Below the pieces are notes generated by a model. It searched no databases, had not been told where the DNA came from, and was given only the letters and a program-made list of their open reading frames with translations. The position numbers and the translations under genes are program-made. 64,000 bases of DNA from a virus (Duplodnaviria; Caudoviricetes). The stretch is from the IMG/VR virus record IMGVR_UViG_3300021197_001596, positions 1,535 to 65,534 of that record; one strand, given 5' to 3'. Positions 1-64,000 of the stretch are shown here, piece by piece (the stretch's first letter is position 1; each line of letters opens with the position of its first letter).

Positions 1-3000
1 CTTTTCTTTTTAGATTGCTCTATAATTTCTAATATCATATTTTTTACAGTAGCGGCTGCAGCGCCGTAAACACCCGTCCCTCTGAGTAATGTGTCAAAAC
101 TACTGTTGCCTATTCTAAACAATCTTGATTGAGTTTCTTCATCATCTTCATCATCAAATAATAAAGCAAAAAGACCTTGCTGTAGAGCGGAGAATATAAT
201 ATTTTGTATTACGCTATAATATGCAATCTTACTAATATTTGTCTTCCAATCTCCGCGTCCATTAATTAAATCTAAAGCAGCTTTTTTAGTTAATCGAGCA
301 TATTGCATAGGGGTATTACCAAAAGCCAATATAAGGCGCCCTAATGAGCCCGCTTGCTGTGATGATATTCTATCAGGCCTAGCAGATTGTTGTGTTTCTT
401 CTGCTATTTCTTGAAAATCTGTAAATGCTTTTGATTCTGCTTCTTCTTTACTTAATCCTTCTTTTAAATATTTTTTAATTCTGTTTCTATAAAATGTTGC
501 ACCACCAGATGCAATAGCAAATGAGTCAGCTATTTGTGTTGGGGCAAATCCTATTTTAAGAATATAACTTAACATTGCTTTTGCTTTGTTTTGAGAGGTA
601 GCAGCTGCATTAGCAATTTCATCAGCATTTACGTCTGTTTGTAAACCAGAACGTCTTTGTTTTAAGAAATCTGAATTAAATAATGCTGTAAAATCTTTTA
701 CATATTGTGGAAAATTAGCTAAAGCTAATCCCGCATTAATTGGATTGTTATCACTAAAATTTATAAAGTTAACAGCTGATAACGTTTGTAGTACAGCAGA
801 TCTAGCGTTAAAGAACATGATTGTACCAATAGAGTTATTAGTCCAATCCATAAACGCCTTTTCAGCTTTACTGGCAGCACTTCTTCTATTTCGACCAGTA
901 CTCATCCGTATTAATATATCGTCTAGTGCCTCAACATATCTATCACCATATAATGCTTTTAACTTATTTTTATTACGGTCATTAAATATTTCTTTTACAT
1001 TTTCTTTCCATTCTGTTAAATATTCAGATCTTTTTACATCATTAACATATGACACAAGGTCTGTTGTAATATCTCCGGCTGACCAATCAGCGCTTGGTGG
1101 TGGATAACCTTCAGAATTTAAAGCTTTTAATCTATCAGCAAATTCTTTTAGCTTAGGATTATTTTTTACAATATCAAGATTTTCACTTACTGTTTGCGGA
1201 TCGTTTTCTAGCCCAGGTATTTCCATACCTTGAGACTTCCATATGTATATTCTAGCAGAGTCTTGATTCGTAAATCCTGAATCATTTTCTTTATTAAGTT
1301 TTCCAGGAACATCTTTGATAGCTTGTTTCTTAAGATCCATCCACTTGCGTAATGAATTTTGCTTAGCATTTTCAAATTGTTGAATAGCACGGGAAAATGG
1401 TCTGATTAAATTTTCATTATACCACGCCATTTGTTTATTACCAACTTCTCCTTTACCAATTGTTGCGTATAACAAACCAACAAAATCATCCGCTGAATAA
1501 GGTATAAAAAATTTTTTTCCTTTACCTCTTCCTAGAAGCTTTGCTTTAACTGGTGAAAACTCTTTTGTCCAATCGACTTTAGTAGTTGCTTGTAATAATT
1601 GATTAAATTGTTTATCTAAAGATGGCTTTGTAGGAGCATCTCTAAAATATATTAAATCATTATTTACATCTAATATACTACTATATCTTTCAACAGTATT
1701 TCCAGTTTTTGGTATAACATCTTTACCTTTTTTTCTACTTTGAACTAAATCAACAAAACTTTTATCTAAAACTTTTTTAACAGCGTTAGTAAATTCTAGT
1801 GCGCTATCTCCTTCTTTATGATTATCTATTAATTTTTCAAGCTGTTCTCTTAATGTTGCAATTGGCGGTGTGTGTTCATATGTAACTTCTTTAACACCTG
1901 TTTGATATGATCTTAATTTACCCATCATTCTAAGCGGCGTATCGCTAGCAGTATTACTTCCCCAAAGCTGTAAAAGATTTTTAGCGTCTTCTTTTCTTCC
2001 TTTAAAAGTTAATTTTGTTATTTCTTCTAAAACAACTCTTTTATTGTAATCAGCTTGATTATCAAAGTTATCTAAATTCTCTTTTATGTATTCAGAAAAA
2101 TTAGAATCTTTTGCAAAGTAACCGCTTTTTCCTGTCATTGTTTTAGGATTACTTTTTGGGTATAATTCTCTTATTTTTTTACCATCAAAATATATTGTAA
2201 AATTTACTTTCCCTGTTACTTTAAATCTTTTTAAATCTTCTTTTGATAGTACATTTTGATTTTTTATAAACTCAAATAATTCTTTTGAATTATTACCCAC
2301 TACAAAACCACCATTTTTAAGGGGATCCCCAATATATCGCATGAAGTTTAAAACATCCCCTACATTTTTTGTTTTTTGTAATTCAGCTATTTTATTGTCT
2401 ACAATTTTTTTAGCCCTAACTTCAGATATTGCTGTATCTAAATTTTTAACAAATTTTTCATTTGTTGGAATATCTCCAATATCTTCCGCTTTCTTAAATG
2501 TATTTTTAGCTGCATCTTCTAAAGCTTGTTGCTCTTCTTTATTTGGTAAAAGTTTTTTGGCTTCTTCAATTGCTTTTTTAAATGCTTTAGCAAAATTACC
2601 AGTGGCTTTAAAAGCGAGCTTAAATGCTTTTAAAAATGTTTTTGCTACTGCAATAGCTAGTTCAGGTACAACTAAAGAAACGTATAAGGTATCATTATTT
2701 TTTTGAAGATTATCTAAATAATTTATTGCTCTATCTATTTTTTCAGATATAATTTCAATAAAATTACTTGGAACTTCTTGTCCTTGTAATTCTTGAATAG
2801 CTTTAAATTTTTCAACAACCTCAGGCTTTGCTAATACACCCAATACATTATCTAATCCAACCTCATCCGCAATTACCTCTGCTAAAGAAGTTTTACGAGC
2901 ACCTTTAACATTACCAGGCGCATCTAAAAAGTATTTTATAAACTCTGCTTTTGCAATGTCTCTTTTCTTAAATACTTTTTTACCTTCAGCTGTGCGTTCT

Positions 3001-5225
3001 CTTAATTGTTTACCAGTTTCGGGATCAACAACAGCTTCGTTGAATTCTTTAAACTTTTTATTTATAGTTTCCTGCGGTATTGCTGGATATATTTTTTCAA
3101 AGTTGTCTCTTAAAAACTGCTCGTAAGATGCAGTACGCCCAAATACTTTTTTAAGAGAATTAGTTAATTCTGTTCTAAATCCTTTTGTAAGGGCGGGTTT
3201 AAATCCTTTATCAGTAACAGCAGGTAGCTTTGTGCCTAAAGTTTTTTCTACAGCCGTTACAATTTCATTTTGTGTATTTTCTGAAAGATTTAAATCTTGT
3301 GCTAATGCTTTTTTAACTTCTTGCTGAGCTTCTTGTTTAATTTCAATTTGAGTATCAGCTTCAACCGTATCAGTAACCCCCTTAGCCTCAGTTACATCAG
3401 CTTCAAAAGTTTCTTTTAATATTCTTTGTGCAGCTTCAATGCCTCTTGTAGATGCAAATTTATTTACATAAGCAGCTAAAGGCACTTTTGTATCAGGATC
3501 GTATGCATTGATTAAATCTAATATACCGCGTTTACCAGTGAGTATTTCATCAGTTATAAGTTCCATATCAAATCCAGGAACCATTCTATACTTCGATGCT
3601 ATACGCTTAGCCATCGGTTTATATAACTCTAATATTTCGGCAATTCCCTCTTTACCTTTTTCATCATATATTTCATTTACCTTTTTAGCTTCTTTGCTTG
3701 ACCGATCTTCAACTCTTTCTTTAACACCTTTAATTCTATTTTTAGCCTCTATATATGTTTTTTTGAAACCCTCTAAAGCTGTATTATGTTCTTTCGTAGA
3801 TATTTGGCCATCATCTAATTTTTTATTTAATGTTTTAACTCTTTGTACTTGCAATTTAGCAAGTTCATTCATGTTAGTTATATCATCAATATCTTTATTA
3901 GAAAAATTTGGTAATATAGAATTAGACTTAGTTATTCTACCATTAAGTCTTTCTTTTATTTCATCAATAGATTTTTGAATACCTTCTTTTACGGTATCAT
4001 CTTTTGCGTTTTGTAATTGTTGATTAAGATTAGAATATTCTTGTACATCTTTTTCAATAGCTTCTTGATCAACAGGTGCTCTTAAATTACTTACAGACCT
4101 TAAAGCATATCGAGAGCCTTTAATTCCACCACCACCTAAAAATCCTTGTAATCCACTTTCTATTCCTTCTTGCGAACTAATAGCAGATATAAATTCAAAA
4201 GCAGCTTGGGTTTTGCTTCCTGTTTCACCTAATTTTTGATTAGCCGCGGTGGCTCCAAATTGTAACATTTCTGTTATAGCTTCACTTTCACTAGCAGCGA
4301 GTATATCAGCAACTATAGCTTTTGTTGCTGCATTACCCATAGAATTTGTTAAAGCACCGGTCATTTTTCCAAAAGCAAAAAACTCAAGAGCTGATTGAAC
4401 ACCCGCTATTGCTATAGGAGCACCTAAATCAGCTTTATCTTCTTTTATAAGAGTGTCAAGTTTTACGCCTAGTCTTTTAGCTTTTCCCTCATTATAATCA
4501 ACATAATTTTCTGCTAAAAAATCCATGAAATATCCAGACCCAAAAGTACCACCCCCATATATAATTGATCCTAATGCGTTTATACCAGCACCTAGCATAG
4601 CTGAAAACCCTTTAACTATTTCTCCTTGCTTAAAACTTTCAATTATAGGTAAAGTTTCTTTTCTTCTTTCTTGTTGTTTTTTATACTCAGGAATTGCTTC
4701 TAATAATTCATTAGATCCCAATCCTTCTGTTAAAAAAGAATCTTCGCCATATTTGGCAACGTAAGCATCGACAACATCTTTACCAAATACACCTTGTGCT
4801 ATTGCTGAAGAAGCAATATCTAAACTAGCAGATTCTCCAGAATAAAATTCCCCAACTCTAGAAGCGTCTAATTTTAAAGTTGAAAATGCATTTGATAATG
4901 ATTCTTTTGCTGACAAGCTAGCAACTCTTTCTTCTGCCGCGGCATCTTCTGCAGCTTTACGATCAATCTCTTCTTGTGTAATTAATGTTGAATCAACTGT
5001 TCCTGTTTGAGGTGATTCCAAAGAAATATCTACCGATGGTGATTCCGTAACGGTTAACTCGGGTGCTGCATTTTCCTCCACATCCGCACCCGGTGATGTG
5101 GGAGTTGTCTTTCCCAGCTCCTTAATCTCATGTTGTTTGATATAATCATCAACAGTCATATTAGATTGCGCAGCAGCTGATTGTATTTGCTCGAGTGTAA
5201 ACTCTTCGTTATTAAATTCAAACAT
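1..5225 (-). CDS. Giant virion (DNA-ejection/cargo-type) protein, >1741 aa, 3' end outside the window
   Basis: Absent from the ORF track because it has no stop in the window. ATG at 5225 (MFEFNNEEFTLEQIQSAAAQ...); spot-checked segments read in the same frame down to position 1 (...MILEIIEQSKKK). It is the last visible gene of the tail/ejection cluster, mostly helical, with G/A-rich hydrophobic stretches and a sigma-region-2-like segment at 3418..3638. Confidence 0.8.
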   Translation of the reverse strand, partial: MFEFNNEEFTLEQIQSAAAQSNMTVDDYIKQHEIKELGKTTPTSPGADVEENAAPELTVTESPSVDISLESPQTGTVDSTLITQEEIDRKAAEDAAAEERVASLSAKESLSNAFSTLKLDASRVGEFYSGESASLDIASSAIAQGVFGKDVVDAYVAKYGEDSFLTEGLGSNELLEAIPEYKKQQERRKETLPIIESFKQGEIVKGFSAMLGAGINALGSIIYGGGTFGSGYFMDFLAENYVDYNEGKAKRLGVKLDTLIKEDKADLGAPIAIAGVQSALEFFAFGKMTGALTNSMGNAATKAIVADILAASESEAITEMLQFGATAANQKLGETGSKTQAAFEFISAISSQEGIESGLQGFLGGGGIKGSRYALRSVSNLRAPVDQEAIEKDVQEYSNLNQQLQNAKDDTVKEGIQKSIDEIKERLNGRITKSNSILPNFSNKDIDDITNMNELAKLQVQRVKTLNKKLDDGQISTKEHNTALEGFKKTYIEAKNRIKGVKERVEDRSSKEAKKVNEIYDEKGKEGIAEILELYKPMAKRIASKYRMVPGFDMELITDEILTGKRGILDLINAYDPDTKVPLAAYVNKFASTRGIEAAQRILKETFEADVTEAKGVTDTVEADTQIEIKQEAQQEVKKALAQDLNLSENTQNEIVTAVEKTLGTKLPAVTDKGFKPALTKGFRTELTNSLKKVFGRTASYEQFLRDNFEKIYPAIPQETINKKFKEFNEAVVDPETGKQLRERTAEGKKVFKKRDIAKAEFIKYFLDAPGNVKGARKTSLAEVIADEVGLDNVLGVLAKPEVVEKFKAIQELQGQEVPSNFIEIISEKIDRAINYLDNLQKNNDTLYVSLVVPELAIAVAKTFLKAFKLAFKATGNFAKAFKKAIEEAKKLLPNKEEQQALEDAAKNTFKKAEDIGDIPTNEKFVKNLDTAISEVRAKKIVDNKIAELQKTKNVGDVLNFMRYIGDPLKNGGFVVGNNSKELFEFIKNQNVLSKEDLKRFKVTGKVNFTIYFDGKKIRELYPKSNPKTMTGKSGYFAKDSNFSEYIKENLDNFDNQADYNKRVVLEEITKLTFKGRKEDAKNLLQLWGSNTASDTPLRMMGKLRSYQTGVKEVTYEHTPPIATLREQLEKLIDNHKEGDSALEFTNAVKKVLDKSFVDLVQSRKKGKDVIPKTGNTVERYSSILDVNNDLIYFRDAPTKPSLDKQFNQLLQATTKVDWTKEFSPVKAKLLGRGKGKKFFIPYSADDFVGLLYATIGKGEVGNKQMAWYNENLIRPFSRAIQQFENAKQNSLRKWMDLKKQAIKDVPGKLNKENDSGFTNQDSARIYIWKSQGMEIPGLENDPQTVSENLDIVKNNPKLKEFADRLKALNSEGYPPPSADWSAGDITTDLVSYVNDVKRSEYLTEWKENVKEIFNDRNKNKLKALYGDRYVEALDDILIRMSTGRNRRSAASKAEKAFMDWTNNSIGTIMFFNARSAVLQTLSAVNFINFSDNNPINAGLALANFPQYVKDFTALFNSDFLKQRRSGLQTDVNADEIANAAATSQNKAKAMLSYILKIGFAPTQIADSFAIASGGATFYRNRIKKYLKEGLSKEEAESKAFTDFQEIAEETQQSARPDRISSQQAGSLGRLILAFGNTPMQYARLTKKAALDLINGRGDWKTNISKIAYYSVIQNIIFSALQQGLFALLFDDEDDEETQSRLFRIGNSSFDTLLRGTGVYGAAAATVKNMILEIIEQSKKK
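5060..5115 (-). other. Putative -1 programmed ribosomal frameshift signal (slippery heptamer plus H-type pseudoknot)
   Basis: In-phase G_GGA_AAG at 5115..5109, 7-nt spacer, stem 1 CCACAUC/GAUGUGG, stem 2 CGGGUGC/GCACCCG, loops of 2, 1 and 11 nt. Confidence 0.75.
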
Positions 5226-5229
5226 ACTA

Positions 5230-6549
5230 TTATTCTCTATTTGTAAAGCCTATTGGCAAATTTCCAGTATCAATCGGTTTTGTGGTTGGCCTTCTTCCCG
5301 CTTCGCCCTGTTTTTGATATTCTGCAAACTGAGGGCTGGCAATTAATTTTCTTAATCCTTCTTCAAGTTTTTTACGCACGGCGGCTGTATACGATTTATT
5401 AGTTTGAATTTCATTAAACAATCTAGTTATATCGTTTTCATTTAATAAATCATAAGTTATGAAGCTTTCATTCCCATCGTCGTCATAAGTAGCAAGGCTA
5501 AATTCACGTGTAACTTCATTAAATTTAGTTTTATCACCTGAAACAGATCTAAAATATTCAGATGGATTATTTAAAAGTTTTGAGGCTTCTTGCGCTCCTA
5601 ATATAATATCGGTATCAGCGCTTTCCCCTTTGCCTTTTGCTTTTGCTTTTTCAAAAGCTAATTTTTCAGACACTTTTTTGTTGTAAAGCTCTTTAGATCT
5701 ATTGTAAGCATCGCGCGCAGCAGCTTTATATCTATCGGAAACAATTTTTACAAGATTATCTCTATCAATAGTATCAAACTGACCGTTATCTTCAAAATCA
5801 TCTTTTATTTTTTGTTCTAAGCCAAGCGGCAATTCGCCGTCCATTTCATCAACTAATACACTTGCTAAATCTGCATCTGTATATTTTATATTACTTACCT
5901 CATTATCAATTTTATTATTGAATGACGCTTCATCCCATCCTTGTAAACCATATTTTTCATATTCATTACCTACGGTTTGTAATTGCTGTAGATATGAGTC
6001 TGATCTTCTTGATATTGGCCTTGTATTAACTAAAGCACCAAAATCTTTTACTTCGCCATCATTAAATATAAATTGACCATCCTGTACGGTATAATTGCCC
6101 TTATATATATCATCAACCTTTGACATTAGTTCAGGGCTATTTAATTTACTTAAATCATCTTGCCCCATTTCAGCTAGGTTAGCAATCCATTGCTTAAAAT
6201 CACCAGCCTGTGTAGCTATCTTATTAACTTTACCCATAGCTTTACTAATAGCTAATTGTCTTTCAACAGGGGTTATATTTTTATCTTGAATAGCAGCAAT
6301 AGCTTCATTACGAATATTCATAGCTTCACCCATTGCGTATTCACGCATTTGCTCTGGAACTTGTGATTCATCAAGCATCGGTAATTGTGCAATAGCCTGA
6401 GCTTGTAATTCTTGTCGTCTATTTTCTACAGCACGACGTCTAAGTATAGCTTGTTCGCCTCGCATTACAGCCTCACCAACGACGTCTCCAACGTCGGTAA
6501 ACCTATTTGCTGCCATTCGCGCACCTCTAATTAATTGTTGATTTGCCAT
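5230..6549 (-). CDS. Putative ejection/internal virion protein (439 aa)
   Basis: Helical A/Q-rich N-terminus; lies between the small Gly/Ala-rich protein and the giant protein, as in podovirus ejection triplets. Confidence 0.6.
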   Translation of the reverse strand: MANQQLIRGARMAANRFTDVGDVVGEAVMRGEQAILRRRAVENRRQELQAQAIAQLPMLDESQVPEQMREYAMGEAMNIRNEAIAAIQDKNITPVERQLAISKAMGKVNKIATQAGDFKQWIANLAEMGQDDLSKLNSPELMSKVDDIYKGNYTVQDGQFIFNDGEVKDFGALVNTRPISRRSDSYLQQLQTVGNEYEKYGLQGWDEASFNNKIDNEVSNIKYTDADLASVLVDEMDGELPLGLEQKIKDDFEDNGQFDTIDRDNLVKIVSDRYKAAARDAYNRSKELYNKKVSEKLAFEKAKAKGKGESADTDIILGAQEASKLLNNPSEYFRSVSGDKTKFNEVTREFSLATYDDDGNESFITYDLLNENDITRLFNEIQTNKSYTAAVRKKLEEGLRKLIASPQFAEYQKQGEAGRRPTTKPIDTGNLPIGFTNRE

Positions 6550-6559
6550 ATTATATATT

Positions 6560-7261
6560 TTATGCTGCTCCAGCGGCTATTCGTCCAGCTCCCGTAGCTA
6601 CGTTAGCTATACCACCAACTAAGCCTTTAGTTGCAGCTTGTCTTGCTTCGTCTGCGGCAGCTTTACGCTGTTGAGCCATTCCAAATAATGTTTCTGTTCT
6701 ACCAAATTCTTTTGCTTCTTTTGCTTGCTGGCCCGCAGCTCTTTGAGTTTCTAAATTTGCTTGCCCTTTTGCTCTTGCCATTTGATTAGCACTTTCTTGT
6801 TGTCCAATACTTGCTGAAGCGGCCTGTAGATTGCTTGAAGATTGTTGCGCTAACGTTTGCGCTAATGCCGCAATTCCTGATCCACCAGCGGCTCCAGATA
6901 AACCTGATAATGTACCAGCTAATCCTTGTTGTTGTTGTTGAGAAGCAAACTGTGCTTGTTGTTGATTTACAGTCAAATCCTCAAATGTATTAGTTAAGTT
7001 AGCAGAAGGGTCTTTAAATTCAAATGATTCATATGCAGCTCTTTGTTGTGCTAATTCTGCTCTTGCGGCTTTTTGCTCTCTTCTACGAGCGCGACCACCA
7101 ATAAGGCCACCAGCAATACCTGCTAGTCCACCAGCAATTTGTCCAAATGCTCCAGGATCGTCTTTAGCTGCCCCTTTTACAGCACCACCTAAATCAAATT
7201 TTTTCAAAGGAGATGTTTCTGCTTGAGCAACATATTTTAAAGGTGTTTTTCTTTCTTCCAT
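6560..7261 (-). CDS. Putative small ejection (pilot-like) protein (233 aa)
   Basis: Gly/Ala-rich hydrophobic segments (AGGLAGIAGGLIGG; GLSGAAGGSGIAALA) and Q-rich coiled coils typical of DNA-injection proteins. Confidence 0.65.
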   Translation of the reverse strand: MEERKTPLKYVAQAETSPLKKFDLGGAVKGAAKDDPGAFGQIAGGLAGIAGGLIGGRARRREQKAARAELAQQRAAYESFEFKDPSANLTNTFEDLTVNQQQAQFASQQQQQGLAGTLSGLSGAAGGSGIAALAQTLAQQSSSNLQAASASIGQQESANQMARAKGQANLETQRAAGQQAKEAKEFGRTETLFGMAQQRKAAADEARQAATKGLVGGIANVATGAGRIAAGAA

Positions 7262-7263
7262 AA

Positions 7264-7587
7264 TTAATTACTACTAAACATTGTTTCGCTGTTTACAGCG
7301 TATAATTCACAAAATTCCGTGCTATCATTTTCCATTTTTATAGTGGCTTGATAGCCAATAAGTCCACTACTATTTATTACATTATTTTTAGCAAACATAA
7401 AGTAATCACCTATAACGGGTCTTTGTGCTTGCACAGGTACATCTACTATAAAGCTTAATCTATCAGAAGCAACGGAAACACATCCGCCTAATTCTGTTAA
7501 ATTATCATTTTTTAAAAAATATATAATATCTCCTTTTTGCAAAGAAGTATTTAATGCTTCACCAAAATTTACAGTTAAATTAGCCAT
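7264..7587 (-). CDS. Tail-associated protein (107 aa), resembles a detached C-terminal module of the stabilization protein
   Basis: Starts 2 nt after the 2593-aa gene ends; finishes GLIGYQATIKMENDSTEFCELYAVNSETMFSSN. Confidence 0.55.
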   Translation of the reverse strand: MANLTVNFGEALNTSLQKGDIIYFLKNDNLTELGGCVSVASDRLSFIVDVPVQAQRPVIGDYFMFAKNNVINSSGLIGYQATIKMENDSTEFCELYAVNSETMFSSN

Positions 7588-7589
7588 TT

Positions 7590-10500
7590 TTATTCATTTT
7601 TAGATGGTAGATACATATCTCCTGTATAAAAGTTTTTCCATTGATCAGACTCAGCCGCATCTACCGTTGCTCTATTGTCTCCTATGTTTATAGTATATAA
7701 TGATGGAAAATTTGGGTTTTCAATATGATCCCAATATGCTTCATAATTACCTTGAAATACAAAATCCTTAAGAGAGTAATCATATTCATATTTTGGCTCT
7801 GGTTTTTTTGCTCCCGACGTTATTATCATCCTTGTAAAATCCCAATAACTAGCACCTAAACGTTTTAAATCAGCTGTTGGACCTGAAGCACCAACTATTT
7901 GTGGACTATACAAACGTAACCCATTAACATTTACATTTGAATATACTTGAACACCTATAGTAAGCGTACCTTTACCTTTCGAATCCATTTGTACTTTTGC
8001 TTCCCAAGTATTTAAAGAAGGATCAGTTACTTTCCAGCCGTATGTTTCTACGTGTTCAATTGCTTTTTGAGCATAAATACCTTTTGGATAAGAAGAAGAT
8101 GTTACGATCATTAATTGTTTATTTCTAGAATTGTTAGAAACATTATTTCCGGATACGTTCGATATATTTGTATATCTTTGGTCAAAATAAGTTCCTTTTA
8201 CTGTTATTTCTTTATTTGCATAAGCTGGATTTTCTAGATAAAACTCTTGGTATTGAATAATACCACCACTGTTAGACGGTATGCTTCTTGTGTAACCCAT
8301 GTTACCTTTATACGCAAGGTATGATGGATCATCGTCAAAATTTGATATTGAACAATTTGTTTCTTCTATAGTTATTGGAGCTTCTCCTTGCAAAAAATTG
8401 TAATGGCCTTTAGGTACAGCTGATCCACCTGCATTAAGAAATTTATTTTCATCACTATAAACAAGGTTTGGATTATCTTTTATATACACAGGAAATCTAT
8501 TACCGACATACGCTAAATCACCATCATTTGTTCTTAAATAAATAAGACTACCTTTTTTTAATGGTGAGTCTTTAGAAATAACATCTACAAAATCTACGTT
8601 GTCGTCATGAACTAAATTACATGGATTACTTGTGTGATCAAAATTTCCTATTTTTGCAAGATATTTGTTGAAAAAATTAGGATGATCGTTAACTGCTGTT
8701 ATTGTAAGTTCTGGTGCATAATAAGCGTTACCAACGGCATTGTTATTAAAATTGACTAGCATATTAACCGTAAGAGTTTTACCGTCCGCGCTAACTTCAA
8801 AAGTATTTGTTACTTGTTTTGAATCCCCAAATATATCAGTATAAGTACCAGCAGCTGCTTTTGTAAAATAACTACCTAAGTTTGTTATATTATACTTTGA
8901 TGTGCTAGTGTTATCTGGATCCCACCAATAAAATAAACTTTCGGGCATTTTAATCACATGCTGTATTAATTTATTTCCCGCAGATCCATCAGTAATCCAA
9001 TATCTACCAGAAGTTAAATCACTAAAAGAATTATTTACGTTTTGTATTCCATTACCTGCAAAAAAAGTTTCTAAACCATTAGATCCTTTCCATCTTTGTT
9101 TAAAACCATCAACATTACGTACAATACTGTCTATGTTTCTAAACGTTCTTTGATTTTGTGGTCCATTTTCAAAAGTTGAACCGGCTGGTGCAGTGTAAAG
9201 AGTTGAATTATATGATTCAGAACTTGCATACCCATTTATTTTAGTAAAGCCTGATGATTTTAATTGCGTTGCAAAAGCTATAAGAGCTCTTATTTCAACA
9301 CCGGTATTAGCTTCAAAAAGCTCCTCTAAAGGTCTGATTGTATATGTTTGATTTGTTGAGGGCGCAACAAAAGTTTTATTTTTAAAACCTACGACAATTT
9401 CACTATTGTTAACACTATTGTAAGAACCAAATGAAACTTTTTCATTAAAAGCAAAGGTTGCTGTAACATCGTTATTAGATGAGTCATATATTTTAAAAGG
9501 TATTATATTAGTAAATGTTTTTTTATTTTTATAACCAGAAGCCGCAGTTAAGGAAAAATGACGATTAATCATACTCGTGTGTGGCTTATTTGCTTTTGTT
9601 GTTACTGTATAAGGTACACTTGCACCGTTATATCCAGCTATAGTATAATTTGACGTAGCCGATCCACCAGCTATAGTATTAGAATAAGCAAAAGTTATTG
9701 TTACGTTTTTTTCTAATAAATTATTTAAGTTTAATTCAAAAAACTCTGATTCAATAAAACTAGTAGATTTTAAATTACCCTTTATTAATAAAGTATCATT
9801 AGTTGCTGTAGTTAAAGTAAACGTATTAAATGTTATTTTTGTCTCTGTGTCGTTACTATCAAAAACTATGTCGTCCATAACAGGAATCTTACTAAGATTA
9901 TAGCCAGTTCCATCTAATGTATATGAAAATGTAAAATCAATATCAGCAATATCATCTACATAACCAGAAACAATAACAGGACTATTTGTTAAAGACTGCG
10001 CGGTTGTAATGTTATTTCCAATATTAACAGTAAACGTTATATCATTGACATATCTAACTTTTCTAAAAATATTAAAAGTTTCATCACCAAAAGTACTAGA
10101 AAAAACAGTTCCCGACACTGTTTTCAACTTTACAGTATATGTCTGTGCAGTATCTCCAGCTGGAAAAACTAAATCTATATAAGACTTTAAAGTATCAGAT
10201 GGTATTTTCCCATTAACTGTTTTTATAACACTAGACCCTTCTAAAAAAACAAGTTCATATTCTGCGTTTTTTTCACCGTTTAATACCAACGTTCTAGTCT
10301 CACCATTATTATCAATGTCACTAGTGTTTAAATTTTTAGTAAATATTATTTTATCAGGTATTATTATTTTATGAGCTACAGCACTTATAGTGTAGTTTAT
10401 ATTTGCAGAATTTGTTCTTGGTATGGTTATAGTTTCTACAACTTCAACATTTCCATTATCTAATTTGTTTTTACTTATAGAAATTAAAGGATTATCTATA

Positions 10501-13500
10501 GTTATATCTTCAACATTAATATAATAACCATCTATAGGTTTTATTATTCTTTTATTTATCTGTTGAACCGTATTTGGATCTTCTGTTATTTGATAATTAC
10601 CGTTTCCAATATCGTCTGTTACAAAAGGACCTTCTACACTATAAGTACCACTTATTTTTACTGGTTTCAACACTGATTTTCCAGATAATGTAATATTTTT
10701 AGTTTCGTTATTAGATGGATTTAAAGATTCAAGATATTCTCCTTTTGTTTTTACAATAACGTTTGGTGAAGAGTTTTCAACAGTTATTAAATTACTAGGC
10801 GTTGTAAATTGTGTTTTTTCTATTAAATAACCATTAGTAGGAATTAATATTATTTCAACATCATCTATACTACCATCTTGTTTTATTTCTATCGATTGTT
10901 TTATATCACTACTCCAAGACTGACCATCAATTATTTTAACATTAAAATCATCAAGATCCTGTGCACCCACAGTAACATCATAATCTATTTCATTTGGTTT
11001 TCTTATTGATCTACCTATACCTTGTGTAGAAAAGTTTTTGTGATCTAGAGTATTTAGTTTTTTTGATTCTTGCGTTATATTGGTAAAAAATTTATTTTCT
11101 TTCGGTGTAAAAGTTGTTTCTAAACCAGTGACTTGATCAGTAGTTATTTTTTTTGCAACCCAACCGCTGGTGCCTTCGTATCCTAAAGTTTTATATTTTT
11201 TAATAACAGATGGATCTTCGTTTATTATGAATTCAACTTCAGAATTATATTGCGTACCATAGAAGTTATTTCTTAAAACATTTTCGCTGTCATGCCGCCA
11301 CAATTCACCATTTCTGTATGTATAATAAATATTATTCAAATACACAGAGTTTTCAGGAATAAAAGAAGCCCTTGTTACCCAACCGTTTACATCCTCAGAA
11401 AAACAAACAGTATCTAACCCATCAAAAGAAATATTATACAACTTTCTTCTTGCATCATAGCTTCCATAAAAAGTATCTGCAGTAAATAATCTTTGACGGA
11501 AAAAACTGTTCATATAGTTTTTTGATATTGGAGTTAATCCATCTTTTGATAATCTAATAATAACACCTCTAGTTTTGTCAGCAAAATAGCATCTAAAACC
11601 ATGTGAAGCAAAAGATTCTGGATGAGTACCAATACCAAACTCACCATTATATTCTATAGGATCTCCTATCACTCTGCTATCGGATATTAAATTAGAAGAA
11701 CCATTAGCATTGTAAAGAGCTGATTTATTAGCTAAAACCCTTAGTGTTTTATCTTCGCAAATTACAACCATAGAATCATTCCACCCATGCAACTTTTGTA
11801 TACTTCCATATGATGGTAAAAAATCTTTTGTTATTGGATTTGCCATATTAAACTCATTAGATCTATTAACACCAGATCTTGAGTTAACTATACCCGACCA
11901 TATTAAAGAATTAAACTTGTGTTCTTCTTTGAATGGTTCATCTAAAACAGTTGAAGCTTTGACACCATTGTCTATAAACACAGCATTATAATCATCTCTT
12001 ATTCTATTTGATTCAACACCATTACCAAAAGAAATACAATTATACCAGTTTAAGTTGTAATTCTCGTTGTGTGTGCTGATAGAAAGTATATCTGAAGCTT
12101 CAAAATATATATTTAATTCTGTTTTACTTTCTAACGGTTCTGTTTCAAATATAGCTGGCTCTTTTACTACTAGATTTTCTTCTACTCTCTCCTCTAATAT
12201 CTCCATCCTTGGTTCATTCATCCAAGTGTCGTCACCTCTTGTTACTACATCTTTTAATAATGGTTGAAAATTTCCATCTTCATCTATAAACCTAAAGTGT
12301 AATTCAGTATAACTTCTGCTTTTTACCAAAATACCACCACCATGCTTTGTAGCGTAAGCGGTTCTTAAAGTTTGACCAATTTCATATACCTTATCGTGAT
12401 GTGGAGTACCATCTGGATTTACAAATCTTACGAAATTACCAACTTTAGCTGTTTTTTGTAATTTATCAACTTCAGAATTTCTACGTCTCGTAGAGGCTTC
12501 TACTGTGATATTGTATTCTATTGAACCAGCATCGTGTCTTTTGCCTGTTTCATAAGTACTACCAGGCGTCACAGTTCCTCCCTTAGAAATAACAAAATCA
12601 TTTCTTGGGTTGGCAGATGCGCTATCTTTACCTCTGTTTATATTTTTCCATTTGTTAGCTCCAGATCTACCTGTACCACTAGCATCTTTTGATGAGTATA
12701 TACCTATCATGTTAAAATCAAATTTAACCAAATAGCTAACTCCTCCAATATCTTGTGTTATTATAGAATTTATTAAAGTAGAGTTAGATTTAAGTTTAAC
12801 AAAAAATCTTCCATCAAATTCTTTATCACCAGCGTCAATAAACTCTTCTAAGACGTTCATGCTAACCCCGAGATTTGTGTTTGGATCTCCTAGATTACCA
12901 CTTGTTTTATTATATATTATCTCTACATCTTCTCCAAAAGGTTCTTCAAAATCTATTTTTATTTCATTAGACCCAGCCGGATCTTGTGATAGTCTTTTTA
13001 TTTTATAAGCTTTTGATTCTTTACCTAAATACTCAAAACTTATATATCTACCAGGCCTTATTTCTTTAGTTTCTTCTAATTCTACACCGTTAGAACTACC
13101 ATTAGCTTGTTTCAACTGTACGCTTGCTCTTTCATTCAACGGTGCAGCATTACTAGCATCATCTTTGTTGGTTATTGTAACTCCTCCACCAGAGCCTTTA
13201 TAGTCATCAGTAAAAACTAAATTACCCAATGATCTTACGGTTCTTTTTCTAGCAGTTATAAATTCAGGCGGTTCAGCGGATATGTCTATTATTTTATATC
13301 TATTTTCAGTAGAATCAACAGCGTTATTATCTCCATGATTCTTTTTTAACAACAAATAATGTTCATCTGTGACTTTGTTCCTTTCTGAAGAAGGAAAACT
13401 TATATACATAAAACCGTTTTCAACATCATTGTAAAAACGGTCTGCTGCTAAGTTATAGAATTCACCAGATGTGTCTTTTATAAAATACCTATAGTGTGTT

Positions 13501-15371
13501 GCCCAAGGTGGGGGTGGTGTTGTAATAGATGCAGATATTCTGTTTTGTGCAGACGACTTTGATTTTGGTACAGTTATAACACCTGTATCATTTGAAAAAA
13601 CAGGTGTTTGTCTGTTATATTCATCTGAATAAACAACGCCTAGTTGATAGTTGCGATTTGACTTAACACTTATTCTTCTGTCTGCATTTGCGGTATTAAG
13701 TTTAACATCAAAATTAGGGTCTTTAAATACATCATAATTCTGTATATAATTACCATAAACAACTCTGTTAGCAGTAACTTCTTGTGCTTTTGCTTTCCTT
13801 GGTACATTGTCCCACTGTCTTAGTAACTGGTCATTAGCTACCAACGATTTAATTTGCTCTTTTCTTATTGTAAAAGAATTTTCAAAATCTATTCTTTTTT
13901 TAGTAGTTAATATATATATATTGTTATTTCTGGTCTCTTTAAATATTATTTCAATATCCTCTACTTCATCTGATCCTAAATCAAAATCTTCTAATAAAAC
14001 CTTACGGACTTGGTTTATCATGCCGTAATTGTAGGCCTCTTTACCATCATATTTAAAACCGTTTCTGTTTACTTTTAAGTTTGGATAAAAAGCTGGTTGT
14101 GTAAAAGGCGAGAAAACAGAATATTCTCCGTTTTTATATTTCCATCTATATGCAAATCTCACAAAAGCTAGTTCGTATATAGGATCTTCTTCTATTAAAT
14201 TTGCCGTAAATAGATGACTTTGTTTAACAGGGTCGTCTGAATCTATGTTAGAAATAACAACTTTAATACTTTTATTGGTAGCATCAATGCTTTGTATCCT
14301 ACATTCTAATGATAAATCAGCGTCTTCTGTAACAAACAAAGCAGATTGACCAACAACCCAATTAGGTATATCACCAAAATCAACTATATCAACTTCATCA
14401 CCGGCTATTTTATCAACAAAATTAACCTGTGCTGTAATCGTAGTATTACCAGTTATGTCAGTATCAAATAAAGTTAAGTTAGGAGCCTTTAGAGGAGCTT
14501 TCTTTATTACAGATATGTCATCTTCATTTATTGGTCTGTAATCAATTTTAAAAGCACCATTTGAGTCTTTATACTTGTATGATATCTGCGTTTGATTAGC
14601 TATGTGTTTGTAATTTTTAAATTCAGATATATTTATTCTTCTGGGCTGATTTACATTATCTGTCCAAAACAAAAGACCATCAATTATATTTATACCTGTT
14701 ATTAAATTATTTTTTGAAAAATTTAAAAAACCAGAATCGGTATATGTAAAATTTATATCTAAATTTCCAAAATGTTTTCCATTGTATGGTATATTTTTAA
14801 ACTCAATACTTTCATTGTTATTATTTAAAACACTTGTGTTTTTTGGTGCTGTAATTTTTAAATCAATTTCTGAGCACTCTATATCTATGTTACTATGTGT
14901 TAAACCATATTTTTGAGGAGAATCGGGCGTTGCCTTTTCTAAGTTTTTGCCTAATAAACTATTAAACTCTAACTCACTATATGAAAAAGATAACTCGCCT
15001 TCTACATTTGAATATACAGAAACATCTTTTATTGTAATTGTTTGAATTGTTTTTTCATCTAACAATACAGGTTTTACTTCTTTAGTCTTTTCATCAAACT
15101 CATAAATAGCATCTATAGAATCAGAAGTTACTATCCAATATATTTTATCATTTTTACTATCAGATATACTGCCTAATGTTTTTGCATTTTGTAACTGTAG
15201 ATCAGACAAAAGTTCATTACCTAACGTGTTTTCTATTGATCCAACATCAGATCCTTCTGATGATGAAATTTGAATATTTAAAGCATCAGTATATTCACCA
15301 TTAGGTATAAGTCTATCGTCCAGGTCTTTGTTCATTCTACCTGACGTAAAAGTATGCTTTAGTTCTGCCAT
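7590..15371 (-). CDS. Tail stabilization/nozzle-like protein with long beta-rich C-terminal extension (2593 aa)
   Basis: N-terminus MAELKHTFTSGRMNKDLDDRLIPNGEYTDALNI and internal LLFWTDN.NQPRRINI, FAYRWKY.NGEYS and YFADKTRGVIIRL motifs, recalled from crAss-like stabilization proteins; follows the ring-protein genes. Confidence 0.75.
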   Translation of the reverse strand: MAELKHTFTSGRMNKDLDDRLIPNGEYTDALNIQISSSEGSDVGSIENTLGNELLSDLQLQNAKTLGSISDSKNDKIYWIVTSDSIDAIYEFDEKTKEVKPVLLDEKTIQTITIKDVSVYSNVEGELSFSYSELEFNSLLGKNLEKATPDSPQKYGLTHSNIDIECSEIDLKITAPKNTSVLNNNNESIEFKNIPYNGKHFGNLDINFTYTDSGFLNFSKNNLITGINIIDGLLFWTDNVNQPRRINISEFKNYKHIANQTQISYKYKDSNGAFKIDYRPINEDDISVIKKAPLKAPNLTLFDTDITGNTTITAQVNFVDKIAGDEVDIVDFGDIPNWVVGQSALFVTEDADLSLECRIQSIDATNKSIKVVISNIDSDDPVKQSHLFTANLIEEDPIYELAFVRFAYRWKYKNGEYSVFSPFTQPAFYPNLKVNRNGFKYDGKEAYNYGMINQVRKVLLEDFDLGSDEVEDIEIIFKETRNNNIYILTTKKRIDFENSFTIRKEQIKSLVANDQLLRQWDNVPRKAKAQEVTANRVVYGNYIQNYDVFKDPNFDVKLNTANADRRISVKSNRNYQLGVVYSDEYNRQTPVFSNDTGVITVPKSKSSAQNRISASITTPPPPWATHYRYFIKDTSGEFYNLAADRFYNDVENGFMYISFPSSERNKVTDEHYLLLKKNHGDNNAVDSTENRYKIIDISAEPPEFITARKRTVRSLGNLVFTDDYKGSGGGVTITNKDDASNAAPLNERASVQLKQANGSSNGVELEETKEIRPGRYISFEYLGKESKAYKIKRLSQDPAGSNEIKIDFEEPFGEDVEIIYNKTSGNLGDPNTNLGVSMNVLEEFIDAGDKEFDGRFFVKLKSNSTLINSIITQDIGGVSYLVKFDFNMIGIYSSKDASGTGRSGANKWKNINRGKDSASANPRNDFVISKGGTVTPGSTYETGKRHDAGSIEYNITVEASTRRRNSEVDKLQKTAKVGNFVRFVNPDGTPHHDKVYEIGQTLRTAYATKHGGGILVKSRSYTELHFRFIDEDGNFQPLLKDVVTRGDDTWMNEPRMEILEERVEENLVVKEPAIFETEPLESKTELNIYFEASDILSISTHNENYNLNWYNCISFGNGVESNRIRDDYNAVFIDNGVKASTVLDEPFKEEHKFNSLIWSGIVNSRSGVNRSNEFNMANPITKDFLPSYGSIQKLHGWNDSMVVICEDKTLRVLANKSALYNANGSSNLISDSRVIGDPIEYNGEFGIGTHPESFASHGFRCYFADKTRGVIIRLSKDGLTPISKNYMNSFFRQRLFTADTFYGSYDARRKLYNISFDGLDTVCFSEDVNGWVTRASFIPENSVYLNNIYYTYRNGELWRHDSENVLRNNFYGTQYNSEVEFIINEDPSVIKKYKTLGYEGTSGWVAKKITTDQVTGLETTFTPKENKFFTNITQESKKLNTLDHKNFSTQGIGRSIRKPNEIDYDVTVGAQDLDDFNVKIIDGQSWSSDIKQSIEIKQDGSIDDVEIILIPTNGYLIEKTQFTTPSNLITVENSSPNVIVKTKGEYLESLNPSNNETKNITLSGKSVLKPVKISGTYSVEGPFVTDDIGNGNYQITEDPNTVQQINKRIIKPIDGYYINVEDITIDNPLISISKNKLDNGNVEVVETITIPRTNSANINYTISAVAHKIIIPDKIIFTKNLNTSDIDNNGETRTLVLNGEKNAEYELVFLEGSSVIKTVNGKIPSDTLKSYIDLVFPAGDTAQTYTVKLKTVSGTVFSSTFGDETFNIFRKVRYVNDITFTVNIGNNITTAQSLTNSPVIVSGYVDDIADIDFTFSYTLDGTGYNLSKIPVMDDIVFDSNDTETKITFNTFTLTTATNDTLLIKGNLKSTSFIESEFFELNLNNLLEKNVTITFAYSNTIAGGSATSNYTIAGYNGASVPYTVTTKANKPHTSMINRHFSLTAASGYKNKKTFTNIIPFKIYDSSNNDVTATFAFNEKVSFGSYNSVNNSEIVVGFKNKTFVAPSTNQTYTIRPLEELFEANTGVEIRALIAFATQLKSSGFTKINGYASSESYNSTLYTAPAGSTFENGPQNQRTFRNIDSIVRNVDGFKQRWKGSNGLETFFAGNGIQNVNNSFSDLTSGRYWITDGSAGNKLIQHVIKMPESLFYWWDPDNTSTSKYNITNLGSYFTKAAAGTYTDIFGDSKQVTNTFEVSADGKTLTVNMLVNFNNNAVGNAYYAPELTITAVNDHPNFFNKYLAKIGNFDHTSNPCNLVHDDNVDFVDVISKDSPLKKGSLIYLRTNDGDLAYVGNRFPVYIKDNPNLVYSDENKFLNAGGSAVPKGHYNFLQGEAPITIEETNCSISNFDDDPSYLAYKGNMGYTRSIPSNSGGIIQYQEFYLENPAYANKEITVKGTYFDQRYTNISNVSGNNVSNNSRNKQLMIVTSSSYPKGIYAQKAIEHVETYGWKVTDPSLNTWEAKVQMDSKGKGTLTIGVQVYSNVNVNGLRLYSPQIVGASGPTADLKRLGASYWDFTRMIITSGAKKPEPKYEYDYSLKDFVFQGNYEAYWDHIENPNFPSLYTINIGDNRATVDAAESDQWKNFYTGDMYLPSKNE

Positions 15372-16264
15372 TAGTGTTTAATTTGTTTAGATTTACCTCT
15401 CATTACTTGAGTAAGATCTTCTATGTTTATATTAGCTAATCTAAGTTTAGCTGAACGCATAGCCGCTTTCTTTTCTTTTTTTATTCTATTTATTTGATAT
15501 TCAGGAATATTAGCTTTGGCTGACATAATACCTAAAGCGATAGACTTATACATTGCCTCTTCAGCAAACTTATGAACTTGCATGTCTTCATCGGTATTTA
15601 AGCCGTCTGAAACATATTTTATAATAATAATTTTATTTTTTACGCCACTGCTAAATGATATAACACCTCTTGGCTGATCAATTATAAATGTATCATTTTT
15701 ATTTGCACTAGCAGGATCTATGCCATATCTTTTTCCATAATCAACATTATATCCATATCCCTCTTCTAAATAAGTAATATCCGATGCATCTGTTGTGCTA
15801 TAAGAATTATTTTTTTGTCCTTTAAATCTTTTTGAAGCCTCCGATTCTTTACCTATTAAAACATTTCCCTTATCATCGTACAAATAATTATAATCATCGT
15901 CTTGTAAATAAGGTACAGGAGCTGATGTATTTTGATTAGGTTTTAAAGGTCTTTCAATACCGGAATCGTCCAAACATGTCACTCTTACATAATTTACAAA
16001 ATCATGAGGTAACGGGATGGACATTGAAGGAGGTATTTCTACTTCAATAGATTTTACATTATTAATAGTATCATAGCTAAGCTCTTGTAAAGTTCTTTGA
16101 GCATGATAAGACACTTCTGTTCTTTTTGCTGACTTTATAATTTTATCATCGCCAACATACGAAACTAAAAAGTTACTTATTATATCATCTATTGTAACAA
16201 ATTGATAGTAGCCTTGATTCTTACTATTATAGTAGTCTTTTTGTGTATATTGTGCTAAAGCCAT
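15371..16264 (-). CDS. Tail ring/tubular (head-tail adaptor) protein (297 aa)
   Basis: LPHDFVNYVRV motif; position between the capsid block and the stabilization protein. Confidence 0.65.
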   Translation of the reverse strand: MALAQYTQKDYYNSKNQGYYQFVTIDDIISNFLVSYVGDDKIIKSAKRTEVSYHAQRTLQELSYDTINNVKSIEVEIPPSMSIPLPHDFVNYVRVTCLDDSGIERPLKPNQNTSAPVPYLQDDDYNYLYDDKGNVLIGKESEASKRFKGQKNNSYSTTDASDITYLEEGYGYNVDYGKRYGIDPASANKNDTFIIDQPRGVISFSSGVKNKIIIIKYVSDGLNTDEDMQVHKFAEEAMYKSIALGIMSAKANIPEYQINRIKKEKKAAMRSAKLRLANINIEDLTQVMRGKSKQIKH

Positions 16265-16267
16265 CTA

Positions 16268-16951
16268 TTATGATTTTTCTTTTTGAACTTTTAAATTGTC
16301 TTTCTGTTCTGCTACTTGACTTATTTCTGGCTGTTTAATAACAAGGCCAGCGTAGCTTAATATTTTATATACTACAGTTATTTCATCTGACTCATGCAAT
16401 TCAAAATCAGTTGCTGTAGATGAATCATATTTTGCAACATCACTTATTTCAACATAGCCCCATACAACTTGTGCTGGTTTTTTAATAAGCGTACAAGATA
16501 AACCGGTAATGGTTGTTGGATATACAGTTAATTCATTACCATTTCTAATATATACTGGTTTTTTAATATCAGGCTTAGTTAATTTTGATGCGTTAATATG
16601 CAAAAAATCATTTTGGTCTATAGCGTCTAGCTCTGTTGTATTATTATAGTAAACAGTGCCTAGCCTATATAAATTTGAAGGTAATGTAAAAACAGAATTT
16701 GCTTTTGTAAGTGAAGATGTTGTTCGAAATAAATTAATTTTTTCTTTTATATTATTTACAATATTAGCGTATTCATTAGTAATCTCACCAGCTCTATTAA
16801 ACTGATTAAGATCATAAAAATATTGCTCAAAAATTTCTAATTGAGCTTGATTTGCTAAAAGGTTGTATTCTTGTGGAGTCATATAACCTCTATTCTCTTT
16901 ATTAAGAATGGCTTGTACTCTTTGGTATACCGTATCTACGCTTATTGCCAT
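16268..16951 (-). CDS. Tail ring/tubular protein (227 aa)
   Basis: VYQRVQAILNKENRGYMTPQEYNLLANQAQLEIF helical N-terminus and FTLPSNLY motif, typical of P22 gp4-like/crAss ring proteins. Confidence 0.65.
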   Translation of the reverse strand: MAISVDTVYQRVQAILNKENRGYMTPQEYNLLANQAQLEIFEQYFYDLNQFNRAGEITNEYANIVNNIKEKINLFRTTSSLTKANSVFTLPSNLYRLGTVYYNNTTELDAIDQNDFLHINASKLTKPDIKKPVYIRNGNELTVYPTTITGLSCTLIKKPAQVVWGYVEISDVAKYDSSTATDFELHESDEITVVYKILSYAGLVIKQPEISQVAEQKDNLKVQKEKS

Positions 16952-16962
16952 AATTTTATATT

Positions 16963-17001
16963 TATAATGATAGGGCCACCGTAGTGACCCATATCACTAC
17001 A
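16963..17001 (-). promoter_or_regulatory. Intergenic RNA hairpin (stability or processing element)
   Basis: Minus strand GTAGTGATATGGGTCAC-TACG-GTGGCCCTATCATTAT; no U-tract follows. Confidence 0.5.
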
Positions 17002-17007
17002 AGGTGG

Positions 17008-17781
17008 TTATTTTAATTGTTTTTCAATTGCTTTATATACTTCAGTCCCTTCATCAGTTTTAAACCAAGCGGCTAATGCTGAAAAAGCATTTTCATCAAA
17101 AGGTACAGAGAATAATTTTCTTTTTGTTTTACTCCAATGCCAAGATCTTTGGTCTGCTGATAAGTTAATTATAGCAAGTTCAGATGCTTTAATACCAAAG
17201 TTTCTTAGTTGAACATTATCATCATTTGCTAACTGTAAGAAAAGAGCAGAGTTGTTTTTAGCATACAACAATATATCTCTTTTTATTTCTTGTGAAGTCA
17301 TAGATGAAACAGAGCTTCCTTGATCAACTCGCAATACTGCTTCAGCGTGATCTAAATCCATTGATTTTGCAATGTTTAAAGCTTCAATTTCTAATTCTAA
17401 ATCAACTAAATCATCCTGAGCCTCTTGGACAGCATCCAATTCCTCATAAATAACATTTTTACCTGGATGATATAATGATAATAGTTTTTGTAATGATTGA
17501 TTTGTTTTTGATACGTATAAAAAACCGTCTTTAAAAACAATATGTCCTAATGTTGATCTACCTTTTTGTTCATCACGAAGTGGTGATTTTTGGTTGGTAG
17601 CATATCTTAATTCTCTTGAATAACCTTTTTCTTCATCCCACCACATTAAAGGTGTTCTTGAATGATGCCTTGAGGCTAATGTAAATGTTATAGGTTGTTT
17701 ACCACCTTTAAGAGCATAAGATCTATCTTTTATAACCCAACTTGGGGTTTGCGGCTTTTTAGCCGTTGTTTTTGTTGCCAT
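17008..17781 (-). CDS. Head-associated protein (257 aa), function unknown
   Basis: Intact ORF directly downstream of the major capsid gene. Confidence 0.6.
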   Translation of the reverse strand: MATKTTAKKPQTPSWVIKDRSYALKGGKQPITFTLASRHHSRTPLMWWDEEKGYSRELRYATNQKSPLRDEQKGRSTLGHIVFKDGFLYVSKTNQSLQKLLSLYHPGKNVIYEELDAVQEAQDDLVDLELEIEALNIAKSMDLDHAEAVLRVDQGSSVSSMTSQEIKRDILLYAKNNSALFLQLANDDNVQLRNFGIKASELAIINLSADQRSWHWSKTKRKLFSVPFDENAFSALAAWFKTDEGTEVYKAIEKQLK

Positions 17782-17800
17782 GATATAATATAATAAAATT

Positions 17801-17844
17801 AATAAAAGTAAAGATAGGAGCGCCCGAAGACGCCCCGTCTTTAC
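17801..17844 (-). terminator. Intrinsic terminator after major capsid gene
   Basis: GTAAAGACGGGGCGTC-TTCG-GGCGCTCCTATCTTTAC followed by TTTTATT. Confidence 0.8.
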
Positions 17845-17852
17845 ATTAAGTA

Positions 17853-19325
17853 TTAAGCTACCTGTGAAGCAGTCTTAAATAATACGAAGTTATTCGCACC
17901 TTGAACACACAAACATCTTTCAGATAAGAAGTGTACATTCATTTCATCAACGTCAGAAGTATAAACTCCACCTACAGATCCAGTGATCCAAGATTTCATT
18001 TTACGATCATCAGCTTCAGAAGCTCGGTAACGTACGTGTAAGAATGGTCGCTTGATATTTTTACCAAGTGATTGATCATATACTGTAGAAGTACCGGCAG
18101 GTACAAGTACACCATCAATGTTTCCACCTAAACCACGAGTTGAAGCATCGTTAAGATATTTCCAGTCAGTTTTGTAGAAGTCATAAGAACCTCTGCGGAA
18201 ACCGCTAAATCCTAAGTTAAGTGCCATATCCTCACTATTGTTGAATACACCAAAAGATGATCCACCATTATAGTGAGCATTAACAGCTCCTAACATATCA
18301 TCAAAAGTCAATGCAGTAGCACGGTTTAAGAAAAGCATGTTTTCTTCAATGGCTCCTTGCTTGTCAAGATTCTTAAGAATTTCATCAAAATCTTGTAAAC
18401 CACCCCTTGCGCCACCATCAGAGTTATCTAATGCGTCTTCTCCAGAGTTAAAGTTTTGATAAATATTTCCTCTAGATTCAATAGCAGCAAATAAACCTTC
18501 AGTTCCTTTGTAGCTATCTCCAATTGCCCCAGATCCAGCAGCAGCAAGCTCGCCTTCAACCATTGACATTTCAAGGTAGTCTTCGAATCTTAGCCTTGTT
18601 TCATGCTCAGACTTTAAATACCATAAATATCCTGATGCTCCGTTTTCAGTTGTTACTTCAACCCACCCAATTTGTGCAGTATCAGAACCAGAGATAGAAT
18701 ATTTATCTTTGATAATGATTGGTGAGTTGCTGAATTGTTGAAAACCAGCATCTACAGATCCGTCCATACCAGCTGTACCTTTTTTAAATTCTGAACCATA
18801 AACGAATACCTTAACAGTAACGCCAGTTCCAGAAGTAAGTCCAGCAGCAGTAAGAGTAGCACCACCGTAAGCTTTAACAGTAAATGTGTTAGTGGCTGCA
18901 GCAGATACAACACCTTTTACTACTTTATCAGCAGTCCAAGTAACTCCATCATTTGGATGTGTTCCAGCTTCAATAATAGCTACTGTTTGTCCTACTCGTA
19001 CAGCGTGGCCATTTTCGGTAACCACTCCAGTTGTAGTATTTGCAGATGCACTATCATAAGCAATGTGTAATCTTCCTTGCTCTGACCAAATAACTTGATC
19101 TGAAGCGGAAGGAATTTCAGCGCCAACCATACGTAAGAAAGAAGCTACAGAACGGTTTCCGTATCTTTCAACTTCTTTTTCGTATACGTCGGGTAGAAAT
19201 TGTTGTGTAAATGTTCCACCTCCTGAGGCAGAATCGAATGTTAGGTAATTTGTACCAAACAAACTTTTAGTTGGGGCAGGCGTTAATCCGGCTGGAAACG
19301 CACCACCTGTTGAAAATAATCCCAT
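17853..19325 (-). CDS. Major capsid protein (490 aa)
   Basis: Position after portal and scaffold; W.EQGRLH, N.P.IIKD.Y..SGSD and GTEGLF..I..RG motifs of HK97-fold capsid proteins; high-expression codon bias; own terminator. Confidence 0.85.
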   Translation of the reverse strand: MGLFSTGGAFPAGLTPAPTKSLFGTNYLTFDSASGGGTFTQQFLPDVYEKEVERYGNRSVASFLRMVGAEIPSASDQVIWSEQGRLHIAYDSASANTTTGVVTENGHAVRVGQTVAIIEAGTHPNDGVTWTADKVVKGVVSAAATNTFTVKAYGGATLTAAGLTSGTGVTVKVFVYGSEFKKGTAGMDGSVDAGFQQFSNSPIIIKDKYSISGSDTAQIGWVEVTTENGASGYLWYLKSEHETRLRFEDYLEMSMVEGELAAAGSGAIGDSYKGTEGLFAAIESRGNIYQNFNSGEDALDNSDGGARGGLQDFDEILKNLDKQGAIEENMLFLNRATALTFDDMLGAVNAHYNGGSSFGVFNNSEDMALNLGFSGFRRGSYDFYKTDWKYLNDASTRGLGGNIDGVLVPAGTSTVYDQSLGKNIKRPFLHVRYRASEADDRKMKSWITGSVGGVYTSDVDEMNVHFLSERCLCVQGANNFVLFKTASQVA

Positions 19326-19346
19326 TTTTAAATAATCTTAGTTTTG

Positions 19347-20594
19347 TTATTGTTTCATTTTAATTTTTAAACGACTAAAATCATCTCCACTAACTGCTTT
19401 AACTTGCATTCCCGCTTGTGTTGTAACATTTTGATGTGTACCACGGGGGTTCATATCTATGTTTTTAGATTTAGCCATACTGTTTTTAACAGCATCAGCT
19501 TTTCCTTGTTCATAAAAATGATTTGCAATTGCATCAGCGTTCATAGCTGTAAATAAAGCTTTGTGATAACCCGCCGCATCTTTCATATTATTTTTTTCAT
19601 CAACAAATCTGCTGACTAATGAATTAATATCAGATTGGGATTCTTGCACATTATTTACATCTTTTACTTTAAATCTATATTTGTCTTCTCCAACTTTGTA
19701 TTCAAAACCTTTGAAGTCGTTGGCAAACAAGTCACTTGTTTTTTGTTCAAATATAGACCGCTGCTGTTGAGATGTTTCTTGCGTTTGTTTATAATCATCA
19801 TAAAACTGAACCGCTTCTTTCTGTTGTAGAGTTAACTTTGAGCTTAACTTAAGATCGTCGTAATATTTACTCTTTAAATTAGTTAGAGTTGATTTAGCTT
19901 CTGCGATAGATTCTTTTAATGCTAGTTTTTTTCTTCGAATATCTCTTTCATCATCTGTTTCTTCATCATATGAAAAAGAGTCTTCAATTAAAAAACTTAT
20001 TTCTTCCTCATTCAAGTGAGGTTTAGACTGCCTATAGTGTTCTCTTAAAACATCCATATCAGCCATATCGGAGTAATCTTTATTAAGATTAACATAATCT
20101 TCAAGAGTTCCTCCTGTTTCTTTCATAAAATCAACAAGCTTATTTACATTTTCCGGTAACTCGTTGACTTCTTGATTATTATTTACGTCTTCTGACTCCT
20201 CTTTAAGCTTATTAGGAATATCTTTTATTTTATCCGCTAATGTTGCTTCTTCTCCTACCTCTTTTTCGTCTTGTACGAGCTCGAGCACCCCATTTTCATT
20301 GTCAACGGTGTTGCTTTCTCCGGTAGGTTCTTCATTTGTTTTTTCGGCGTTTTGCTCTTGTACTTCTCCGCTAGTTTCGGATTGGTCGCGTACAGAAACC
20401 TCATCTGGGCTTTGCTCTTGAACGGCATCGTCGTTTTTGTTTAAGTTTCTAAAATCTACTTTAATCATTCCGTCATCATCAACGGATACGTTGCTAGGCC
20501 TTTCTGGCTCTTTAGCAATTGGTTGTTTTTCTTCTGTTTGTTGTTCAACAGCATCTTGTACTGTTTCTTCAACTTGATTTGTTTCTTCTGCCAT
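19347..20594 (-). CDS. Capsid scaffolding protein (415 aa)
   Basis: Very acidic, disordered N-terminus followed by helical coiled coil; lies between portal and major capsid genes. Confidence 0.75.
   Translation of the reverse strand: MAEETNQVEETVQDAVEQQTEEKQPIAKEPERPSNVSVDDDGMIKVDFRNLNKNDDAVQEQSPDEVSVRDQSETSGEVQEQNAEKTNEEPTGESNTVDNENGVLELVQDEKEVGEEATLADKIKDIPNKLKEESEDVNNNQEVNELPENVNKLVDFMKETGGTLEDYVNLNKDYSDMADMDVLREHYRQSKPHLNEEEISFLIEDSFSYDEETDDERDIRRKKLALKESIAEAKSTLTNLKSKYYDDLKLSSKLTLQQKEAVQFYDDYKQTQETSQQQRSIFEQKTSDLFANDFKGFEYKVGEDKYRFKVKDVNNVQESQSDINSLVSRFVDEKNNMKDAAGYHKALFTAMNADAIANHFYEQGKADAVKNSMAKSKNIDMNPRGTHQNVTTQAGMQVKAVSGDDFSRLKIKMKQ
20255..20428 (-). CDS. Small basic protein nested in +1 frame of the scaffold gene (57 aa)
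   Basis: MPFKSKAQMRFLYATNPKLAEKYKSKTPKKQMKNLPEKATPLTMKMGCSSSYKTKKR*; A-rich leader TTAAACAAAAACGACG; matches the MPFKS..Q....A..P..A pattern I recall from small phage proteins. Confidence 0.7.
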   Translation of the reverse strand: MPFKSKAQMRFLYATNPKLAEKYKSKTPKKQMKNLPEKATPLTMKMGCSSSYKTKKR

Positions 20595-20611
20595 GATATA
20601 ATATTATAAAA

Positions 20612-23035
20612 TTAACGGGGTTCAAATGATTCTAAGTTAAAGCCGCTCCCCATGGTGTCATTACCAGCTGACTCAAACTCTTGCTCTCCTTTTTTATCTT
20701 TTCTTTGTTCAATAAGTTTTGATTGTTGTGAAGCTTGTATTCTAGTTCTTTCGTCTTTACGATCTTCTTTATATTGTTCTCTATTAGTGTATACTTCACC
20801 TTCTTTATCTTTCAATGCAATATTAAGATCAAACTCAAATCGCATAAGTTCTTTCTTAAGTTCTTTTTCATTTTGCATTTTCTGCATTTCAAGATCTGCT
20901 TCAATTTGTGCAAGCTCTGCTTTTTGTTGTGTAATAGACTGATTCTTTTTAATTTCCATTTCAGCGGCAACCTGCGTATTTTGGGAATTTGCATTTGCTT
21001 GTGCTTCAATGTTTTGTTGCTGGCTTGCTTGATCTTGCTCTAGCTTTTTGCGTCTTCTAACTTTTAATAATTGATTAGCGAGCTTTATATTTTTTATTTC
21101 TCTAATATCAATAGCATCTTCTAAATAAACTTGATCTTTAGCTAAAGCTTGTTGAATATTATTTTCAAGCATTTGTTTTTCTTCTTCGTCAGGAGATAAC
21201 TCAATAAATATACCGAAGTCATGCAAATGCATATTTTTAATATCGTCTAAAGTAGCCACATTAAATCTACCAATACTTGATATAAACGCATCTCTAGTCG
21301 GAGAAAACTCTAATACATCTGATATTCTTAAGCTTACAGCCTCCGCTGTTTTAGCAGCCAAATATAAACTTGACTGTAGTATATGCCTTGTAGCCGTATT
21401 TGAATTAGCGGCTGCAAGTTTTTGTACGCCAACTAACGCGTTTTTATCTGGTAAAGAACCGTCGCGAGCTTCATTTAAACCGGTTACATCACGTATCATT
21501 TGTAAATAATAATTATAAGTATTAATAAGTGAACCTATTTTATTATTACCTCCATTAGATGTAAGCTCTTGTATTGGCATGCGGCCTGGATTCATATCAC
21601 CTTCTTGTGTCATTGATCTACCAATAACAGAACCTGTCTGGAAAAACATATTCAATGCTTCCTGTGGGTTGTAATTTGTACCGTTACCTAAATCAATTTC
21701 AGCTAAGCCATCGGCATCTAAATAAACTCCATCAGGTATCATTCTTGCCATTACCTGCTGCAGCTTTAAATGTGTAAGCTGTATCATATCAGCAAATCCA
21801 GTAATTCTACTTACTAATGATTCAATACGACCTTTATATATACGAGGGGCTACAACATTATAGTTTAACATAACTTTTGTTGTATCGCTTTTAGGACGAA
21901 CCATATTTTTTGCAATTTCCCATTTAAGTAACTGTTGAGTTCCTAAAACAAAAGCACCATCATATACAACCTCAATTGATCTTGATTCTTTGCTAAATAA
22001 GGATCTATTATCTTTAGGTGGGTTAAATTGATCGCTTTTAGGTATTGCTTTATCAGCACCAGTTGCTGTTTTCTTTATTTTAAATACTTCGTTATTATAT
22101 GTTTTGTAATTAAAATACAATATTTGTATTGTATTAACATCTAATACAGAGTCTTCGTTTATATATCTATTATGTGAGGCTGATGTTTGTACTCCTTGTT
22201 TTGATAAATTTGCAAGGTCTTCATCAGTTAAATGAGGAAATTGTTGCTTTAACTCATTGATTGTTACTGATTTAACTTCTCCAACATAGTATATATCATC
22301 AAAATATGGTGAATGAGTATAAGAATAAACCACATCAGAAGGATCAACATATTTTAATTTTATACCTTCAGAATTAGTAAATTCATTTTTAACACAACCA
22401 ATACCTATAACAGCCAGGTCATAATTAATACGACGCTGAGTTAAGTCATAGTTATTAGAATTAAATATAGAATTTATTGCTTGCTCTTCTGCTATTTCAA
22501 TAGCCTGCTTATACTCTAGTTGCATGTGCAATGCTAGTTCATCTTCGTTTTTGGGCAAGCTGTCTCTATCGTTGCTATACACATTAAAACCAAGCTGTTG
22601 CTGAATTTGATCAGATATTTCTTTTGATTGCATATCTGCTAATACAGATTCAACATAGTCTGTTCTTTGTTTTACAGAGGAAGGATCTTGAGAAAAAGCT
22701 TTAATATCATAAAGCCTATCAGACATTCCATTAACAACTATATCAACAAACTTTGGGATAATTGGTACTGGTTTCCAATCTAAATTAAGATATGATAAAT
22801 CACCATTAATAGATAATTCATCTTTATATTTTTTTACAGATTGTTCTCCTCTTGCATATAAGCGAAGACGGTGATACTCATCTCTATTAGAGTAAAATCG
22901 CGTTGCACCGCTATCTCTTTTGAACCACTCGTGTTCAATAGCACGCGCGACTTTTAAACCATACTCCTCGGTTGCTTTCTCTACGTCAGATGCTATCTGA
23001 CTAGGGAATGAGCTTTTTAATAATGTTTCTGCCAT
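20612..23035 (-). CDS. Portal protein (807 aa)
   Basis: Follows the terminase; PIIPKFVDIVVNG and IRDVTGLNEARDG motifs; long C-terminal coiled-coil barrel. Confidence 0.85.
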   Translation of the reverse strand: MAETLLKSSFPSQIASDVEKATEEYGLKVARAIEHEWFKRDSGATRFYSNRDEYHRLRLYARGEQSVKKYKDELSINGDLSYLNLDWKPVPIIPKFVDIVVNGMSDRLYDIKAFSQDPSSVKQRTDYVESVLADMQSKEISDQIQQQLGFNVYSNDRDSLPKNEDELALHMQLEYKQAIEIAEEQAINSIFNSNNYDLTQRRINYDLAVIGIGCVKNEFTNSEGIKLKYVDPSDVVYSYTHSPYFDDIYYVGEVKSVTINELKQQFPHLTDEDLANLSKQGVQTSASHNRYINEDSVLDVNTIQILYFNYKTYNNEVFKIKKTATGADKAIPKSDQFNPPKDNRSLFSKESRSIEVVYDGAFVLGTQQLLKWEIAKNMVRPKSDTTKVMLNYNVVAPRIYKGRIESLVSRITGFADMIQLTHLKLQQVMARMIPDGVYLDADGLAEIDLGNGTNYNPQEALNMFFQTGSVIGRSMTQEGDMNPGRMPIQELTSNGGNNKIGSLINTYNYYLQMIRDVTGLNEARDGSLPDKNALVGVQKLAAANSNTATRHILQSSLYLAAKTAEAVSLRISDVLEFSPTRDAFISSIGRFNVATLDDIKNMHLHDFGIFIELSPDEEEKQMLENNIQQALAKDQVYLEDAIDIREIKNIKLANQLLKVRRRKKLEQDQASQQQNIEAQANANSQNTQVAAEMEIKKNQSITQQKAELAQIEADLEMQKMQNEKELKKELMRFEFDLNIALKDKEGEVYTNREQYKEDRKDERTRIQASQQSKLIEQRKDKKGEQEFESAGNDTMGSGFNLESFEPR

Positions 23036-23036
23036 G

Positions 23037-25244
23037 CTATTGTATTATTTGCGAATGCAATCCTTTATTATTAAATCTAGAAAATTTTAAATTTACGTTT
23101 TGTTTTTCAACTTTTGGTCTTGGGTGATACAAATGTCTATTACAAGCCATTATTGTTAACCCCGAACTTATAGTTGCATCAAATTTTGTTCTTTTATTTA
23201 TATCAAACTTAGCCCAATCGTTAAGTGTTCTATTAAAATATATATTACCACCCCCGTCTTCATTTATTCCCACGTATTTATTTATGTAAGTTTCAATAGC
23301 AGCGGCGTGGGCTTGTTTAATATCTTCAGATGAATTAGGAATCCCGCCAATTTCTTTTTCTGTTACTGATAGTTTATTCCAAATTTTATCAGGCCTGTTC
23401 ATTGCAAAACCTCTATAACCTCTTCTTTTTAAATGATATAAAAGCCTTGGTTTATTGTTTTCTGCTAGTAACGGCATTCCGTAATAAATAATGGCCATGA
23501 GAACATCTTCAAAAAACATTTCAGCTGTTTGGGGTCGGGCAATATATTCTAAAAAAAACGTATTAGGCGGAGCATCCTCCATACTAAATTTTGTTAATCC
23601 ATGCAAAGATCCCTTAGATCCCTGTCCATCAGTTGTTCCTGATATATCGTAAGAGTCACATCCAAATGCCCCCATGTGCTCATTCCCCGGATATTTAGTA
23701 CCTCCTTTGTTTATTACATTGTTTTCGAGGTTTTTAGGTGGTGTCCATGAGACTAAAAATCTACCCGATCTATTTGGGGTAAACATTACTTTTGTATCCT
23801 TAATACCATTTTCCCAACTAAAACTACCTCTAGTTACAAAACCTTGTCTTTCAAGATCTTCATTATAGTCTATTTGTTCGTATATTTTACTTAAATTAAA
23901 AATACTATTTTTTGCTTCGTCACGGAATGCGTGCTCTTCAGTCCTGGGGAATTGTCTATAATATTCGTTTAAACCATCAGAATCGTGTTTTAATCCCTCT
24001 ACTTCGTTATGCCAAAAATCTATTACCCCTGTATCAATCTCATATCCATTGTTGTCAAAAGTGGCGTTTGTTGGCGTATTAAATACAGGGTGTCCATAAG
24101 TATCAATGTATCCTTCGTAGTTCCATTCCATAGGTATGAACAAAGAATATAATCCTGAGCTAGTTTGGCCATTTTTATTTCGTTTTGTAACATCTGAGTC
24201 ATTATATAACTTTTTAAAGTTTTCACCTCCTTTATCTAAAGAATTTGAAGTAGACCCCATCATACATTTACCTATAATACGACTACCAAGCCTTAATGTT
24301 GTTTTTGTTACACGCCAGTTATTTAATATATTATCAGGTCTTTCCCATTTTCCTGATTCATCATGCACTAGCAACCTTAATTTTTCACCATCATAACTGT
24401 TGTCACCTGTGTTTTTCCAGTCAATAGTTGTATCTAATCCTTCTAATATTTGTTTTTCACTAGTTTCGGTAATCGACTTACGGGTGAGTTTACTTGCGGG
24501 TACCCTGTATGCCAATTCTGTTTTTGGCCGGTCCATTCCGTCTTGTATTGGTTTGAAAAAGAAGGGGTAGTTGACGGATATTGGTACCACCTTGTCTGTA
24601 AACATTTTTTTAGCATCAGCACCAGATTTGGACAATATCCCAAACCGTGCGTCCGTAGTAATTGTTGCTTGAGCAACGGATTCTGCTGAAGACATAAAGG
24701 AAAAACCAGACCTTCTGTTTTTAAGATAGCACATTCCATAAGACCTGACGTCCGCTTTACAAGCCTCCCAGAAGATATAGAAAATTCTATTGGCTTCTCT
24801 GTAGTCTGGCTTCCCAACATCAATCTTGGTGTGTTGCAAGTACATATAATGAGAGCCAGTAATATAAGTAGCGATATTTTTATTATAAAACCAATAACCT
24901 TTATTACGCCTAGTGAATTCCCTATCAATATATGCATACCATTTATTTTTAAAAGAATCAGGATAAGACTCCCAATCAAATATAGTATTTATTTGTTTTA
25001 ATTCTTTTGGATATATATGAGCTTCCCATTTGTCATTAGTATTATCAATGCTTTTAGGTTTTGACGGAAGTGCTATCGCTAAATTCTGTATTTCAATAAT
25101 CTCTCCGATTGTACCATCTTTGCTAATGACTATAACATCAAATTCTTTATTATATCCATATACCCATTTTTTATATCTGTTATTTCTTTTAATAACATTT
25201 TCTTTAATAGGCTTTATTACTTTTATTAGCTTTTGTTCGTACAT
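23037..25244 (-). CDS. terL: Terminase large subunit (735 aa)
   Basis: Walker A-like YLKNRRSGFS, Walker B LLVHDESGKW, coupling motif GSTSN, nuclease GCDSYD and C-terminal KFDATIS. Confidence 0.92.
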   Translation of the reverse strand: MYEQKLIKVIKPIKENVIKRNNRYKKWVYGYNKEFDVIVISKDGTIGEIIEIQNLAIALPSKPKSIDNTNDKWEAHIYPKELKQINTIFDWESYPDSFKNKWYAYIDREFTRRNKGYWFYNKNIATYITGSHYMYLQHTKIDVGKPDYREANRIFYIFWEACKADVRSYGMCYLKNRRSGFSFMSSAESVAQATITTDARFGILSKSGADAKKMFTDKVVPISVNYPFFFKPIQDGMDRPKTELAYRVPASKLTRKSITETSEKQILEGLDTTIDWKNTGDNSYDGEKLRLLVHDESGKWERPDNILNNWRVTKTTLRLGSRIIGKCMMGSTSNSLDKGGENFKKLYNDSDVTKRNKNGQTSSGLYSLFIPMEWNYEGYIDTYGHPVFNTPTNATFDNNGYEIDTGVIDFWHNEVEGLKHDSDGLNEYYRQFPRTEEHAFRDEAKNSIFNLSKIYEQIDYNEDLERQGFVTRGSFSWENGIKDTKVMFTPNRSGRFLVSWTPPKNLENNVINKGGTKYPGNEHMGAFGCDSYDISGTTDGQGSKGSLHGLTKFSMEDAPPNTFFLEYIARPQTAEMFFEDVLMAIIYYGMPLLAENNKPRLLYHLKRRGYRGFAMNRPDKIWNKLSVTEKEIGGIPNSSEDIKQAHAAAIETYINKYVGINEDGGGNIYFNRTLNDWAKFDINKRTKFDATISSGLTIMACNRHLYHPRPKVEKQNVNLKFSRFNNKGLHSQIIQ
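24443..24937 (-). CDS. Candidate nested membrane/lipoprotein in +1 frame of terL (164 aa from ATG 24937)
   Basis: 178 stop-free codons in the +1 frame; hydrophobic IIKISLLILLALIICTC; terL codons here are G/C-ending far more often than in the flanks. Confidence 0.5.
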   Translation of the reverse strand: MHILIGNSLGVIKVIGFIIKISLLILLALIICTCNTPRLMLGSQTTEKPIEFSISSGRLVKRTSGLMECAILKTEGLVFPLCLQQNPLLKQQLLRTHGLGYCPNLVLMLKKCLQTRWYQYPSTTPSFSNQYKTEWTGQKQNWHTGYPQVNSPVSRLPKLVKNKY

Positions 25245-25519
25245 TATTTAGATCTTTTTTCAGCAAACCCTCCAAAACTTTTTTTACTTTCTGCTGGCTT
25301 ATCATCCATAATATTTTTTTCCGCTTCTATACGTGAAAGTATTTCAAAAGCATCGAATATCGCTAGTTTTTTAGTTGCTGCTGCATTTTTTAATCTATCT
25401 GCTGCTAATTCGTCTTCCGCACCATCTACAATTATTTCTTCTTCAGCTACTCTAATAAGTTCGTGTACCGCTTTATATCCAGCTTGGATTATACTCGATT
25501 TCAGTTCCTTCTCTGTCAT
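25244..25519 (-). CDS. Small helical protein upstream of terL (terminase small subunit candidate)
   Basis: Coupled to the terL start; helical ADRLKNAAATKKLAIFDAFEIL. Assignment is positional only. Confidence 0.5.
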   Translation of the reverse strand: MTEKELKSSIIQAGYKAVHELIRVAEEEIIVDGAEDELAADRLKNAAATKKLAIFDAFEILSRIEAEKNIMDDKPAESKKSFGGFAEKRSK

Positions 25520-26069
25520 ATTTAATTGCTATTGAATTTATAGGTACTCTATATAATTTTTCGTTATCAATAACGAACTCATATTCGCTATTCGGCGTAA
25601 AGCCTACTAAATTATCTTCTGAAAGATTAAAGCTTCTTAAATGGCTCCCTAGATACTTTAAAATGCCTATTAATGGCTTTTCTTTTTGCTCGCTAAGCTT
25701 TTTATTTTCAGCTATTGGCTTTACAAAACAATAATCTTCCGGAGTGTACCATTTATTATTTCTTTTATATAAAAATATTTGGTCTATATAACAAAAAAAT
25801 AAATCGTCTTTAAAATAATTACTGCTATTGGTGGCTTTTCCTCGCATATTATAATACCTTCTAAATGTATTATGATGCACAATAACTTCATCGCCTTTTT
25901 GCAATGTAGAATTGTTTATAGGAGTTTCTACAACAACACCTACTCTATTTACGAATTTATGATCCTCTATAGATGTATTTAAAATTAAATTAGAATCACC
26001 TACTTTTTTATTATTAGTATATCTACCATTAATAGGTTTTATAATATAAGCGTGTAAATGCTTCATCAA
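25473..26069 (-). CDS. Tandem GroES-like co-chaperonin protein (198 aa)
   Basis: Two repeats of the Cpn10 pattern: YIIKP...LIL...GVVV...KGDEVIV and YCFVKP...IGILKY...EDNLVGF...EFVIDNEKLYRV. Confidence 0.6.
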   Translation of the reverse strand: MMKHLHAYIIKPINGRYTNNKKVGDSNLILNTSIEDHKFVNRVGVVVETPINNSTLQKGDEVIVHHNTFRRYYNMRGKATNSSNYFKDDLFFCYIDQIFLYKRNNKWYTPEDYCFVKPIAENKKLSEQKEKPLIGILKYLGSHLRSFNLSEDNLVGFTPNSEYEFVIDNEKLYRVPINSIAIKYDREGTEIEYNPSWI

Positions 26070-26287
26070 TATTGTAAATTATATTCAATTGCTACAGCCA
26101 TATTTTTATTAAAAGATTTCCAAGGTAATACCTCTTCATTTTTCATTATAAAAATATTGTATTTATCTTCTTCTTCAATAATTTCTGTGATTGTATGGCC
26201 TCCAAAAACCTCTTGACCTACACTGTAATGCATGGCATCATTTTTATAATCACGCCCAATGCTAATCTTTCTTATTAGATTCATCAT
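26066..26287 (-). CDS. Hypothetical phage protein
   Basis: ORF track; probable start MMNLIRKISIG; stop overlaps the next start. Confidence 0.6.
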   Translation of the reverse strand: MMNLIRKISIGRDYKNDAMHYSVGQEVFGGHTITEIIEEEDKYNIFIMKNEEVLPWKSFNKNMAVAIEYNLQY

Positions 26288-26513
26288 TTTTAATTTTAGT
26301 AAATTTACCAGTCTTAAAATCAATATTTACATTGCCATAAGACTCTTGTAATTCTGCTTTAAATTTATTAAGTTCTGAACTTAAAATATCAAACTTATGT
26401 AAAAGTATGTGTTTTTGTACTTCAACCTGTCCAACTTGCTCTTTTGTTGTTTGAATTACTGTTAGTAGATTTTGTAGTTTAGTTAATTCTTCTGTGTTTA
26501 ATTGATTTTTCAT
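26262..26513 (-). CDS. Small coiled-coil protein (possible fibre assembly chaperone)
   Basis: Heptad-rich, 83 aa, directly downstream of the fibre/adhesin genes. Confidence 0.55.
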   Translation of the reverse strand: MKNQLNTEELTKLQNLLTVIQTTKEQVGQVEVQKHILLHKFDILSSELNKFKAELQESYGNVNIDFKTGKFTKIKNDESNKKD

Positions 26514-26547
26514 AATATAAAATTTAATTTATTAAATATACTAATTT

Positions 26548-29500
26548 TTATGCAAATGCCATGTACATGTATGTGCCATTATTTGCGTTCATAGATCCTC
26601 CTACTGCGCTGCTATCCATACCAAAGCCAGTTGCTGAAGTTAAAATTGAGCTTGTATTTCCTCCGTCAGCTTCTACATCAACAGCGTTTCCCCATAAAAT
26701 TTGTGACATATCACCCGCATTATCTCTAGCAGCATCAAATATTGCCCAATAATTATCACTATCAGAGCGTTTTATCATTACCCATCTTGGTTGGAATCCT
26801 GTGTATATATCATTTACACCGCCCGTTCCATTATAAACACCTATTTTACTATAACCCGGTATACTTCTCCAACAATAACTAATATATTCATTTGAATCGT
26901 TTTTATTAAATTCATTTGCTGATGAAACCCCTGCTGTAAATCCAGTACTTTTATATCCTTGATAAAAAGTTGATGAGTTAGATATATCTCCTTGTGTGCT
27001 TATTTGCATATAATCAAAAAGCTCATACTCTGTCATTCCTCCTACTCCAGAAACCCATGATGTAACATTTGTTAATCCTTTTGTAAAAATTACTTCAGGT
27101 GCTTTTTCCATACCGTGTGGGACTGTAATTCCATTTACACCGGTACCTGTCCACTTAGCAATACTAAATCCTGATTTATCATTTACAGAAACATCTGCGT
27201 GTACTAATGCTCCATAAAATTGTTCTTTTGTTGCATCATAATTTGCTTTAACTTGATCAAAAGATAAAGCAGCGCTGTAAACTCTAGCTTGTGCAAAATT
27301 CATATCTGAATATGCACTAGCATTTAAGCCTATTCTAAAATTAAGATCACCAGTAGTGTAAGCTATAGTTCCAGACACTTGATGAATAAGTGTTAATTTA
27401 CCGTTTTTATAAAATTTCATTATTGAACCATCATACGTAGCTGCCACATGAGTCCATACATTTAAATCAATGCTAGCTCGTGTATCTATAGACGTCCAAG
27501 TACCACCTACATTAAGACCAAATCCATAATTGTCTGTTATATGATGATTATATATCATCCAACCACCAAATGGACTTGTCGCGTTCATTGTACCTATAAT
27601 CCCATCATAAGCACTTGGATGACTTTTCATATAAACCCATCCTTCAATAGTTATATCAGTAGTTCCGCTAGAAATTATACTGCTAGCTGCAGGGCCTTCA
27701 ATATAATCGTTTGATCCGTCTAAATAAACATATTTACCTATATTAGATTTTTTTACTGTGCCCCCTATTAAAGTTCCTGATCTGTTATTCGAAGTTTTAT
27801 CGGTTATTCTATTAGCCGTTATTATTGCATCATCAGCAAGTGTTACATTTGACTGACTTCCATTATAATTAGTAGATAAGTCATTATAGTTTCCATTAAA
27901 ATTGTAAGTTGCTATACACGATGTATCCCCTAATATTTGTAACGTACTATTTTGTGATTGTGTTTCACTATAAAGTTTTTTCACCTCCGCGTCATTGACA
28001 GCTTTATTAAAAATTCTTACTTGGTCCATTGAACCATTTGCATAGTTATTAGAAATATTTCTTTTACCAATATAAAAAGTGGGATTTGTATTATATACTA
28101 TACCAAATTGATTGCCTTGCGCCAGTGAAGATGAGGCAGAAAGGGCATTAACATGTATGCTTGCACCGCTAGAAGTCTTAGTAGCTACGACATGATACCA
28201 TTTTCCTTGTTCTAAAACAACATTGTTACTTATACTGTTTGACGTATTAGGAGATGAAGAGATAATCCAATATAAATGCATTTTATTATCTGAACCTTGA
28301 TAAACCATCCATCCATAAGCTATATTACCAGTTTCATCATATAACCCACCCATAGGTACTTGAAAAGTATTCATTAAGTTTGGTTTCCACCAAAAAGAAA
28401 CACTAAAATTATTTGCTAAAACAGTCTTTGAAATTGATGATTGAATAATACTACTACTCCCATTAAGTACTGCAACTTTATTATCTTTACCCCAGTTAGA
28501 ATCATATGTATCAAAATCATCAATATCATAATTTAATTGAAGATTTGTTTGTAATACGTTAGCTGTTGTACCAACACCTTGATACAATGTTCTTGTAGCA
28601 TCGTAATTAGCTCTAATTTGTGCTTGTGTTAGCACAGCAGTGTACATACGTGTTTGTCCAATTTTGCCATTAAAATAATAACCGCCGCCGCTTCTACCAA
28701 TTCTCATATTAGCTTCATAACCATTTGCAGTTTGAGCATAAGGCGTAAGCGACCCTGACGATGCAATTTTATTTCCGTTTAAATAAACAGTAAAAGTTAT
28801 AGCTGAGCCATATGTTCCCGAATATGACCCTGCAAAACCTTCAGTAACAACAGCTAAATGATTCCACTCGTATCTTGCAGGCACTAAAATATTCAATATA
28901 TTATAGTACCCATTAGCCCCAGGAGTACCTTCAGCTATATTTACATCTATTCTACCTCCATTAGATGTGAAAAAAAGTGGTTGATTTGTTGATGTTGATA
29001 CATCAGAGTTAAACCAAAATTCTGCTGTTACATTTGTTGATGTTAAAGCTAAATTTGTTTGTATATAGTCATTACTTCCATCAAAATCAAAGTAATTACC
29101 GTATGCATTAGTTTTCCATGCGGGACCATTTGTTAATGTACCATCTTTGTCATTTGACGTAAGATCATAAACAGTAGTTCCTGTACCTGAATAAGTATTG
29201 GAATCAGCAAAGTTATAATGCAATGCTAAATTAGATGTAAGTATACCAGCTGATGTATATGTTGGTTTTTTTGTTACAGTTGTATCACCTGCTCTCCAGT
29301 TCCAAGAAACAAATGTGTCGGTATTTTCATTTGTTCCGCTGGCAGAGCCTAAAGTAAAGCCATTATCGTGAAATGCACTAATTCCTTCATCTGATGTATT
29401 ACCGCTAGTTGATGGGCTATAAATAGCATTCCCGGCACCTCTTACTGTATCAAAAAATCTGTGATGCTTAGTATCATTTGTTCTTTTCTTAAGCCATGAC

Positions 29501-32500
29501 AATCCAGGTTTTAACCCAGTTTCAATAAATTGACTTGCTCCATTTCCTGTATAAGTTACTGATTTAAAATATTCATCTGGATAACCACTTGTTCCTTGAT
29601 CGGTTTGATCTATAAATTTTTCAACACCTGATTCTTTAGCTGTACCCTGTGAGTACTGTACGGCATCATCGGCAAAAGCCATAAATATATATGTTTCTGA
29701 ATGATTAACGTTTTGACCACTAGCTATTAATTTAAATCCATTAGAAAACATTTGTATTCTTTCGTTTACTCCATCATCTTCTATTCCAGTAGTATTAAAA
29801 CGAATATGGTTTACCATATCATTAGAAGCCTCTCTTACTGTATCATGAATAATCCAACTACCTGCGTCATCAACATTTTTTATCATAACAAACTTAGGCT
29901 TAAACCCTGTATAAACAAAAGGACCATTAGCATTTCCATTACCCTCATAAGTCCCTATCTTACTATATCCTTCTACAGAATGCCAAGAATACATTACGTA
30001 GTTATTATTAACACCGTTAACATACCAATCGTTTTTTAGTTTTACAACATCGCTTGTAGCTGCTGCATTCCAAAAGTAGTTAATTCCACTATAATATGCA
30101 TTAGCACTATGTAAATACAAACTACCTTCCCAACCACTTCCAAGTAAAGACGAGCCAACTACCCAACCACCAGCGCCGCCACTTTGACCAGTTCCACCAG
30201 TAGCTTTTATAATTACTAGCTCTGGAGCCTTGTTGAGCCCATGACCTATTTCTGCTGTAGATGAATTAGGATAACCAACACCTGTATAAGTTGCAATACT
30301 AAATCCAGCGGTGGTATTAGCACTTACTTGAGTTGTTATAGTTCCATCCGTGTTAGGTACCGCATCGCCCGCGCCTTTAAACGCATAGGCTATATACCCA
30401 GATTTTGTAATATTTGCAGCGTTTTGTGAATCTAAATTAGTGCCAATTGAAAATCCATCTGAATTAAAAGTTTTAAAGCTATCAGTAGTATTAACTTGTA
30501 CATTAGTAGCATGAGAACTATACAGGACTTTATCAATACCTCTTACGTTATCAACCCATATCCAATGATAATTGCTTGAGTTTGTAAAGTTTTTGGTTAT
30601 TAAAAGATCAGGTTTGAAATCAAGTCCTTTAATATCTTGTTTTAATCCATTACCGTTCCAAGTTACAATATCGAAATGATCTCTTGGCTTTTCTTTATCA
30701 TCTGGACTTATAGTAATTGCAGGTAAATTATGCGTTGCTAAAGCTTTATATCCGCTTGGCAATGGATATGTAAACGCTTTTTGACCAAAATTCCAGTCTA
30801 AGACTCCTTGACCTGAATTTGTTCTTGTAGTAGCAACAAAATATGTAAGCTCATCTGAAGCTCTTGTAATACCTCTTACTTGATCAACTATAGCATTGTT
30901 TTTATAAAAGGTTACTTCGCTATCATCTAAATTTAAAAGTATACCACATACATCTCCATCTACAGCTTTGTAATTTGTTGAAGTTTGAGAGCGAGAACCA
31001 TCAACATATATAACCGCATAATTACCGGCGGAATCATTATCCATATTCCAAAGAGTATATCCTGTGTTTATACCATTTAGGTTATTAGTGGGGCTACCAT
31101 TCCAGTGTATCGTTCTATGCGACGCTGCTCCTATTTGTATTGTATTATTTCCTTCATCAGCAACTGTAACTTCAGCATACCATTTTCCAGATGTTGCAGC
31201 TAGCGTTGATTCAAATTGTGCAAAATAGCTATTTGAATTAGTACATCTTAAATTACCTTTAGTTAAACCAGGCCCACTTAATAAAGATTGTGTTCTAAGG
31301 GTTGCATAATTTTCATTAGGCTTTGAATTTGTATGTGCTTGATACGTGAGATTACTCCCACCTTCACTTGAAGCAATTCCATTACCAGATATATCTACTG
31401 TACTTACTTGTTCATAGTTACCTTGTGTAGCGCGGTAGTTTGTAATAATTTCTTGAGCTGTTAAAGCTTTGTTATATACACGTGTTTGTGCGTTTTTTCC
31501 ATCAACATGATAATCTGGGTCATTATAATGAGCACCTATATAAGTATTTGCTGAAGATAAATCACCACTATAAGTTCCACTTGAAGTCTCTTTTCCGTCT
31601 ACATATGATTTTACATTAGAACCTGATCTTGTTAATACTATATGATGCCATTTATTTGTTGATAAAACATTGCCGCTCGTAGCCACATTTACTGCACTGC
31701 CAGAGCTATTAATTAACCATGTTCTAACAGTTTGATTTTGTATATAATGTCCTAAACCACCAGTAGTATTGGTTCCCGCATAATCACTACCACCCCAAAG
31801 CATTCTATAATTGTTTAATGTATCAAATTTCCACCACATTTCAATTGTAAAATCTCCAGTTAACAAACCGCTAGATGCAATAGAAACAAAATCATTACTA
31901 CCATCAAAATCAAATACCCCACCATTAGTTGAAGATAAATAGTTTGCTCCTGATATTGTACCGTCGTTATTATTACTAGTTAAATCATTCCAGTTTGTAC
32001 CACTACCGCTATATGAAGAGCTATCAGAAGCATCTAAATGTAATTTTAAATTACTGCTGCTATCTATGCTACCGGTTGATACATTACTTAAAGGTAAATG
32101 CCATCCATTTAAACCATAAAAATATTTATGTTTTGTAGCATTATAGTTTTGAAGAATTTGAGCAGATGTAAGTCCACTTGAATATATTTGCACTTCACCT
32201 ATTTTACCGTTCAAATATTGATACCCGCCCCCGTGACCTAAATATCCACTTGATGCAACATTAAGTGTTGTTGAAGGTGCTGTTGCAGTGCCAACCCTTA
32301 AACCATTAACATATAATTCAAAAATAGAAGATGTTCCATTTACTACATATGATATATGATACCAATCAGTAGCGTTAAAATTAGAAGTAGCATAACTAAT
32401 TGTGGTATTAGAACTACTACTATTTTTTACAGTACAATTTAAATTACCATTATATACATCAAGCGAAATATATGGGTTTCTATTATATAAAATCATATAT

Positions 32501-33528
32501 ACGGCCGTTGTAGTATTTGTAAGAGACGAACCACTTACCCATAATGATACGCTACCTGTAAGATTAGTACTAATAGGATTGTTCGGCAAATCTATTCTGC
32601 TACTACTCCCGTTAAAACTAGAAACCCCATAATTGTTATTTAAAAAAGTTACATTAGAAGATGTAGCATTATTACTACCAGTACCATCTAGTAATGAACC
32701 ATTTGTAAAATCATAGCTTGATACTAATCCAGTGGTAACTAAAGATTCGCTGCTTTGTTTATTAACTTCTTTTGGAACCCATATTCCGTATTTTAATTCT
32801 CCAAATTCTTTTGGTAATAATGCTTTACCATCTATATATTTAAAATCTGCATATGTTGCGTCAAACCCATAACCAGATGTATAAAATACTTCATTTATTT
32901 CTTGTGAATAACCAAAATATAAATTTTGACCATCAGATAAATTTCCAATAGTTTCCCAAGTAAGTTCAATACCGTTAATCCAGTATCTTATTTTATTAGC
33001 ATCTGTTGGTTGATTCGTATCAATTGACACAACATGATGATACCACCCTGTATTGTCTAAAACAACAGCATCTGATATAAAGTTAACTGAATCAACAGCT
33101 ATTTTAATCTTACTATCTAAACTACTGCCCGAAGTATGTTTTCTAACCCAGATTCTAGCAGTTTGACTACTACCTGTAGATATATATGTATTATCACTCG
33201 AGTGAGCTTTATTGTGTTCTTTAACCCAAAAACTAAACGTTCCAGCAGTGTTTCTATAATCAGCTGGATCAATAACAATATGGTTATCACTTGATGTTGG
33301 ATTATCTAAATGTAATGATTCACCTAAACTGTGTTCATTTATTGAAAACAAAGAAGCACCACGCAACTCGGACATAGATCTACCGGTGATTGTGTTACCA
33401 AGTGCTGGTGTAGTAAATTTTACAGTATTATTATCACCTAACGACACATCCACTTCGTTTGTGTCTGCCTGCAGCGTACTGTTTACATCATCATTTAAGC
33501 TAATTTGTCCTGTGCTAGGTATTGGCAT
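26548..33528 (-). CDS. Giant receptor-binding/adhesin protein with multiple LamG/ConA-like domains and a SPRY-like domain (2326 aa)
   Basis: Repeated FDGSNDY...T.E.W...W.H.....G..K.Y.NG...G......Y..ALT...I..NY.AT modules; SGKWYAEV..NFGQKAF.Y..P.GYKAL SPRY pattern; repeated GFSIA.YTG..HGL.KAPE..GYSKIG.Y.G modules; N-terminal MPIPSTGQISL. Confidence 0.8.
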   Translation of the reverse strand: MPIPSTGQISLNDDVNSTLQADTNEVDVSLGDNNTVKFTTPALGNTITGRSMSELRGASLFSINEHSLGESLHLDNPTSSDNHIVIDPADYRNTAGTFSFWVKEHNKAHSSDNTYISTGSSQTARIWVRKHTSGSSLDSKIKIAVDSVNFISDAVVLDNTGWYHHVVSIDTNQPTDANKIRYWINGIELTWETIGNLSDGQNLYFGYSQEINEVFYTSGYGFDATYADFKYIDGKALLPKEFGELKYGIWVPKEVNKQSSESLVTTGLVSSYDFTNGSLLDGTGSNNATSSNVTFLNNNYGVSSFNGSSSRIDLPNNPISTNLTGSVSLWVSGSSLTNTTTAVYMILYNRNPYISLDVYNGNLNCTVKNSSSSNTTISYATSNFNATDWYHISYVVNGTSSIFELYVNGLRVGTATAPSTTLNVASSGYLGHGGGYQYLNGKIGEVQIYSSGLTSAQILQNYNATKHKYFYGLNGWHLPLSNVSTGSIDSSSNLKLHLDASDSSSYSGSGTNWNDLTSNNNDGTISGANYLSSTNGGVFDFDGSNDFVSIASSGLLTGDFTIEMWWKFDTLNNYRMLWGGSDYAGTNTTGGLGHYIQNQTVRTWLINSSGSAVNVATSGNVLSTNKWHHIVLTRSGSNVKSYVDGKETSSGTYSGDLSSANTYIGAHYNDPDYHVDGKNAQTRVYNKALTAQEIITNYRATQGNYEQVSTVDISGNGIASSEGGSNLTYQAHTNSKPNENYATLRTQSLLSGPGLTKGNLRCTNSNSYFAQFESTLAATSGKWYAEVTVADEGNNTIQIGAASHRTIHWNGSPTNNLNGINTGYTLWNMDNDSAGNYAVIYVDGSRSQTSTNYKAVDGDVCGILLNLDDSEVTFYKNNAIVDQVRGITRASDELTYFVATTRTNSGQGVLDWNFGQKAFTYPLPSGYKALATHNLPAITISPDDKEKPRDHFDIVTWNGNGLKQDIKGLDFKPDLLITKNFTNSSNYHWIWVDNVRGIDKVLYSSHATNVQVNTTDSFKTFNSDGFSIGTNLDSQNAANITKSGYIAYAFKGAGDAVPNTDGTITTQVSANTTAGFSIATYTGVGYPNSSTAEIGHGLNKAPELVIIKATGGTGQSGGAGGWVVGSSLLGSGWEGSLYLHSANAYYSGINYFWNAAATSDVVKLKNDWYVNGVNNNYVMYSWHSVEGYSKIGTYEGNGNANGPFVYTGFKPKFVMIKNVDDAGSWIIHDTVREASNDMVNHIRFNTTGIEDDGVNERIQMFSNGFKLIASGQNVNHSETYIFMAFADDAVQYSQGTAKESGVEKFIDQTDQGTSGYPDEYFKSVTYTGNGASQFIETGLKPGLSWLKKRTNDTKHHRFFDTVRGAGNAIYSPSTSGNTSDEGISAFHDNGFTLGSASGTNENTDTFVSWNWRAGDTTVTKKPTYTSAGILTSNLALHYNFADSNTYSGTGTTVYDLTSNDKDGTLTNGPAWKTNAYGNYFDFDGSNDYIQTNLALTSTNVTAEFWFNSDVSTSTNQPLFFTSNGGRIDVNIAEGTPGANGYYNILNILVPARYEWNHLAVVTEGFAGSYSGTYGSAITFTVYLNGNKIASSGSLTPYAQTANGYEANMRIGRSGGGYYFNGKIGQTRMYTAVLTQAQIRANYDATRTLYQGVGTTANVLQTNLQLNYDIDDFDTYDSNWGKDNKVAVLNGSSSIIQSSISKTVLANNFSVSFWWKPNLMNTFQVPMGGLYDETGNIAYGWMVYQGSDNKMHLYWIISSSPNTSNSISNNVVLEQGKWYHVVATKTSSGASIHVNALSASSSLAQGNQFGIVYNTNPTFYIGKRNISNNYANGSMDQVRIFNKAVNDAEVKKLYSETQSQNSTLQILGDTSCIATYNFNGNYNDLSTNYNGSQSNVTLADDAIITANRITDKTSNNRSGTLIGGTVKKSNIGKYVYLDGSNDYIEGPAASSIISSGTTDITIEGWVYMKSHPSAYDGIIGTMNATSPFGGWMIYNHHITDNYGFGLNVGGTWTSIDTRASIDLNVWTHVAATYDGSIMKFYKNGKLTLIHQVSGTIAYTTGDLNFRIGLNASAYSDMNFAQARVYSAALSFDQVKANYDATKEQFYGALVHADVSVNDKSGFSIAKWTGTGVNGITVPHGMEKAPEVIFTKGLTNVTSWVSGVGGMTEYELFDYMQISTQGDISNSSTFYQGYKSTGFTAGVSSANEFNKNDSNEYISYCWRSIPGYSKIGVYNGTGGVNDIYTGFQPRWVMIKRSDSDNYWAIFDAARDNAGDMSQILWGNAVDVEADGGNTSSILTSATGFGMDSSAVGGSMNANNGTYMYMAFA

Positions 33529-36500
33529 CTTCTAATTTTTTTTCTAATTTATTAACTTTATTTGTAAGCTCTTTAACAGCTTCTATTAGTACTGCACTTA
33601 ATTTTTCATAGTCAACAGTTTTAACTTTAGTATCATCTATTAATGTTTTGCTATACACAATGTCAGGCAAAACTTGTTCCACTTCTTGCGCTATAACACC
33701 TATGTCTTTTTGACCTTTACGTGAACCGCTATTCCATGTATACGTAACTCCTCTTAACGCTTGTACTTTGTCTAGAGCAGTTTCAATAGTTTCTACATTG
33801 TCTTTTAACGATATATCTGATGTTGTCGTTGAAAATGCAATAACATCACCATCAACCAAAAGATCTTTGTTAGTAGAATCTATCTCCATCGCGAGAGTTC
33901 CACCAAAATACCAAGAATGTTTAGTTGCGGTTGATTTGTAATAGTTGCTACTATTAAAACCTATTTGCTCAATATCGTCTCTACAATCAGCATCTATATC
34001 CATTGTAGTTCCATTAAGAGTCATACCCGCGCCACCAGTTACACTTGTTTGACTAACAAAATTTGCTTTTGTAATTGTTTTATGGGAAGTATCAGATGCA
34101 TCATAAAATAATATTTCATCTGCATCAGCTATTGTTGTTTCAACAGTTAAATCATTTATTGCAAGACCTATATTACCTGTTTCTGTAACAGTTCCAGTAA
34201 GTCCCGTTGAAGTCCCAACTGATCTAACACCTGCACCTACATAAACCGTACCACCCATGTTTGCGTGATTAGCACAATAATAATAAAGGGTAGATGGAGT
34301 ATCTTGTTCAACTGTAATTTCTGTATAAGTTGATGTGGTTGTAACACCTGTAGTGTAAGCAGAACTATTGTTTGAATCTGTAGAAAATCTAAGTGGATGG
34401 GCTGAAGGGTGCGTGAATCTATATTTAAACCCAGGTTGCAATGTTACGTCAGCTTGTTGTGTGCCATCTATATAGTATTTACCACCAGAATCTGTTACAG
34501 CTATATCATTTCTAAAATATTTAAGTGATATCTCGTTAGCGGTTTTTCTTGATTCAGTTGTGCTATCTTGTAATATAAATTCAGTGTCTGCACTTATATC
34601 ACTAGTCTTATCGGTTAACTCAGAAAAATCTAAATCAAATGTTATTGTTTCATTAGAACTTTGATTTGTTGTAAACGCCTGGCCTCCTGATAATCCTGTA
34701 CCCGCTGTAAGCGTTATAGTGGCATCATTAGCAGCCGAAGGTATTGTAGGTGTTCCAGTGAAGTTTGCATACGCTAAATAATGCGATCCCTCTTGACCAT
34801 CTAAAGTGTCTGCATCTAATCCGTTTCCTGTACCTTCACTTGCTGTTGTAAGTATTTCTACTTCTGCTCCTGCAAGACCAGCATACCATTTATCTTGTGA
34901 TTCATTCCATATTAAAGAAGCGTTTGTAGAAGTACCTCTTTCAACTTCTATACCACCATTTTGAGATGGCGTTCCTGATTCGTTATTATTAAGAACAATA
35001 ATATTATCATTAACGGTAACTGTTTCAGAATTTACCGTTGTAGTTGTACCTGATACAGTTAAATCACCAGTTACGGCAACATTACCCGCAAATCCTACAG
35101 TGTCACCTGAATCCGCACCAATTGTAATAGTTTGATCTGCAGCACCTCCTGCCGATTCAAGTGCGGCAAGTCTAGTTAATAAATTAGCATTTGATACATC
35201 TGAGTCTGTATTAGCAATACTAGCCCATGGAACATTTACCACGGCTTGACCATCTGAATTCAACTGTATACCATATGTTCTACTAGCTGTAGCGCTGACT
35301 GTATTAGCGGCAACGGTTTGCACTGTATCACTAAATAATTCTACACCACCTTTTGCGCTACTAGAGGCTGTGGGTAGAGTATATGATTGGTCATCTACTA
35401 CTAAATCAATATTATTATTAGTATCATCATATGCTGTTGTAATACGAGTAAGTGTGTTACCGCTTGTAAACATAGCACCAACAATATCTTGTATTTCTTC
35501 GTCTGTTCTTGAAGTTACAGTTTCCGCAGCAGTAGCTAAGCCCGTTACGTGTCCATTGCTATCTAGTGTTATATCTTGTATGTATGTTCTACCAGAATTA
35601 TCAGAACTTGTTGCCGCAGTTATATTTGGATGAGCAGATGCTATAGTGAAATTAGGATATGTTCCTGTAACAGTAATATTACTACCATTAGTAAACGCCA
35701 CAGTCTTATCATATAAGTTTGTAGACCCCTCTGTTATAGTATCTGTAGTTATAGTAGCATTTTCAAATCTACCGTTAGTATTGTTGTATTTTAAAAATTG
35801 ATTGTTAGATGGTGTTGATACGTTTACATCAGATAAATCACTTAATGATGAAGCAGCAGCTGATCCGCCTAAACTAGTAGCAGCTAAACTTCTAAATACA
35901 CCAGATGTCAGTATTTTAGCGTGATCTGTGTTATTTAATACAGAACTTCCTCCTTTAACAATTAATGCTCCTAAATATATAGCTTGTGCTGCTGTATTTT
36001 CTGCTTCAGTAAATTCTTCTAATAAATAATTTGTTTGCGCCTCATCTATACTATCATAATAGTTTTTACCATAATATGATACAATTATATCTGGTGTTGT
36101 AGGGAAATAAAACAATCTTTGTACACTAAATTTAGAACTTTGCATTGTTTGTAGCGTACCACTTGCATTGTCGTATTTAGTATTATCTATAGTATCATAA
36201 CCAGCACCATCATTACTATCCAACGTGTGACCTGTAGATCCGTCACTATAATACCTATGGATTTTTGCTTCTGTTTTTGCTGCATCTGAAACTAATGAAG
36301 GATTATTAGGGTTAGCTTCGTAAGCTCTACCTTGTGACCAAGCCACACCAGCAGCTCTATCAAGCTTTAGATTTGCACCATTAGCTGTAACTTTATGTCC
36401 AGACTTTTTTAATGGACCAAATATTCTAGTAAACTCCTGTATTTGTGTTACAGCACCATAAGCAGTTATAGGAAATGTTTTTACAAAATCAATTGTTCCG

Positions 36501-38317
36501 CTTGTGTGAATAACAGAACCTATTATAATATTGTTTGACTTTTGAGCGTCTGTGAAATTTGTAGTCTGTTGATTGATAGTACCATTAGCATCAATATATA
36601 TCCAAGTATTTTTTTGAGTTGTTGAGCCACTATCTAAGCCTGTACACGTTACAGTTTGTGTAGACCAACTAATATGTTTTATTTCAGGATATGGTTTTGA
36701 TGCTGAATTCTCTTTGTTAAGATCGTTTACAATACCCGTACCAGCGGTTATTGCAAATTGAGTGTTATTTGCTTTTGATAATATACCACCACTTGTGATA
36801 CCAGTTGAAATGCCCTCAGTAATAGTATCTATAGGTAATTCGTGATCATGATATCTAAAGTTTAGTATATCATGGCTATTTTCTGTTTTGAAATATATAG
36901 CATTATCTTGAGTAACACTTGTTTGTGCTGTTGTAAAAGACAACACATCATCTACAATAACATTATCTGCTGTTAGATTATTTGTTATTACTACACTATT
37001 TGGTAAACCTACAGTCCACGTTCTGTCAGTTGATAAATTTTGTGCACCTCCTGCAACTTCAATTTCATTAGTAGTACCTGAAATAGTTAACTCAGTATTT
37101 TGATCAAGTATAACAGGCTTATTTTGTATAAATGAATCTACGTTTGTATCAGTTTCAGCCCAGTTAGACTGTACGTTTTGCTCTGCATTAGCAGCAATAC
37201 CTGTAAGTTTTGTTCTTTCAGAACTTGTTATAATAATACCAGAACCGGCATTAGAAACATCATTCAAACTAGTTACGCTGTGATTGCTTAAAACAGTTAA
37301 ATCCGTTGGTTTATTTTCTATAAAATCATCTTGAGCACTGTCGCTTTGGTTCCAATCAGATTTTACATTAACTTCCGCACCTGTTGCAATACCATTTAAT
37401 TTAGTTTGCAGCGCATCTGTAAAATCGTTTGTTGATAAACCTTTACCTGTAATTTTATCAACCTTTCCATCTAATGCTGCTTGAAGTCCAGCAATATTAC
37501 TTATACTTAAAGAATCTAAAGTTGCTTTATTAGTCTCTATGTAATCTACAACTTCTTGCAATGAATCAAGATTAACATTGTCTGAGGTAAGTAAAGTGTT
37601 TATTGAGTCTATATACCCTTTTAAAACTACTCCTTGTGAAGCAGCTAAGACTTTTGCTGAATCATCAGTAGTTACATTGTTAACTATATCGGTAATGTTT
37701 ACCTTACCACTGACCGTGCCTAGTGTTAGTCTTTCTCCGTCTGTTATAATAGCACCAGAACCAGCACTTGTTACATCATTTAACTCTGTTACTGAAAAAG
37801 AATTTAGATTTTTTAAGTTATTTCCTAGTGTAGAAATATAATATTCAGCACCTTTTTCTAATTGGCCTGATGCATCTTGGTTAGACACTGTAAGAACTTT
37901 ATAAGTATTAGATGTTGAATCTTCAATTGCATCAACTCTATATATACCAAAATTATTAGTGTCACCTTTTTTGGTTATACGAACATCATACCCGGCTAAA
38001 ACATCTATGTAGTCATCTACCTCTTGTTTTTGTAAATTTTTAAAAGACATATATAATGTCTGTATACTTGCAAAAGAAGTTGATGTATATGTTCCTGTTC
38101 CGGTTGTTATAATACCAAATTGATCTGTATCGACATTATAGTCTTGTGCTTTAAATACAATACCATCAAATTGTTTAATGAAGTTTTCTGCATTAGCCAG
38201 CTCTAACAAACTTTCTACTGAAAAGTTTTTAGTTATATTGTCATTTGAGTTTGACCCTATAACTTTGTCGTTTAAATTAAGATCAACATCCTGATCGTAT
38301 GTAAATATTCTTGCCAT
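33515..38317 (-). CDS. Long tail fibre with C-terminal peptidase S74 intramolecular chaperone (1600 aa)
   Basis: SDISLKDNV...ALDKV..LRGVTYTW...IGVIAQEVE..LP...VDYEKL..VLIEAVKEL; fibre repeats KL.GIA..A..NV.S.W and GLDADTLDG. Confidence 0.88.
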   Translation of the reverse strand: MARIFTYDQDVDLNLNDKVIGSNSNDNITKNFSVESLLELANAENFIKQFDGIVFKAQDYNVDTDQFGIITTGTGTYTSTSFASIQTLYMSFKNLQKQEVDDYIDVLAGYDVRITKKGDTNNFGIYRVDAIEDSTSNTYKVLTVSNQDASGQLEKGAEYYISTLGNNLKNLNSFSVTELNDVTSAGSGAIITDGERLTLGTVSGKVNITDIVNNVTTDDSAKVLAASQGVVLKGYIDSINTLLTSDNVNLDSLQEVVDYIETNKATLDSLSISNIAGLQAALDGKVDKITGKGLSTNDFTDALQTKLNGIATGAEVNVKSDWNQSDSAQDDFIENKPTDLTVLSNHSVTSLNDVSNAGSGIIITSSERTKLTGIAANAEQNVQSNWAETDTNVDSFIQNKPVILDQNTELTISGTTNEIEVAGGAQNLSTDRTWTVGLPNSVVITNNLTADNVIVDDVLSFTTAQTSVTQDNAIYFKTENSHDILNFRYHDHELPIDTITEGISTGITSGGILSKANNTQFAITAGTGIVNDLNKENSASKPYPEIKHISWSTQTVTCTGLDSGSTTQKNTWIYIDANGTINQQTTNFTDAQKSNNIIIGSVIHTSGTIDFVKTFPITAYGAVTQIQEFTRIFGPLKKSGHKVTANGANLKLDRAAGVAWSQGRAYEANPNNPSLVSDAAKTEAKIHRYYSDGSTGHTLDSNDGAGYDTIDNTKYDNASGTLQTMQSSKFSVQRLFYFPTTPDIIVSYYGKNYYDSIDEAQTNYLLEEFTEAENTAAQAIYLGALIVKGGSSVLNNTDHAKILTSGVFRSLAATSLGGSAAASSLSDLSDVNVSTPSNNQFLKYNNTNGRFENATITTDTITEGSTNLYDKTVAFTNGSNITVTGTYPNFTIASAHPNITAATSSDNSGRTYIQDITLDSNGHVTGLATAAETVTSRTDEEIQDIVGAMFTSGNTLTRITTAYDDTNNNIDLVVDDQSYTLPTASSSAKGGVELFSDTVQTVAANTVSATASRTYGIQLNSDGQAVVNVPWASIANTDSDVSNANLLTRLAALESAGGAADQTITIGADSGDTVGFAGNVAVTGDLTVSGTTTTVNSETVTVNDNIIVLNNNESGTPSQNGGIEVERGTSTNASLIWNESQDKWYAGLAGAEVEILTTASEGTGNGLDADTLDGQEGSHYLAYANFTGTPTIPSAANDATITLTAGTGLSGGQAFTTNQSSNETITFDLDFSELTDKTSDISADTEFILQDSTTESRKTANEISLKYFRNDIAVTDSGGKYYIDGTQQADVTLQPGFKYRFTHPSAHPLRFSTDSNNSSAYTTGVTTTSTYTEITVEQDTPSTLYYYCANHANMGGTVYVGAGVRSVGTSTGLTGTVTETGNIGLAINDLTVETTIADADEILFYDASDTSHKTITKANFVSQTSVTGGAGMTLNGTTMDIDADCRDDIEQIGFNSSNYYKSTATKHSWYFGGTLAMEIDSTNKDLLVDGDVIAFSTTTSDISLKDNVETIETALDKVQALRGVTYTWNSGSRKGQKDIGVIAQEVEQVLPDIVYSKTLIDDTKVKTVDYEKLSAVLIEAVKELTNKVNKLEKKLEDANT

Positions 38318-38319
38318 TT

Positions 38320-38733
38320 TTATTTATGTTTATTGTTTCCAAACACTTTCTCAACGCCACGTGAGCCAAAATAGCCTCCAATTACGATTGTTAAAAGTCC
38401 GGTAATATCATCTAAAGGGTAGCCCATGTACCAGCCAGATACATAACTAATTACTAAAAATACTAAAGTTAGTGGCCGTACGTTTGCTGCAAGCCATGAT
38501 CCTGATCTTGCATCAGCAACCCATCTCCTCGTTGTTCCATCTATCTCAGCTCGTTCAAGCTCTAGCTTTTTTAATGCTACCTCCTTGTCAGCATCACTCA
38601 TATCGCTCCCGCCAATAATAGCTTGTATAACAGAACCCACAGGTGTATCACCTGCAATGGCTCCTACAACATTAGGAATTTTATCTAATAAAAATTTACC
38701 AACACCGGTATCCTTAAAGCGCTTTTTAGACAT
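38320..38733 (-). CDS. Putative holin (3TM GTA-holin-like, 137 aa)
   Basis: RW.AD..S.SWL..NVRPL followed by two TM helices and GGYFGSRGVEK. Confidence 0.7.
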   Translation of the reverse strand: MSKKRFKDTGVGKFLLDKIPNVVGAIAGDTPVGSVIQAIIGGSDMSDADKEVALKKLELERAEIDGTTRRWVADARSGSWLAANVRPLTLVFLVISYVSGWYMGYPLDDITGLLTIVIGGYFGSRGVEKVFGNNKHK

Positions 38734-38743
38734 TTAAATTAAT

Positions 38744-39061
38744 TTAACAATTCCATCTTCTTCGTGCAGCTCTACCTCTTTCCCCAGTCCAACCTTTAGA
38801 TCTAGCGCAAAATGATTTTCTTCTCTTTGCGGCTTTGCTACCAGGTTTTAGTTTACTAGGTGGAGTGGTTACAGCTGTTTTTAATTTACTTCCAGGGTTA
38901 TCTGCTTTATATTTATTTACACCCTTTTGAGACATTCCACCTCCAGCTTTTCCGCCCGTACCCGTGGGGTTGGCTTTATTATAATAGCCTAAAGATTTTT
39001 TCTTTGATGGAGCGGGAGGTTTCTTCATAAGAGGAGATACCCTTTTAGTTATTGGTTCCAT
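38744..39061 (-). CDS. Small basic phage protein (105 aa)
   Basis: GGM..KG...Y...NPGSKLKTAVT...AKRRKSFCAR...RRWNC motif, recalled as common in aquatic phages. Confidence 0.65.
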   Translation of the reverse strand: MEPITKRVSPLMKKPPAPSKKKSLGYYNKANPTGTGGKAGGGMSQKGVNKYKADNPGSKLKTAVTTPPSKLKPGSKAAKRRKSFCARSKGWTGERGRAARRRWNC

Positions 39062-39534
39062 AATATATATTTTGTCTTGTTATTTTCTTTTACAGCTCTT
39101 AATACCCTCATTCTATTTTCGCCTAAAGAATAGCTAACGTGAACCCACGCTGGATTATAATCATCTCCAAATTCCCATATTAGTTGATCAAATTCTAAAT
39201 AATCTTTTATATAATTAAAAAAATCAGCATTAGAAGCTTTGCTATACACATCATCAATATCAATAGCCTCGCCTAAACAATGTTGCGACTTAGAAGAGCC
39301 ACCGATAGTCTTATTTAATTCTGGAGAACGATAAAATGATGTAATATATATAGGCTCACCTATTTTTCCTCTAAGCGGTTCAAAAATTTGTTCTGCTGTT
39401 ATTTTCATTGTTAATAAAGTGTAGGGATCAGGAAAGTTATTTATTCCTAATCTTTCAGCAGTATTAGATCTAGTAGCCTCTTTTAAGGATACGTGCTCTG
39501 AAATAACAAATTTATTTTCCGCCATTTCTTTCAT
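39049..39534 (-). CDS. Peptidase M15-family endolysin (161 aa)
   Basis: ITSFYRS.ELN..IGGS..SQHC.GEAID and WVHVSY zinc-binding motifs. Confidence 0.88.
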   Translation of the reverse strand: MKEMAENKFVISEHVSLKEATRSNTAERLGINNFPDPYTLLTMKITAEQIFEPLRGKIGEPIYITSFYRSPELNKTIGGSSKSQHCLGEAIDIDDVYSKASNADFFNYIKDYLEFDQLIWEFGDDYNPAWVHVSYSLGENRMRVLRAVKENNKTKYILWNQ

Positions 39535-39712
39535 GTAAATACGTTGAAGAACAACTACCCGCTTTTCCTATAGGAGCTTTGCAAGTAGGACAAATTTCTT
39601 CTTTAGCACTTGATTTAGTAGCATGCACTTTTTGTGTAATAGGCATTGCTGTTGGTCCTGACATTCCCATAATTATTTTCTTTTTTGTTTTTTGTAAGCC
39701 TCTTTTTCCCAA
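39512..39712 (-). CDS. Small hypothetical protein with CxxC...C/H motif
   Basis: CPTCKAPIGKAGSC; fills the gap between neighbours; start uncertain. Confidence 0.4.
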   Translation of the reverse strand: MGKRGLQKTKKKIIMGMSGPTAMPITQKVHATKSSAKEEICPTCKAPIGKAGSCSSTYLHERNGGK

Positions 39713-39960
39713 GGAAGATTACCGGCTCCTTCTTTCATTCCTTTTCTTGAATATTTTTTCCCTTCCCAGTATATATACTTATCGTCATATCTTAAGTCAC
39801 CTCTTTTAATTTGGTTTCTATGAACTTTTTCATGACTAAGCGCAATTTTTTGTTGCACTGGAGAAAGCTCTTTGTTTATATGAATAGTCCCATCATTAAA
39901 AGTCATACCGTGTACTCCTTCGGATAATTTTTTTTTTAATACAGGTGGGGCTTTTTTCAT
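39673..39960 (-). CDS. Small HExxH zincin-like protein (95 aa)
   Basis: G.I.IN..L......ALSHEKVH...LPWEKEAY. Confidence 0.65.
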   Translation of the reverse strand: MKKAPPVLKKKLSEGVHGMTFNDGTIHINKELSPVQQKIALSHEKVHRNQIKRGDLRYDDKYIYWEGKKYSRKGMKEGAGNLPWEKEAYKKQKRK

Positions 39961-40397
39961 CTTGTTAAATCTTTATTCATTTTATCAATAGCAACGTTAT
40001 ATACTTTATCGCTATAGCTATTGTTTTTATTAAATACGCTTCTTCTTGATATAGGTAAATCTTCTTGACCTAATAATATTCTATATATACGGCTTATTAA
40101 ATATTTACACTTAGTTGAAACTTTATATACAGAATATTTTATTGTAGTTCTGTTTCTATGCGCATACACCTCAATCCATCCATCTTTACGTAATCTTTCC
40201 CATCTATTTTTATCCCAGGAGTATATATAGGTGCCTTTGATATAATCATTACGCGTAAATTTACCAAGACAATCAAAATGAATAAGTAATTCTAAATCCG
40301 CATCATTAAGACTATAGGTTTTACAGGCCCATTTTCTAACGAGCCTGTAATATTTAAATAGACCTATATCTCTTAATGTATCCGCACTTATTTTCAT
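39957..40397 (-). CDS. Hypothetical protein, possible winged-helix (146 aa)
   Basis: L..ADLELL...RL.K.GWI...YKVSTK pattern resembles MarR-like winged HTH; overlaps groS stop. Confidence 0.5.
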   Translation of the reverse strand: MKISADTLRDIGLFKYYRLVRKWACKTYSLNDADLELLIHFDCLGKFTRNDYIKGTYIYSWDKNRWERLRKDGWIEVYAHRNRTTIKYSVYKVSTKCKYLISRIYRILLGQEDLPISRRSVFNKNNSYSDKVYNVAIDKMNKDLTR

Positions 40398-40654
40398 AAG
40401 ACCGCAATTACATCTTGCTCTTTAATTACGTAAAATAATTTATCATCAAATTCAATGCCATACCCGGCGTGCTTATCAAAGTATATTTCCGTTTCGGGAG
40501 TTAAACCTTCAATAAGATTTCCAACTGATATTACTTTTGCTTTTTGATACCTTATATCATTTTGATGTTGTTCAGTTAAAATTAAACCGCCTTTGTTCGT
40601 TTTAATTTCTTCTTTAATTTTTTCAATTATTATATATCTATTGACTGCTTTCAT
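40394..40654 (-). CDS. groS: Co-chaperonin GroES
   Basis: MKAVNRYIIIE...TNKGGLIL...AKVISVG...VIKEQDVIAVL; ATG at 40654 overlaps the groL TGA (track start 40681 is probably too long). Confidence 0.88.
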   Translation of the reverse strand: MKAVNRYIIIEKIKEEIKTNKGGLILTEQHQNDIRYQKAKVISVGNLIEGLTPETEIYFDKHAGYGIEFDDKLFYVIKEQDVIAVL

Positions 40655-42201
40655 TGTTCTCTTACGTTTGAAATTACACAATCAGCAGACATAATAGTTG
40701 TTGCAACTGAAGCCGCATTTTTTAAAGCTGTTTTTGTAACAAGCACCGGATCAATAATTCCAGCAGAAATCATTCTTACTTGTTTACCTGTAACTACGTC
40801 AATACCCTTTCCTTTAGTCATTTTTTCGGGAATCTTAATCCCTCCATTTTCAAGGATTTTATTAAAGGGTGCTTTGATAGAATCAACGAGTATTTTTTCT
40901 CCAGGGCAGGAAGGCTTAATACTAGTAGCAGCGTTGATAAGAGCAACACCAGCTCCAGGGACAATACCTTCTTTAAGCGCAGCTTTAACCGCATAAATTG
41001 CATCTTCAACACGATCTTTCTTTTCTTTTAATTCAACTTTACTATTAGCGCCTACATAAATAACTCCTACAGATCCAGAAAGCATTGCTTTTCTGTCTTG
41101 TAGCTTTTTAAGCAAATAAGGATTTTTTTCTTCTTTTATTTGCTTTTGAATTATATTTATTCTTTCTTCTGTTTCTTTATTTATATTGCTAGTAGTTATA
41201 ATCGTGTCTTTTTCATCAGTAACAACTTTAACTGCTTCTCCTAAAACTGACGCATCTATAAGATCTAAGTCATCTCCTAAGTCTTCATTAATAACTTGTG
41301 CTCCAGTAACAACAGCTAAATCTTCTAGCATTTCTCTTCTTAAATTTGAAAAACCAGGAGGATCAATAACATTTACCTTTATATTGCCTTTTGCTTTATT
41401 CATTATTAAAGCTGATAAAGGTTGTTGGCCTACAGATCCAACAATAAGTATTGCTCTGTTATTTTTTATAGCGTATTCAAGTACCGATTGGATTTTACGG
41501 ATCGTTTCAATTTCCGTGTCCACAAGTAAAACCAAGGGACTATCAAGAATAACTTTATTTTTTTCCTTATCAGTAATGAAGTATTGAGACTTAATTCCCG
41601 AATCAAATTTAACGCCATCAACTATTTCTGTATAAGTTTTATCATCTTCTGATTCTTCCATTAAAACAACACCATCTTTTCCAACTTTTTCATAAGCACC
41701 AGCTATAATGTTTCCTAATTCATAATCATTATTTGTTGATATATTAGCTACATGCGTAAGCATCTCGTCTTTTACCGGAATTGCTTCTTTATCTAAATAC
41801 TTAATTACTTTTTTAACAGCATTATTTATGCCGTTTTTTATGCTTCTTAAGTTTGTTAAATTACTATTATTGTAATTGCTAAGAATGGAGTGAGCGAGGA
41901 CAGTAGACGTAGTCGTACCATCCCCGGCTTCTTTAACTGTTTTCTGAGCTGCCTCTTTAATGAGGGTTGCACCGATATTTTCGGCAGGATCCATAAGGAT
42001 TACGCTATTTGCAACAGTTACTCCGTCTTTTGTTATTATTGGACGGCCAGTGCCATCTTCATATATAACACATTTTCCTGAGGCCCCAAGGGTAGAGGAA
42101 ACCGCTTTGTTAAGTTTGTCTACCCCGGCCATAATTTTACTTTTAGCGTCTTTGCCAAAATTTAAATTTTTGACAATTTCGCTAGGATGATTAAATTCCA
42201 T
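40651..42201 (-). CDS. groL: Chaperonin GroEL (516 aa)
   Basis: ITKDGVTVA, AGDGTTT, ELKEKKDRVEDA, EGIVPGAG, GIIDP..V.KTAL.NAASVA; no GGM tail. Confidence 0.96.
   Translation of the reverse strand: MEFNHPSEIVKNLNFGKDAKSKIMAGVDKLNKAVSSTLGASGKCVIYEDGTGRPIITKDGVTVANSVILMDPAENIGATLIKEAAQKTVKEAGDGTTTSTVLAHSILSNYNNSNLTNLRSIKNGINNAVKKVIKYLDKEAIPVKDEMLTHVANISTNNDYELGNIIAGAYEKVGKDGVVLMEESEDDKTYTEIVDGVKFDSGIKSQYFITDKEKNKVILDSPLVLLVDTEIETIRKIQSVLEYAIKNNRAILIVGSVGQQPLSALIMNKAKGNIKVNVIDPPGFSNLRREMLEDLAVVTGAQVINEDLGDDLDLIDASVLGEAVKVVTDEKDTIITTSNINKETEERINIIQKQIKEEKNPYLLKKLQDRKAMLSGSVGVIYVGANSKVELKEKKDRVEDAIYAVKAALKEGIVPGAGVALINAATSIKPSCPGEKILVDSIKAPFNKILENGGIKIPEKMTKGKGIDVVTGKQVRMISAGIIDPVLVTKTALKNAASVATTIMSADCVISNVREQ
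40818..41012 (-). CDS. Candidate nested TM/signal-peptide ORF in +1 frame of groL
   Basis: MQFMRLKLRLKKVLSLELVLLLSTLLLVLSLPALEKK...; groL uses CTT/CTC/ATC/ATT here instead of TTA/ATA. Confidence 0.4.
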   Translation of the reverse strand: MLKMQFMRLKLRLKKVLSLELVLLLSTLLLVLSLPALEKKYSLILSKHPLIKSLKMEGLRFPKK

Positions 42202-42220
42202 TAGATTAAATTTTAAATAA

Positions 42221-42505
42221 TTAATTAAACGTTTTCACTACAACAGGTCCTTCTGTTAATTTAAGTTTTCTTTTGTAGTGATCAATAGAAGAGTCAATAG
42301 CTCCTTCTGCTCCTTCTACGGTTTCTCTTCGAGTTACTCCTTGCCATTGGTTATTCCGATTAAATTCAGTTTGATAATAACCATTTGGTAGTTGAGTAAT
42401 TCTCCAATTGCTTTTTTCAGCGTAGTCTTCCCAAAGTGTTTTGGTTTCTTCGGATACTTGCGGTTCATTAGACCACGTATTGGTCTTGTAATAAAAATAG
42501 GTCAT
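42221..42505 (-). CDS. Hypothetical phage protein (94 aa)
   Basis: WRITQLPNGYYQTE...VTRRETVEGAE.AID; good leader. Confidence 0.65.
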   Translation of the reverse strand: MTYFYYKTNTWSNEPQVSEETKTLWEDYAEKSNWRITQLPNGYYQTEFNRNNQWQGVTRRETVEGAEGAIDSSIDHYKRKLKLTEGPVVVKTFN

Positions 42506-42543
42506 AATTTAAGGTTTTGGTTAAAAAAAAGGTTTTGTTGCTA

Positions 42544-44751
42544 TTAAGCCTGCAACTTGGCTTTTAAGGTATCTATTTGGTTTTGTTGTTCTTTTACAGT
42601 CTCTATTAATAATCCTATAACACCATTGTAATCTACAGCAAGATGTGATGAGGTATCATTTAATTCTTTTACTTCTGAAACAAGCGACGGCATTACTTTT
42701 TGTACGTCTTGTGCTATAATACCACCTGATTGTTTTCCGTTTCTAGCCCAGTTAAACGTTACACCATCTAATTGTTTTATCTTTTCTATTGGATCTACAA
42801 TGGTTTGTATGTTATTCTTTAATTTTTTGTCAGAAGCAACAGTTGTAGAAAAAGCAATAACGTCCCCGTCAACGTGTAATGTGCCATCTGCTAAAAGTTG
42901 CATTTCGTTATTACTGTTTACATACCAGTCAATTTTTGTATTTCCTGTAGTATCCCAAGCTGTTCTTGTGTTTGCAGCGTTTGGTAAAGCTGATAATGTA
43001 ACATCACTTTTTAGTTTTGCAAGCGCAACCGCACTCGCTGCTATTTTTCCTTCTGTTACAGCTAAATTACCAATCTTACCTGATGTTACAGCTGCTGTAC
43101 CAATTTTACCTTCTGTTACTGCGCTAGTGTTTATCTGGCTAGTACCAACAGCGTTGTCTGCAATTAAAGGAGTTGTTATGGCATCATCAGCTATAAGAGC
43201 AGTTATTATAGCATCATCAGCAATTTTTCCAGATGTAATAATATCATCAGGAATCATATTAGCATCAAGCGTTCTAAACTCTACTTGGTTTGCGGCGGCA
43301 TTTACAACAGCAATTTGATGAGCAGCACCTATTGAGCTAGCTGTATCACTTAAGCCTGTAAAAGTAGTTGCACCAACTTGTGAGGTATCAATCCATTTTA
43401 ATCCTAAATGATTAGTGCCTGATTGATTATTCACATCTACTGCTAAAACTTTACCAGCGGTTCCCGTATTAACCGTCGTAAAGTTATCTACATTACTTAC
43501 TTTAAAGCTGCTAAATTCTAATCCGTTTACAGCGGCGTTAACTTTTAATATATCACCAGCACTTGCTGTATACGAAGAAGGCGTGTCTGATAATGCTAAA
43601 AAGTTAGATGATCCTCCACCAGCCGCTGTCCAAGCTAAGTTACCGCCTGATAATGACAATACTTGCCCGTTAACACCTGTCGATGCTGACAATTTAGCCG
43701 CTGTTATAGCGCTGTTGTCTATATCTCCAGTACCTACAGTTGTTTTTGTTGCTAAAGCACCAGCATCTGTAACATGAGACATTATATGTGTGTGATTAGC
43801 TAAAGCAAGCCTAGCAGCATTACGATCTGTAATAGATGTTTGCTTGTCTAAAAAAGCCGCTTCACCAAAAGTGAAATCAACATCAGTGCCGCCACCACCT
43901 AAACTAAATGTAACAACCTCGTTATTCCTACTTACACCATCAAGAAAATAATTGCTAGCGGAGTTAGCAGCCCATGTAAAACCAGTTGTGCCATCTGATG
44001 TTAATACATAGCCAGACGTAGGTGCGTTAGATATTTTTAGTTTTTCTTCTGTAATTGCTTCGGCTTTTACTTTTAATGTTGTAACAGCGTCTGTGTTTAA
44101 TTCATTACTACCTATTGTATCTAAATAAGCAAGAGCTTTTAAAGAAGATGTATCTATGTCTGTTAATGAAAGAGTGGAAGATAATTGTGTTACTATAGAG
44201 GAAACGCTTTCAAAAGCAGCGGATCCAAAAGTCATACTTTGATTAGCAGAACCGTTTACTTCAAAAGTAACAACATTGCCAGATCTTGTAACACCATTTA
44301 AAAAATAATTAGTATCAGCTATACTAGCAGCATTTACCCAAGAAAACGATCCATCACCGTCAGATGACAATAGCTGCCCAGAGGTACCATTACCTGCTAC
44401 GTTTAAATAATACGCAGTAATATCATTTTGAGCTACAACTTGAGATGTATTGAAAGATACATCATCTGCGGCAAAATCAGTTACAGCACTAAAAGCCGCC
44501 GTACCTAACGTCAACTCTTGATCATTAATACCGTTAACTACAAAAGTTACAATACCGGTAGTTTGATCGGCTGTTATAGCGCTTAAATAATAATTAGTGT
44601 CTACAACACCATCGGATGCCAAGCTAATAAAATCTATTAAAGACCCAACTGAGTAATTTTTTGTTATACTGCTATTTTGTGCATCTGACCCTATTAATAT
44701 ATCATCTCTAGATAAAACGAGGTCTCTATCGTATGTGGATATTCTTGCCAT
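42544..44751 (-). CDS. Second tail fibre with C-terminal S74 chaperone (735 aa)
   Basis: N-terminus paralogous to the 1600-aa fibre; G..GQ.L..DG.G.F.W repeats; SDKKLKNNI...GIIAQDV...VDYNG..GLLIE.VKE. Confidence 0.88.
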   Translation of the reverse strand: MARISTYDRDLVLSRDDILIGSDAQNSSITKNYSVGSLIDFISLASDGVVDTNYYLSAITADQTTGIVTFVVNGINDQELTLGTAAFSAVTDFAADDVSFNTSQVVAQNDITAYYLNVAGNGTSGQLLSSDGDGSFSWVNAASIADTNYFLNGVTRSGNVVTFEVNGSANQSMTFGSAAFESVSSIVTQLSSTLSLTDIDTSSLKALAYLDTIGSNELNTDAVTTLKVKAEAITEEKLKISNAPTSGYVLTSDGTTGFTWAANSASNYFLDGVSRNNEVVTFSLGGGGTDVDFTFGEAAFLDKQTSITDRNAARLALANHTHIMSHVTDAGALATKTTVGTGDIDNSAITAAKLSASTGVNGQVLSLSGGNLAWTAAGGGSSNFLALSDTPSSYTASAGDILKVNAAVNGLEFSSFKVSNVDNFTTVNTGTAGKVLAVDVNNQSGTNHLGLKWIDTSQVGATTFTGLSDTASSIGAAHQIAVVNAAANQVEFRTLDANMIPDDIITSGKIADDAIITALIADDAITTPLIADNAVGTSQINTSAVTEGKIGTAAVTSGKIGNLAVTEGKIAASAVALAKLKSDVTLSALPNAANTRTAWDTTGNTKIDWYVNSNNEMQLLADGTLHVDGDVIAFSTTVASDKKLKNNIQTIVDPIEKIKQLDGVTFNWARNGKQSGGIIAQDVQKVMPSLVSEVKELNDTSSHLAVDYNGVIGLLIETVKEQQNQIDTLKAKLQA
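43009..43248 (-). repeat. Eight degenerate 30-bp (10-aa) tandem coding repeats in the fibre shaft
   Basis: DDIITSGKIA DDAIITALIA DDAITTPLIA DNAVGTSQIN TSAVTEGKIG TAAVTSGKIG NLAVTEGKIA ASAVALAKLK. Confidence 0.85.
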
Positions 44752-44990
44752 TATTTACGTTTTGTATTGTTTGTAGATTTGGTTGCGCTCCGATTTGTTC
44801 GTACGCTCACAAAACGGTTTCTATTATGGTCATAGTCTAATCCTGTTAGATCTTTGCCATTCTTTTGTGCCTTACGGCGAAGTCTTTGATTTTCTGCTTT
44901 CATAGCTCGGCGCCGCGGGGTCATAGCTTCTTTTTTATCTCGCTCTGCCTTACGGCGCTTTGCATATATTGAAAGTACTTGTTTGGCCAT
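44751..44990 (-). CDS. Small Arg/Lys-rich protein, degenerate HNH-like motif (79 aa)
   Basis: GLDYDH....FVSVRTNR resembles a minimal HNH signature. Confidence 0.45.
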   Translation of the reverse strand: MAKQVLSIYAKRRKAERDKKEAMTPRRRAMKAENQRLRRKAQKNGKDLTGLDYDHNRNRFVSVRTNRSATKSTNNTKRK

Positions 44991-45742
44991 TATTTTTTGC
45001 CTCTTTGCATTTTAAGACCCTTAACCCCTTTTTTCATCATAGGAGATTTCTTTTTAGAGCCATAAGATTTAGCAGGTGATTTACCAGCTGTTTCCTTCTT
45101 TTTAAGATCAGCAGTACTTGCAGATGGCTTACCTGAAGTAGTTGTTCCTTTAGCTTTAATTTGAGATGCTGTTTTTTCTTTTACGCCTAAAGCTCTTTTA
45201 GTAACCTTAGCACCTTTAGGAGCTGGCCCTTTTGCAACACCTTTTTTCTTTATTTTAGAAACAGATGCTTCTTTTACAACTTTAGTACCGTCTGCTAGTG
45301 TACGAGTTCCTTTAGCGCCTGAAACGGTAGAGCTTACCATAGCACCTTTACTTCCCTTTGGGCCAGTGCCTTCCATTCTAGCATATACTTTTGTACCTAC
45401 TCTACCGGCTCCTTGTCTTTTTGACATTGTAGTGCCAATTGGGGCTCTGCTTCCTTTTTCTACAGTTTCTGTAGTAATAATATTTTTACCACCCCCTCTT
45501 TTTTCGTAAGAACCTTTTTTCCCTCTTTTGATTGTTTCTTTTTTGGTATCTAATACTACATCTGCATCTTTCATTACAGGTGATTTTGATTTAGATCCGT
45601 AGCTTTTAGCTGGAGATTCTTTCTTAGCTGTCTCAGGAGCGGCTAGTATTTTTTCTTTTAGTTGTTGAGGTAAGTTAGCTTGCTTACCTACTAAAGCCTT
45701 CATCATTGGAGTTTTGGGCTTCATTTTAAATGGTGATGCCAT
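44990..45742 (-). CDS. Lys-rich basic protein with SP/TP-x-K repeats (250 aa)
   Basis: SPAKSYGSKSKSPVMK and SPAKSYGSKKKSPMMK internal repeat; histone-H1-like composition. Confidence 0.65.
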   Translation of the reverse strand: MASPFKMKPKTPMMKALVGKQANLPQQLKEKILAAPETAKKESPAKSYGSKSKSPVMKDADVVLDTKKETIKRGKKGSYEKRGGGKNIITTETVEKGSRAPIGTTMSKRQGAGRVGTKVYARMEGTGPKGSKGAMVSSTVSGAKGTRTLADGTKVVKEASVSKIKKKGVAKGPAPKGAKVTKRALGVKEKTASQIKAKGTTTSGKPSASTADLKKKETAGKSPAKSYGSKKKSPMMKKGVKGLKMQRGKK

Positions 45743-45812
45743 CGGTTGTTTTTTTTAAGATTAATCTAATTAGTTTACATGCATGTATTATAACTTGTTA
45801 TATTACGTTGTA

Positions 45813-45989
45813 TTATTCTTTTTTAAGTGGTTTCATTTTATTATAAAGAGCTTGTGCTAATACAACTTCGTCGGGATTACACCGGTCTAAGTTTTCAGTT
45901 AACGACTTAAATTCATTTGCCGTGTTTTTTGGGGCTGCGCAGCTTGCGGTCAGACTTGCCACAAGTGCACTCATTAGTAATGTTCTCAT
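45813..45989 (-). CDS. Small lipoprotein (58 aa; o-spanin or exclusion protein candidate)
   Basis: MRTLLMSALVASLTAS-C lipobox from ATG 45989. Confidence 0.65.
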   Translation of the reverse strand: MRTLLMSALVASLTASCAAPKNTANEFKSLTENLDRCNPDEVVLAQALYNKMKPLKKE

Positions 45990-46116
45990 AAGGTTTGTTT
46001 GTTTGTGCGATATGTATTTCAATAAGCGCGTTAGTTAGTGCGTCGATACTCTTACGTATCTCCTTTAATTCGTTACGTATACCGTTACTTTTTACGTTAA
46101 TTGTTTCTTTGCTCAT
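45913..46116 (-). CDS. Small coiled-coil protein overlapping the lipoprotein gene (67 aa)
   Basis: NGIRNELKEIRKSIDALTNAL; good A-rich leader. Confidence 0.55.
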   Translation of the reverse strand: MSKETINVKSNGIRNELKEIRKSIDALTNALIEIHIAQTNKPYENITNECTCGKSDRKLRSPKKHGK

Positions 46117-46158
46117 TATATTTAATTAAATTATGTACGTTACATTATATGATTCAGT

Positions 46159-46398
46159 TTACTTGCGTTTTGTAACTGCTTCAAGCAAACCTCTTTCATA
46201 CTCTAGTTGTTTTTCAATTTCAAGTATACGCGTTTCAAGACGATCTATAATAATAATCTTTTCATCTAATCTGTCATGCACCAAATGTATTTCATCTTTA
46301 AGTGAAGTAAACTCAGAGAATATACCACCTGCCGTGAATACAGCGGTAACAAACATAATAACTATAGATAAGTTATTCTTTATAAATGAATCTTGCAT
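46159..46398 (-). CDS. Single-TM plus coiled-coil protein (79 aa; i-spanin-like topology)
   Basis: N-terminal TM followed by heptads; first gene of the leftward operon. Confidence 0.55.
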   Translation of the reverse strand: MQDSFIKNNLSIVIMFVTAVFTAGGIFSEFTSLKDEIHLVHDRLDEKIIIIDRLETRILEIEKQLEYERGLLEAVTKRK

Positions 46399-46435
46399 AC
46401 TTATATGATTACATGCTATTTAAAGAAATCAAAAG

Positions 46436-46483
46436 TGCGACGTTAGCCTACTACATATATAATATTAATACCCTATTGTCACA
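46436..46483 (-). promoter_or_regulatory. 48-bp element, copy A (faces the late operon)
   Basis: Reverse complement matches 52521..52568 at 36/48 positions, ungapped. Confidence 0.7.
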
Positions 46484-46642
46484 TAAATGGGATACTTAAT
46501 TTTCTAGTAAGAAATATAGAGGTAACGTATTACACGTAACGTATTGGCAACCAGCCCCTTACACTAAACTGTTTATTTTACCCCACCCCCGTTACATTTA
46601 TAACACATTGTTGATTTTTTTTAGCTTTTTAATTTTAGTTTT

Positions 46643-46675
46643 TTACGTGCAAAACACGAACTAATTTGGATAATC
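46643..46675 (+). promoter_or_regulatory. 33-bp early promoter-like motif, copy 1
   Basis: TTACGTGCAAAACACGAACTAATTTGGATAATC. Confidence 0.65.
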
Positions 46676-46720
46676 TAGTTAGGCTCCGACTTCAATTATA
46701 CATTTTTAATGTATAGCAAA

Positions 46721-46753
46721 TTACAAAGCTAGCACGATCCATTTTGGATAATA
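46721..46753 (+). promoter_or_regulatory. 33-bp early promoter-like motif, copy 2
   Basis: TTACAAAGCTAGCACGATCCATTTTGGATAATA; ATG at 46780. Confidence 0.8.
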
Positions 46754-46779
46754 TATATGTAACAAATAAAGAAACAATT

Positions 46780-46992
46780 ATGAATGTTAGATTAGAAATA
46801 GTAAAAGAATTAGCAAAGTTTAGAGAAAGAACATCTTTTTATATAGAAGATTATTGGGGAAGTAAGAAGCAAATAGAAAATGAAATTAAGATCATTAATG
46901 AATTAGATAAGATTGTTAACTTAGATAATGAAATGAAATACAATGAAACTATTGTAGAATGGTATGAAAGAATGCTAAAATTTACAAAGTAA
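46780..46992 (+). CDS. Early hypothetical protein (70 aa)
   Basis: ATG 46780 with A-rich leader; the track start lies inside the promoter motif. Confidence 0.65.
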   Translation: MNVRLEIVKELAKFRERTSFYIEDYWGSKKQIENEIKIINELDKIVNLDNEMKYNETIVEWYERMLKFTK

Positions 46993-47014
46993 ACACGACC
47001 TCAACTGGATAATA
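46982..47014 (+). promoter_or_regulatory. 33-bp early promoter-like motif, copy 3
   Basis: TTACAAAGTAAACACGACCTCAACTGGATAATA; ATG at 47034. Confidence 0.8.
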
Positions 47015-47033
47015 TAAATGAAAATAAACACAC

Positions 47034-47183
47034 ATGAAATTTACTAGACTAGAACTCGAACTGATGAGGTATGCAATGTACGACCTCCTCAACCAAGATG
47101 ACAACCATGCTCAAACAAAATGTGAAGAGATCATACACAAAATTGATAAAGGTATTAACACACTGAGAGACAAAGCACAATAA
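47034..47183 (+). CDS. Early hypothetical protein (49 aa)
   Basis: MKFTRLELELMRYAMYDLLNQDD...; below the track cutoff; follows motif copy 3. Confidence 0.55.
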   Translation: MKFTRLELELMRYAMYDLLNQDDNHAQTKCEEIIHKIDKGINTLRDKAQ

Positions 47184-47224
47184 CATCTACTAAAATTATA
47201 CTAACAAACAAAATACACACTTTT

Positions 47225-47401
47225 ATGAATACTCAATTACAAAAGAAATTAGCAAGACAAGCCAAGCAAACTGAAAGACAAATGGGCTTCTATGGTATTG
47301 GTATGAAAGGCACAACAAGAATAACCTTTGCACGAAATGCACACTGGAACCATATTGACACAACTAAGATCTACTATGCACACACAAAGTTACAAGCTTA
47401 A
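47225..47401 (+). CDS. Early hypothetical protein (58 aa)
   Basis: MNTQLQKKLARQAKQTERQMGFYGIGMKG... Confidence 0.55.
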   Translation: MNTQLQKKLARQAKQTERQMGFYGIGMKGTTRITFARNAHWNHIDTTKIYYAHTKLQA

Positions 47402-47422
47402 TACGATCTTAAATGGATAATA
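47390..47422 (+). promoter_or_regulatory. 33-bp early promoter-like motif, copy 4
   Basis: TTACAAGCTTAATACGATCTTAAATGGATAATA; ATG at 47443. Confidence 0.8.
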
Positions 47423-47442
47423 TAAATGTAAAACAAACACAA

Positions 47443-47610
47443 ATGAAAGCAATACAACTAACACAACAACAAATTGACACAATTTACTTCACGGCTAAAA
47501 ACTTTATCAAACACACAGCAAATGTAGATTCAATGTTTGAGTTAGATGAACAACAAAAAATAGACTACAAAAATGAATTACTAATCTTAGAAATATTTTC
47601 AAAATTATGA
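47443..47610 (+). CDS. Early hypothetical protein (55 aa)
   Basis: MKAIQLTQQQIDTI...; stop overlaps the next small ORF at 47607..47747. Confidence 0.6.
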   Translation: MKAIQLTQQQIDTIYFTAKNFIKHTANVDSMFELDEQQKIDYKNELLILEIFSKL

Positions 47611-47759
47611 ATACATCACACACAAATTTAATGGACTGGGTCAACACGCTTGACATTCCATGCGAAGAAAAAATAAACAGAATATACAAATATTATGATT
47701 GGCCACTGAGCTATACCGAAACAAAAAAATATTTAATCAATAACTAATACTATACACAA

Positions 47760-48104
47760 ATGCATATCAAAAGAAATAAATTCAACGAACTAATTGTAAA
47801 ACAAGTAATGGCTGGTGAAATGCCCGGCTATCACAACTCAAAAAACGGTAACAAATGCTGGTCACTATATAAAGGTAATAAACGTATCTATGGCGAGCAC
47901 GACCTCGACGACCCTCGCGTCACACTGATATTACACCGACCACATTCATCTACACACATCACACTTGAATGTGACTATATTGAAGTTGCTGAGTACATTA
48001 CAAATCACGAAATGAATTTTGATAGCTTTGTAAAACAAGATAAATCATTAGCCGAGTACCTAACCAGTGACGAAGGCGCTTGGGGTAGACAAGACTCATT
48101 CTAA
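47760..48104 (+). CDS. Early hypothetical protein (114 aa)
   Basis: ORF track; good leader; followed by a small ORF at 48117..48293. Confidence 0.65.
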   Translation: MHIKRNKFNELIVKQVMAGEMPGYHNSKNGNKCWSLYKGNKRIYGEHDLDDPRVTLILHRPHSSTHITLECDYIEVAEYITNHEMNFDSFVKQDKSLAEYLTSDEGAWGRQDSF

Positions 48105-48386
48105 AACAATATAAATATGATAGATACAAGACCAAACCCATTAATTAGACAATACCACGATAAGCTACAAGACACAGTAGACTTTATTGATGAGCTCGTT
48201 GAGCTTGGCGTTAACTATGAATTCTTTATGAATGCACAGATAAGCCACAAAAACTTAAAGAAAATTAAAAAATTATTAGAACAAATAGGATAACATTATG
48301 AACCACTTAACCCTTTACACAGGAGAATTTTTTACAGGTATTTTATTAGCTATACCATTTATCATAACCATTTTGCTATACGCAAA

Positions 48387-48419
48387 TTACAAAGCAAACA
48401 CGTTAATAAACGGATAATA
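48387..48419 (+). promoter_or_regulatory. 33-bp early promoter-like motif, copy 5
   Basis: TTACAAAGCAAACACGTTAATAAACGGATAATA; ATG at 48449. Confidence 0.75.
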
Positions 48420-48448
48420 AATACGAATAACAATTAAAATTAAATATT

Positions 48449-48685
48449 ATGAACACAAACACACAACTAAACAACTACATTCAAATGCGTCAAACTGTAA
48501 CGCGAATTGAAAAACTAATGGGTGGCGACTGGGATGTACGCTATTGCCTTGAAAAAATTGTACCCATCTTATGGGCTGATGGTTTTGAAACCGAAGACAT
48601 TCAAAATTATATAACTGTAAAGCTATCTGAATGTATTGATAAGCTAGAAGATGAAAAAGAAATTATAACAACAAACAACCAATAA
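48449..48685 (+). CDS. Early hypothetical protein (78 aa)
   Basis: ORF track; leader AATTAAAATTAAATATT. Confidence 0.65.
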   Translation: MNTNTQLNNYIQMRQTVTRIEKLMGGDWDVRYCLEKIVPILWADGFETEDIQNYITVKLSECIDKLEDEKEIITTNNQ

Positions 48686-48686
48686 A

Positions 48687-48884
48687 ATGCAATTAGACAG
48701 ATACAAACAAAACCTAAAAATAATTGGCAATGACGTATATTCTTACGATACACACGTTGCAGAAATTAAAGATAATAAACTATACAGAATGAACTGGCAT
48801 GTACCAGGTGTAGGATCGTACAGCGTAACAACTACAAAGCATATTAATTATGTAGCTAACGAACTTAATCTTGAAATAGCATGA
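48687..48884 (+). CDS. Early hypothetical protein (65 aa)
   Basis: YSYDTHVA...YSVTTTKHINY motif, recalled from small early phage proteins. Confidence 0.65.
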   Translation: MQLDRYKQNLKIIGNDVYSYDTHVAEIKDNKLYRMNWHVPGVGSYSVTTTKHINYVANELNLEIA

Positions 48885-48999
48885 CCGAGTGTAGCTATTG
48901 TAACGAACCGCTCGACGAACTTGAGCAATTATTTGCGGATAAGTATGTACACGAAATACCACTCTGTGCACAATGTATACAAATACAATATGAATTATT

Positions 49000-49203
49000 A
49001 TGATGAACACATGGATATTTTATGGTAACGACCATAACGGAATTAAAACAATACATTTTATTAAGGAATGTAAACGCCCTCAGGCTACTAAAGAATACAA
49101 AGAAATGATGTTTTTATTAGAAAACTATACTTATTACACAACAGGGTATATGACTAGTAAAGCATGGAATAAAGAAAACCAATATATAAAAGTAATACAA
49201 TGA
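49000..49203 (+). CDS. Early hypothetical protein (67 aa)
   Basis: ORF track; coupled to an acidic small ORF starting at 49200. Confidence 0.6.
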   Translation: MMNTWIFYGNDHNGIKTIHFIKECKRPQATKEYKEMMFLLENYTYYTTGYMTSKAWNKENQYIKVIQ

Positions 49204-49375
49204 GCACACTAATTGAAAACATATCGTCACACCTCATTGAAGAAATTGATGAGCATATCGATAACGTTATACACTGGCAACTTGATGAAAGCGAGCTTGA
49301 CGGCGATGACTTCCATGAATTAGAATTAAAAGTAAAACAACAAATATTATTTACATTAATTAAAAAAGTAACAAA

Positions 49376-49696
49376 ATGAATAACATATACACACAACTGG
49401 CAAACATACTTAAAGTAGCTGAATTTACAGAAGATTACACACCAAGCGCTGACTTACAAATTAGCGAGTACATGACCGCTGATAGTTACGACGTACACGT
49501 CATGACTAATGACCATATACATATGCAATGGGATATGGATGTGTTTTATTATCAACCAAACTTTACTGATATTATTGATCGCATTAAAGAATTAGATAGC
49601 GATGCTATTGTATACGTAAGCGATCTTGAAACATACTTACCAGAGTATGAAGTACAAGATTATATTGAACAACATAAAGACGAAGAAGATGACTAA
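49376..49696 (+). CDS. Early acidic hypothetical protein (106 aa)
   Basis: ORF track; strongly D/E-rich. Confidence 0.65.
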   Translation: MNNIYTQLANILKVAEFTEDYTPSADLQISEYMTADSYDVHVMTNDHIHMQWDMDVFYYQPNFTDIIDRIKELDSDAIVYVSDLETYLPEYEVQDYIEQHKDEEDD

Positions 49697-49910
49697 AACT
49701 AAAGACGAAATATTACAGGAAATATTTGATAACGACCCTATGGGAATATTGGATGATAAGATTGAAACAAAACCAATGCCAAGCGACTGGTGGAACCACG
49801 GTATTAATCCTATACTAGGATATAAATACGAAAAACCTGTTTGGAATACCCGAACAAGAGATAAATGGGAATACCCAGAAGAAGATAACTATAATCCTAA
49901 TGAAGATTAA
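49689..49910 (+). CDS. Early hypothetical protein (73 aa)
   Basis: Probable start MTKTKDEILQEIFDNDPMGIL, overlapping the upstream stop. Confidence 0.6.
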   Translation: MTKTKDEILQEIFDNDPMGILDDKIETKPMPSDWWNHGINPILGYKYEKPVWNTRTRDKWEYPEEDNYNPNED

Positions 49911-50085
49911 TATGGCAGGAAATAAATACAATACACCATTTGCTATACACCGACCTCATTTTTACGAATTACAATATAAAAATAAAGATGGTGAAATACA
50001 TATAATGACGGGCACACCAAAACAAGTGATTAATTATATCCTTAATCAACAACTATAAACTTTTTTTCAAACAGTGTGTGTTTGT

Positions 50086-50288
50086 TGTAAGACCAAAAAA
50101 CCGTCGTACCTCTGCAGGGGTAAATAAAACCGGCGGTGAGGTCTTTACATTCACAATAATACGGATTTTCTTGTGTGTATTCAATTTTCATGCACAAAAA
50201 TGCCAAATAAAATATTAAGAGCGCCGAAGGATTGCTGACGAGCGATATATACTAGTTATAAATGCAGGTAATGAGCTGCGCCTTCGGT
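50086..50288 (+). ncRNA. Structured non-coding RNA block (three modules)
   Basis: GC-enriched stretch with no track ORF; nested stems 50086..50149, hairpin 50163..50204 and four-way junction 50223..50288. Confidence 0.55.
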
Positions 50289-50291
50289 CAT

Positions 50292-50367
50292 GGGCGTGAC
50301 GGGTAAGTGCTGACAAAGTTCTAAAGTACACTATCAGCAAACGGAGGTTCGACTCCTCCCGCGTCCA
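50292..50367 (+). ncRNA. tRNA(Ala)/tmRNA tRNA-like-domain mimic (76 nt)
   Basis: Acceptor GGGCGUG/CGCGUCC-A with G3-U70; T-arm GGAGG-UUCGACU-CCUCC; stemless 9-nt D-loop; 6-bp helix UGCUGA/UCAGCA; AAC connector. Confidence 0.75.
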
Positions 50368-50535
50368 CTAAATAAAATTAAATTAATATGAAAACTAAAC
50401 TAAAACAAACAATAAATAATCAATTTAGGGTCCTATGGTCATACAATAAAGGGCTCAGAGGGGGTTACGAAGATTTTAACACTGAAGCGCAAGCTGAGAA
50501 TTTTAGAAAATTTATAATAAAAAATTGGAAAACTT

Positions 50536-50799
50536 ATGGAAAAACCTAATATAATAGATGATCGCATTGAAGCAATGCTAATATCTAAAATAACACATTA
50601 TAGATCAAAAATACGAAGTGGATTTCGTAATAGACATAATGTTGTTTGGCCAGAATTATCTTATAATATTGTAACAGGTGATATTAAAAACTTAAGAATA
50701 TGGTTACGTATGGCTGAATTAATTGAAACAGCTTACGGTGGCCCATTCACTACGTCAACACCATATGTAACTTATAAAGCTAAACAATTATCACAATGA
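50536..50799 (+). CDS. Hypothetical protein (87 aa)
   Basis: ORF track; ATGA coupling with the next gene. Confidence 0.6.
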   Translation: MEKPNIIDDRIEAMLISKITHYRSKIRSGFRNRHNVVWPELSYNIVTGDIKNLRIWLRMAELIETAYGGPFTTSTPYVTYKAKQLSQ

Positions 50800-50999
50800 G
50801 TATACAAGAACTTAAAGATTATATAAAAAATAAACAAAAACAAAACGCACAACAATGGGCTAAAGAAAAAAAACAGCACGGTGACTGTGAACCATTTACT
50901 TTTAAAGAGTATATAAAATATCAAGATATTATTATATGTGGCAAACGTACATACAAAACAAAATTTGTACACAATAAATTATGGACAATTACAAGATAA
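50796..50999 (+). CDS. Hypothetical protein (67 aa)
   Basis: ORF track. Confidence 0.6.
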   Translation: MSIQELKDYIKNKQKQNAQQWAKEKKQHGDCEPFTFKEYIKYQDIIICGKRTYKTKFVHNKLWTITR

Positions 51000-51021
51000 A
51001 CACGAATACATATGGATATTA
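50989..51021 (+). promoter_or_regulatory. 33-bp motif, copy 6 (overlaps the start of the DnaA-IV gene)
   Basis: TTACAAGATAAACACGAATACATATGGATATTA. Confidence 0.65.
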
Positions 51022-51419
51022 AAGACAAAAGAATAATTAGACCTAAAGAAATATTTGATTTAGTTCAATATGAACTTAGTATAAATAATTTACATTCAAG
51101 AACAAGAACAAGAGAATTAGCGCAAGCAAGATTTATATATTTTAAATTAGCTAGAAAATTTTGCAGATACGCAAGCTTAACCGCTATTGGTAAAGAAGTA
51201 AATCGTGATCACGCTACAGTTATAAATGGTTTAAAAAAATACGACACTGAAGCTAAATACGACCCATATATGAATGACGTATATGATAAAATATCTGTTA
51301 AATTAGATAGAAAATATATTCCGCCTGGACGTATTCAAGAGTTTGATATGACATTCGAGCGTGTATTAAAACGCATTGAAATATTAGAAGAACAATTAAA
51401 TAAATTAACAAATGATTAA
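51012..51419 (+). CDS. Stand-alone DnaA C-terminal (domain IV) HTH protein (135 aa)
   Basis: SRTR.REL..AR.IY.KLAR.....SL..IG...NRDHATVI.G.KK matches the DnaA domain IV signature (RDHTTV). Confidence 0.85.
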   Translation: MDIKDKRIIRPKEIFDLVQYELSINNLHSRTRTRELAQARFIYFKLARKFCRYASLTAIGKEVNRDHATVINGLKKYDTEAKYDPYMNDVYDKISVKLDRKYIPPGRIQEFDMTFERVLKRIEILEEQLNKLTND

Positions 51420-51645
51420 AGTAAACAAAGAAACAGTACACGTAGATTCTATGGCTATTAGTAAAGCCGAATATGATTATGAAAATGAAATATTAGATTT
51501 AAAGTTTAATGATGGTAAAAAATACAGCTATATTGGTGTACCAACAAATACTTTTTTATCTATGAAATATTCTGAATCAATAGGTAAATTTATTAATAAA
51601 CATATTATAAAAGCAAATAAATATGAATACGCTTACAAAAAATAG
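51412..51645 (+). CDS. KTSC-domain protein (77 aa)
   Basis: DS.AI....YD.....L...F..G..Y.Y.GVP...F......S.GKFIN..I. Confidence 0.85.
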   Translation: MIKVNKETVHVDSMAISKAEYDYENEILDLKFNDGKKYSYIGVPTNTFLSMKYSESIGKFINKHIIKANKYEYAYKK

Positions 51646-51817
51646 CTTAGATAATTTACAATACAATATGTGGAATTTTGTACACGATTATCAAATTGGC
51701 AACTTAGCTGATATGCAAGTAGATATGCCTGAAGGAATTGCTATACACAACATTATTGAAGCTGCTGAAACTATTGTTTTGAACAAAACTAAACTAAAAG
51801 ATATATTAAATAAATAA
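51623..51817 (+). CDS. Hypothetical protein (64 aa)
   Basis: ORF track. Confidence 0.55.
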   Translation: MNTLTKNSLDNLQYNMWNFVHDYQIGNLADMQVDMPEGIAIHNIIEAAETIVLNKTKLKDILNK

Positions 51818-51822
51818 TAAAA

Positions 51823-52119
51823 ATGAGTAATATAATAACTTCTATGGCCTTATCAGAACAAGAAATAGAAAAAATAGCGGAACTATTATTTCAAAAATTA
51901 GTTAAACACCAAGAATCATTTGAAGATCAAACTAAAACTTTTATGGTTTCAGATGAATTTGGTAATAATGCAAATGTATCAGAAATTGAATATTATGGTT
52001 ATGAACTACATAAGCTTGAAAGTATATTAGAAAAATATGTAGCAAATGAAGAATATGAAAAAGCTGATATAATCAAAAACAAAATAAGACTTTTAAAAAT
52101 TAAAATAAATAAATTATAA
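51823..52119 (+). CDS. UVR (UvrB/UvrC) motif protein (98 aa)
   Basis: C-terminal LEKYVANEEYEKADIIKNKI. Confidence 0.7.
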   Translation: MSNIITSMALSEQEIEKIAELLFQKLVKHQESFEDQTKTFMVSDEFGNNANVSEIEYYGYELHKLESILEKYVANEEYEKADIIKNKIRLLKIKINKL

Positions 52120-52309
52120 TGAGTACACTTATAATTGATTGCCCAAGATGGGGTCATGAAGAGTACTTAATAAACACAGAAGTACCTTTACACGTACAAG
52201 AAGCTGCTATAAATGGTATACTAAAATACTTTAGCCCTGAGGCAGCTATAGATATTGTAAAAATATTTTAATTATTTCTACTACTTATGCTAACATAAAA
52301 CTAAAACAA

Positions 52310-52519
52310 ATGATTTTAAAAAAGCTAAAAAGCAGAAAAAGTAAGCATGTAAGTGCAGTATCAAATCATCTATATTATCTGCATAATAAATTATCTAAAA
52401 ATTCTTTAGAAATTTCAGAATTAAAAGGTAAAGAATTAAATAAAAAAGTAAAAGAAATGCAATCTATTGGAACAAGAATGAAACAATACAGAAAACATTT
52501 AAATCTTGTATTGTTATAA
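52310..52519 (+). CDS. Basic coiled-coil hypothetical protein (69 aa)
   Basis: ORF track. Confidence 0.55.
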   Translation: MILKKLKSRKSKHVSAVSNHLYYLHNKLSKNSLEISELKGKELNKKVKEMQSIGTRMKQYRKHLNLVLL

Positions 52520-52520
52520 A

Positions 52521-52568
52521 TGTGACGATAGCAAATTAATTAAATAATAGTAGCAGGCTAATGTCGCA
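52521..52568 (+). promoter_or_regulatory. 48-bp element, copy B (faces the replication operon, overlaps ATG 52561)
   Basis: TGTGACGATAG-(AT-rich)-TAGCAGGCTAATGTCGCA. Confidence 0.7.
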
Positions 52569-53178
52569 TAGAAAACTCGAGTATTTTAATCGAAGACGTA
52601 TCGTATATCGACGCGATCCAATAACTGATACCCCTTCTGAAACATTTAGTTGGGGTAACTTTTATGAGAATGGTACGTATGAATGCTACCAACTATTTAG
52701 ATCAAAGGCAAAAATTACATCATATAGATCCTTTAAATGGCATGTACTTGTTCTCTGGTATTTAAATAAAAGTCTTACTTATGATGATATTTTAGAATTA
52801 ACTTGCTATCTTGCTGATAAGGATAATGGTTTTGTAACTATAAAGCTTAATGACACAAGCATAATCAATTTAGTTGATGAAGTGTTTGAAAAAGATTTAG
52901 ATAAACCACCTAAAAACAAAATACGTAAGATTATATTTAAAGATAGTTCAGGATTAACGACAACTGAAAAATTAAAAATTGTAGGCAGTATAATTGGTAG
53001 AAAGAAAAAAGCAGAGGCACCGGATATATATGAGGCAATGCTGGGCATACACGACAATAATAAAAAAATAACCATATCAAAAATTGCAAGCTTATTAAAC
53101 GTTTCAACTAGAACAATTTATAGAAATATAACTTCGGAAATTAAGCAAGAAAAAATGTTATTAAATGAAGAAGTATAA
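52561..53178 (+). CDS. DNA-binding protein with C-terminal HTH (regulator or replication initiator, 205 aa)
   Basis: ITISKIASLLNVSTRTIYRN HTH. Confidence 0.7.
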   Translation: MSHRKLEYFNRRRIVYRRDPITDTPSETFSWGNFYENGTYECYQLFRSKAKITSYRSFKWHVLVLWYLNKSLTYDDILELTCYLADKDNGFVTIKLNDTSIINLVDEVFEKDLDKPPKNKIRKIIFKDSSGLTTTEKLKIVGSIIGRKKKAEAPDIYEAMLGIHDNNKKITISKIASLLNVSTRTIYRNITSEIKQEKMLLNEEV

Positions 53179-53908
53179 CATACAAAATTATGTTAGGTTT
53201 AAACATGACTTAGCAAGTTATGGCGACATCCCTGACACAGGAGACGGCAGGCAAGATTTAATTATATCTCATATGAGTTTAGTTGAAACAATAGCACGTA
53301 AATTTTCTACCTCACAGCAGGCATCAGGAGTTATGACTATAAATGATTTAATTCAAGAAGGAGCTATTGGTTTAATAGCAGCAGTAGATAAAATTGATTG
53401 GAACCAAATAACAGACTCTACTGAACCTCAACGCACACTTAATAGTTTTTTAAGTAAACGCATTAAAGGTGCAATAAGAAGGGCTATTGATATAAACAGA
53501 GGTAACATACGTATACCTGAGCATAAATTAAATGATATGCGTAAAAATTGTGAAGCTGAAAAGAAAACTGTTGAAATGTTTTTTAATAGTATTTTTTATT
53601 CTTTAGATGAAACAGATAATGAAAACAATACATTTTATGAAATAGCAGATAATTCAAAAGACTACAACATTGATATAATGAATAAATATTTGTTATCAAT
53701 AATGGAATCTAATTTAAGCATTAAAGAATATGATGTACTGCGAATGAGTTATGGCTTAGACTGTGATAAAATGTCCGCTAAAGAAATAGCCGACAAATTG
53801 GCAATAAAAGGTACAGCATCATACGTAAGAATATCGCAAATAAAAAGGGACGCAATAAATAAGTTAATCGAGAGTGTAAGTCCAGCTCAAGTTATTGATT
53901 TTCTGTAA
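53165..53908 (+). CDS. Sigma-70 family RNA polymerase sigma factor (247 aa)
   Basis: Region 2 LVETIARKF...DLIQEGAIGLIAAVDK...IRRAI...IRIP; region 4 LS.KE.DVLRM.YGL.....KEIA..L...RISQI...AI.KL. Confidence 0.9.
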   Translation: MKKYNIQNYVRFKHDLASYGDIPDTGDGRQDLIISHMSLVETIARKFSTSQQASGVMTINDLIQEGAIGLIAAVDKIDWNQITDSTEPQRTLNSFLSKRIKGAIRRAIDINRGNIRIPEHKLNDMRKNCEAEKKTVEMFFNSIFYSLDETDNENNTFYEIADNSKDYNIDIMNKYLLSIMESNLSIKEYDVLRMSYGLDCDKMSAKEIADKLAIKGTASYVRISQIKRDAINKLIESVSPAQVIDFL

Positions 53909-53938
53909 GTTTAACCATTAATACGTAATATATATGTT

Positions 53939-54481
53939 ATGACTATTCATGAGAAATTAAGTTTAATTCAGCAAGAGTTTAAGTCCAAAAAGTCACGTTT
54001 TAACTCGTTCGGCAAATACAACTTCAGATCAGCCGAAGACATCCTTGAAGCACTTAAACCATTTAACAAGAAGTATAAAGTATACTTCACTGTTAATGAG
54101 AAATACCTAGGCGATGGGGTTATAGAGTCAACAGCAACTGTATTTGATGCAGATGGTGCAAACTTTATTCCCGCTACCGCGCTAGTTGGCGTAGACTTTA
54201 ATCAAAAAGGAATGCAAGTACCTCAGCAATTTGGTTCAGCATCTTCTTATGGTAAAAAGTACGCGCTTGGAAATCTATTGTTAATTGATGACACGGCAGA
54301 TTCAGATGCAACTAATATGCATAACAAATCCACATCTAAACCCAAGTTAATTAAGGGAACAGATAATTGGACTAAAGCAATTAGTTTTGTCGAATCAGGA
54401 GGTGCATTAAAAGCAATATTAAGTAAATATGATGTGTCAAATGATGACATGCTAACACTAAAAGTACATGAGCCAAAATGA
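53939..54481 (+). CDS. ERF-family single-strand annealing protein (180 aa)
   Basis: N.FGKY.FRS.EDILEA.KP and Q.FGSASSY.KKYAL..L..IDD..D.D motifs. Confidence 0.85.
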   Translation: MTIHEKLSLIQQEFKSKKSRFNSFGKYNFRSAEDILEALKPFNKKYKVYFTVNEKYLGDGVIESTATVFDADGANFIPATALVGVDFNQKGMQVPQQFGSASSYGKKYALGNLLLIDDTADSDATNMHNKSTSKPKLIKGTDNWTKAISFVESGGALKAILSKYDVSNDDMLTLKVHEPK

Positions 54482-55196
54482 GATAATTGAAAAGCTAAGA
54501 GATGACAACCATTATTATGGTAATTATGGTAAACAATTTTTAAGCAACTCAGATATTTCCGTATTACTTTCAAATCCGCTCGACTTTAAAAAACCCAGTA
54601 AACCTTCACCCGCTTTTTTAGTAGGAGGATATTTTCACACTTGTATTCTTGAGCCTGATAAGCTTAAAAAATATAAAGTTATAGAAGCCTCTACCCGTAA
54701 CACAAAAATATATAAAGAAATATCGGGAGGTGAATTATGTTTATTGCAACATGAAGTTGACCAAATAGAAATAATGCGAGACAAAATGCTTAACAACGAA
54801 GTTATAAGTAAATTAATTACAGGTAATGTTGAGTATGAAGTTCCAGGTATTGTTGAAATAGAAAACAATATGTGGAAGGGGAAAGCGGATATTATAAACC
54901 ATGATGAAAAATTAATTATTGATCTAAAAACTACAAACGATATACAAAGTTTTAGATATAGTGCAAAGCGTTATAATTACGATAGCCAAGCATATATTTA
55001 TAACAAATTGTTTAATTATGATTTTTTATTTATTGTCGTGGATAAGAATACTCATCAATTAGCTTTATTCGATGTGTCCGATAAATTTTATCAAACGGGC
55101 TCTGACAAAGTACAAAAGGCAACTGATGTTTATGAACTATTTTATAACACAGAAAATTTTAAACCAGAAAATTATTTTATTAATCAAACTTTATAA
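54468..55196 (+). CDS. PD-(D/E)XK exonuclease (RecE-like, 242 aa)
   Basis: LSNS...G..FH..ILEP...KGKAD...IIDLKTT...Y.Y..QA..Y. Confidence 0.85.
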   Translation: MSQNEIIEKLRDDNHYYGNYGKQFLSNSDISVLLSNPLDFKKPSKPSPAFLVGGYFHTCILEPDKLKKYKVIEASTRNTKIYKEISGGELCLLQHEVDQIEIMRDKMLNNEVISKLITGNVEYEVPGIVEIENNMWKGKADIINHDEKLIIDLKTTNDIQSFRYSAKRYNYDSQAYIYNKLFNYDFLFIVVDKNTHQLALFDVSDKFYQTGSDKVQKATDVYELFYNTENFKPENYFINQTL

Positions 55197-55198
55197 CA

Positions 55199-55513
55199 AT
55201 GGCAGGAATTATTAAAACAAGTATTAATTTAAGTAACATACCTAAAGATAAAATTATCGAAGGTAAAAAAGGTAAATATCTACCTGTTACAATAACAATC
55301 AACGACGAAGTTGATCAATTTGGAAATCAAGGTCCGGTAATTGTATCTCAAACTAAAGATGAAAGAGATGCTAAAATGGAAAAAACATATTTAGGAAATG
55401 TGCAGGTTGCATGGACTAATGGTGAATTTCCTTCACCACCACCTAGAGATGGTCAGCCATTACCAACTACATCAGCTCCGGCAAAAGAAGTAGAGGACGA
55501 CTTACCATTTTAA
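55199..55513 (+). CDS. Putative single-stranded DNA-binding protein (104 aa)
   Basis: GKKGKYL...DQFGN...YLGN core and acidic DDLPF tail. Confidence 0.7.
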   Translation: MAGIIKTSINLSNIPKDKIIEGKKGKYLPVTITINDEVDQFGNQGPVIVSQTKDERDAKMEKTYLGNVQVAWTNGEFPSPPPRDGQPLPTTSAPAKEVEDDLPF

Positions 55514-55514
55514 T

Positions 55515-57230
55515 ATGAATATAAACAATACGGAGATCAATGGTTTTTTGATTGATTCATTCAATCAATATGATCTACAGGTGGGAAAAAAAGAGGGCAC
55601 CTGTCCTCTTTGTTCTTCTGATAGAAGACCTGAGAATCAGAAGCGTAAATGTGCTTCTTATGATTGGGAACGGGGTCTTGGTACGTGTCATAATTGTAAT
55701 TCAACTTTTCAGCTGCATTCTTATCAAAGAAAAGGTAATGCAGATAAAGTGTACGTAAAACCAGAAGTGAAGCATGAGGATTTAGGAAGTAAGATTGTAG
55801 AATGGTTTGGTACACGTGGTATATCTCAGGCTACTTTAGATTTTTTAAAAATATCTGAAGGGCCTGAATATATGCCGCAAACGGGTAAACAAGAAAATGC
55901 TATACATTTTAATTACTACGCGGGAAACGAATTAATTAACATAAAATATAGAGATGCTAGAAAAAATTTTAAGCTGTATAAAGGAGCAGAAAAAATATTT
56001 TATAACATTGACAATATTGTCGGTTATGAGTATTGTATTATTGTGGAAGGCGAGATGGATGTTTGTAGCTTATATGAAGCTGGCCTACCTAATGTGGTAT
56101 CTGTACCAAATGGAGCCACGTTAAATTCCAACAACTTAGATTACTTAGACAATTGTATTGATTATTTTACAGATAAAGAAAAAATAATTATAGCAGTTGA
56201 CCAAGATGAACCTGGATTAGCCTTAAAAGCCGAACTTATAAGAAGATTAGGGGCTGAAGTGTGCTATATAGTAGACTTTGAAGATTGTAAAGACGCAAAC
56301 GAATATTTATTAAAATATGGAAAAGACAAACTGGCGCAGTGTATTGCCAAAGCAAAACCGGTTCCGCTCGAAAACGTTACAACCCTCAGAGACATTGAAG
56401 GAGAAATTACTGATTTTGTTGAAAATGGATTTAAAAAAGGCTTTCAAGTTGGCCTACCTAATTTTGATGAAATTTTTTCAACTTATACCGGCCAGTTTAT
56501 TACTGTTACTGGTATACCTTCTTCTGGTAAGTCTGATTTCGTTGATCAAATGGTAGTTGGCTATAATGCAAATTACGGATGGAAAACAGCATTTGCATCA
56601 CCGGAAAATGCTCCAACATTTTTACACGCCCATAAACTAATGCGAAAGGTTTGGCAAGATATGCCACGCAAATCCGACATTGGTGGGGATAAATGGCAAT
56701 CAATAGCTGGGCATGTTAATGACAATTTCTTTTTTATAGACATGGAGCGCTACACTTTAGAATCAGTTTTAAAGAAAGGTGCTGAACTGGTTAAAAGAAA
56801 AGGTATTAAATGCTTAGTTATTGACCCATTTAATAAAGTAAGAGATGTTGATGCTAAAACGGAAGACGTAAACCGCTATACAATGGAATACTTAACTAAA
56901 ATTGAAATATTTGCTAAAAAATATGATGTTTTAGTAGTAATAGTTGCTCATCCCACTAAAATGTACAAAGATGGGAATGGTAAAATTGAAGAGCCTACTA
57001 TGTATAACATTAAAGGCGGGGGTGAATGGTATGATGCGAGCTATCACGGGTTGCTTGTGCATCGTGACTATGAAAATAAAACAGTTAAAGCAAAAGTGCT
57101 TAAAGTTAAATTTCAAAACTTAGGTGAAAACGGAGCTGAAGCTCACTTTAAGTGGGAACCAAAGTCAGGATGTTTTATTCCACATCACGAAACAGTAATT
57201 CATGACAAGATGCCATGGGAAGTGGATTAA
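55515..57230 (+). CDS. T7 gp4/Twinkle-like primase-helicase (571 aa)
   Basis: Zn finger CPLC...CHNC, TOPRIM EGE.D and D.D.PG, KDANE, Walker A GIPSSGKS, VIDP, VAHP.K. Confidence 0.92.
   Translation: MNINNTEINGFLIDSFNQYDLQVGKKEGTCPLCSSDRRPENQKRKCASYDWERGLGTCHNCNSTFQLHSYQRKGNADKVYVKPEVKHEDLGSKIVEWFGTRGISQATLDFLKISEGPEYMPQTGKQENAIHFNYYAGNELINIKYRDARKNFKLYKGAEKIFYNIDNIVGYEYCIIVEGEMDVCSLYEAGLPNVVSVPNGATLNSNNLDYLDNCIDYFTDKEKIIIAVDQDEPGLALKAELIRRLGAEVCYIVDFEDCKDANEYLLKYGKDKLAQCIAKAKPVPLENVTTLRDIEGEITDFVENGFKKGFQVGLPNFDEIFSTYTGQFITVTGIPSSGKSDFVDQMVVGYNANYGWKTAFASPENAPTFLHAHKLMRKVWQDMPRKSDIGGDKWQSIAGHVNDNFFFIDMERYTLESVLKKGAELVKRKGIKCLVIDPFNKVRDVDAKTEDVNRYTMEYLTKIEIFAKKYDVLVVIVAHPTKMYKDGNGKIEEPTMYNIKGGGEWYDASYHGLLVHRDYENKTVKAKVLKVKFQNLGENGAEAHFKWEPKSGCFIPHHETVIHDKMPWEVD
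56317..56556 (+). CDS. Candidate nested C-terminal-TM protein in +1 frame of primase-helicase (79 aa)
   Basis: ATG with leader TTATTAAAAT; host-frame codons shift to CTG/GCG/CCG/CTC. Confidence 0.5.
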   Translation: MEKTNWRSVLPKQNRFRSKTLQPSETLKEKLLILLKMDLKKAFKLAYLILMKFFQLIPASLLLLLVYLLLVSLISLIKW

Positions 57231-57496
57231 AAAGTAAAAACAAAAACACGTGGATGCCTTTTTATCATCCAACACCAGAAGAATATGAGGCAAGCCAATT
57301 TTGTATTAAAAATAATTTTAGGATTTCCCCCCTAGGCATTAACGGTGAACCCAATAAATGGAAAATAGGAATTAATGTAGGGCCATATAAAAAAGGTGAA
57401 AAGCCTAATATAGCCCCACACACATATGATAAAAACACGATTTGGGTAGAATATTATAAATTTTGTAAATATTATTATGATAAATATAGAAGATGA
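57215..57496 (+). CDS. Hypothetical protein (93 aa)
   Basis: ORF track; overlaps both neighbours. Confidence 0.6.
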   Translation: MGSGLKSKNKNTWMPFYHPTPEEYEASQFCIKNNFRISPLGINGEPNKWKIGINVGPYKKGEKPNIAPHTYDKNTIWVEYYKFCKYYYDKYRR

Positions 57497-58301
57497 ATAC
57501 AGAGGATTATTATCAGGAGTACTCCATGGCGGAGCTAAAAAACCAGATAGAACAGGCACAGGGACGTGCGCTGTCTTCGGAAGAATGCTTAAGCATGATA
57601 TGGCATTGGGATTTCCGATATTAACTAGTAAAAAAATATATTTTGATAAAGCCGTCACAGAATTATTATGGATACTATCCGGTAAAACTGATCTTGCTTA
57701 TTTGCATTCCAACAATGTTAGATATTGGGATGATGATTATAATAGATCAGGTAGAACCGATGGCACACTGGGTCCCGTATATGGCAAGCAGTGGCGTAAT
57801 TTCGGTGGGGTTGATCAGTTATATGAGCTTCTTAGAGAAATTAAACAAAATCCAACCTCACGTAGAATTCTTATTAATGCGTGGAATCCTGCTGAGCTTA
57901 TGGATATGGTACTTCCTCCTTGCCATTACGGTTTTCAAGTCTATATCAATAATGGCGAGATGAGTTTAATGTGGCAACAAAGATCAGCCGATTTGTTTTT
58001 AGGTTTGCCATACGATATAGTTATGTACGGTTTATTATTAGAAATGCTTGCTGCTGGCAATGGATATAAACCGAAGCAGTTAATATGTAGTCTGGGTGAT
58101 TGTCATTTGTATAATAATCACGTCAATGCTGCTAAAATTCAGCTAGAAAGAACTACCTTTGAATTACCGCAACTAGAAATGTCCTTTGGGTTAACCCTTA
58201 GAGAAGGTGCTGGTAATTTTATTCATATTCCCACAAAGAATATGATTGAGTTAAATAATTATAAATATCACAAACCAATTAAAGCAAAATTATCGACATG
58301 A
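57477..58301 (+). CDS. thyA: Thymidylate synthase ThyA (274 aa)
   Basis: DRTGTGT, ELLW, LGPVYG.QWR, LPPCH, QRSADLFLGLP, GDCHLY.NH. Confidence 0.96.
   Translation: MINIEDEYRGLLSGVLHGGAKKPDRTGTGTCAVFGRMLKHDMALGFPILTSKKIYFDKAVTELLWILSGKTDLAYLHSNNVRYWDDDYNRSGRTDGTLGPVYGKQWRNFGGVDQLYELLREIKQNPTSRRILINAWNPAELMDMVLPPCHYGFQVYINNGEMSLMWQQRSADLFLGLPYDIVMYGLLLEMLAAGNGYKPKQLICSLGDCHLYNNHVNAAKIQLERTTFELPQLEMSFGLTLREGAGNFIHIPTKNMIELNNYKYHKPIKAKLST
57643..57963 (+). CDS. Candidate nested hydrophobic ORF in +1 frame of thyA (up to 106 aa)
   Basis: 106 stop-free codons; thyA prefers CTT here; start uncertain. Confidence 0.4.
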   Translation: MIKPSQNYYGYYPVKLILLICIPTMLDIGMMIIIDQVEPMAHWVPYMASSGVISVGLISYMSFLEKLNKIQPHVEFLLMRGILLSLWIWYFLLAITVFKSISIMAR

Positions 58302-58708
58302 GAAAATTAAATTTACTTTTACTATTTTTACCACTTTTTATTAATGCACAGTATAGAGGAGCTGTTAAGTTTCAAAATACCGTAAGATCTTATTACAATA
58401 TACAAGAGTTATCTACTAATAGACAACTTAAAAAAGAAGCTCAATCTTGGGCTAATTATATTGCTATTGAAGATGAGTTAATTTTATCTTCTGATATATA
58501 TGGAGAATCATTATATAGATTACCTAAAAATGATATAATGAATTCAAGAAATTATTATTTAGACGCGGCAGTAGCTTGGTTTGAAGCAAATAACACTCCT
58601 GAATACTATCAACAATTATGTTATAACTGCACCGAAGTTGGCTTTGGAATGGCTGAAAGCGATGAGTATATATATGTTGTAGCTAAATATGATAAAATTT
58701 ATGATTAA
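58298..58708 (+). CDS. Secreted CAP/SCP (PR-1-like) domain protein (136 aa)
   Basis: Signal peptide, then N.VR......L.....L...AQ.WA...GE.LY...A...W...Q.....TEVGFG.A.....YVVA.Y. Confidence 0.7.
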   Translation: MRKLNLLLLFLPLFINAQYRGAVKFQNTVRSYYNIQELSTNRQLKKEAQSWANYIAIEDELILSSDIYGESLYRLPKNDIMNSRNYYLDAAVAWFEANNTPEYYQQLCYNCTEVGFGMAESDEYIYVVAKYDKIYD

Positions 58709-59471
58709 AAAAAATTATTATATTTATCATATTCCTGATCAAAAAATTGGAATGACGTGTAATTTAAATAAACGCGTTGAATCTGAACAGGGATATAAAA
58801 AAGATGAATACGAAGTTTTATTTTCATCCAGGGATGTAGATAAAGCAGCCTTAATGGAAAGAAAATTGCAAAAGTTTTATGGATATAAAATTGATAGACA
58901 ATTATATACTAATTTAATAAAAATTAAATCAATGAAAGTTAATCCGACAGAGCAAACATCAACATTTGATTGTGAGCGACAAGACTTATTAAAAGTTTTA
59001 AATCAGAATGAAGGGTTTAAATGGAAAACAAGTCTTGGAGATTTTGAAATAAATGAAGAAACAAAAAAATGGATAATAGCAAATGCGAAACCATCTATGT
59101 ATAATAATGACCGCTGTTTTATCTATAATAAAGCCTATTATGAAGCTTTTTTATCAAAACCTACATATAACAAGGTTGAGATATTTGATCTCATTAGAAG
59201 CTGGGCAGATGAGCGTGGCATATATGACAAAGGTGATCCTAAAACACAATTAATTAAATTATATGAAGAAACAGGAGAACTTGCCAAAGCATTACTTGAA
59301 GATGATAAAGACGGTATTATTGACGCTATTGGTGATAGTGTTGTTGTTCTTACTAATCTCTCAAAATTGGTCGGATACGACGTTGAAAGCTGTATTCAGT
59401 CTGCTTATGATGAAATATCTAATAGAACTGGCAGAATGATAGATGGAACATTTGTAAAAGATACATTATGA
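58689..59471 (+). CDS. GIY-YIG-like domain fused to MazG-like nucleotide pyrophosphohydrolase (260 aa)
   Basis: N-terminal YYIYHI...KIGMT.NL.KR; C-terminal WADERG...KL.EETGELA...DAIGD..VVL. Confidence 0.75.
   Translation: MIKFMIKKNYYIYHIPDQKIGMTCNLNKRVESEQGYKKDEYEVLFSSRDVDKAALMERKLQKFYGYKIDRQLYTNLIKIKSMKVNPTEQTSTFDCERQDLLKVLNQNEGFKWKTSLGDFEINEETKKWIIANAKPSMYNNDRCFIYNKAYYEAFLSKPTYNKVEIFDLIRSWADERGIYDKGDPKTQLIKLYEETGELAKALLEDDKDGIIDAIGDSVVVLTNLSKLVGYDVESCIQSAYDEISNRTGRMIDGTFVKDTL
59263..59439 (+). CDS. Candidate nested membrane protein in +1 frame of the MazG domain (58 aa)
   Basis: MKKQENLPKHYLKMIKTVLLTLLVIVLLFLLISQNWSDTTLKAVFSLLMMKYLIELAE*; leader AATTAATTAAATTAT resembles those of bona fide genes here. 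Confidence 0.5.
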   Translation: MKKQENLPKHYLKMIKTVLLTLLVIVLLFLLISQNWSDTTLKAVFSLLMMKYLIELAE

Positions 59472-59695
59472 GAGATAAAATAATTGAACAAGTAATTAAT
59501 AAAATTAAATCACGATCTGATGTTGGCTTTAAAAAATATGGGGTTACTCTTGAAGATGATGATCAGTCTTTAGATACATGGCTTAAGCATATCCAAGAAG
59601 AATTAATGGATGCCGTTAACTATATTGAAAAAGCCCGCTCTGTATTACGTGAAGAAATTGAAGAGCTTTACATAAGAGATGCGAAGGAAGTATAA
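59468..59695 (+). CDS. Small all-alpha NTP-pyrophosphatase-like protein (75 aa)
   Basis: RS..G.KKYG.TL...WL.H.QEELMDA..Y. Confidence 0.6.
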   Translation: MRDKIIEQVINKIKSRSDVGFKKYGVTLEDDDQSLDTWLKHIQEELMDAVNYIEKARSVLREEIEELYIRDAKEV

Positions 59696-60128
59696 AAAGA
59701 AAAGGGGGCCGGTACAATCAAAAAAAATAACTTATGATGGAATTAATTTTGCATCAGGGTTAGAAAGATATATGTATATGGCCCTTAAAAAAGCAAAAAT
59801 AAAAGCAAAATACGAAGGAGAAACTTTTGTTCTTATAAATGGTTTTCATTTAGCAAATGAGTCTTATGAAAGACAAGCTAATGGAAAAGGAGATTTTATC
59901 AATAGAGGTGGTAAAAGAATATTGCCTATAAAATATACACCAGACTTTATAGGAGATGATTTTATTATTGAAACAAAAGGCAGAGCTAATGAATCTTTTC
60001 CAATTAGATGGAAATTATTTAAACGTTTAGTTTCTGAACAATTTCCTGATTATGTTTTATTTAAACCACAAAATCAAAAAGAATGCGACAGGGTAATAGA
60101 TATAATAAAGGAGACTCGAAGGAAGTAG
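59679..60128 (+). CDS. T7 endonuclease I-like resolvase (149 aa)
   Basis: FASGLE...YE...YTPDF...IIETKG. Confidence 0.8.
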   Translation: MRRKYKKKRGPVQSKKITYDGINFASGLERYMYMALKKAKIKAKYEGETFVLINGFHLANESYERQANGKGDFINRGGKRILPIKYTPDFIGDDFIIETKGRANESFPIRWKLFKRLVSEQFPDYVLFKPQNQKECDRVIDIIKETRRK

Positions 60129-60248
60129 CGAGAAAACATTACGCTAATCGTCAAATTGAAAAGTGGATTAAATGGACGATAGAAAGCAGGGGATATTTAA
60201 AATATAATGAATTAGTACAATTACATGAAGAGCACAATATAAAATGTT

Positions 60249-60383
60249 ATGGCTAAAATAGTATTATCAAATTATTTAAAAAAATCAAAAGTAAGAAGAC
60301 CAGGCGTCCATGCAAAAACTAAAACGTCTAAAATAAAATCTTCTAAAAATTATGTTAAACGTTATAAAGGACAAGGGAAATGA
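60249..60383 (+). CDS. Small basic protein (44 aa)
   Basis: MAKIVLSNYLKKSKVRRPGVHAKTKTSKIKSSKNYVKRYKGQGK*; preceded by a small ORF at 60083..60256. Confidence 0.6.
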   Translation: MAKIVLSNYLKKSKVRRPGVHAKTKTSKIKSSKNYVKRYKGQGK

Positions 60384-60523
60384 ATATACCTAATTGGAAT
60401 TTAAGTATAGGGTTATACCCAGGAATATTGATAGGATTAAGATCTTATCCGGAAAAAGAATATGTGCAACATGTGCTTTATCTACCTTTTGTAGATTTGT
60501 GCTTAGAAATAGAAAGAAAATAA
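60380..60523 (+). CDS. Small hypothetical protein (47 aa)
   Basis: MNIPNWNLSIGLYPGILIGLRSY...HVLYLPFVDLCLEIERK*; ATGA and TAATG coupling on both sides. Confidence 0.6.
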   Translation: MNIPNWNLSIGLYPGILIGLRSYPEKEYVQHVLYLPFVDLCLEIERK

Positions 60524-61491
60524 TGGGATTATTTGACAAAAGAATACCGTATAAACCATTTGAATACCCAGAATATTATAATGATGGATGGCTTAAACAA
60601 GCTCAAGCATTTTGGTTGCACACTGAGATACCTATGTCTGGTGATGTTAAAGATTGGAATGAAAAGCTTACAGCCTCAGAAAAAAACTTAGTTGGAAATA
60701 TACTTTTAGGTTTTGCACAAACAGAATGTGCGGTTTCTGACTATTGGACCCAAAAAGTTGTATCTTGGTTTCCAAAACACGAAATACAGCAAATGGCGAT
60801 GATGTTTGGTTCACAAGAAACCATACATGCAGTAGCATATAGTTATTTAAACGAAACTTTAGGCCTTGAAAACTTTGAAGCATTTTTACATGAGCCAGCA
60901 ACGGCTGATAGATTTGATAATCTCGTTACTTATAATGGTAGCGATCCCGTGGGTATTGGTAGATCATTGGCAATATTTAGCGCGTTCGCAGAAGGAGTTA
61001 GTCTCTATTCTGCTTTCGCTGTTCTTTATAGCTTCCAATTACGTAATTTACTCAAGGGTGTTGGGCAACAAATGAAGTGGTCAGTAAGAGATGAATCACT
61101 TCACAGTAGAATGGGTTGCCAACTATTCAGACATATGTGTGCTGAAAATAAAAACTTATTAGAAGAATGTAGAGAAGATGTTATTAAAGCAGCAGAAACC
61201 ATGCTTGAAGCAGAAGAAAGATATATTGACAAAATGTTCGAACAAGGAGACATTGAAAATCTTAAATCTAACGACCTCAAACAGTTTATTAGAAAGCGAC
61301 TTAATGAAAAATTATCCGAGCTTGGATACTTCGACCTCGGGCAATACTTTGCATATGACGAAAAGCGAGCAAGCAATTTGGACTGGTTTTATCATCTTAC
61401 CGGGGGGCATACTCATACTGATTTTTTTGCTGTTCGTCCGACCGATTATTCTAAAGCAAATGAAGGAGAAGATTTTGAAGATATATGGTAA
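60523..61491 (+). CDS. nrdB: Class I ribonucleotide reductase beta subunit
   Basis: YKPFEYP, FW...E, ETIH..AY, EG..L.S.F, RDESLH; start at ATG 60523 (TAATG overlap). Confidence 0.93.
   Translation: MGLFDKRIPYKPFEYPEYYNDGWLKQAQAFWLHTEIPMSGDVKDWNEKLTASEKNLVGNILLGFAQTECAVSDYWTQKVVSWFPKHEIQQMAMMFGSQETIHAVAYSYLNETLGLENFEAFLHEPATADRFDNLVTYNGSDPVGIGRSLAIFSAFAEGVSLYSAFAVLYSFQLRNLLKGVGQQMKWSVRDESLHSRMGCQLFRHMCAENKNLLEECREDVIKAAETMLEAEERYIDKMFEQGDIENLKSNDLKQFIRKRLNEKLSELGYFDLGQYFAYDEKRASNLDWFYHLTGGHTHTDFFAVRPTDYSKANEGEDFEDIW
60866..61075 (+). CDS. Candidate nested 2-TM protein in +1 frame of nrdB
   Basis: MSQQRLIDLIISLLIMVAIPWVLVDHWQYLARSQKELVSILLSLFFIASNYVIYSRVLGNK. Confidence 0.45.
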   Translation: MKTLKHFYMSQQRLIDLIISLLIMVAIPWVLVDHWQYLARSQKELVSILLSLFFIASNYVIYSRVLGNK

Positions 61492-61546
61492 AATTAAAAG
61501 CACTAGTAAAAGAAAGAAAGCTAAGCCCGTTAGAAAGATTATCTAA
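61178..61546 (+). CDS. Candidate nested single-TM protein in +1 frame of nrdB 3' end (up to 122 aa)
   Basis: 122 stop-free codons; AIWTGFIILPGGILILIFLLFVRP TM followed by a basic tail. Confidence 0.5.
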   Translation: MLLKQQKPCLKQKKDILTKCSNKETLKILNLTTSNSLLESDLMKNYPSLDTSTSGNTLHMTKSEQAIWTGFIILPGGILILIFLLFVRPIILKQMKEKILKIYGKIKSTSKRKKAKPVRKII

Positions 61547-61739
61547 TAGGCTTGGTTATATGGGAGCGGGATTTATAATGATTTCGCCTTATTTATTACC
61601 CGACTCAATTGGGGCTATAACATATGTAGCCGGAGGAATATTATCTTTACCACAAGTTTTTGTAGCAAAGCAGTGGAATTTAGTAATAGTAAACATAAAT
61701 GTAACCTTAGGGTATTTAATTTATTTATATAATGCATAA
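61485..61739 (+). CDS. Small three-TM membrane protein (84 aa)
   Basis: Three hydrophobic segments with LPQ and KQWNLV; lies between nrdB and nrdA. Confidence 0.65.
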   Translation: MVKLKALVKERKLSPLERLSNRLGYMGAGFIMISPYLLPDSIGAITYVAGGILSLPQVFVAKQWNLVIVNINVTLGYLIYLYNA

Positions 61740-61960
61740 TGAAAGAAAACAAACTAATAGAAATGTGGAAAAGAGTAGAGATACTCGGAGCGAACCAACA
61801 ACAAATAATACAGGAGATGCAAAATATGAAAGACCTCTTGATTGGGACGCTAGAGACCTTGAAGCGGATACCTGGCTACGAAAAAGCCCTAGGTCAACTC
61901 AAGGAAGATACACAAAAAGATTCTGGGAATAAAGAAAAAAAATTAGAGAATGTGGAATAA
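61739..61960 (+). CDS. Coiled-coil hypothetical protein (73 aa)
   Basis: TAATG coupling upstream; overlaps the nrdA start. Confidence 0.6.
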   Translation: MKENKLIEMWKRVEILGANQQQIIQEMQNMKDLLIGTLETLKRIPGYEKALGQLKEDTQKDSGNKEKKLENVE

Positions 61961-63692
61961 CGACTGGAAAAAAGGTGAAGACTACCCTGTATGGGGTGAC
62001 ACGGAAGTTTACAAAAAAACAATATCCGGAGGTTATTTATACAATGGCGAAACACCTAAGGAAGCATACATGCGTGTTGCAAAAACAGTTGCAAGACGTT
62101 TATATAAACCAGAAATGGCTGATAATTTTTTTCAGTACATATGGGATGGATGGTTATGTTTAGCGTCACCAGTATTATCTAATACAGGCACAGACAGGGG
62201 TTTACCTATAAGTTGTTTTGGAATTGATGTTGCTGATAGTATACAGGATATAGGACAAAAAAATTTAGAAATGATGCTCTTAGCCAAGCATGGAGGCGGT
62301 GTTGGCGTAGGAGTTAATATGATTAGACCCGCTGGAGCTAAAATTACAGGTAATGGAACATCTGATGGAGTGGTGCCGTTTTGCAAGATATACGATTCAA
62401 CTATACTCGCCACTAATCAAGGATCTGTCCGGCGAGGAGCTGCGTCAGTTAATATCAATATTGATCACTCCGACTTTGAAGAGTGGTTGGAGATACGAGA
62501 GCCGAAAGGAGACATTAATAGACAATCACTTAATCTCCACCAGTGCGCTGTGGTCGGTGACAAGTTTATGCGAAGACTTGAATCAGGAGATAAAGAGGCT
62601 AGAACAAAGTGGTCAAAACTTCTCCAAAAGCGTAAAGCAACTGGAGAGCCTTATATACTCTTTAAGGGAAATACAAACAAAGCTAACCCAAAAGCATATA
62701 AGCAAAACGGGCTCAAAGTTCATATGACAAACATATGTAGCGAAATAACATTACATACAGATGAATCACATTCTTTTGTTTGCTGTTTATCATCTGTTAA
62801 TTTAGATAAATACGACGAATGGAAGAATACGAATTTAATTTACGACGCAACTTGGTTCCTGGACGGTGTGCTAGAAGAATTTATCCAGAAGGCGAAGAAT
62901 ATGAAGGGATTCGAGAACTCTGTACGCAGTGCGGAGAAAGGGCGGGCACTTGGACTTGGTGTCCTTGGGTGGCACAGCCTACTCCAAAAAAACGGAATCG
63001 CTTTCGAAAGCTTGTTAGCGCAATTCAAAACGCGGGAAATATTTTCAAAAATAAAAATAGAAACTGAAAGAGCATCTAGGAATTTAGCCGAAGTCTATGG
63101 CGAACCTCTTTGGTGCGTTGGGACTGGCATGCGTAATACTCATTTACGAGCAACTGCTCCAACTGTTTCTAATAGCAAATTAAGCGGGAATGTTTCTGCG
63201 GGGATTGAACCCTGGGCTGCTAATGTATTTACTGAGCAGTCAGCTAAAGGTACATTTATACGTAAAAACAAGGAACTTAAAAAAGTATTAAGAAAAATTG
63301 GGATCGATAATAAAGAAACTTGGGATAAAATTTTGGAAGATGGTGGATCCGTTCAAGGAGTTAAACAACTTGATGGATGGTTTTACGATCACACAGGAAG
63401 ACTTAACCAAGAAGAAGGAGAATTAGTAAAAAATGTATTTAAAACATTTAAGGAGATAAATCAGTTGGAATTAGTTAATCAAGCCGGCATTAGACAAGAC
63501 TATATAGATCAATCTGTTAGTTTGAATTTGGCTTTTCCATCTGTAGCTACCCCCAAATGGATTAATAAAGTACACTTAGAAGCATGGAAGCGAGGTATTA
63601 AAACCTTATATTATATGCGTACTGAGTCTGTATTGAGAGGAGATATTGCCGCAGCAGCGATGGATCCTGATTGTTTAAGCTGCGATGGATAA
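61950..63692 (+). CDS. nrdA: Class I ribonucleotide reductase alpha subunit, compact, no ATP-cone (580 aa)
   Basis: SPVLSN, ISCF, GGGVG, QGSVRRGA, TNICSEI, LGLGVLG, APT.S.S, IDQS.S.N, KTLYY, C-terminal CLSC. Confidence 0.95.
   Translation: MWNNDWKKGEDYPVWGDTEVYKKTISGGYLYNGETPKEAYMRVAKTVARRLYKPEMADNFFQYIWDGWLCLASPVLSNTGTDRGLPISCFGIDVADSIQDIGQKNLEMMLLAKHGGGVGVGVNMIRPAGAKITGNGTSDGVVPFCKIYDSTILATNQGSVRRGAASVNINIDHSDFEEWLEIREPKGDINRQSLNLHQCAVVGDKFMRRLESGDKEARTKWSKLLQKRKATGEPYILFKGNTNKANPKAYKQNGLKVHMTNICSEITLHTDESHSFVCCLSSVNLDKYDEWKNTNLIYDATWFLDGVLEEFIQKAKNMKGFENSVRSAEKGRALGLGVLGWHSLLQKNGIAFESLLAQFKTREIFSKIKIETERASRNLAEVYGEPLWCVGTGMRNTHLRATAPTVSNSKLSGNVSAGIEPWAANVFTEQSAKGTFIRKNKELKKVLRKIGIDNKETWDKILEDGGSVQGVKQLDGWFYDHTGRLNQEEGELVKNVFKTFKEINQLELVNQAGIRQDYIDQSVSLNLAFPSVATPKWINKVHLEAWKRGIKTLYYMRTESVLRGDIAAAAMDPDCLSCDG
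62353..62727 (+). CDS. Candidate nested coiled-coil protein in +1 frame of nrdA (124 aa)
   Basis: 124 stop-free codons; heptads LCEDLNQEIKRLEQ...VKQLESLIYSLREIQTKL; nrdA avoids TTA in this span. Confidence 0.55.
   Translation: MEHLMEWCRFARYTIQLYSPLIKDLSGEELRQLISILITPTLKSGWRYESRKETLIDNHLISTSALWSVTSLCEDLNQEIKRLEQSGQNFSKSVKQLESLIYSLREIQTKLTQKHISKTGSKFI
62819..63067 (+). CDS. Candidate nested Cys-containing protein in +2 frame of nrdA (82 aa)
   Basis: Sharp rise in G/C-ending nrdA codons over this span; C...CTQC...C. Confidence 0.5.
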   Translation: MEEYEFNLRRNLVPGRCARRIYPEGEEYEGIRELCTQCGERAGTWTWCPWVAQPTPKKRNRFRKLVSAIQNAGNIFKNKNRN

Positions 63693-63707
63693 TTTAAAAT
63701 TTATATT

Positions 63708-63896
63708 ATGACTTTAAAAGAAAAAGTAAAAAAACTAGAAGTGGAATTAGAGAAAGCTAAAAAAGAAGCTAGCAATCTAATTTTAAATACAGAAGATAAT
63801 GTATTTACTAAAGATGAACTTAAAAAAATTAAGTTTTTAGAAGCTTGGGCAGTTATAGGCCCACTGCTTGGTATAGGAATAGGATTAATATTCTAA
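63708..63896 (+). CDS. Coiled-coil protein with C-terminal TM anchor (62 aa)
   Basis: ORF track; good leader; last gene before the terminator. Confidence 0.65.
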   Translation: MTLKEKVKKLEVELEKAKKEASNLILNTEDNVFTKDELKKIKFLEAWAVIGPLLGIGIGLIF

Positions 63897-63933
63897 AATA
63901 AAAAAGAGGCCGCAAAGCCCCTTATTTTTTTTT
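63897..63933. terminator. Probable bidirectional intrinsic terminator
   Basis: A-tract, AAGAGGC-CGCAAA-GCCCCTT stem (one mismatch), T-tract; lies between convergent genes. Confidence 0.65.
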
Positions 63934-64000
63934 ATTTATTCATCGATTTCTTTTCAGCTTCTCTATTATCAAAATTAAAAGCGGCTTTAAGAATAATTTT
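63932..64000 (-). CDS. 3' end of a convergent minus-strand gene entering from outside the window
   Basis: ...KIILKAAFNFDNREAEKKSMNK* ending at the terminator. Confidence 0.45.
   Translation of the reverse strand, partial: KIILKAAFNFDNREAEKKSMNK

What the first reader, a model, noticed from the sequence alone, without database searches (positions are those of the whole stretch)
4993..5115. -1 frameshift cassette near the start of the giant gene, producing a 77-aa Cys-rich alternative product
Seen: in-phase G_GGA_AAG at codons 38-39, a 7-nt spacer and a perfect 7+7 bp H-type pseudoknot (CCACAUC/GAUGUGG; CGGGUGC/GCACCCG), forming a GC island in an AT-rich gene. The -1 frame stays open for 38 codons: DNSHITGCGCGGKCSTRVNRYGITIGRYFFGITSNRNS*. 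Known: GGGAAAG is the lambda G-T slippery site, and pseudoknots 5-9 nt downstream stimulate -1 frameshifting. Inference: unlike tail-chaperone frameshifts, which extend a protein, this one would truncate a >1700-aa protein. That could throttle its copy number and make a small protein with the same N-terminus and a possible metal-binding H..CxCxxxC plus aromatic beta-hairpin tail.
Basis: partly seen in the sequence, partly recalled or inferred. Interest (0 to 1): 0.8.

Follow-up and report, generated by a model that had tools for sequence, protein, structure and literature searches.

The report
Conserved frameshift cassette in phage giant gene
Near the start of a giant virion-protein gene of a marine flavobacterial phage lies a slippery site plus RNA pseudoknot, kept in dozens of related phages, that most likely diverts some ribosomes into a hidden overlapping frame to make a small second protein.

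Summary
On the minus strand, codons 38-39 of a 1878-aa gene form an in-phase G_GGA_AAG. Seven nt downstream lie two interleaved perfect 7-bp stems, and the -1 frame stays open for 38 codons.

It is not chance. I found 59 distinct versions of the cassette in 96 loci from marine viral and metagenome contigs. Each sits 33-61 codons into a giant ORF and follows at least four unrelated N-terminal leaders.
- **Slip site:** GGGAAAG in 51, GGATTTT at the same position in 7, GGGAAAT in 1.
- **Stem 1:** it covaries. One pair is AU14/GC12/UA12/GU9 and is never unpaired in 47 sequences.
- **-1 ORF:** it has no start codon (0 of 42). Its peptide C.CGG.C...YG..G.YFFG shows coding periodicity in the -1 phase.

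Best reading: a programmed -1 ribosomal frameshift makes a 77-aa trans-frame protein, with the shared leader joined to an aromatic beta-hairpin tail, alongside the giant protein. Its function is unknown, and the proposed metal binding is unsupported.

Cultured relatives (phi38:1, phi19:3, elemoA) carry an A9-A11 run with a -1 aromatic tail at the equivalent position. I found no annotation or published description.

The parts
3..5225 (-). 0-frame giant ORF. The window holds 1741 aa; the full gene is 1878 aa in the 65.5-kb genome. It is the last gene of the late structural operon.
   Evidence: The syntenic last giant genes of the relatives phi38:1, phi19:3 and elemoA are annotated as (virion) structural proteins.
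5109..5225 (-). Shared N-terminus, codons 1-39 (MFEFNNEEFTLEQIQ...ELGK). This is the 'type A' leader domain common to both products.
   Evidence: In the AlphaFold2 model residues 1-36 have pLDDT 83-88, with two short strands and two helices. Codon periodicity is normal for the 0 frame.
5122..5124 (-). TAA stop that closes the -1 frame four codons upstream of the slip site.
   Evidence: In 42 of 42 distinct cassettes the -1 frame is closed 1-22 codons upstream, with no ATG, GTG or TTG in between.
5109..5115 (-). Slippery heptamer G_GGA_AAG, in phase with the 0 frame (codons 38-39).
   Evidence: Kept in 51 of 59 distinct cassettes; replaced at the same position by GGATTTT in 7 and GGGAAAT in 1.
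5102..5108 (-). 7-nt spacer (ACAACTC).
5095..5101 (-). Pseudoknot stem 1, 5' arm (CCACATC).
   Evidence: It covaries with the 3' arm.
5086..5092 (-). Pseudoknot stem 2, 5' arm (CGGGTGC), lying inside the loop of stem 1.
5078..5084 (-). Pseudoknot stem 1, 3' arm (GATGTGG).
   Evidence: Pair 26-39 is AU14/GC12/UA12/GU9, pair 27-38 is CG35/GC8/UG2 plus 2 unpaired, and pair 21-44 is CG39/UA3 plus 5 unpaired.
5067..5077 (-). Loop 3 (AGGAAAATGCA), A-rich. It carries the third Cys codon of the -1 frame.
   Evidence: T52, G53 and A55 are invariant; column 54 is C or T, a change that is synonymous only in the -1 frame.
5060..5066 (-). Pseudoknot stem 2, 3' arm (GCACCCG).
   Evidence: The six inner pairs form in 47 of 47 sequences, with changes almost all to G-U. 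The outermost pair is broken in 15 of 47.
4996..5109 (-). -1 frame ORF of 38 codons (the trans-frame 'tail'), overprinted on a disordered linker of the giant protein.
   Evidence: The 0-frame residues 40-81 have pLDDT below 50.
5005..5058 (-). Part of the tail predicted to form an aromatic beta-hairpin (tail residues 18-35, VNRYGITIGRYFFGITSN).
   Evidence: In the AlphaFold2 model the strands are residues 18-25 and 28-35, with block pLDDT about 80. This part lies outside both search patterns and shows -1-phase periodicity.
4993..4995 (-). TGA stop of the -1 ORF.

Best explanation
This is a programmed -1 ribosomal frameshift signal. Ribosomes translating the giant virion-protein gene reach G_GGA_AAG at codons 38-39 while the H-type pseudoknot 7 nt downstream resists unwinding. 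A fraction slip back one base (GGA to GGG in the P site, AAG to AAA in the A site). They then read 38 codons of an overprinted -1 ORF and stop.

Two proteins with the same folded 36-39-aa N-terminal leader result:
- the 1878-aa giant protein, from the 0 frame;
- a 77-aa trans-frame protein whose tail ends in a conserved aromatic beta-hairpin (YG..G.YFFG).

Shown here: the signal, its conservation, covariation in stem 1, the lack of an independent start, and purifying selection on the -1 peptide.

Inferred:
- that the event is ribosomal;
- its efficiency;
- that the small protein uses the shared leader to dock to the same partner as the giant (probably internal or ejected) virion protein, at a ratio fixed by frameshift efficiency;
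- that each shift also removes one ribosome from the giant ORF.
For: 2. **Recurrence by leader homology.** Searches by N-terminal protein similarity gave 20 loci. All 19 that reach far enough carry an in-phase GGGAAAG and an open -1 tail.
3. **Recurrence by DNA pattern.** A degenerate pattern found 36 viral contigs, and all 36 have the downstream YG..G.[YW]F.G tail, which is not part of the pattern. The same pattern hit 57 places in 596 Gb of prokaryote genomes, and 0 of 57 have the tail.
4. **Recurrence by tail peptide.** This search added 55 viral loci. The total is 59 distinct cassettes in 96 loci (one further, L002, was dropped by my filter). All lie 33-61 codons after an ATG, apart from two contig-truncated leaders. 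All sit at the head of 0-frame ORFs of 945-2538 aa where complete. They follow at least four unrelated leader types.
5. **Open frames.** The 0 and -1 frames are open in 59 of 59. The +1 frame is open in 12, and the antisense frames in 26, 30 and 4.
6. **No independent start.** There is no ATG, GTG or TTG between the upstream -1 stop and the heptamer in 0 of 42.
7. **Phase switch.** In the leader, summed entropy by 0-frame codon position is 29.4/19.8/36.7, which is normal. In the hairpin block it is 7.8/4.5/13.7 by -1-frame position, so 0-frame second positions vary most. Gly, Phe and Cys codons are invariant at -1 positions 1-2 and free at position 3. Mean amino-acid identity there is 0.64 in the -1 frame against 0.42 in the 0 frame.
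8. **Structure.** In 47 sequences 94.2% of cells pair, against 30.7-53.5% when partners are slid. There are 36 cells with a double-sided change, and 0 of 500 shuffles reached that. An independent group with a 9-nt insert keeps both stems (97.5% paired) in a shifted register. Five sequences shift the S1 register with a compensating G21-C45 pair.
9. **Natural slip-site variants.** GGATTTT and GGGAAAT still allow the A-site tRNA to re-pair in the -1 frame.
10. **Heptamer in E. coli.** G_GGA_AAG is described as highly shift-prone there (passage read in PMC5009743).
11. **tRNA set of a stand-in genome.** A Flavobacteriales genome shows tRNA-Lys(UUU) and no tRNA-Lys(CUU) among its 38 tRNA hits, one of which is unresolved.
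Against: - **No direct evidence.** There is no product, reporter assay or ribosome profiling, so the efficiency is unknown.
- **Stem 2 is weakly supported.** It rests mainly on conservation and G-U changes. Only one double-sided change was seen, and its outermost pair fails in 15 of 47. My DNA pattern also pre-selected parts of both S2 arms, and the peptide pattern pre-selected the Cys codons.
- **Non-independence.** The sequences are related by descent, so cell counts overstate the number of independent events.
- **Fold energy.** The nested fold of this one sequence is unremarkable (z = -0.65).
- **Host.** It is unknown. The tRNA check used a stand-in MAG.
- **Dual coding.** It could itself hold many nucleotides constant within the pseudoknot.
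- **No cultured carrier.** No cultured phage in the 50,697-record collection carries this cassette.
Confidence: 0.85

Rival explanations
1. Chance co-occurrence: a slippery-looking heptamer and two inverted repeats in a GC-richer Pro/Gly/Ala linker, with no function.
For: A 6+6 pseudoknot after some heptamer arises by chance about 0.24 times per shuffled genome, and a 7+7 one 0.02 times. The nested fold energy is ordinary. The region encodes a low-complexity linker in the 0 frame.
Against: There are 59 distinct cassettes with the same architecture behind unrelated leaders. S1 covaries. The -1 frame shows coding periodicity. 0 of 57 pattern hits in prokaryote genomes carry the tail, against 36 of 36 in viral contigs.
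Confidence: 0.01
2. The conserved element is a non-coding RNA or DNA signal inside the gene, such as a translational pause or attenuator, an mRNA-stability element or a recombination junction between leader and body modules. On this view the -1 ORF is not translated.
For: The pseudoknot region is highly conserved at the nucleotide level (mean column identity 86-91%). The cassette sits exactly at the boundary between interchangeable leaders and divergent protein bodies.
Against: Downstream of the pseudoknot, where no structure is proposed, substitutions follow -1-frame codon periodicity. Gly codons there use all four third bases. The -1 frame is open in 59 of 59, against 4-30 of 59 for the non-coding frames. 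The -1 stop position is conserved within subgroups.
Confidence: 0.06
3. The -1 ORF is expressed, but not by ribosomal slippage at the heptamer. The alternatives are internal initiation at a non-canonical start, or RNA-polymerase slippage producing a +1-nt transcript.
For: Cultured relatives have A9-A11 runs at the equivalent position. Such runs are classic transcriptional-slippage sites (general knowledge; review PMC5009743, title and abstract seen).
Against: The -1 ORF has no ATG, GTG or TTG upstream of the heptamer in 0 of 42. GGGAAAG has only three-base runs, too short for efficient polymerase slippage (established knowledge). An invariant in-phase tandem-slippage heptamer followed at 6-7 nt by a covarying pseudoknot is the signature of ribosomal -1 frameshifting.
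Confidence: 0.05
4. The frameshift is purely regulatory: it throttles synthesis of the giant protein, and the tail peptide has no function of its own.
For: Every shift removes a ribosome from an 1878-codon ORF at the end of an operon.
Against: A function-less tail would not keep YG..G.[YW]F.G across 59 variants with synonymous drift. The A-run relatives would not keep aromatic/Gly -1 tails ending at conserved stops. Throttling may still be a side effect.
Confidence: 0.03

Closest known systems
Phage lambda G/GT tail-assembly-chaperone frameshift and its relatives in long-tailed phages
   Same: A -1 ribosomal frameshift in a late structural operon of a dsDNA phage. It gives two proteins with a common N-terminus in a fixed ratio. 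The slippery heptamer is the same (its use by lambda is recalled; the review passage read says G_GGA_AAG is highly shift-prone in E. coli and describes the G/GT ratio).
   Different: In lambda the shift lies near the 3' end and extends a small protein, and no pseudoknot is required. The genes lie between the major tail and tape-measure genes of long-tailed phages. Here the shift is at codon 38 of a giant gene and truncates. A covarying H-type pseudoknot follows it, and the relatives are podoviruses. There is no sequence similarity to any Pfam family.
E. coli dnaX tau/gamma
   Same: A -1 frameshift on a heptamer ending in A_AAG gives a shorter product that shares the N-terminus with the full-length protein (established knowledge).
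   Different: In dnaX the frameshift adds one residue before a stop, and its stimulators are an upstream Shine-Dalgarno-like element and a stem-loop. Here the shift adds a conserved 31-42-aa domain and uses a pseudoknot. The upstream AAGGAG in the window is not conserved (AAAGAG in L001 and L002).
Overprinted trans-frame products of eukaryotic RNA viruses: potyvirus P3N-PIPO, influenza PA-X, cardiovirus 2B*, alphavirus TF
   Same: A short ORF is hidden inside a very long ORF and has no start of its own. It is reached by slippage at a conserved motif and gives 'N-terminal domain plus short new tail'. It is detectable by loss of 0-frame synonymous variation. P3N-PIPO is reached through an A-run, which mirrors the A-run relatives here (PMC4761962 abstract seen; the rest is recalled).
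   Different: Those are RNA viruses of eukaryotes with unrelated proteins, and P3N-PIPO uses polymerase slippage. This one is a dsDNA phage of (probably) Flavobacteriia. I know of no phage example of this layout, and my searches found none.
IS3-family (e.g. IS911, IS3) -1 frameshift signals
   Same: These are bacterial-type -1 frameshift signals with a heptamer ending in A_AAG, and in some members a downstream pseudoknot acts as stimulator (recalled).
   Different: There the shift fuses OrfA to OrfB to make the longer transposase. The proteins are unrelated and the context is a mobile element, not a virion gene.
Polyvalent (LPD/MuF-type) giant phage proteins
   Same: A giant multi-domain protein encoded at the end of a phage structural module. 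The nearest named clusters in the ESM Atlas carry LPD38, LPD3, PBECR3 or MuF_C domains.
   Different: The Atlas scores are 0.77-0.79, which is lead level only. Pfam finds no LPD or MuF domain in the window's protein. No frameshift cassette is known to me for that class.

Membership tests
Canonical -1 programmed ribosomal frameshift signal | X_XXY_YYZ heptamer in phase with the upstream ORF | tested here: met
   G_GGA_AAG at codons 38-39. In phase in 52 of 59 distinct cassettes (51 GGGAAAG and 1 GGGAAAT). Seven have G_GAU_UUU, where only the A-site tRNA re-pairs perfectly.
Canonical -1 programmed ribosomal frameshift signal | Stimulatory RNA structure starting about 5-9 nt downstream | tested here: met
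   The spacer is 7 nt (6 nt in the insert group). S1 covariation: 36 cells with a double-sided change, reached by 0 of 500 shuffles; 94.2% of cells paired against at most 53.5% when slid. S2 is conserved and always pairs over 6 bp, but shows little covariation.
Canonical -1 programmed ribosomal frameshift signal | -1 ORF open, without its own initiation codon, and under protein-level selection | tested here: met
   Open in 59 of 59. No start codon in 0 of 42. -1-phase periodicity and higher -1-frame identity.
Canonical -1 programmed ribosomal frameshift signal | Trans-frame protein demonstrated, and frameshifting dependent on heptamer and structure | not testable with these tools
   This needs reporters, mass spectrometry or ribosome profiling.
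Lambda G/GT-type tail assembly chaperone frameshift | Two overlapping small ORFs between the major tail and tape-measure genes, with the shift near the 3' end extending the product | tested here: not met
   The shift is at codon 38 of a 1878-aa ORF and truncates. The relatives are podoviruses with a P22-like portal. No chaperone family matched.
   Three Cys are (near-)invariant, but two of the three searches pre-selected for them and they overlap pseudoknot arms. The consensus His is in 28 of 42. The AlphaFold2 pLDDT there is below 50. The best Pfam hit, Zn_ribbon_GRF, has E = 0.076, below the cut-off. The motif is absent from the A-run relatives.
Polyvalent protein (LPD / MuF) family, for the giant 0-frame product | Recognisable LPD, MuF or effector domains | tested here: inconclusive
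   Pfam finds none at E <= 0.01. PHROGs finds none. There is no PDB sequence match. The Atlas neighbours score 0.77-0.79 only.
Any described RNA family (Rfam 15) | Match to a curated covariance model | tested here: not met
   No match at E <= 1 in window 4800-5400.

The most novel reading that the evidence does not exclude
An old, unannotated overprinted gene may be shared by several families of Flavobacteriia podoviruses: the uncultured marine clade of this window, Callevirus, Baltivirus, Elemovirus and their kin.

On this reading the last giant virion/ejection-protein gene always begins with a small docking leader, followed by a recoding site that feeds a -1-frame aromatic beta-hairpin tail. 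Different lineages reach the same hidden ORF by three devices:
- G_GGA_AAG plus an H-type pseudoknot;
- G_GAU_UUU plus the same pseudoknot;
- a bare A9-A11 run.

The small protein would be a stoichiometric partner of the giant protein, for example a membrane-inserting or assembly anchor that shares its docking domain.
Probability: 0.4. Interest if true: 0.85.

Novelty: new variant of a known kind. Interest (0 to 1): 0.75.

Why it matters
**Recoding.** Programmed frameshifts in tailed phages are known almost only as tail-chaperone and capsid extensions. Here a textbook heptamer plus H-type pseudoknot, rare in bacterial systems, sits at the very start of a giant virion gene. It gives access to a hidden, conserved ORF, a layout so far associated with eukaryotic RNA viruses (PA-X, P3N-PIPO, 2B*).

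**Annotation.** At least 59 phage variants encode a protein that no gene caller can find. No homologue of the tail turned up among 5.8 billion predicted proteins.

**Frameshift mechanics.** The family is a natural mutagenesis series: three slip sites, two pseudoknot registers and many compensatory pairs. This makes it useful for studying frameshift stimulation in Bacteroidota-type translation.

**Biology of giant phage proteins.** It points to an unknown small partner of the giant internal or ejected proteins of abundant marine flavobacterial phages.

Tried and rejected
- **Cultured-phage collection.** blastn of 2.5 kb around the site, tblastn of the tail, blastn of the 136-nt cassette and tblastn of the upstream 439-aa protein all gave no match.
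- **Family libraries.** PHROGs and Pfam on the giant protein and its neighbours gave nothing useful. Pfam on 42 tails and 10 leaders gave only sub-threshold hits. The PDB sequence search with the giant protein had 0 hits. Rfam had 0 hits.
- **In-frame or separately called tail.** A search of 5.8 billion proteins found none among longer ones and none of similar length. The tool notes this is weak evidence.
- **Homo-oligomer prediction.** Four copies of the tail gave the verdict 'no answer' (score 0.02). This is not evidence either way.
- **Fold search.** The search with the N-terminal 130-aa model matched only the long helix 75-130 (Z up to 5.6). The leader domain was effectively not tested.
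- **ESM Atlas.** The giant protein's neighbours all score below 0.9, so they are leads only.
- **Profile comparison of tails.** Pseudoknot-class tails against A-run tails aligned over only 7 columns (RYGITI), probability 3.5%. Homology of the two tail classes is therefore not established statistically.
- **More A-run relatives.** The peptide search returned only the three contigs already known.
- **Upstream Shine-Dalgarno-like stimulator.** AAGGAG lies just 5' of the heptamer in the window but reads AAAGAG in L001 and L002, so I rejected it.
- **Antisense gene.** The antisense frames are open in only 4-30 of 59, so I rejected it.
- **Lipobox reading of ITGC.** I rejected it by inspection: there is no signal peptide and the residues are not conserved.


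Full report
**1. What is in the window**

The window is all but the first 1534 bases of a 65,534-bp, 33% GC, single-contig virus record. It encodes a primase-helicase, ribonucleotide reductase, thymidylate synthase, a GroEL-like chaperonin and a tail fibre with an S74 chaperone domain. A long minus-strand late operon holds four giant ORFs.

Its large terminase is 62% identical to that of an uncultured podovirus (MW202828). It is 31-45% identical to those of Flavobacterium phage elemo, Cellulophaga phages phi38:1, phi40:1 and phi19:3, and Tenacibaculum phage Gundel. The host is therefore probably a member of the Flavobacteriia.

The gene in question is the last of the late operon. It has ATG at 5225 on the minus strand and is 1878 aa in the full genome. 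The syntenic last giant genes of the cultured relatives are annotated as (virion) structural proteins.

**2. The observation**

- G_GGA_AAG at 5115-5109, in phase at codons 38-39;
- a 7-nt spacer;
- S1, CCACATC/GATGTGG;
- S2, CGGGTGC/GCACCCG, interleaved with S1, with loops of 2, 1 and 11 nt;
- a -1 ORF of 38 codons ending at TGA 4995-4993.

The -1 frame is closed by TAA four codons upstream of the slip site and has no start codon.

An exact 7+7 pseudoknot 4-9 nt after any XXXYYYZ occurs once in the real genome, at this site. It occurred 20 times in 1000 shuffled genomes; the 6+6 version occurred twice in the real genome and 240 times in 1000. That is unusual for one genome but not across a large scan. 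A nested fold of the single sequence is unremarkable (z = -0.65). The decision therefore had to come from homologues.

**3. Homologues**

Three independent routes were used.

*(a) N-terminal protein similarity.*
- This gave 4 viral and 16 metagenome loci.
- Similarity stops after 29-90 residues, so the bodies of the giant proteins differ.
- Of the 20 loci, 19 reach far enough. All 19 have an in-phase GGGAAAG and an open -1 tail. The other, L020, is cut after 95 nt.

*(b) A degenerate DNA pattern* (heptamer plus parts of S2 and loop 3).
- It hit 36 viral contigs.
- All 36 show the downstream peptide motif YG..G.[YW]F.G, which is not in the pattern.
- All sit 33-61 codons after an ATG at the head of a long 0-frame ORF.
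- As a control, the same pattern hit 57 places in 596 Gb of prokaryote genomes, and 0 of 57 had the tail.

*(c) The tail peptide.*
- Back-translated, it gave 55 viral loci.

Pooled, there are 59 distinct cassettes in 96 loci. The searches overlap on contigs, and L002, whose tail reads ECGC, was dropped by my filter but is included in the alignments.

Leaders fall into at least four unrelated types:
- MFEFN..YTLEQIQ, 34 cassettes;
- MPxFK..YNIP, 13 or more;
- MDEKALEYAF.., 61 aa long, 3;
- MNELELIVQRMI.., 2 or more.

None of the ten leaders scanned matches Pfam above threshold. Complete 0-frame ORFs are 945-2538 aa.

**4. Is the -1 frame translated?**

Across the 59 cassettes the 0 and -1 frames are open in 59 of 59. 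The +1 frame is open in 12 and the three antisense frames in 26, 30 and 4.

In 42 distinct tails the -1 frame is closed 1-22 codons upstream of the heptamer. None has ATG, GTG or TTG in between.

The decisive signal is codon phase:

| Region | Summed entropy by codon position | Source |
|---|---|---|
| Leader (32 type-A sequences, codons 2-31) | 29.4 / 19.8 / 36.7 by 0-frame position (normal) | |
| 12-codon hairpin block downstream of the pseudoknot | 7.8 / 4.5 / 13.7 by -1-frame position | |

In that block the most variable sites are therefore the second positions of the 0 frame. Individual Gly, Phe, Tyr and Cys codons are invariant at -1 positions 1-2 and free at position 3; one Gly uses all four codons. 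Mean pairwise amino-acid identity in the block is 0.64 in the -1 frame and 0.42 in the 0 frame (861 pairs).

The AlphaFold2 model of the 0-frame N-terminus gives:
- a confident small domain for residues 1-36 (pLDDT 83-88);
- no confident structure for residues 40-81 (pLDDT below 50).

Residues 40-81 are exactly the overlapped stretch. The hidden ORF is thus overprinted on a linker that tolerates change. The tail model, built with 42 sequences, has mean pLDDT 60. It shows a beta-hairpin at residues 18-35 (about 80) and an unmodelled Cys-rich part.

**5. The RNA structure**

In the 47 distinct sequences without the insert, 94.2% of 658 cells form standard pairs, against 30.7-53.5% when the 3' partners are slid by 1-3 columns. 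Thirty-six cells carry a change on both sides, and 0 of 500 shuffles reached that (the first set of 31 gave the same picture).

Stem 1, which neither search pattern constrained on its 5' side, carries the covariation:
- pair 26-39 is AU14/GC12/UA12/GU9 and is never unpaired;
- pair 27-38 is CG35/GC8/UG2, with 2 unpaired;
- pair 21-44 is CG39/UA3, with 5 unpaired.

Five sequences (L034, L140, L159, L170, L171) move the 5' arm by one base and compensate with a new G21-C45 pair.

Stem 2 pairs over its six inner positions in 47 of 47. Its changes are almost all to G-U, with one G-C to A-U. Its outermost pair fails in 15 of 47. Parts of both arms were pre-selected by my DNA pattern, and both arms are dual-coding. 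The support for S2 is therefore conservation rather than covariation.

A second group, 10 sequences at the time of counting and 11 later, has a 9-nt insertion. It keeps both stems (97.5% of cells paired) with S1 in a different register, CCTCCR/YGGRGG, and a 6-nt spacer.

The counts treat sequences as independent, which they are not. Even so, four pair types at one position need at least three separate events. No Rfam family matches.

**6. Slip-site variants**

Seven cassettes have GGATTTT and one has GGGAAAT at the position of GGGAAAG, followed by the same pseudoknot and tail. In G_GAU_UUU the A-site tRNA re-pairs perfectly (UUU to UUU) and the P-site tRNA only partly. That a different slippery sequence replaces the first at the same spot is what a frameshift site predicts. 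A pure coding or structural constraint would not predict it.

A review states that G_GGA_AAG is highly shift-prone in E. coli (passage read in PMC5009743).

In one uncultured Flavobacteriales genome used as a stand-in host, the 38 tRNA hits include tRNA-Lys(UUU) and tRNA-Gly(UCC) but no tRNA-Lys(CUU). One hit is cut by a contig end and remains unresolved. This is only a lead, because the true host is unknown. The phage itself encodes no tRNA.

**7. Mechanism and function**

*Shown:*
- a conserved tandem-slippage site;
- a covarying downstream pseudoknot at canonical spacing;
- a start-less -1 ORF under purifying selection;
- a shared folded leader.

*Inferred:*
- ribosomes shift -1 at codons 38-39 with unknown efficiency;
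- this makes a 77-aa protein (39 aa leader plus 38 aa tail) beside the giant protein.

Because leaders are interchangeable while the tail is constant, I take the leader to be a lineage-specific docking module. The tail would be the constant functional part.

My best guess is that the small protein binds the same partner as the giant, probably internal or ejected, virion protein in a ratio set by the frameshift. Its basic, aromatic hairpin would then contact membrane, DNA or a conserved virion component. This last step is speculation, with no test available here. The homo-oligomer job gave no verdict and the fold search was uninformative for the leader.

The metal-binding idea is weakened by four points:
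- the consensus His is in 28 of 42 tails;
- the first two Cys codons lie in pseudoknot arms;
- the searches pre-selected for Cys;
- the A-run relatives lack the motif.

One point stands in its favour. The third Cys codon lies in loop 3 and varies only TGC/TGT, which is synonymous in the -1 frame and Ala/Val in the 0 frame. Some protein-level selection on Cys is therefore likely.

**8. A wider pattern (partly followed)**

The cultured or complete relatives lack this cassette. At the equivalent place in their last giant gene they have a run of 9-11 A, followed by an open frame one base back from the giant frame that is rich in aromatic, Gly and basic residues:

| Phage or contig | A-run | -1 tail relative to the giant frame |
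|---|---|---|
| phi38:1 gp101 | A10, codons 34-36 | KKKRKRRAFGIEFYLWSGSFKFGWFRL* |
| Contigs L175-L177 | A10 | KKKRSYGI[ST][FI]P..GG...CIGWFRH* |
| MW202828 | A11 | ..KYKRYCIKLGRYSICIERKY* |
| elemoA gp90 | A10 | open -1 tail of about 50 codons |
| phi19:3 | A9 | ..SAIGFGASSRSWFFGWCTK* |

In L177 the leader is of the same type as a pseudoknot-class cassette (L032). In phi19:3 the A9 run separates the annotated gp128 (the leader) from the giant gp129, which lies in another frame.

The resemblance to the window's RYGITIGRYFFG is suggestive. It is not established: hhalign aligned 7 columns with probability 3.5%, and a further search found no more members.

**9. Comparison with what is known, and novelty**

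By every sequence-level criterion I could test, the signal itself is a classical -1 PRF signal. It is not a member of the lambda G/GT family, because the position, direction and gene context all differ.

Functionally it most resembles dnaX, which also gives a shorter product. It resembles even more the overprinted trans-frame products of RNA viruses (P3N-PIPO, PA-X, 2B*); that comparison is recalled, except for the abstract of PMC4761962 seen.

I found no description of it:
- four literature searches and a term search of the main text of the North Sea flavophage paper returned nothing on it;
- no protein resembling the tail turned up among 5.8 billion predicted proteins;
- no Pfam, PHROG or Rfam family matches.

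**10. Verdict**

My confidence that this is a functional programmed -1 frameshift expressing the hidden ORF is about 0.85. Confidence in any particular function of the small protein is low. I rate it a new variant of a known kind, with interest 0.75.

Noticed in passing
L116:17423-17600 (phi38:1 gp101); L115:16564-16900 (elemoA gp90); L114:12320-12050 minus (MW202828); L175-L177 around 1000-1170: The syntenic last giant structural gene of cultured or complete relatives has an A10-A11 run at codons 34-65. An open -1 frame of 25-50 codons follows, rich in aromatic, Gly and basic residues and ending at a conserved stop. This may be a second route (polymerase or ribosomal slippage) to a related tail.
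   Followed up: partly
L117:25056-25700 (Cellulophaga phage phi19:3 gp128/gp129): The annotated 102-aa 'structural protein' gp128 and the giant gp129 look like one leader-plus-giant gene split at an A9 run. The giant frame is -1 of the leader frame, and an aromatic tail lies -1 of the giant frame. This is either a homopolymer sequencing error or genuine recoding.
   Followed up: partly
L146, L147, L153, L155, L157, L162, L163 (slip site about 6 nt into each reference used): Seven cassettes replace G_GGA_AAG by the non-canonical G_GAU_UUU at the same position, with an unchanged pseudoknot and tail. One (L154) has G_GGA_AAU.
   Followed up: yes
window 3-5225 compared with L001-L019: Only the first 29-90 residues of the giant proteins align between phages. 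Leaders, cassette and protein bodies appear to be shuffled as modules (at least four leader types on one cassette), so the cassette marks a mosaic boundary.
   Followed up: partly
window 40651-42201 (minus strand): A phage-encoded GroEL-like chaperonin (Cpn60_TCP1, E = 2.2e-51). The relatives phi38:1 and phi19:3 are annotated with a GroES co-chaperonin next to the terminase.
   Followed up: no
window 7590-15371, 26548-33528, 33515-38317 (minus strand): Three further giant ORFs (2593, 2326 and 1600 aa) lie in the same late operon. None has the cassette or a long A-run in the first 110 codons, which I read in the 0 and -1 frames.
   Followed up: partly
window 39928-39937: A T10 homopolymer, the longest run in the window, lies between ORFs 39049-39534 and 39957-40397. 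Its meaning is unknown.
   Followed up: no
window 5116-5121 (minus strand): AAGGAG lies immediately 5' of the heptamer and looks like a Shine-Dalgarno stimulator. It reads AAAGAG in L001 and L002 and is not conserved.
   Followed up: yes

Follow-up and report, generated by a model that had tools for sequence, protein, structure and literature searches.

Probable overprinted +1-frame genes within conserved core genes of a large family of uncultured marine phages

In this uncultured marine phage, which has a 65.5-kb dsDNA genome, many same-strand open reading frames (ORFs) are nested out of frame within conserved core genes, and the question is whether they are genes or by-products of the composition of their host genes. 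The first-pass annotation of the window (the whole stretch of 64,000 nucleotides that was analysed) had read them as a systematic overprinting of accessory genes onto essential genes. Comparison with relatives from IMG/VR, up to 80 per gene, suggests that several of the +1 nested ORFs are probably real overprinted protein-coding genes, under selection in a large uncultured marine phage family. A same-strand second coding layer in conserved core genes thus appears to exist, as had been claimed, and normal annotation would miss such small, mostly membrane-protein genes inside essential phage genes such as terminase and ribonucleotide reductase. "Systematic" describes only part of the list. Seven ORFs are well supported as putative genes, because stops are avoided across the family, ATGs are conserved or the protein itself is constrained (57 aa in the scaffold gene, 178 in terL, 79 and 56 in the primase-helicase gene, 106 in thyA, the last 80 codons of the 122 in nrdB, and 124 in nrdA), and four are candidates with weak or subclade-restricted support (terL 67, nrdB 69, MazG 58 and the nrdA +2 ORF of 82 aa), but seven behave as chance.

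All nested ORFs named in the first-pass annotation were found in the sequence with the correct place, frame and length. The names given to the host genes were confirmed by Pfam/PHROGs for terL, groL, primase-helicase, thyA, MazG, nrdB and nrdA, and the portal was confirmed too, but the "scaffold" gene matches no family. The lysis cassette (holin, 38320-38733; endolysin, 39049-39534) is located away from the nested genes.

Within this genome alone, the length of nested ORFs was compared with a null built from 30 genes of at least 130 aa, giving 60 gene-by-frame tests with 1000 synonymous shuffles and 1000 codon permutations each. Outliers were found in 5 of the 60 tests, namely terL 178, thyA 106, the nrdB 122 run, nrdA 124 and nrdA +2 82 (p_syn from 3000 shuffles of 0.0003, 0.0013, 0.0047, 0.0000 (0/3000) and 0.0057, respectively), and a shuffle preserving the next base gave p values of 0.0000, 0.037, 0.089, 0.0013 and 0.0013 in the same order. 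The synonymous-shuffle check that had been proposed therefore set apart these five, but the remaining listed ORFs were inside the null (p_syn 0.027-0.41), although several of them are still conserved among relatives. The claim that the fibre genes (7590-15371, 26548-33528 and 33515-38317) lack a same-strand nested ORF of at least 60 aa was correct, the longest being 57 aa, but it does not amount to a depletion: the longest nested ORF in these large genes was 36-57 aa, and because shuffling predicts the same (null means 47-63, p 0.54-0.92), this is the null expectation.

The stop-codon avoidance across homologous phage genes that had been suggested as a further check was found in defined segments of six genes. 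Expected stops were computed for each sequence from its amino acids and its own codon usage. On this basis, +1 stops were selectively avoided in these segments (terL, primase-helicase, thyA, nrdB, nrdA and scaffold), at observed/expected ratios of 0.00-0.25, against ~1 elsewhere, where the expected counts take adjacent codons as independent and p-values ignore the phylogeny of sequences that share ancestry. When both alternative frames were scanned in the 30 gene chunks for which 10 or more relatives were available, the ratio fell below 0.25 only in six genes, always in the +1 frame (terL, thyA, nrdA, primase-helicase, nrdB and scaffold), against background minima of 0.53-1.0. A comparable signal was found neither in 22 other genes nor, side-effects aside, in the +2 and antisense frames that were scanned. 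The codon switch inside the nested spans is real and context-specific: TTA, ATA and GTA are shunned before codons starting with A or G and used near-normally before C or T, and therefore what is seen is stop avoidance and not a shift in codon usage. Furthermore, all three stop codons are avoided, xTG|A included.

Stop counts per sequence are bimodal, being either zero or the background number. Sequences were labelled open or broken by their stop count, so that all comparisons between the two classes are partly circular; the histograms of stop counts and the context tests on all sequences are free of this circularity. The four-fold sites of open sequences have a median identity of 0.42-0.48, compared with 0.30-0.36 at saturation, and at least 3-4 changes between the open and broken states occur on host-protein trees, showing that nested ORFs were gained or lost lineage by lineage. 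With synonymous sites near saturation and repeated changes of state, the open frames are not simple inheritance; the frames stay open, and their start codons are conserved, despite saturating synonymous change. A drop in synonymous variation had also been anticipated, and in a first, pairwise measure it was seen, modestly, in nrdA (0.875 inside vs 1.03 outside) but not in terL, thyA or primase-helicase (0.9-1.2).

The gene for the terminase large subunit (terL, 23037..25244, minus strand; phrog_6681, E 8.8e-160) contains a well supported candidate, terL_A, which encodes 164 aa in the +1 frame from a conserved ATG (24443..24937, minus strand) and whose open frame extends to a TTG at 24979, giving the 178 aa (24443-24979). 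Codons 110-250 of terL are stop-free in 58/81 sequences, with 4.9 stops expected; the observed/expected ratio is 0.0-0.4 over codons ~120-285, and the context test is positive. Among the open sequences, 40% have an ATG at host codon 102 and 50% have one at codon 106. The predicted product has an N-terminal transmembrane or signal-like helix, an invariant Cys-Thr-Cys-(Ser/Asn)-Gly and a long disordered basic tail, and AlphaFold2 confidence was low (pLDDT 45) except for helix 4-34. Against a region-limited synonymous null, its hydrophobicity ranked among the highest 5% in 49/58 open vs 4/22 broken sequences, and the alternative-frame Cys arises from the rare Leu codons TTG/CTG in 58/58 open vs 7/22 broken sequences. 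The host codons at the motif are likewise nearly fixed in open sequences (TAC in 55/58, ACT in 55-56/58), and rare synonymous host codons fix alternative-frame residues at several sites; the site-specific codon-bias test was not significant for terL_A (p 0.34). A weaker candidate in the same gene, terL_B (24023..24226, minus strand; +1, 67 aa), starts with GTG in the window. Codons 368-398 are stop-free in 67/81 sequences (1.1 expected), and before A/G the use of ATA is 4/91 inside vs 0.64 outside and that of GTA 3/35 vs 0.41; there is no single conserved start, an ATG being found at codon 357 in 79%, and the single-genome p is 0.28.

Two well supported candidates lie in the primase-helicase gene (55515..57230, plus strand; Toprim and DnaB_C). 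The one at 56317..56556 (plus strand, +1, 79 aa) would encode a protein with a basic N-terminus and a C-terminal transmembrane segment. Host codons 270-340 are stop-free in 32/44 sequences (4.6 expected) and the other 12 carry 2-7 stops, the context test is positive, and an ATG at host codon 267 is present in 32/32 open sequences, mostly 2 codons past a stop. Hydrophobicity ranked among the highest 5% of null values in 22/32 open vs 1/12 broken sequences, and at three transmembrane columns ACT/ATT is fixed in 32/32; the reading of the codon-bias test is ambiguous, since the bias is present in broken sequences as well. The other (55954..56124, plus strand, +1, 56 aa), a putative small hydrophobic protein absent from the first-pass annotation, is conserved in a subset of relatives: codons 145-198 are stop-free in 16/44 sequences, with 3-6 stops in 25, and the ATG at host codon 146 is found in 16/16 open sequences. 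A scan for excess zeros gave 16 vs 1.9 expected, and the context test on all 44 sequences gave 0.29 before A/G vs 0.67 before C/T inside the region, and 0.39 vs 0.59 outside it.

In the thymidylate synthase gene (thyA, 57477..58301, plus strand), the well supported candidate at 57643..57963 (plus strand, +1) begins with TTG in the window and encodes 106 aa with 2-3 hydrophobic segments. Codons 58-150 are stop-free in 27/37 sequences (5.7 expected), and the other 10 carry 4-10 stops, none of them 1-3; the observed/expected ratio over codons 60-150 is 0.17-0.40 and the context test is positive. Codons are more strongly biased site by site inside the region (0.396 bits) than outside it (0.189 bits; p 0.006), and broken sequences lack this bias. 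The start in the window is uncertain because the ATG at host codon 57, common to 78% of open sequences, is missing there. The gene for the MazG-domain protein (58689..59471, plus strand) contains a candidate restricted to a subclade that includes the window (59263..59439, plus strand, +1, 58 aa, one transmembrane segment). Stop counts in its codons 192-248 are bimodal, with 23/71 sequences stop-free and 45 carrying 3-11, the ATG at host codon 191 is found in 18/23 open sequences, and the excess-zero scan gave 23 vs 0.2 expected, with a single-genome p of 0.10.

The gene for the ribonucleotide reductase small subunit (nrdB, 60394..61491, plus strand) carries two candidates. The open frame of nrdB_B runs in the window from 61178, which gives the 122 aa (61178-61546) of the first-pass annotation, but only the last part is conserved, since codons 260-300 of relatives hold as many stops as expected; the well supported portion is 80 aa from a conserved ATG (61304..61546, plus strand, +1), which overlaps the final 62 nrdB codons and extends 55 nt beyond the nrdB stop. 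The predicted product has one transmembrane segment and a Lys/Arg-rich C-terminus. Codons 300-364 are stop-free in 40/44 sequences (3.4 expected), and the ATG is at host codon 303 in 78%. Inside the segment, xTA before A/G is used 0/274 times and Ser TCA is unchanged, and therefore the signal belongs to the sense strand and is not antisense. For nrdB_A (60866..61075, plus strand, +1, 69 aa, TTG start in the window, two hydrophobic segments), a moderate candidate, codons 168-212 are stop-free in 32/44 sequences (2.1 expected) and before A/G the use of ATA is 0/61 and of GTA 3/90 inside vs 0.33 and 0.36 outside. It lacks a well-conserved ATG, and Ser TCA is also depleted, so that an antisense effect may lie behind its signal.

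The large-subunit gene (nrdA, 61950..63692, plus strand) contains a well supported candidate of 124 aa, predicted to be soluble and helical (62353..62727, plus strand, +1). Codons 135-240 are stop-free in 71/81 sequences (6.5 expected) and 9 carry 4-8 stops; the observed/expected ratio is 0.00-0.38 with sharp edges, and an ATG is at host codon 134 in 16/16 among the sequences listed. Leu xTA before A/G falls to 0.059 inside vs 0.527 outside, and before C/T it is 0.54 vs 0.65. Codon bias is 0.407 bits inside vs 0.194 outside (p 1e-6), with no difference in broken sequences. The ORF is matched by 16 database proteins of 106-124 aa, and its AlphaFold2 model has a mean pLDDT of 54. A Cys-rich ORF of 82 aa in the +2 frame (62819..63067, plus strand) is possibly restricted to a clade: 0/80 relatives are open over the full ORF of the window (observed/expected 0.97), a 60-codon core is stop-free in 16/81 sequences, and a stretch of 50 codons is stop-free in 27/81 vs 2.5 expected. 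On the same segment of nrdA, 37 of 81 sequences carry an alternative +1 ORF, 19 a +2 ORF and 25 neither, and the two are never open together.

The candidate within the "scaffold" gene (19347..20594, minus strand, 415 aa, with an acidic linker) encodes 57 aa with a net charge of +14 (20255..20428, minus strand, +1) and is well supported. Codons 58-95 are stop-free in 38/44 sequences (1.2 expected), the ATG is found in 38/38 relatives with an open core, and in the acidic-linker stretch the mean pairwise identity is 0.42 in the alternative frame vs 0.35 in the host frame. The product, which has a conserved Met-Pro-Phe start, belongs to phrog_1375: 18/35 members of the nested family match the profile (best E 9.4e-6), and six-frame searches gave this ORF only in the whole phage genome (E 3.2e-5) and a unique match in each of three complete family genomes, with modest scores (~21 bits) in PHROGs, which has no curated cut-off. 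A profile search with the product found 131 small database proteins, which are given without genomic context. The gene appears to be real, but since an existing phage family already includes it, describing it as a de novo accessory gene would be too simple.

The rest of the list looks like chance. As genes, the portal ORFs of 65 and 55 aa, groL 64 (40818-41012, +1), primase-helicase 68 (55552-55758, +1), MazG 56 and nrdA 62 (61975-62163, +1) were rejected at observed/expected ratios of 0.60-1.07 in relatives, with single-genome p values of 0.03-0.41, and the +2 ORF at 61732 (61732-61932, 66 aa) was rejected with 8 matches vs 63 for the gene that it overlaps. These ORFs appear to be composition by-products.

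For the supported set, ribosomes would initiate at the conserved internal +1 ATGs on the mRNA of the host gene, and the resulting small proteins would have no relation to the host protein. One or more transmembrane segments are predicted in most of them, the nrdA product would be soluble and helical, and that of the scaffold gene would be small and basic and belong to an existing phage family. Such translation is inferred from sequence; the single RNA library containing the phage attests to its presence only. The products mostly resemble small membrane proteins, as had been remarked, and the accompanying caveat, that T-ending host codons make +1 products hydrophobic automatically, largely applies to thyA and nrdB_A (null 2.0-2.1 vs observed 2.3-2.4), but terL_A and the 79-aa primase-helicase product exceed the null. 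The roles proposed for them, namely exclusion, lysis control and anti-defence, are conjectural. Pfam and PHROG searches of the nested products gave no family match except for the scaffold one, and a protein language-model search with two products gave no usable match (scores 1510 and 1801 vs 2300 for known families).

Could all of the nested ORFs be chance products of host amino acids and of a bias to C/T-ending codons where host genes are conserved or highly expressed, shared by descent? This is true for the part of the list just set aside, and the largely automatic hydrophobicity of the thyA and nrdB_A products and the failure of language-model and fold tools to recognise the products given fit it. 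For the core set, however, it is already contradicted and extremely unlikely, because avoidance is confined to the contexts in which a stop would arise, stop counts fall into two classes although region and host amino acids are the same, synonymous sites are near saturation, ATGs are conserved, rare codons fix alternative-frame residues, and neither the +2 and antisense frames nor 22 other genes have a comparable signal. A non-coding constraint, such as RNA structure, a DNA motif or avoidance of restriction or nuclease sites, has nothing specific in its favour beyond the fact that conserved enzymes often bear such elements. Its probability is close to negligible, since frame specificity already contradicts it: within the nrdA segment the same trinucleotides are undepleted when read in the +2 register, avoidance extends to all three stop codons, and synonymous sites are otherwise free to vary.

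Frame-specific stop avoidance would appear identical if programmed +1 (or -2) frameshifting produced fusions of a host N-terminus to an alternative-frame C-terminus and no independent proteins. The poorly conserved starts of the thyA candidate, terL_B and nrdB_A would suit such fusions, and there is a precedent in the programmed +1 frameshifting of prfB in Bacteroidia (PMC10798248). Fusions are nonetheless very unlikely, given the conserved ATGs that mark the 5' boundary of the open stretch and often follow an in-frame stop by 2-10 codons (primase-helicase 32/32, scaffold 38/38, nrdA 16/16 among those listed), and the free-protein N-termini of terL_A (signal-like helix) and the scaffold product (Met-Pro-Phe). 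It is also improbable, if less so, that translating the frames matters for regulation of host-gene translation or for mRNA stability and that the peptide itself is functionless. Sequence constraint is weak over most of the length, the tails are predicted to be disordered and the C-terminal ends vary, all of which such a regulatory use would allow; it would not account for the selection on hydrophobic segments, on Cys-Thr-Cys and on transmembrane Leu columns, the site-specific codon constraint along the nrdA candidate, or the membership of the scaffold ORF in a protein family. We thus favor independent overprinted proteins for the core set.

Among known systems, Rz1 of lambda is a small same-strand gene that lies wholly within Rz, offset by +1, and has an envelope-targeted product. 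T7 18.7 inside 18.5 has the +1 offset of the present ORFs as well (37032 - 36917 = 115, remainder 1, in record coordinates), and terL_A, with its signal-like helix followed by a conserved Cys and a disordered tail, resembles the envelope-targeted products of both, although the residues before the Cys (Ile/Thr/Leu) presumably do not fit the usual lipobox. No sequence relation of the nested ORFs to Rz1 or 18.7 was found; unlike these, the present ORFs are hosted not by a lysis partner but by terL, ribonucleotide reductase, thyA, primase-helicase, MazG and scaffold genes, and the holin and endolysin of this phage are elsewhere. Two of these host-gene classes are shared by the annotated nested ORFs T7 4.1 and 4.2 in gene 4 (primase-helicase) and 19.2 and 19.3 in gene 19 (terminase large subunit), whose offsets of 70, 1423, 646 and 1183 nt all leave remainder 1 (+1), as here, and 4.2 extends beyond the end of its host gene like nrdB_B. 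The likeness is one of host class and offset: the T7 record labels the four as hypothetical proteins, they occupy other relative positions in the host proteins, and T7 is a 40-kb Escherichia phage that is not a relative and lacks phrog_1375. The likeness to phrog_1375 itself lies in the 57-aa scaffold-nested product and the relatives that match the profile. The B, K and E genes of phiX174 are overprinted genes of a small virus, and many RNA viruses have such genes too. Overprinting in small viruses creates a new protein by use of another frame within an older gene, and such proteins are often small, disordered or membrane-active, with a restricted taxonomic range (PMC8227390, PMC6195259). The present candidates are similar in being alternative-frame proteins in older genes with small membrane or disordered products, but small-virus overprinting occurs in genomes of a few kb under strong size pressure, whereas this phage, with 65.5 kb of dsDNA and ample intergenic freedom, would carry seven to eleven nested ORFs whose presence and absence vary among close relatives.

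The window, with about 33% G+C, spans positions 1535-65534 of an IMG/VR virus record that is 65.5 kb long and rated complete. Virion, packaging and lysis genes occupy its left two thirds on the minus strand, and the primase-helicase (55515-57230), thyA (57477-58301), a MazG-domain protein (58689-59471), nrdB (60394-61491) and nrdA (61950-63692) lie at its right end on the plus strand. The minus-strand genes include those for a capsid-type structural protein (17853-19325), the scaffold (19347-20594), the portal (20612-23035), terL (23037-25244), a holin (phrog_3427, 38320-38733), an endolysin (phrog_894, 39049-39534), a Cpn60/GroEL-type chaperonin (40651-42201) and a tail fibre (42544-44751), together with very large proteins carrying a crAss muzzle C-terminal domain, Laminin_G_3/DUF7483 repeats and a Peptidase_S74 domain. 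A 2593-aa protein (7590-15371, minus strand) matches PF25729, the C-terminal domain of the Crassvirus muzzle protein (E 1.2e-9), which points to a tail component of the crAss-like kind in a marine phage. Two GroES-like co-chaperonin genes accompany the chaperonin (25473-26069, 40394-40681 and 40651-42201, all minus strand), one of them directly upstream of terL, as is also the case in Elemovirus. A 105-aa gene of no recognised kind lies between holin and endolysin, and no spanin was recognised in this lysis cassette (38320-39534, minus strand). IMG/VR holds hundreds of relatives (at least 600 matches in each of three scans), and no cultured phage was close to the window phage in the terL and NrdA comparisons. 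The terL gene shares 65-71% nucleotide identity over part of its length, and 46% protein identity, with Flavobacterium Elemovirus phages, and the best named-phage match of NrdA is a Flavobacterium myophage (60% identity). Since the nearest named phages by both genes are Flavobacterium phages, the host is probably a member of the Bacteroidota.

Every coordinate, frame and length of the nested same-strand ORFs named in the first-pass annotation was confirmed in the window sequence. These ORFs lie in a different frame within, or for the most part within, host genes that were themselves confirmed by Pfam and PHROGs and are intact in up to 80 relatives. For 30 genes of at least 130 aa, the longest ORF in both alternative sense frames was set against two nulls, 1000 shuffles of synonymous codons and 1000 permutations of codons, and the test was repeated with 3000 shuffles and with a stricter shuffle preserving the first base of the next codon. 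Five ORFs were longer than the synonymous null, namely those of 178 aa in terL (p = 0.0003, and 0.0000 with the next base kept), 106 aa in thyA (0.0013 and 0.037), 124 aa in nrdA (0.0000 and 0.0013), 82 aa in the +2 frame of nrdA (0.0057 and 0.0013), and the 122-aa run in nrdB (0.0047 and 0.089), whereas most fell within it: scaffold 57 aa (p = 0.35), portal 65 (0.09), terL 67 (0.28), groL 64 (0.027), primase-helicase 68 and 79 (0.30 and 0.08), MazG 58 (0.10), nrdB 69 (0.12) and nrdA 62 (0.29). The large fibre and adhesin genes, whose freedom from nested ORFs had been remarked on, have a +1 stop density of 7-10 per 100 codons, and their longest nested ORFs equal the shuffle prediction (p = 0.54-0.92), so that this freedom carries no signal.

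The ORFs were next compared across relatives. From 260 related loci, protein-guided codon alignments were built for each window gene or 400-codon chunk, and the 30 of 62 chunks (28 genes) for which 10 or more relatives reached 85% coverage were retained; the other 32 had fewer than 10, which left most large fibre and adhesin genes out of this test. The number of alternative-frame stops expected was calculated for each sequence and codon boundary from the codon usage of that sequence itself, conditional on its amino acids. Across the 30 chunks and two frames, the lowest observed/expected ratio in any 40 codons was 0.53-1.0 nearly everywhere, and the exceptions were all in the +1 frame: nrdB (0.00), nrdA (0.08), terL (0.11), primase-helicase (0.16), thyA (0.22) and scaffold (0.22). 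The edges of the nrdA profile are sharp, with ratios of 0.00-0.38 over codons 135-240 and 0.9-1.2 in the flanking bins. Frames are thus held open beyond chance for a core set consisting of scaffold 57, terL 178, primase-helicase 79 and 56, thyA 106, the last 80 aa of the nrdB run and nrdA 124, but not for groL 64, primase-helicase 68, nrdA 62 or the +2 ORF at 61732, although these had been proposed as well. The portal ORFs of 65 and 55 aa, groL 64, primase-helicase 68, MazG 56 and nrdA 62 gave ratios of 0.60-1.07 in relatives and were rejected as conserved ORFs. The ORF at 61732 was rejected as a gene, with 8 tblastn matches against 63 for the 73-aa gene that it overlaps. The latter, which encodes a helical protein, is one of two small genes between nrdB and nrdA (61485-61960, plus strand); the other encodes an 84-aa hydrophobic protein, is covered at 85% or more by 63 of its 66 matches and, if started at its first ATG, would overlap the end of the nested nrdB ORF with its first 62 nt.

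Could biased codon usage, or recent common descent, leave these frames open without selection on them? The sequence context of the missing codons speaks against the former. Inside the open segments TTA, ATA and GTA are used at near-normal levels before codons starting with C or T and are strongly avoided before those starting with A or G, the only context in which they create a +1 stop. In nrdA, the values before A/G were 0.059 inside versus 0.527 outside for Leu, 0.068 versus 0.360 for Ile and 0.027 versus 0.270 for Val, while those before C/T were 0.54 versus 0.65, 0.57 versus 0.62 and 0.35 versus 0.45, respectively. At the 3' end of nrdB the count before A/G was 0 of 274, and Ser TCA, which yields a stop for the antisense frame only, was unchanged; xTG before A is likewise absent inside the segments. 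Stop counts are furthermore bimodal: in nrdA, with 6.5 expected, 71 of 81 sequences had none, one had 1 and nine had 4-8, and in thyA, with 5.7 expected, 27 of 37 had none and ten had 4-10. Sequences without any stop numbered 32 of 44 in the primase-helicase (4.6 expected), 58 of 81 in terL (4.9 expected) and 40 of 44 at the nrdB 3' end (3.4 expected). As to descent, the open sequences (those with no stop in the nested frame) have diverged close to saturation at four-fold sites (median identity 0.42-0.48; expectation at saturation 0.30-0.36). On protein trees, switches between open and broken (stop-containing) states occurred at least four times in nrdA and at least three times each in thyA and the primase-helicase, mere distance does not single out the broken sequences, and the presence or absence of the different nested ORFs is mutually independent. 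Judged by context, bimodality, divergence and phylogeny together, the pattern in these alignments is one of stop avoidance, and neither of codon usage nor of descent. In the three antisense registers nothing was found beyond side-effects of the same codon avoidance and one small dip in groL (codons 55-95, about 41900-42040, register 0; 10 stops versus 34 expected, ratio 0.30, in only 21 sequences). Two long antisense ORFs are present on the plus strand of the window, one of 172 aa with an ATG start within the tail-fibre gene (42800-43318) and one of 156 aa with a TTG start within a 1741-aa gene (3508-3978).

No genes other than terL, primase-helicase, thyA, MazG, nrdB and nrdA stood out in a second scan, which looked for more zero-stop sequences than expected. 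The 58-aa ORF in MazG is open in 23 of 71 sequences, with bimodal stop counts and an ATG in 18 of the 23, and a primase-helicase ORF absent from the first-pass annotation (55954-56124) is open in 16 of 44, with an ATG in all 16. At nrdA codons 287-345 (62810-62985), 37 of 81 relatives (for example, loci L118-L125) have a +1 ORF, always with an ATG at codon 287. This frame is broken by three stops in the window, which together with 18 others keeps instead a +2 ORF on the same segment; the latter is partly conserved, its 60-codon core being open in 16 of 81. The +1 ORF alone was thus found in 37 sequences, the +2 ORF alone in 19, neither in 25 and both in none.

Selection on the products themselves was harder to read from synonymous variation, which had been expected to be reduced. 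The pairwise synonymous-difference profile showed little or no drop; it is insensitive here, as diversity goes up when TTA, the dominant codon, is forbidden, and it was replaced by column-wise codon bias. Among open sequences only, this bias was raised inside the nested ORFs of nrdA (0.407 versus 0.194 bits outside, p = 1e-6) and thyA (0.396 versus 0.189, p = 0.006), and fixed non-preferred codons were enriched in nrdA (6 of 94 columns versus 2 of 305). Constraint at the product level was seen for the nrdA and thyA ORFs, the N-terminus and Cys motif of the terL product, the transmembrane segment of the 79-aa primase-helicase product and the scaffold ORF, with the pairwise profile about flat. 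The predicted products are mostly hydrophobic: that of terL (164 aa) has an N-terminal hydrophobic helix, Cys-Thr-Cys and a basic Ser/Thr/Pro/Gln-rich tail, the 79-aa primase-helicase product (56317-56556) a C-terminal transmembrane segment, that of thyA (106 aa) two to three hydrophobic segments, that of MazG (58 aa) one transmembrane segment, the 69-aa nrdB product two hydrophobic segments, and the 80-aa nrdB product one transmembrane segment and a Lys/Arg-rich tail; the 56-aa primase-helicase product is hydrophobic, the 124-aa nrdA product soluble and predicted to be helical, and the 57-aa scaffold product has a net charge of +14. T-ending codons in the host gene would by themselves make a +1 product hydrophobic, and this effect, raised earlier as a caution, was examined with synonymous shuffles confined to the nested region, scoring whether the hydrophobic maximum lay in the top 5% of this null. 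It largely accounts for thyA and the 69-aa nrdB product, but terL (49 of 58 open versus 4 of 22 broken sequences) and the primase-helicase (22 of 32 versus 1 of 12) exceed the null; the 80-aa nrdB product reached the top 5% in 17 of 40. In terL, moreover, a host Leu is TTG or CTG, giving Cys in the alternative frame, in 58 of 58 open versus 7 of 22 broken sequences, a host Tyr is TAC in 55 of 58 open sequences, and three host Thr/Ser columns end in T, giving alternative-frame Leu, in 55-57 of 58.

The scaffold ORF, as judged by profile matches, is a member of a known family, phrog_1375. The window protein matches the family at E 5.5e-4, and 18 of 35 members of the ORF's own family do so, the best at 9.4e-6. 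In a six-frame search of the genome the only match of phrog_1375 was the scaffold ORF (E 3.2e-5), in three complete genomes of the phage family it occurred nowhere else, and the 14 control genomes gave no match. Over this stretch the host frame is an indel-rich acidic linker and the +1 frame a small basic protein that always begins with Met-Pro and in at least 90% has Phe as its third residue, and mean pairwise identity is 0.42 in the +1 frame versus 0.35 in the host frame. A profile search with the ORF retrieved 131 small 'hypothetical' proteins from public data, and tblastn against named phages gave no match. Pfam and PHROG scans of 9 of the 11 nested products (those other than the 56-aa primase-helicase and the MazG products) gave no other match. 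A holin or known small phage membrane family was considered for the 79-aa primase-helicase, thyA and both nrdB products and set aside, with no PHROG or Pfam match at E ≤ 0.001; the phage already has a holin-family gene (38320-38733, phrog_3427). For the terL and nrdA products, AlphaFold2 confidence was low (pLDDT 45 and 54, respectively) and a protein language-model search of the ESM Atlas gave no usable match. A profile search with the terL product returned 151 cluster representatives, 80 of them at E ≤ 1e-30, and a protein search with the nrdA product returned 16 proteins; these matches come without genomic context, and they demonstrate that these ORFs are picked up by some gene callers but not that free-standing homologues exist. 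In the terL of Elemovirus (46% identity) a long +1 ORF is missing; the longest there has 54 codons (p = 0.33).

The best reading of these observations would be that translation starts internally on the host-gene mRNAs, from conserved ATGs in the +1 frame, and yields independent small proteins. For the 79-aa primase-helicase ORF, 32 of 32 open sequences carry an ATG at the 5' boundary of the open stretch, in most of them two codons after a stop, and so do 38 of 38 for scaffold and all 16 sequences shown for nrdA; the nested nrdB ORF has one at nrdB codon 303 in 78%, the thyA ORF at thyA codon 57 in 78%, though it is absent from the window, and the terL ORF at terL codon 102 (40%) or 106 (50%). 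In the window, the conserved ATGs lie at 20428 (scaffold), 24937 (terL), 55954 and 56317 (primase-helicase), 61304 (nrdB) and 62353 (nrdA). A product of programmed ribosomal frameshifting would keep the same frame open, and these conserved ATGs argue for independent initiation over it. Bacteroidetes are reported to lack Shine-Dalgarno-led initiation and to tune initiation by mRNA structure and nearby bases (PMC6847099). Internal starts may be easier in such hosts. If the likely Bacteroidota hosts start translation in this manner, internal ATGs in open, A-rich mRNA may be readily used, and gene turnover may thereby be favoured. Contigs of the stretch, some identical to the window (for instance, metatranscriptome contigs at 55666-56066 and 60449-60624, within 55500-63700), occur in one marine metatranscriptome and in a second run whose library type is not on record; the phage or a near-identical strain was therefore present in the RNA sample, which speaks to presence only and to neither strand nor level.

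Comparative evidence points to selection on seven nested genes within a single dsDNA phage of 65 kb; four further candidates are weaker (terL 67, nrdB 69, MazG 58 and the +2 ORF of 82 aa in nrdA). A broader proposal is tentative, and we regard it as possible rather than probable: core genes of an abundant marine phage family with no cultured member would act as a nursery for new genes, with at least 10 overprinted ORFs in terL, scaffold, primase-helicase, thyA, MazG, nrdB and nrdA, encoding mostly small membrane proteins, repeatedly gained and lost, and with lineages differing in whether one nrdA segment carries a +1 or a +2 gene; the turnover might be favoured by Shine-Dalgarno-free hosts and the products might serve infection-stage tasks. 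Superinfection exclusion, lysis timing and envelope remodelling would be guesses at their roles. Gene callers forbid long same-strand overlaps, and such proteins are consequently missing from phage annotations and most protein catalogues. The nested genes sit in phylogenetic and ecological marker genes (terL, RNR and thyA); if they are translated, overprinting would not be limited to tiny genomes, 'synonymous' sites of these markers would not be neutral, and small phage membrane proteins of this class would become directly testable. Close relatives that differ in the presence or absence of the nested ORFs provide natural knock-outs. Context-specific stop avoidance and bimodal stop counts can be used for any phage family with enough metagenomic relatives.

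Among known systems, the terL product resembles an envelope-targeted protein, yet it fails spanin tests on location and lipobox. An Rz1-like o-spanin was rejected, the gene lying inside terL, 13 kb from the holin and endolysin, and 0 of 41 members matching any PHROG. The residues before its conserved Cys are Ile/Thr/Leu or Cys-Thr, which do not fit the usual lipobox. The closest precedents for nested genes are Rz1 in Rz and T7 18.7 in 18.5. T7 also has 4.1 and 4.2 within its primase-helicase gene and 19.2 and 19.3 within terL, all offset by +1 according to the record coordinates. On genes nested within phage terL, RNR or thyA, the literature, in the portions accessible, offered general work on overlapping genes (including PMC7017920) and no report for this phage group. 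Overprinted nested genes are known as a kind; the unusual points here are how many there are, that they lie within marker genes of a dsDNA phage of 65 kb, and that they turn over among relatives.
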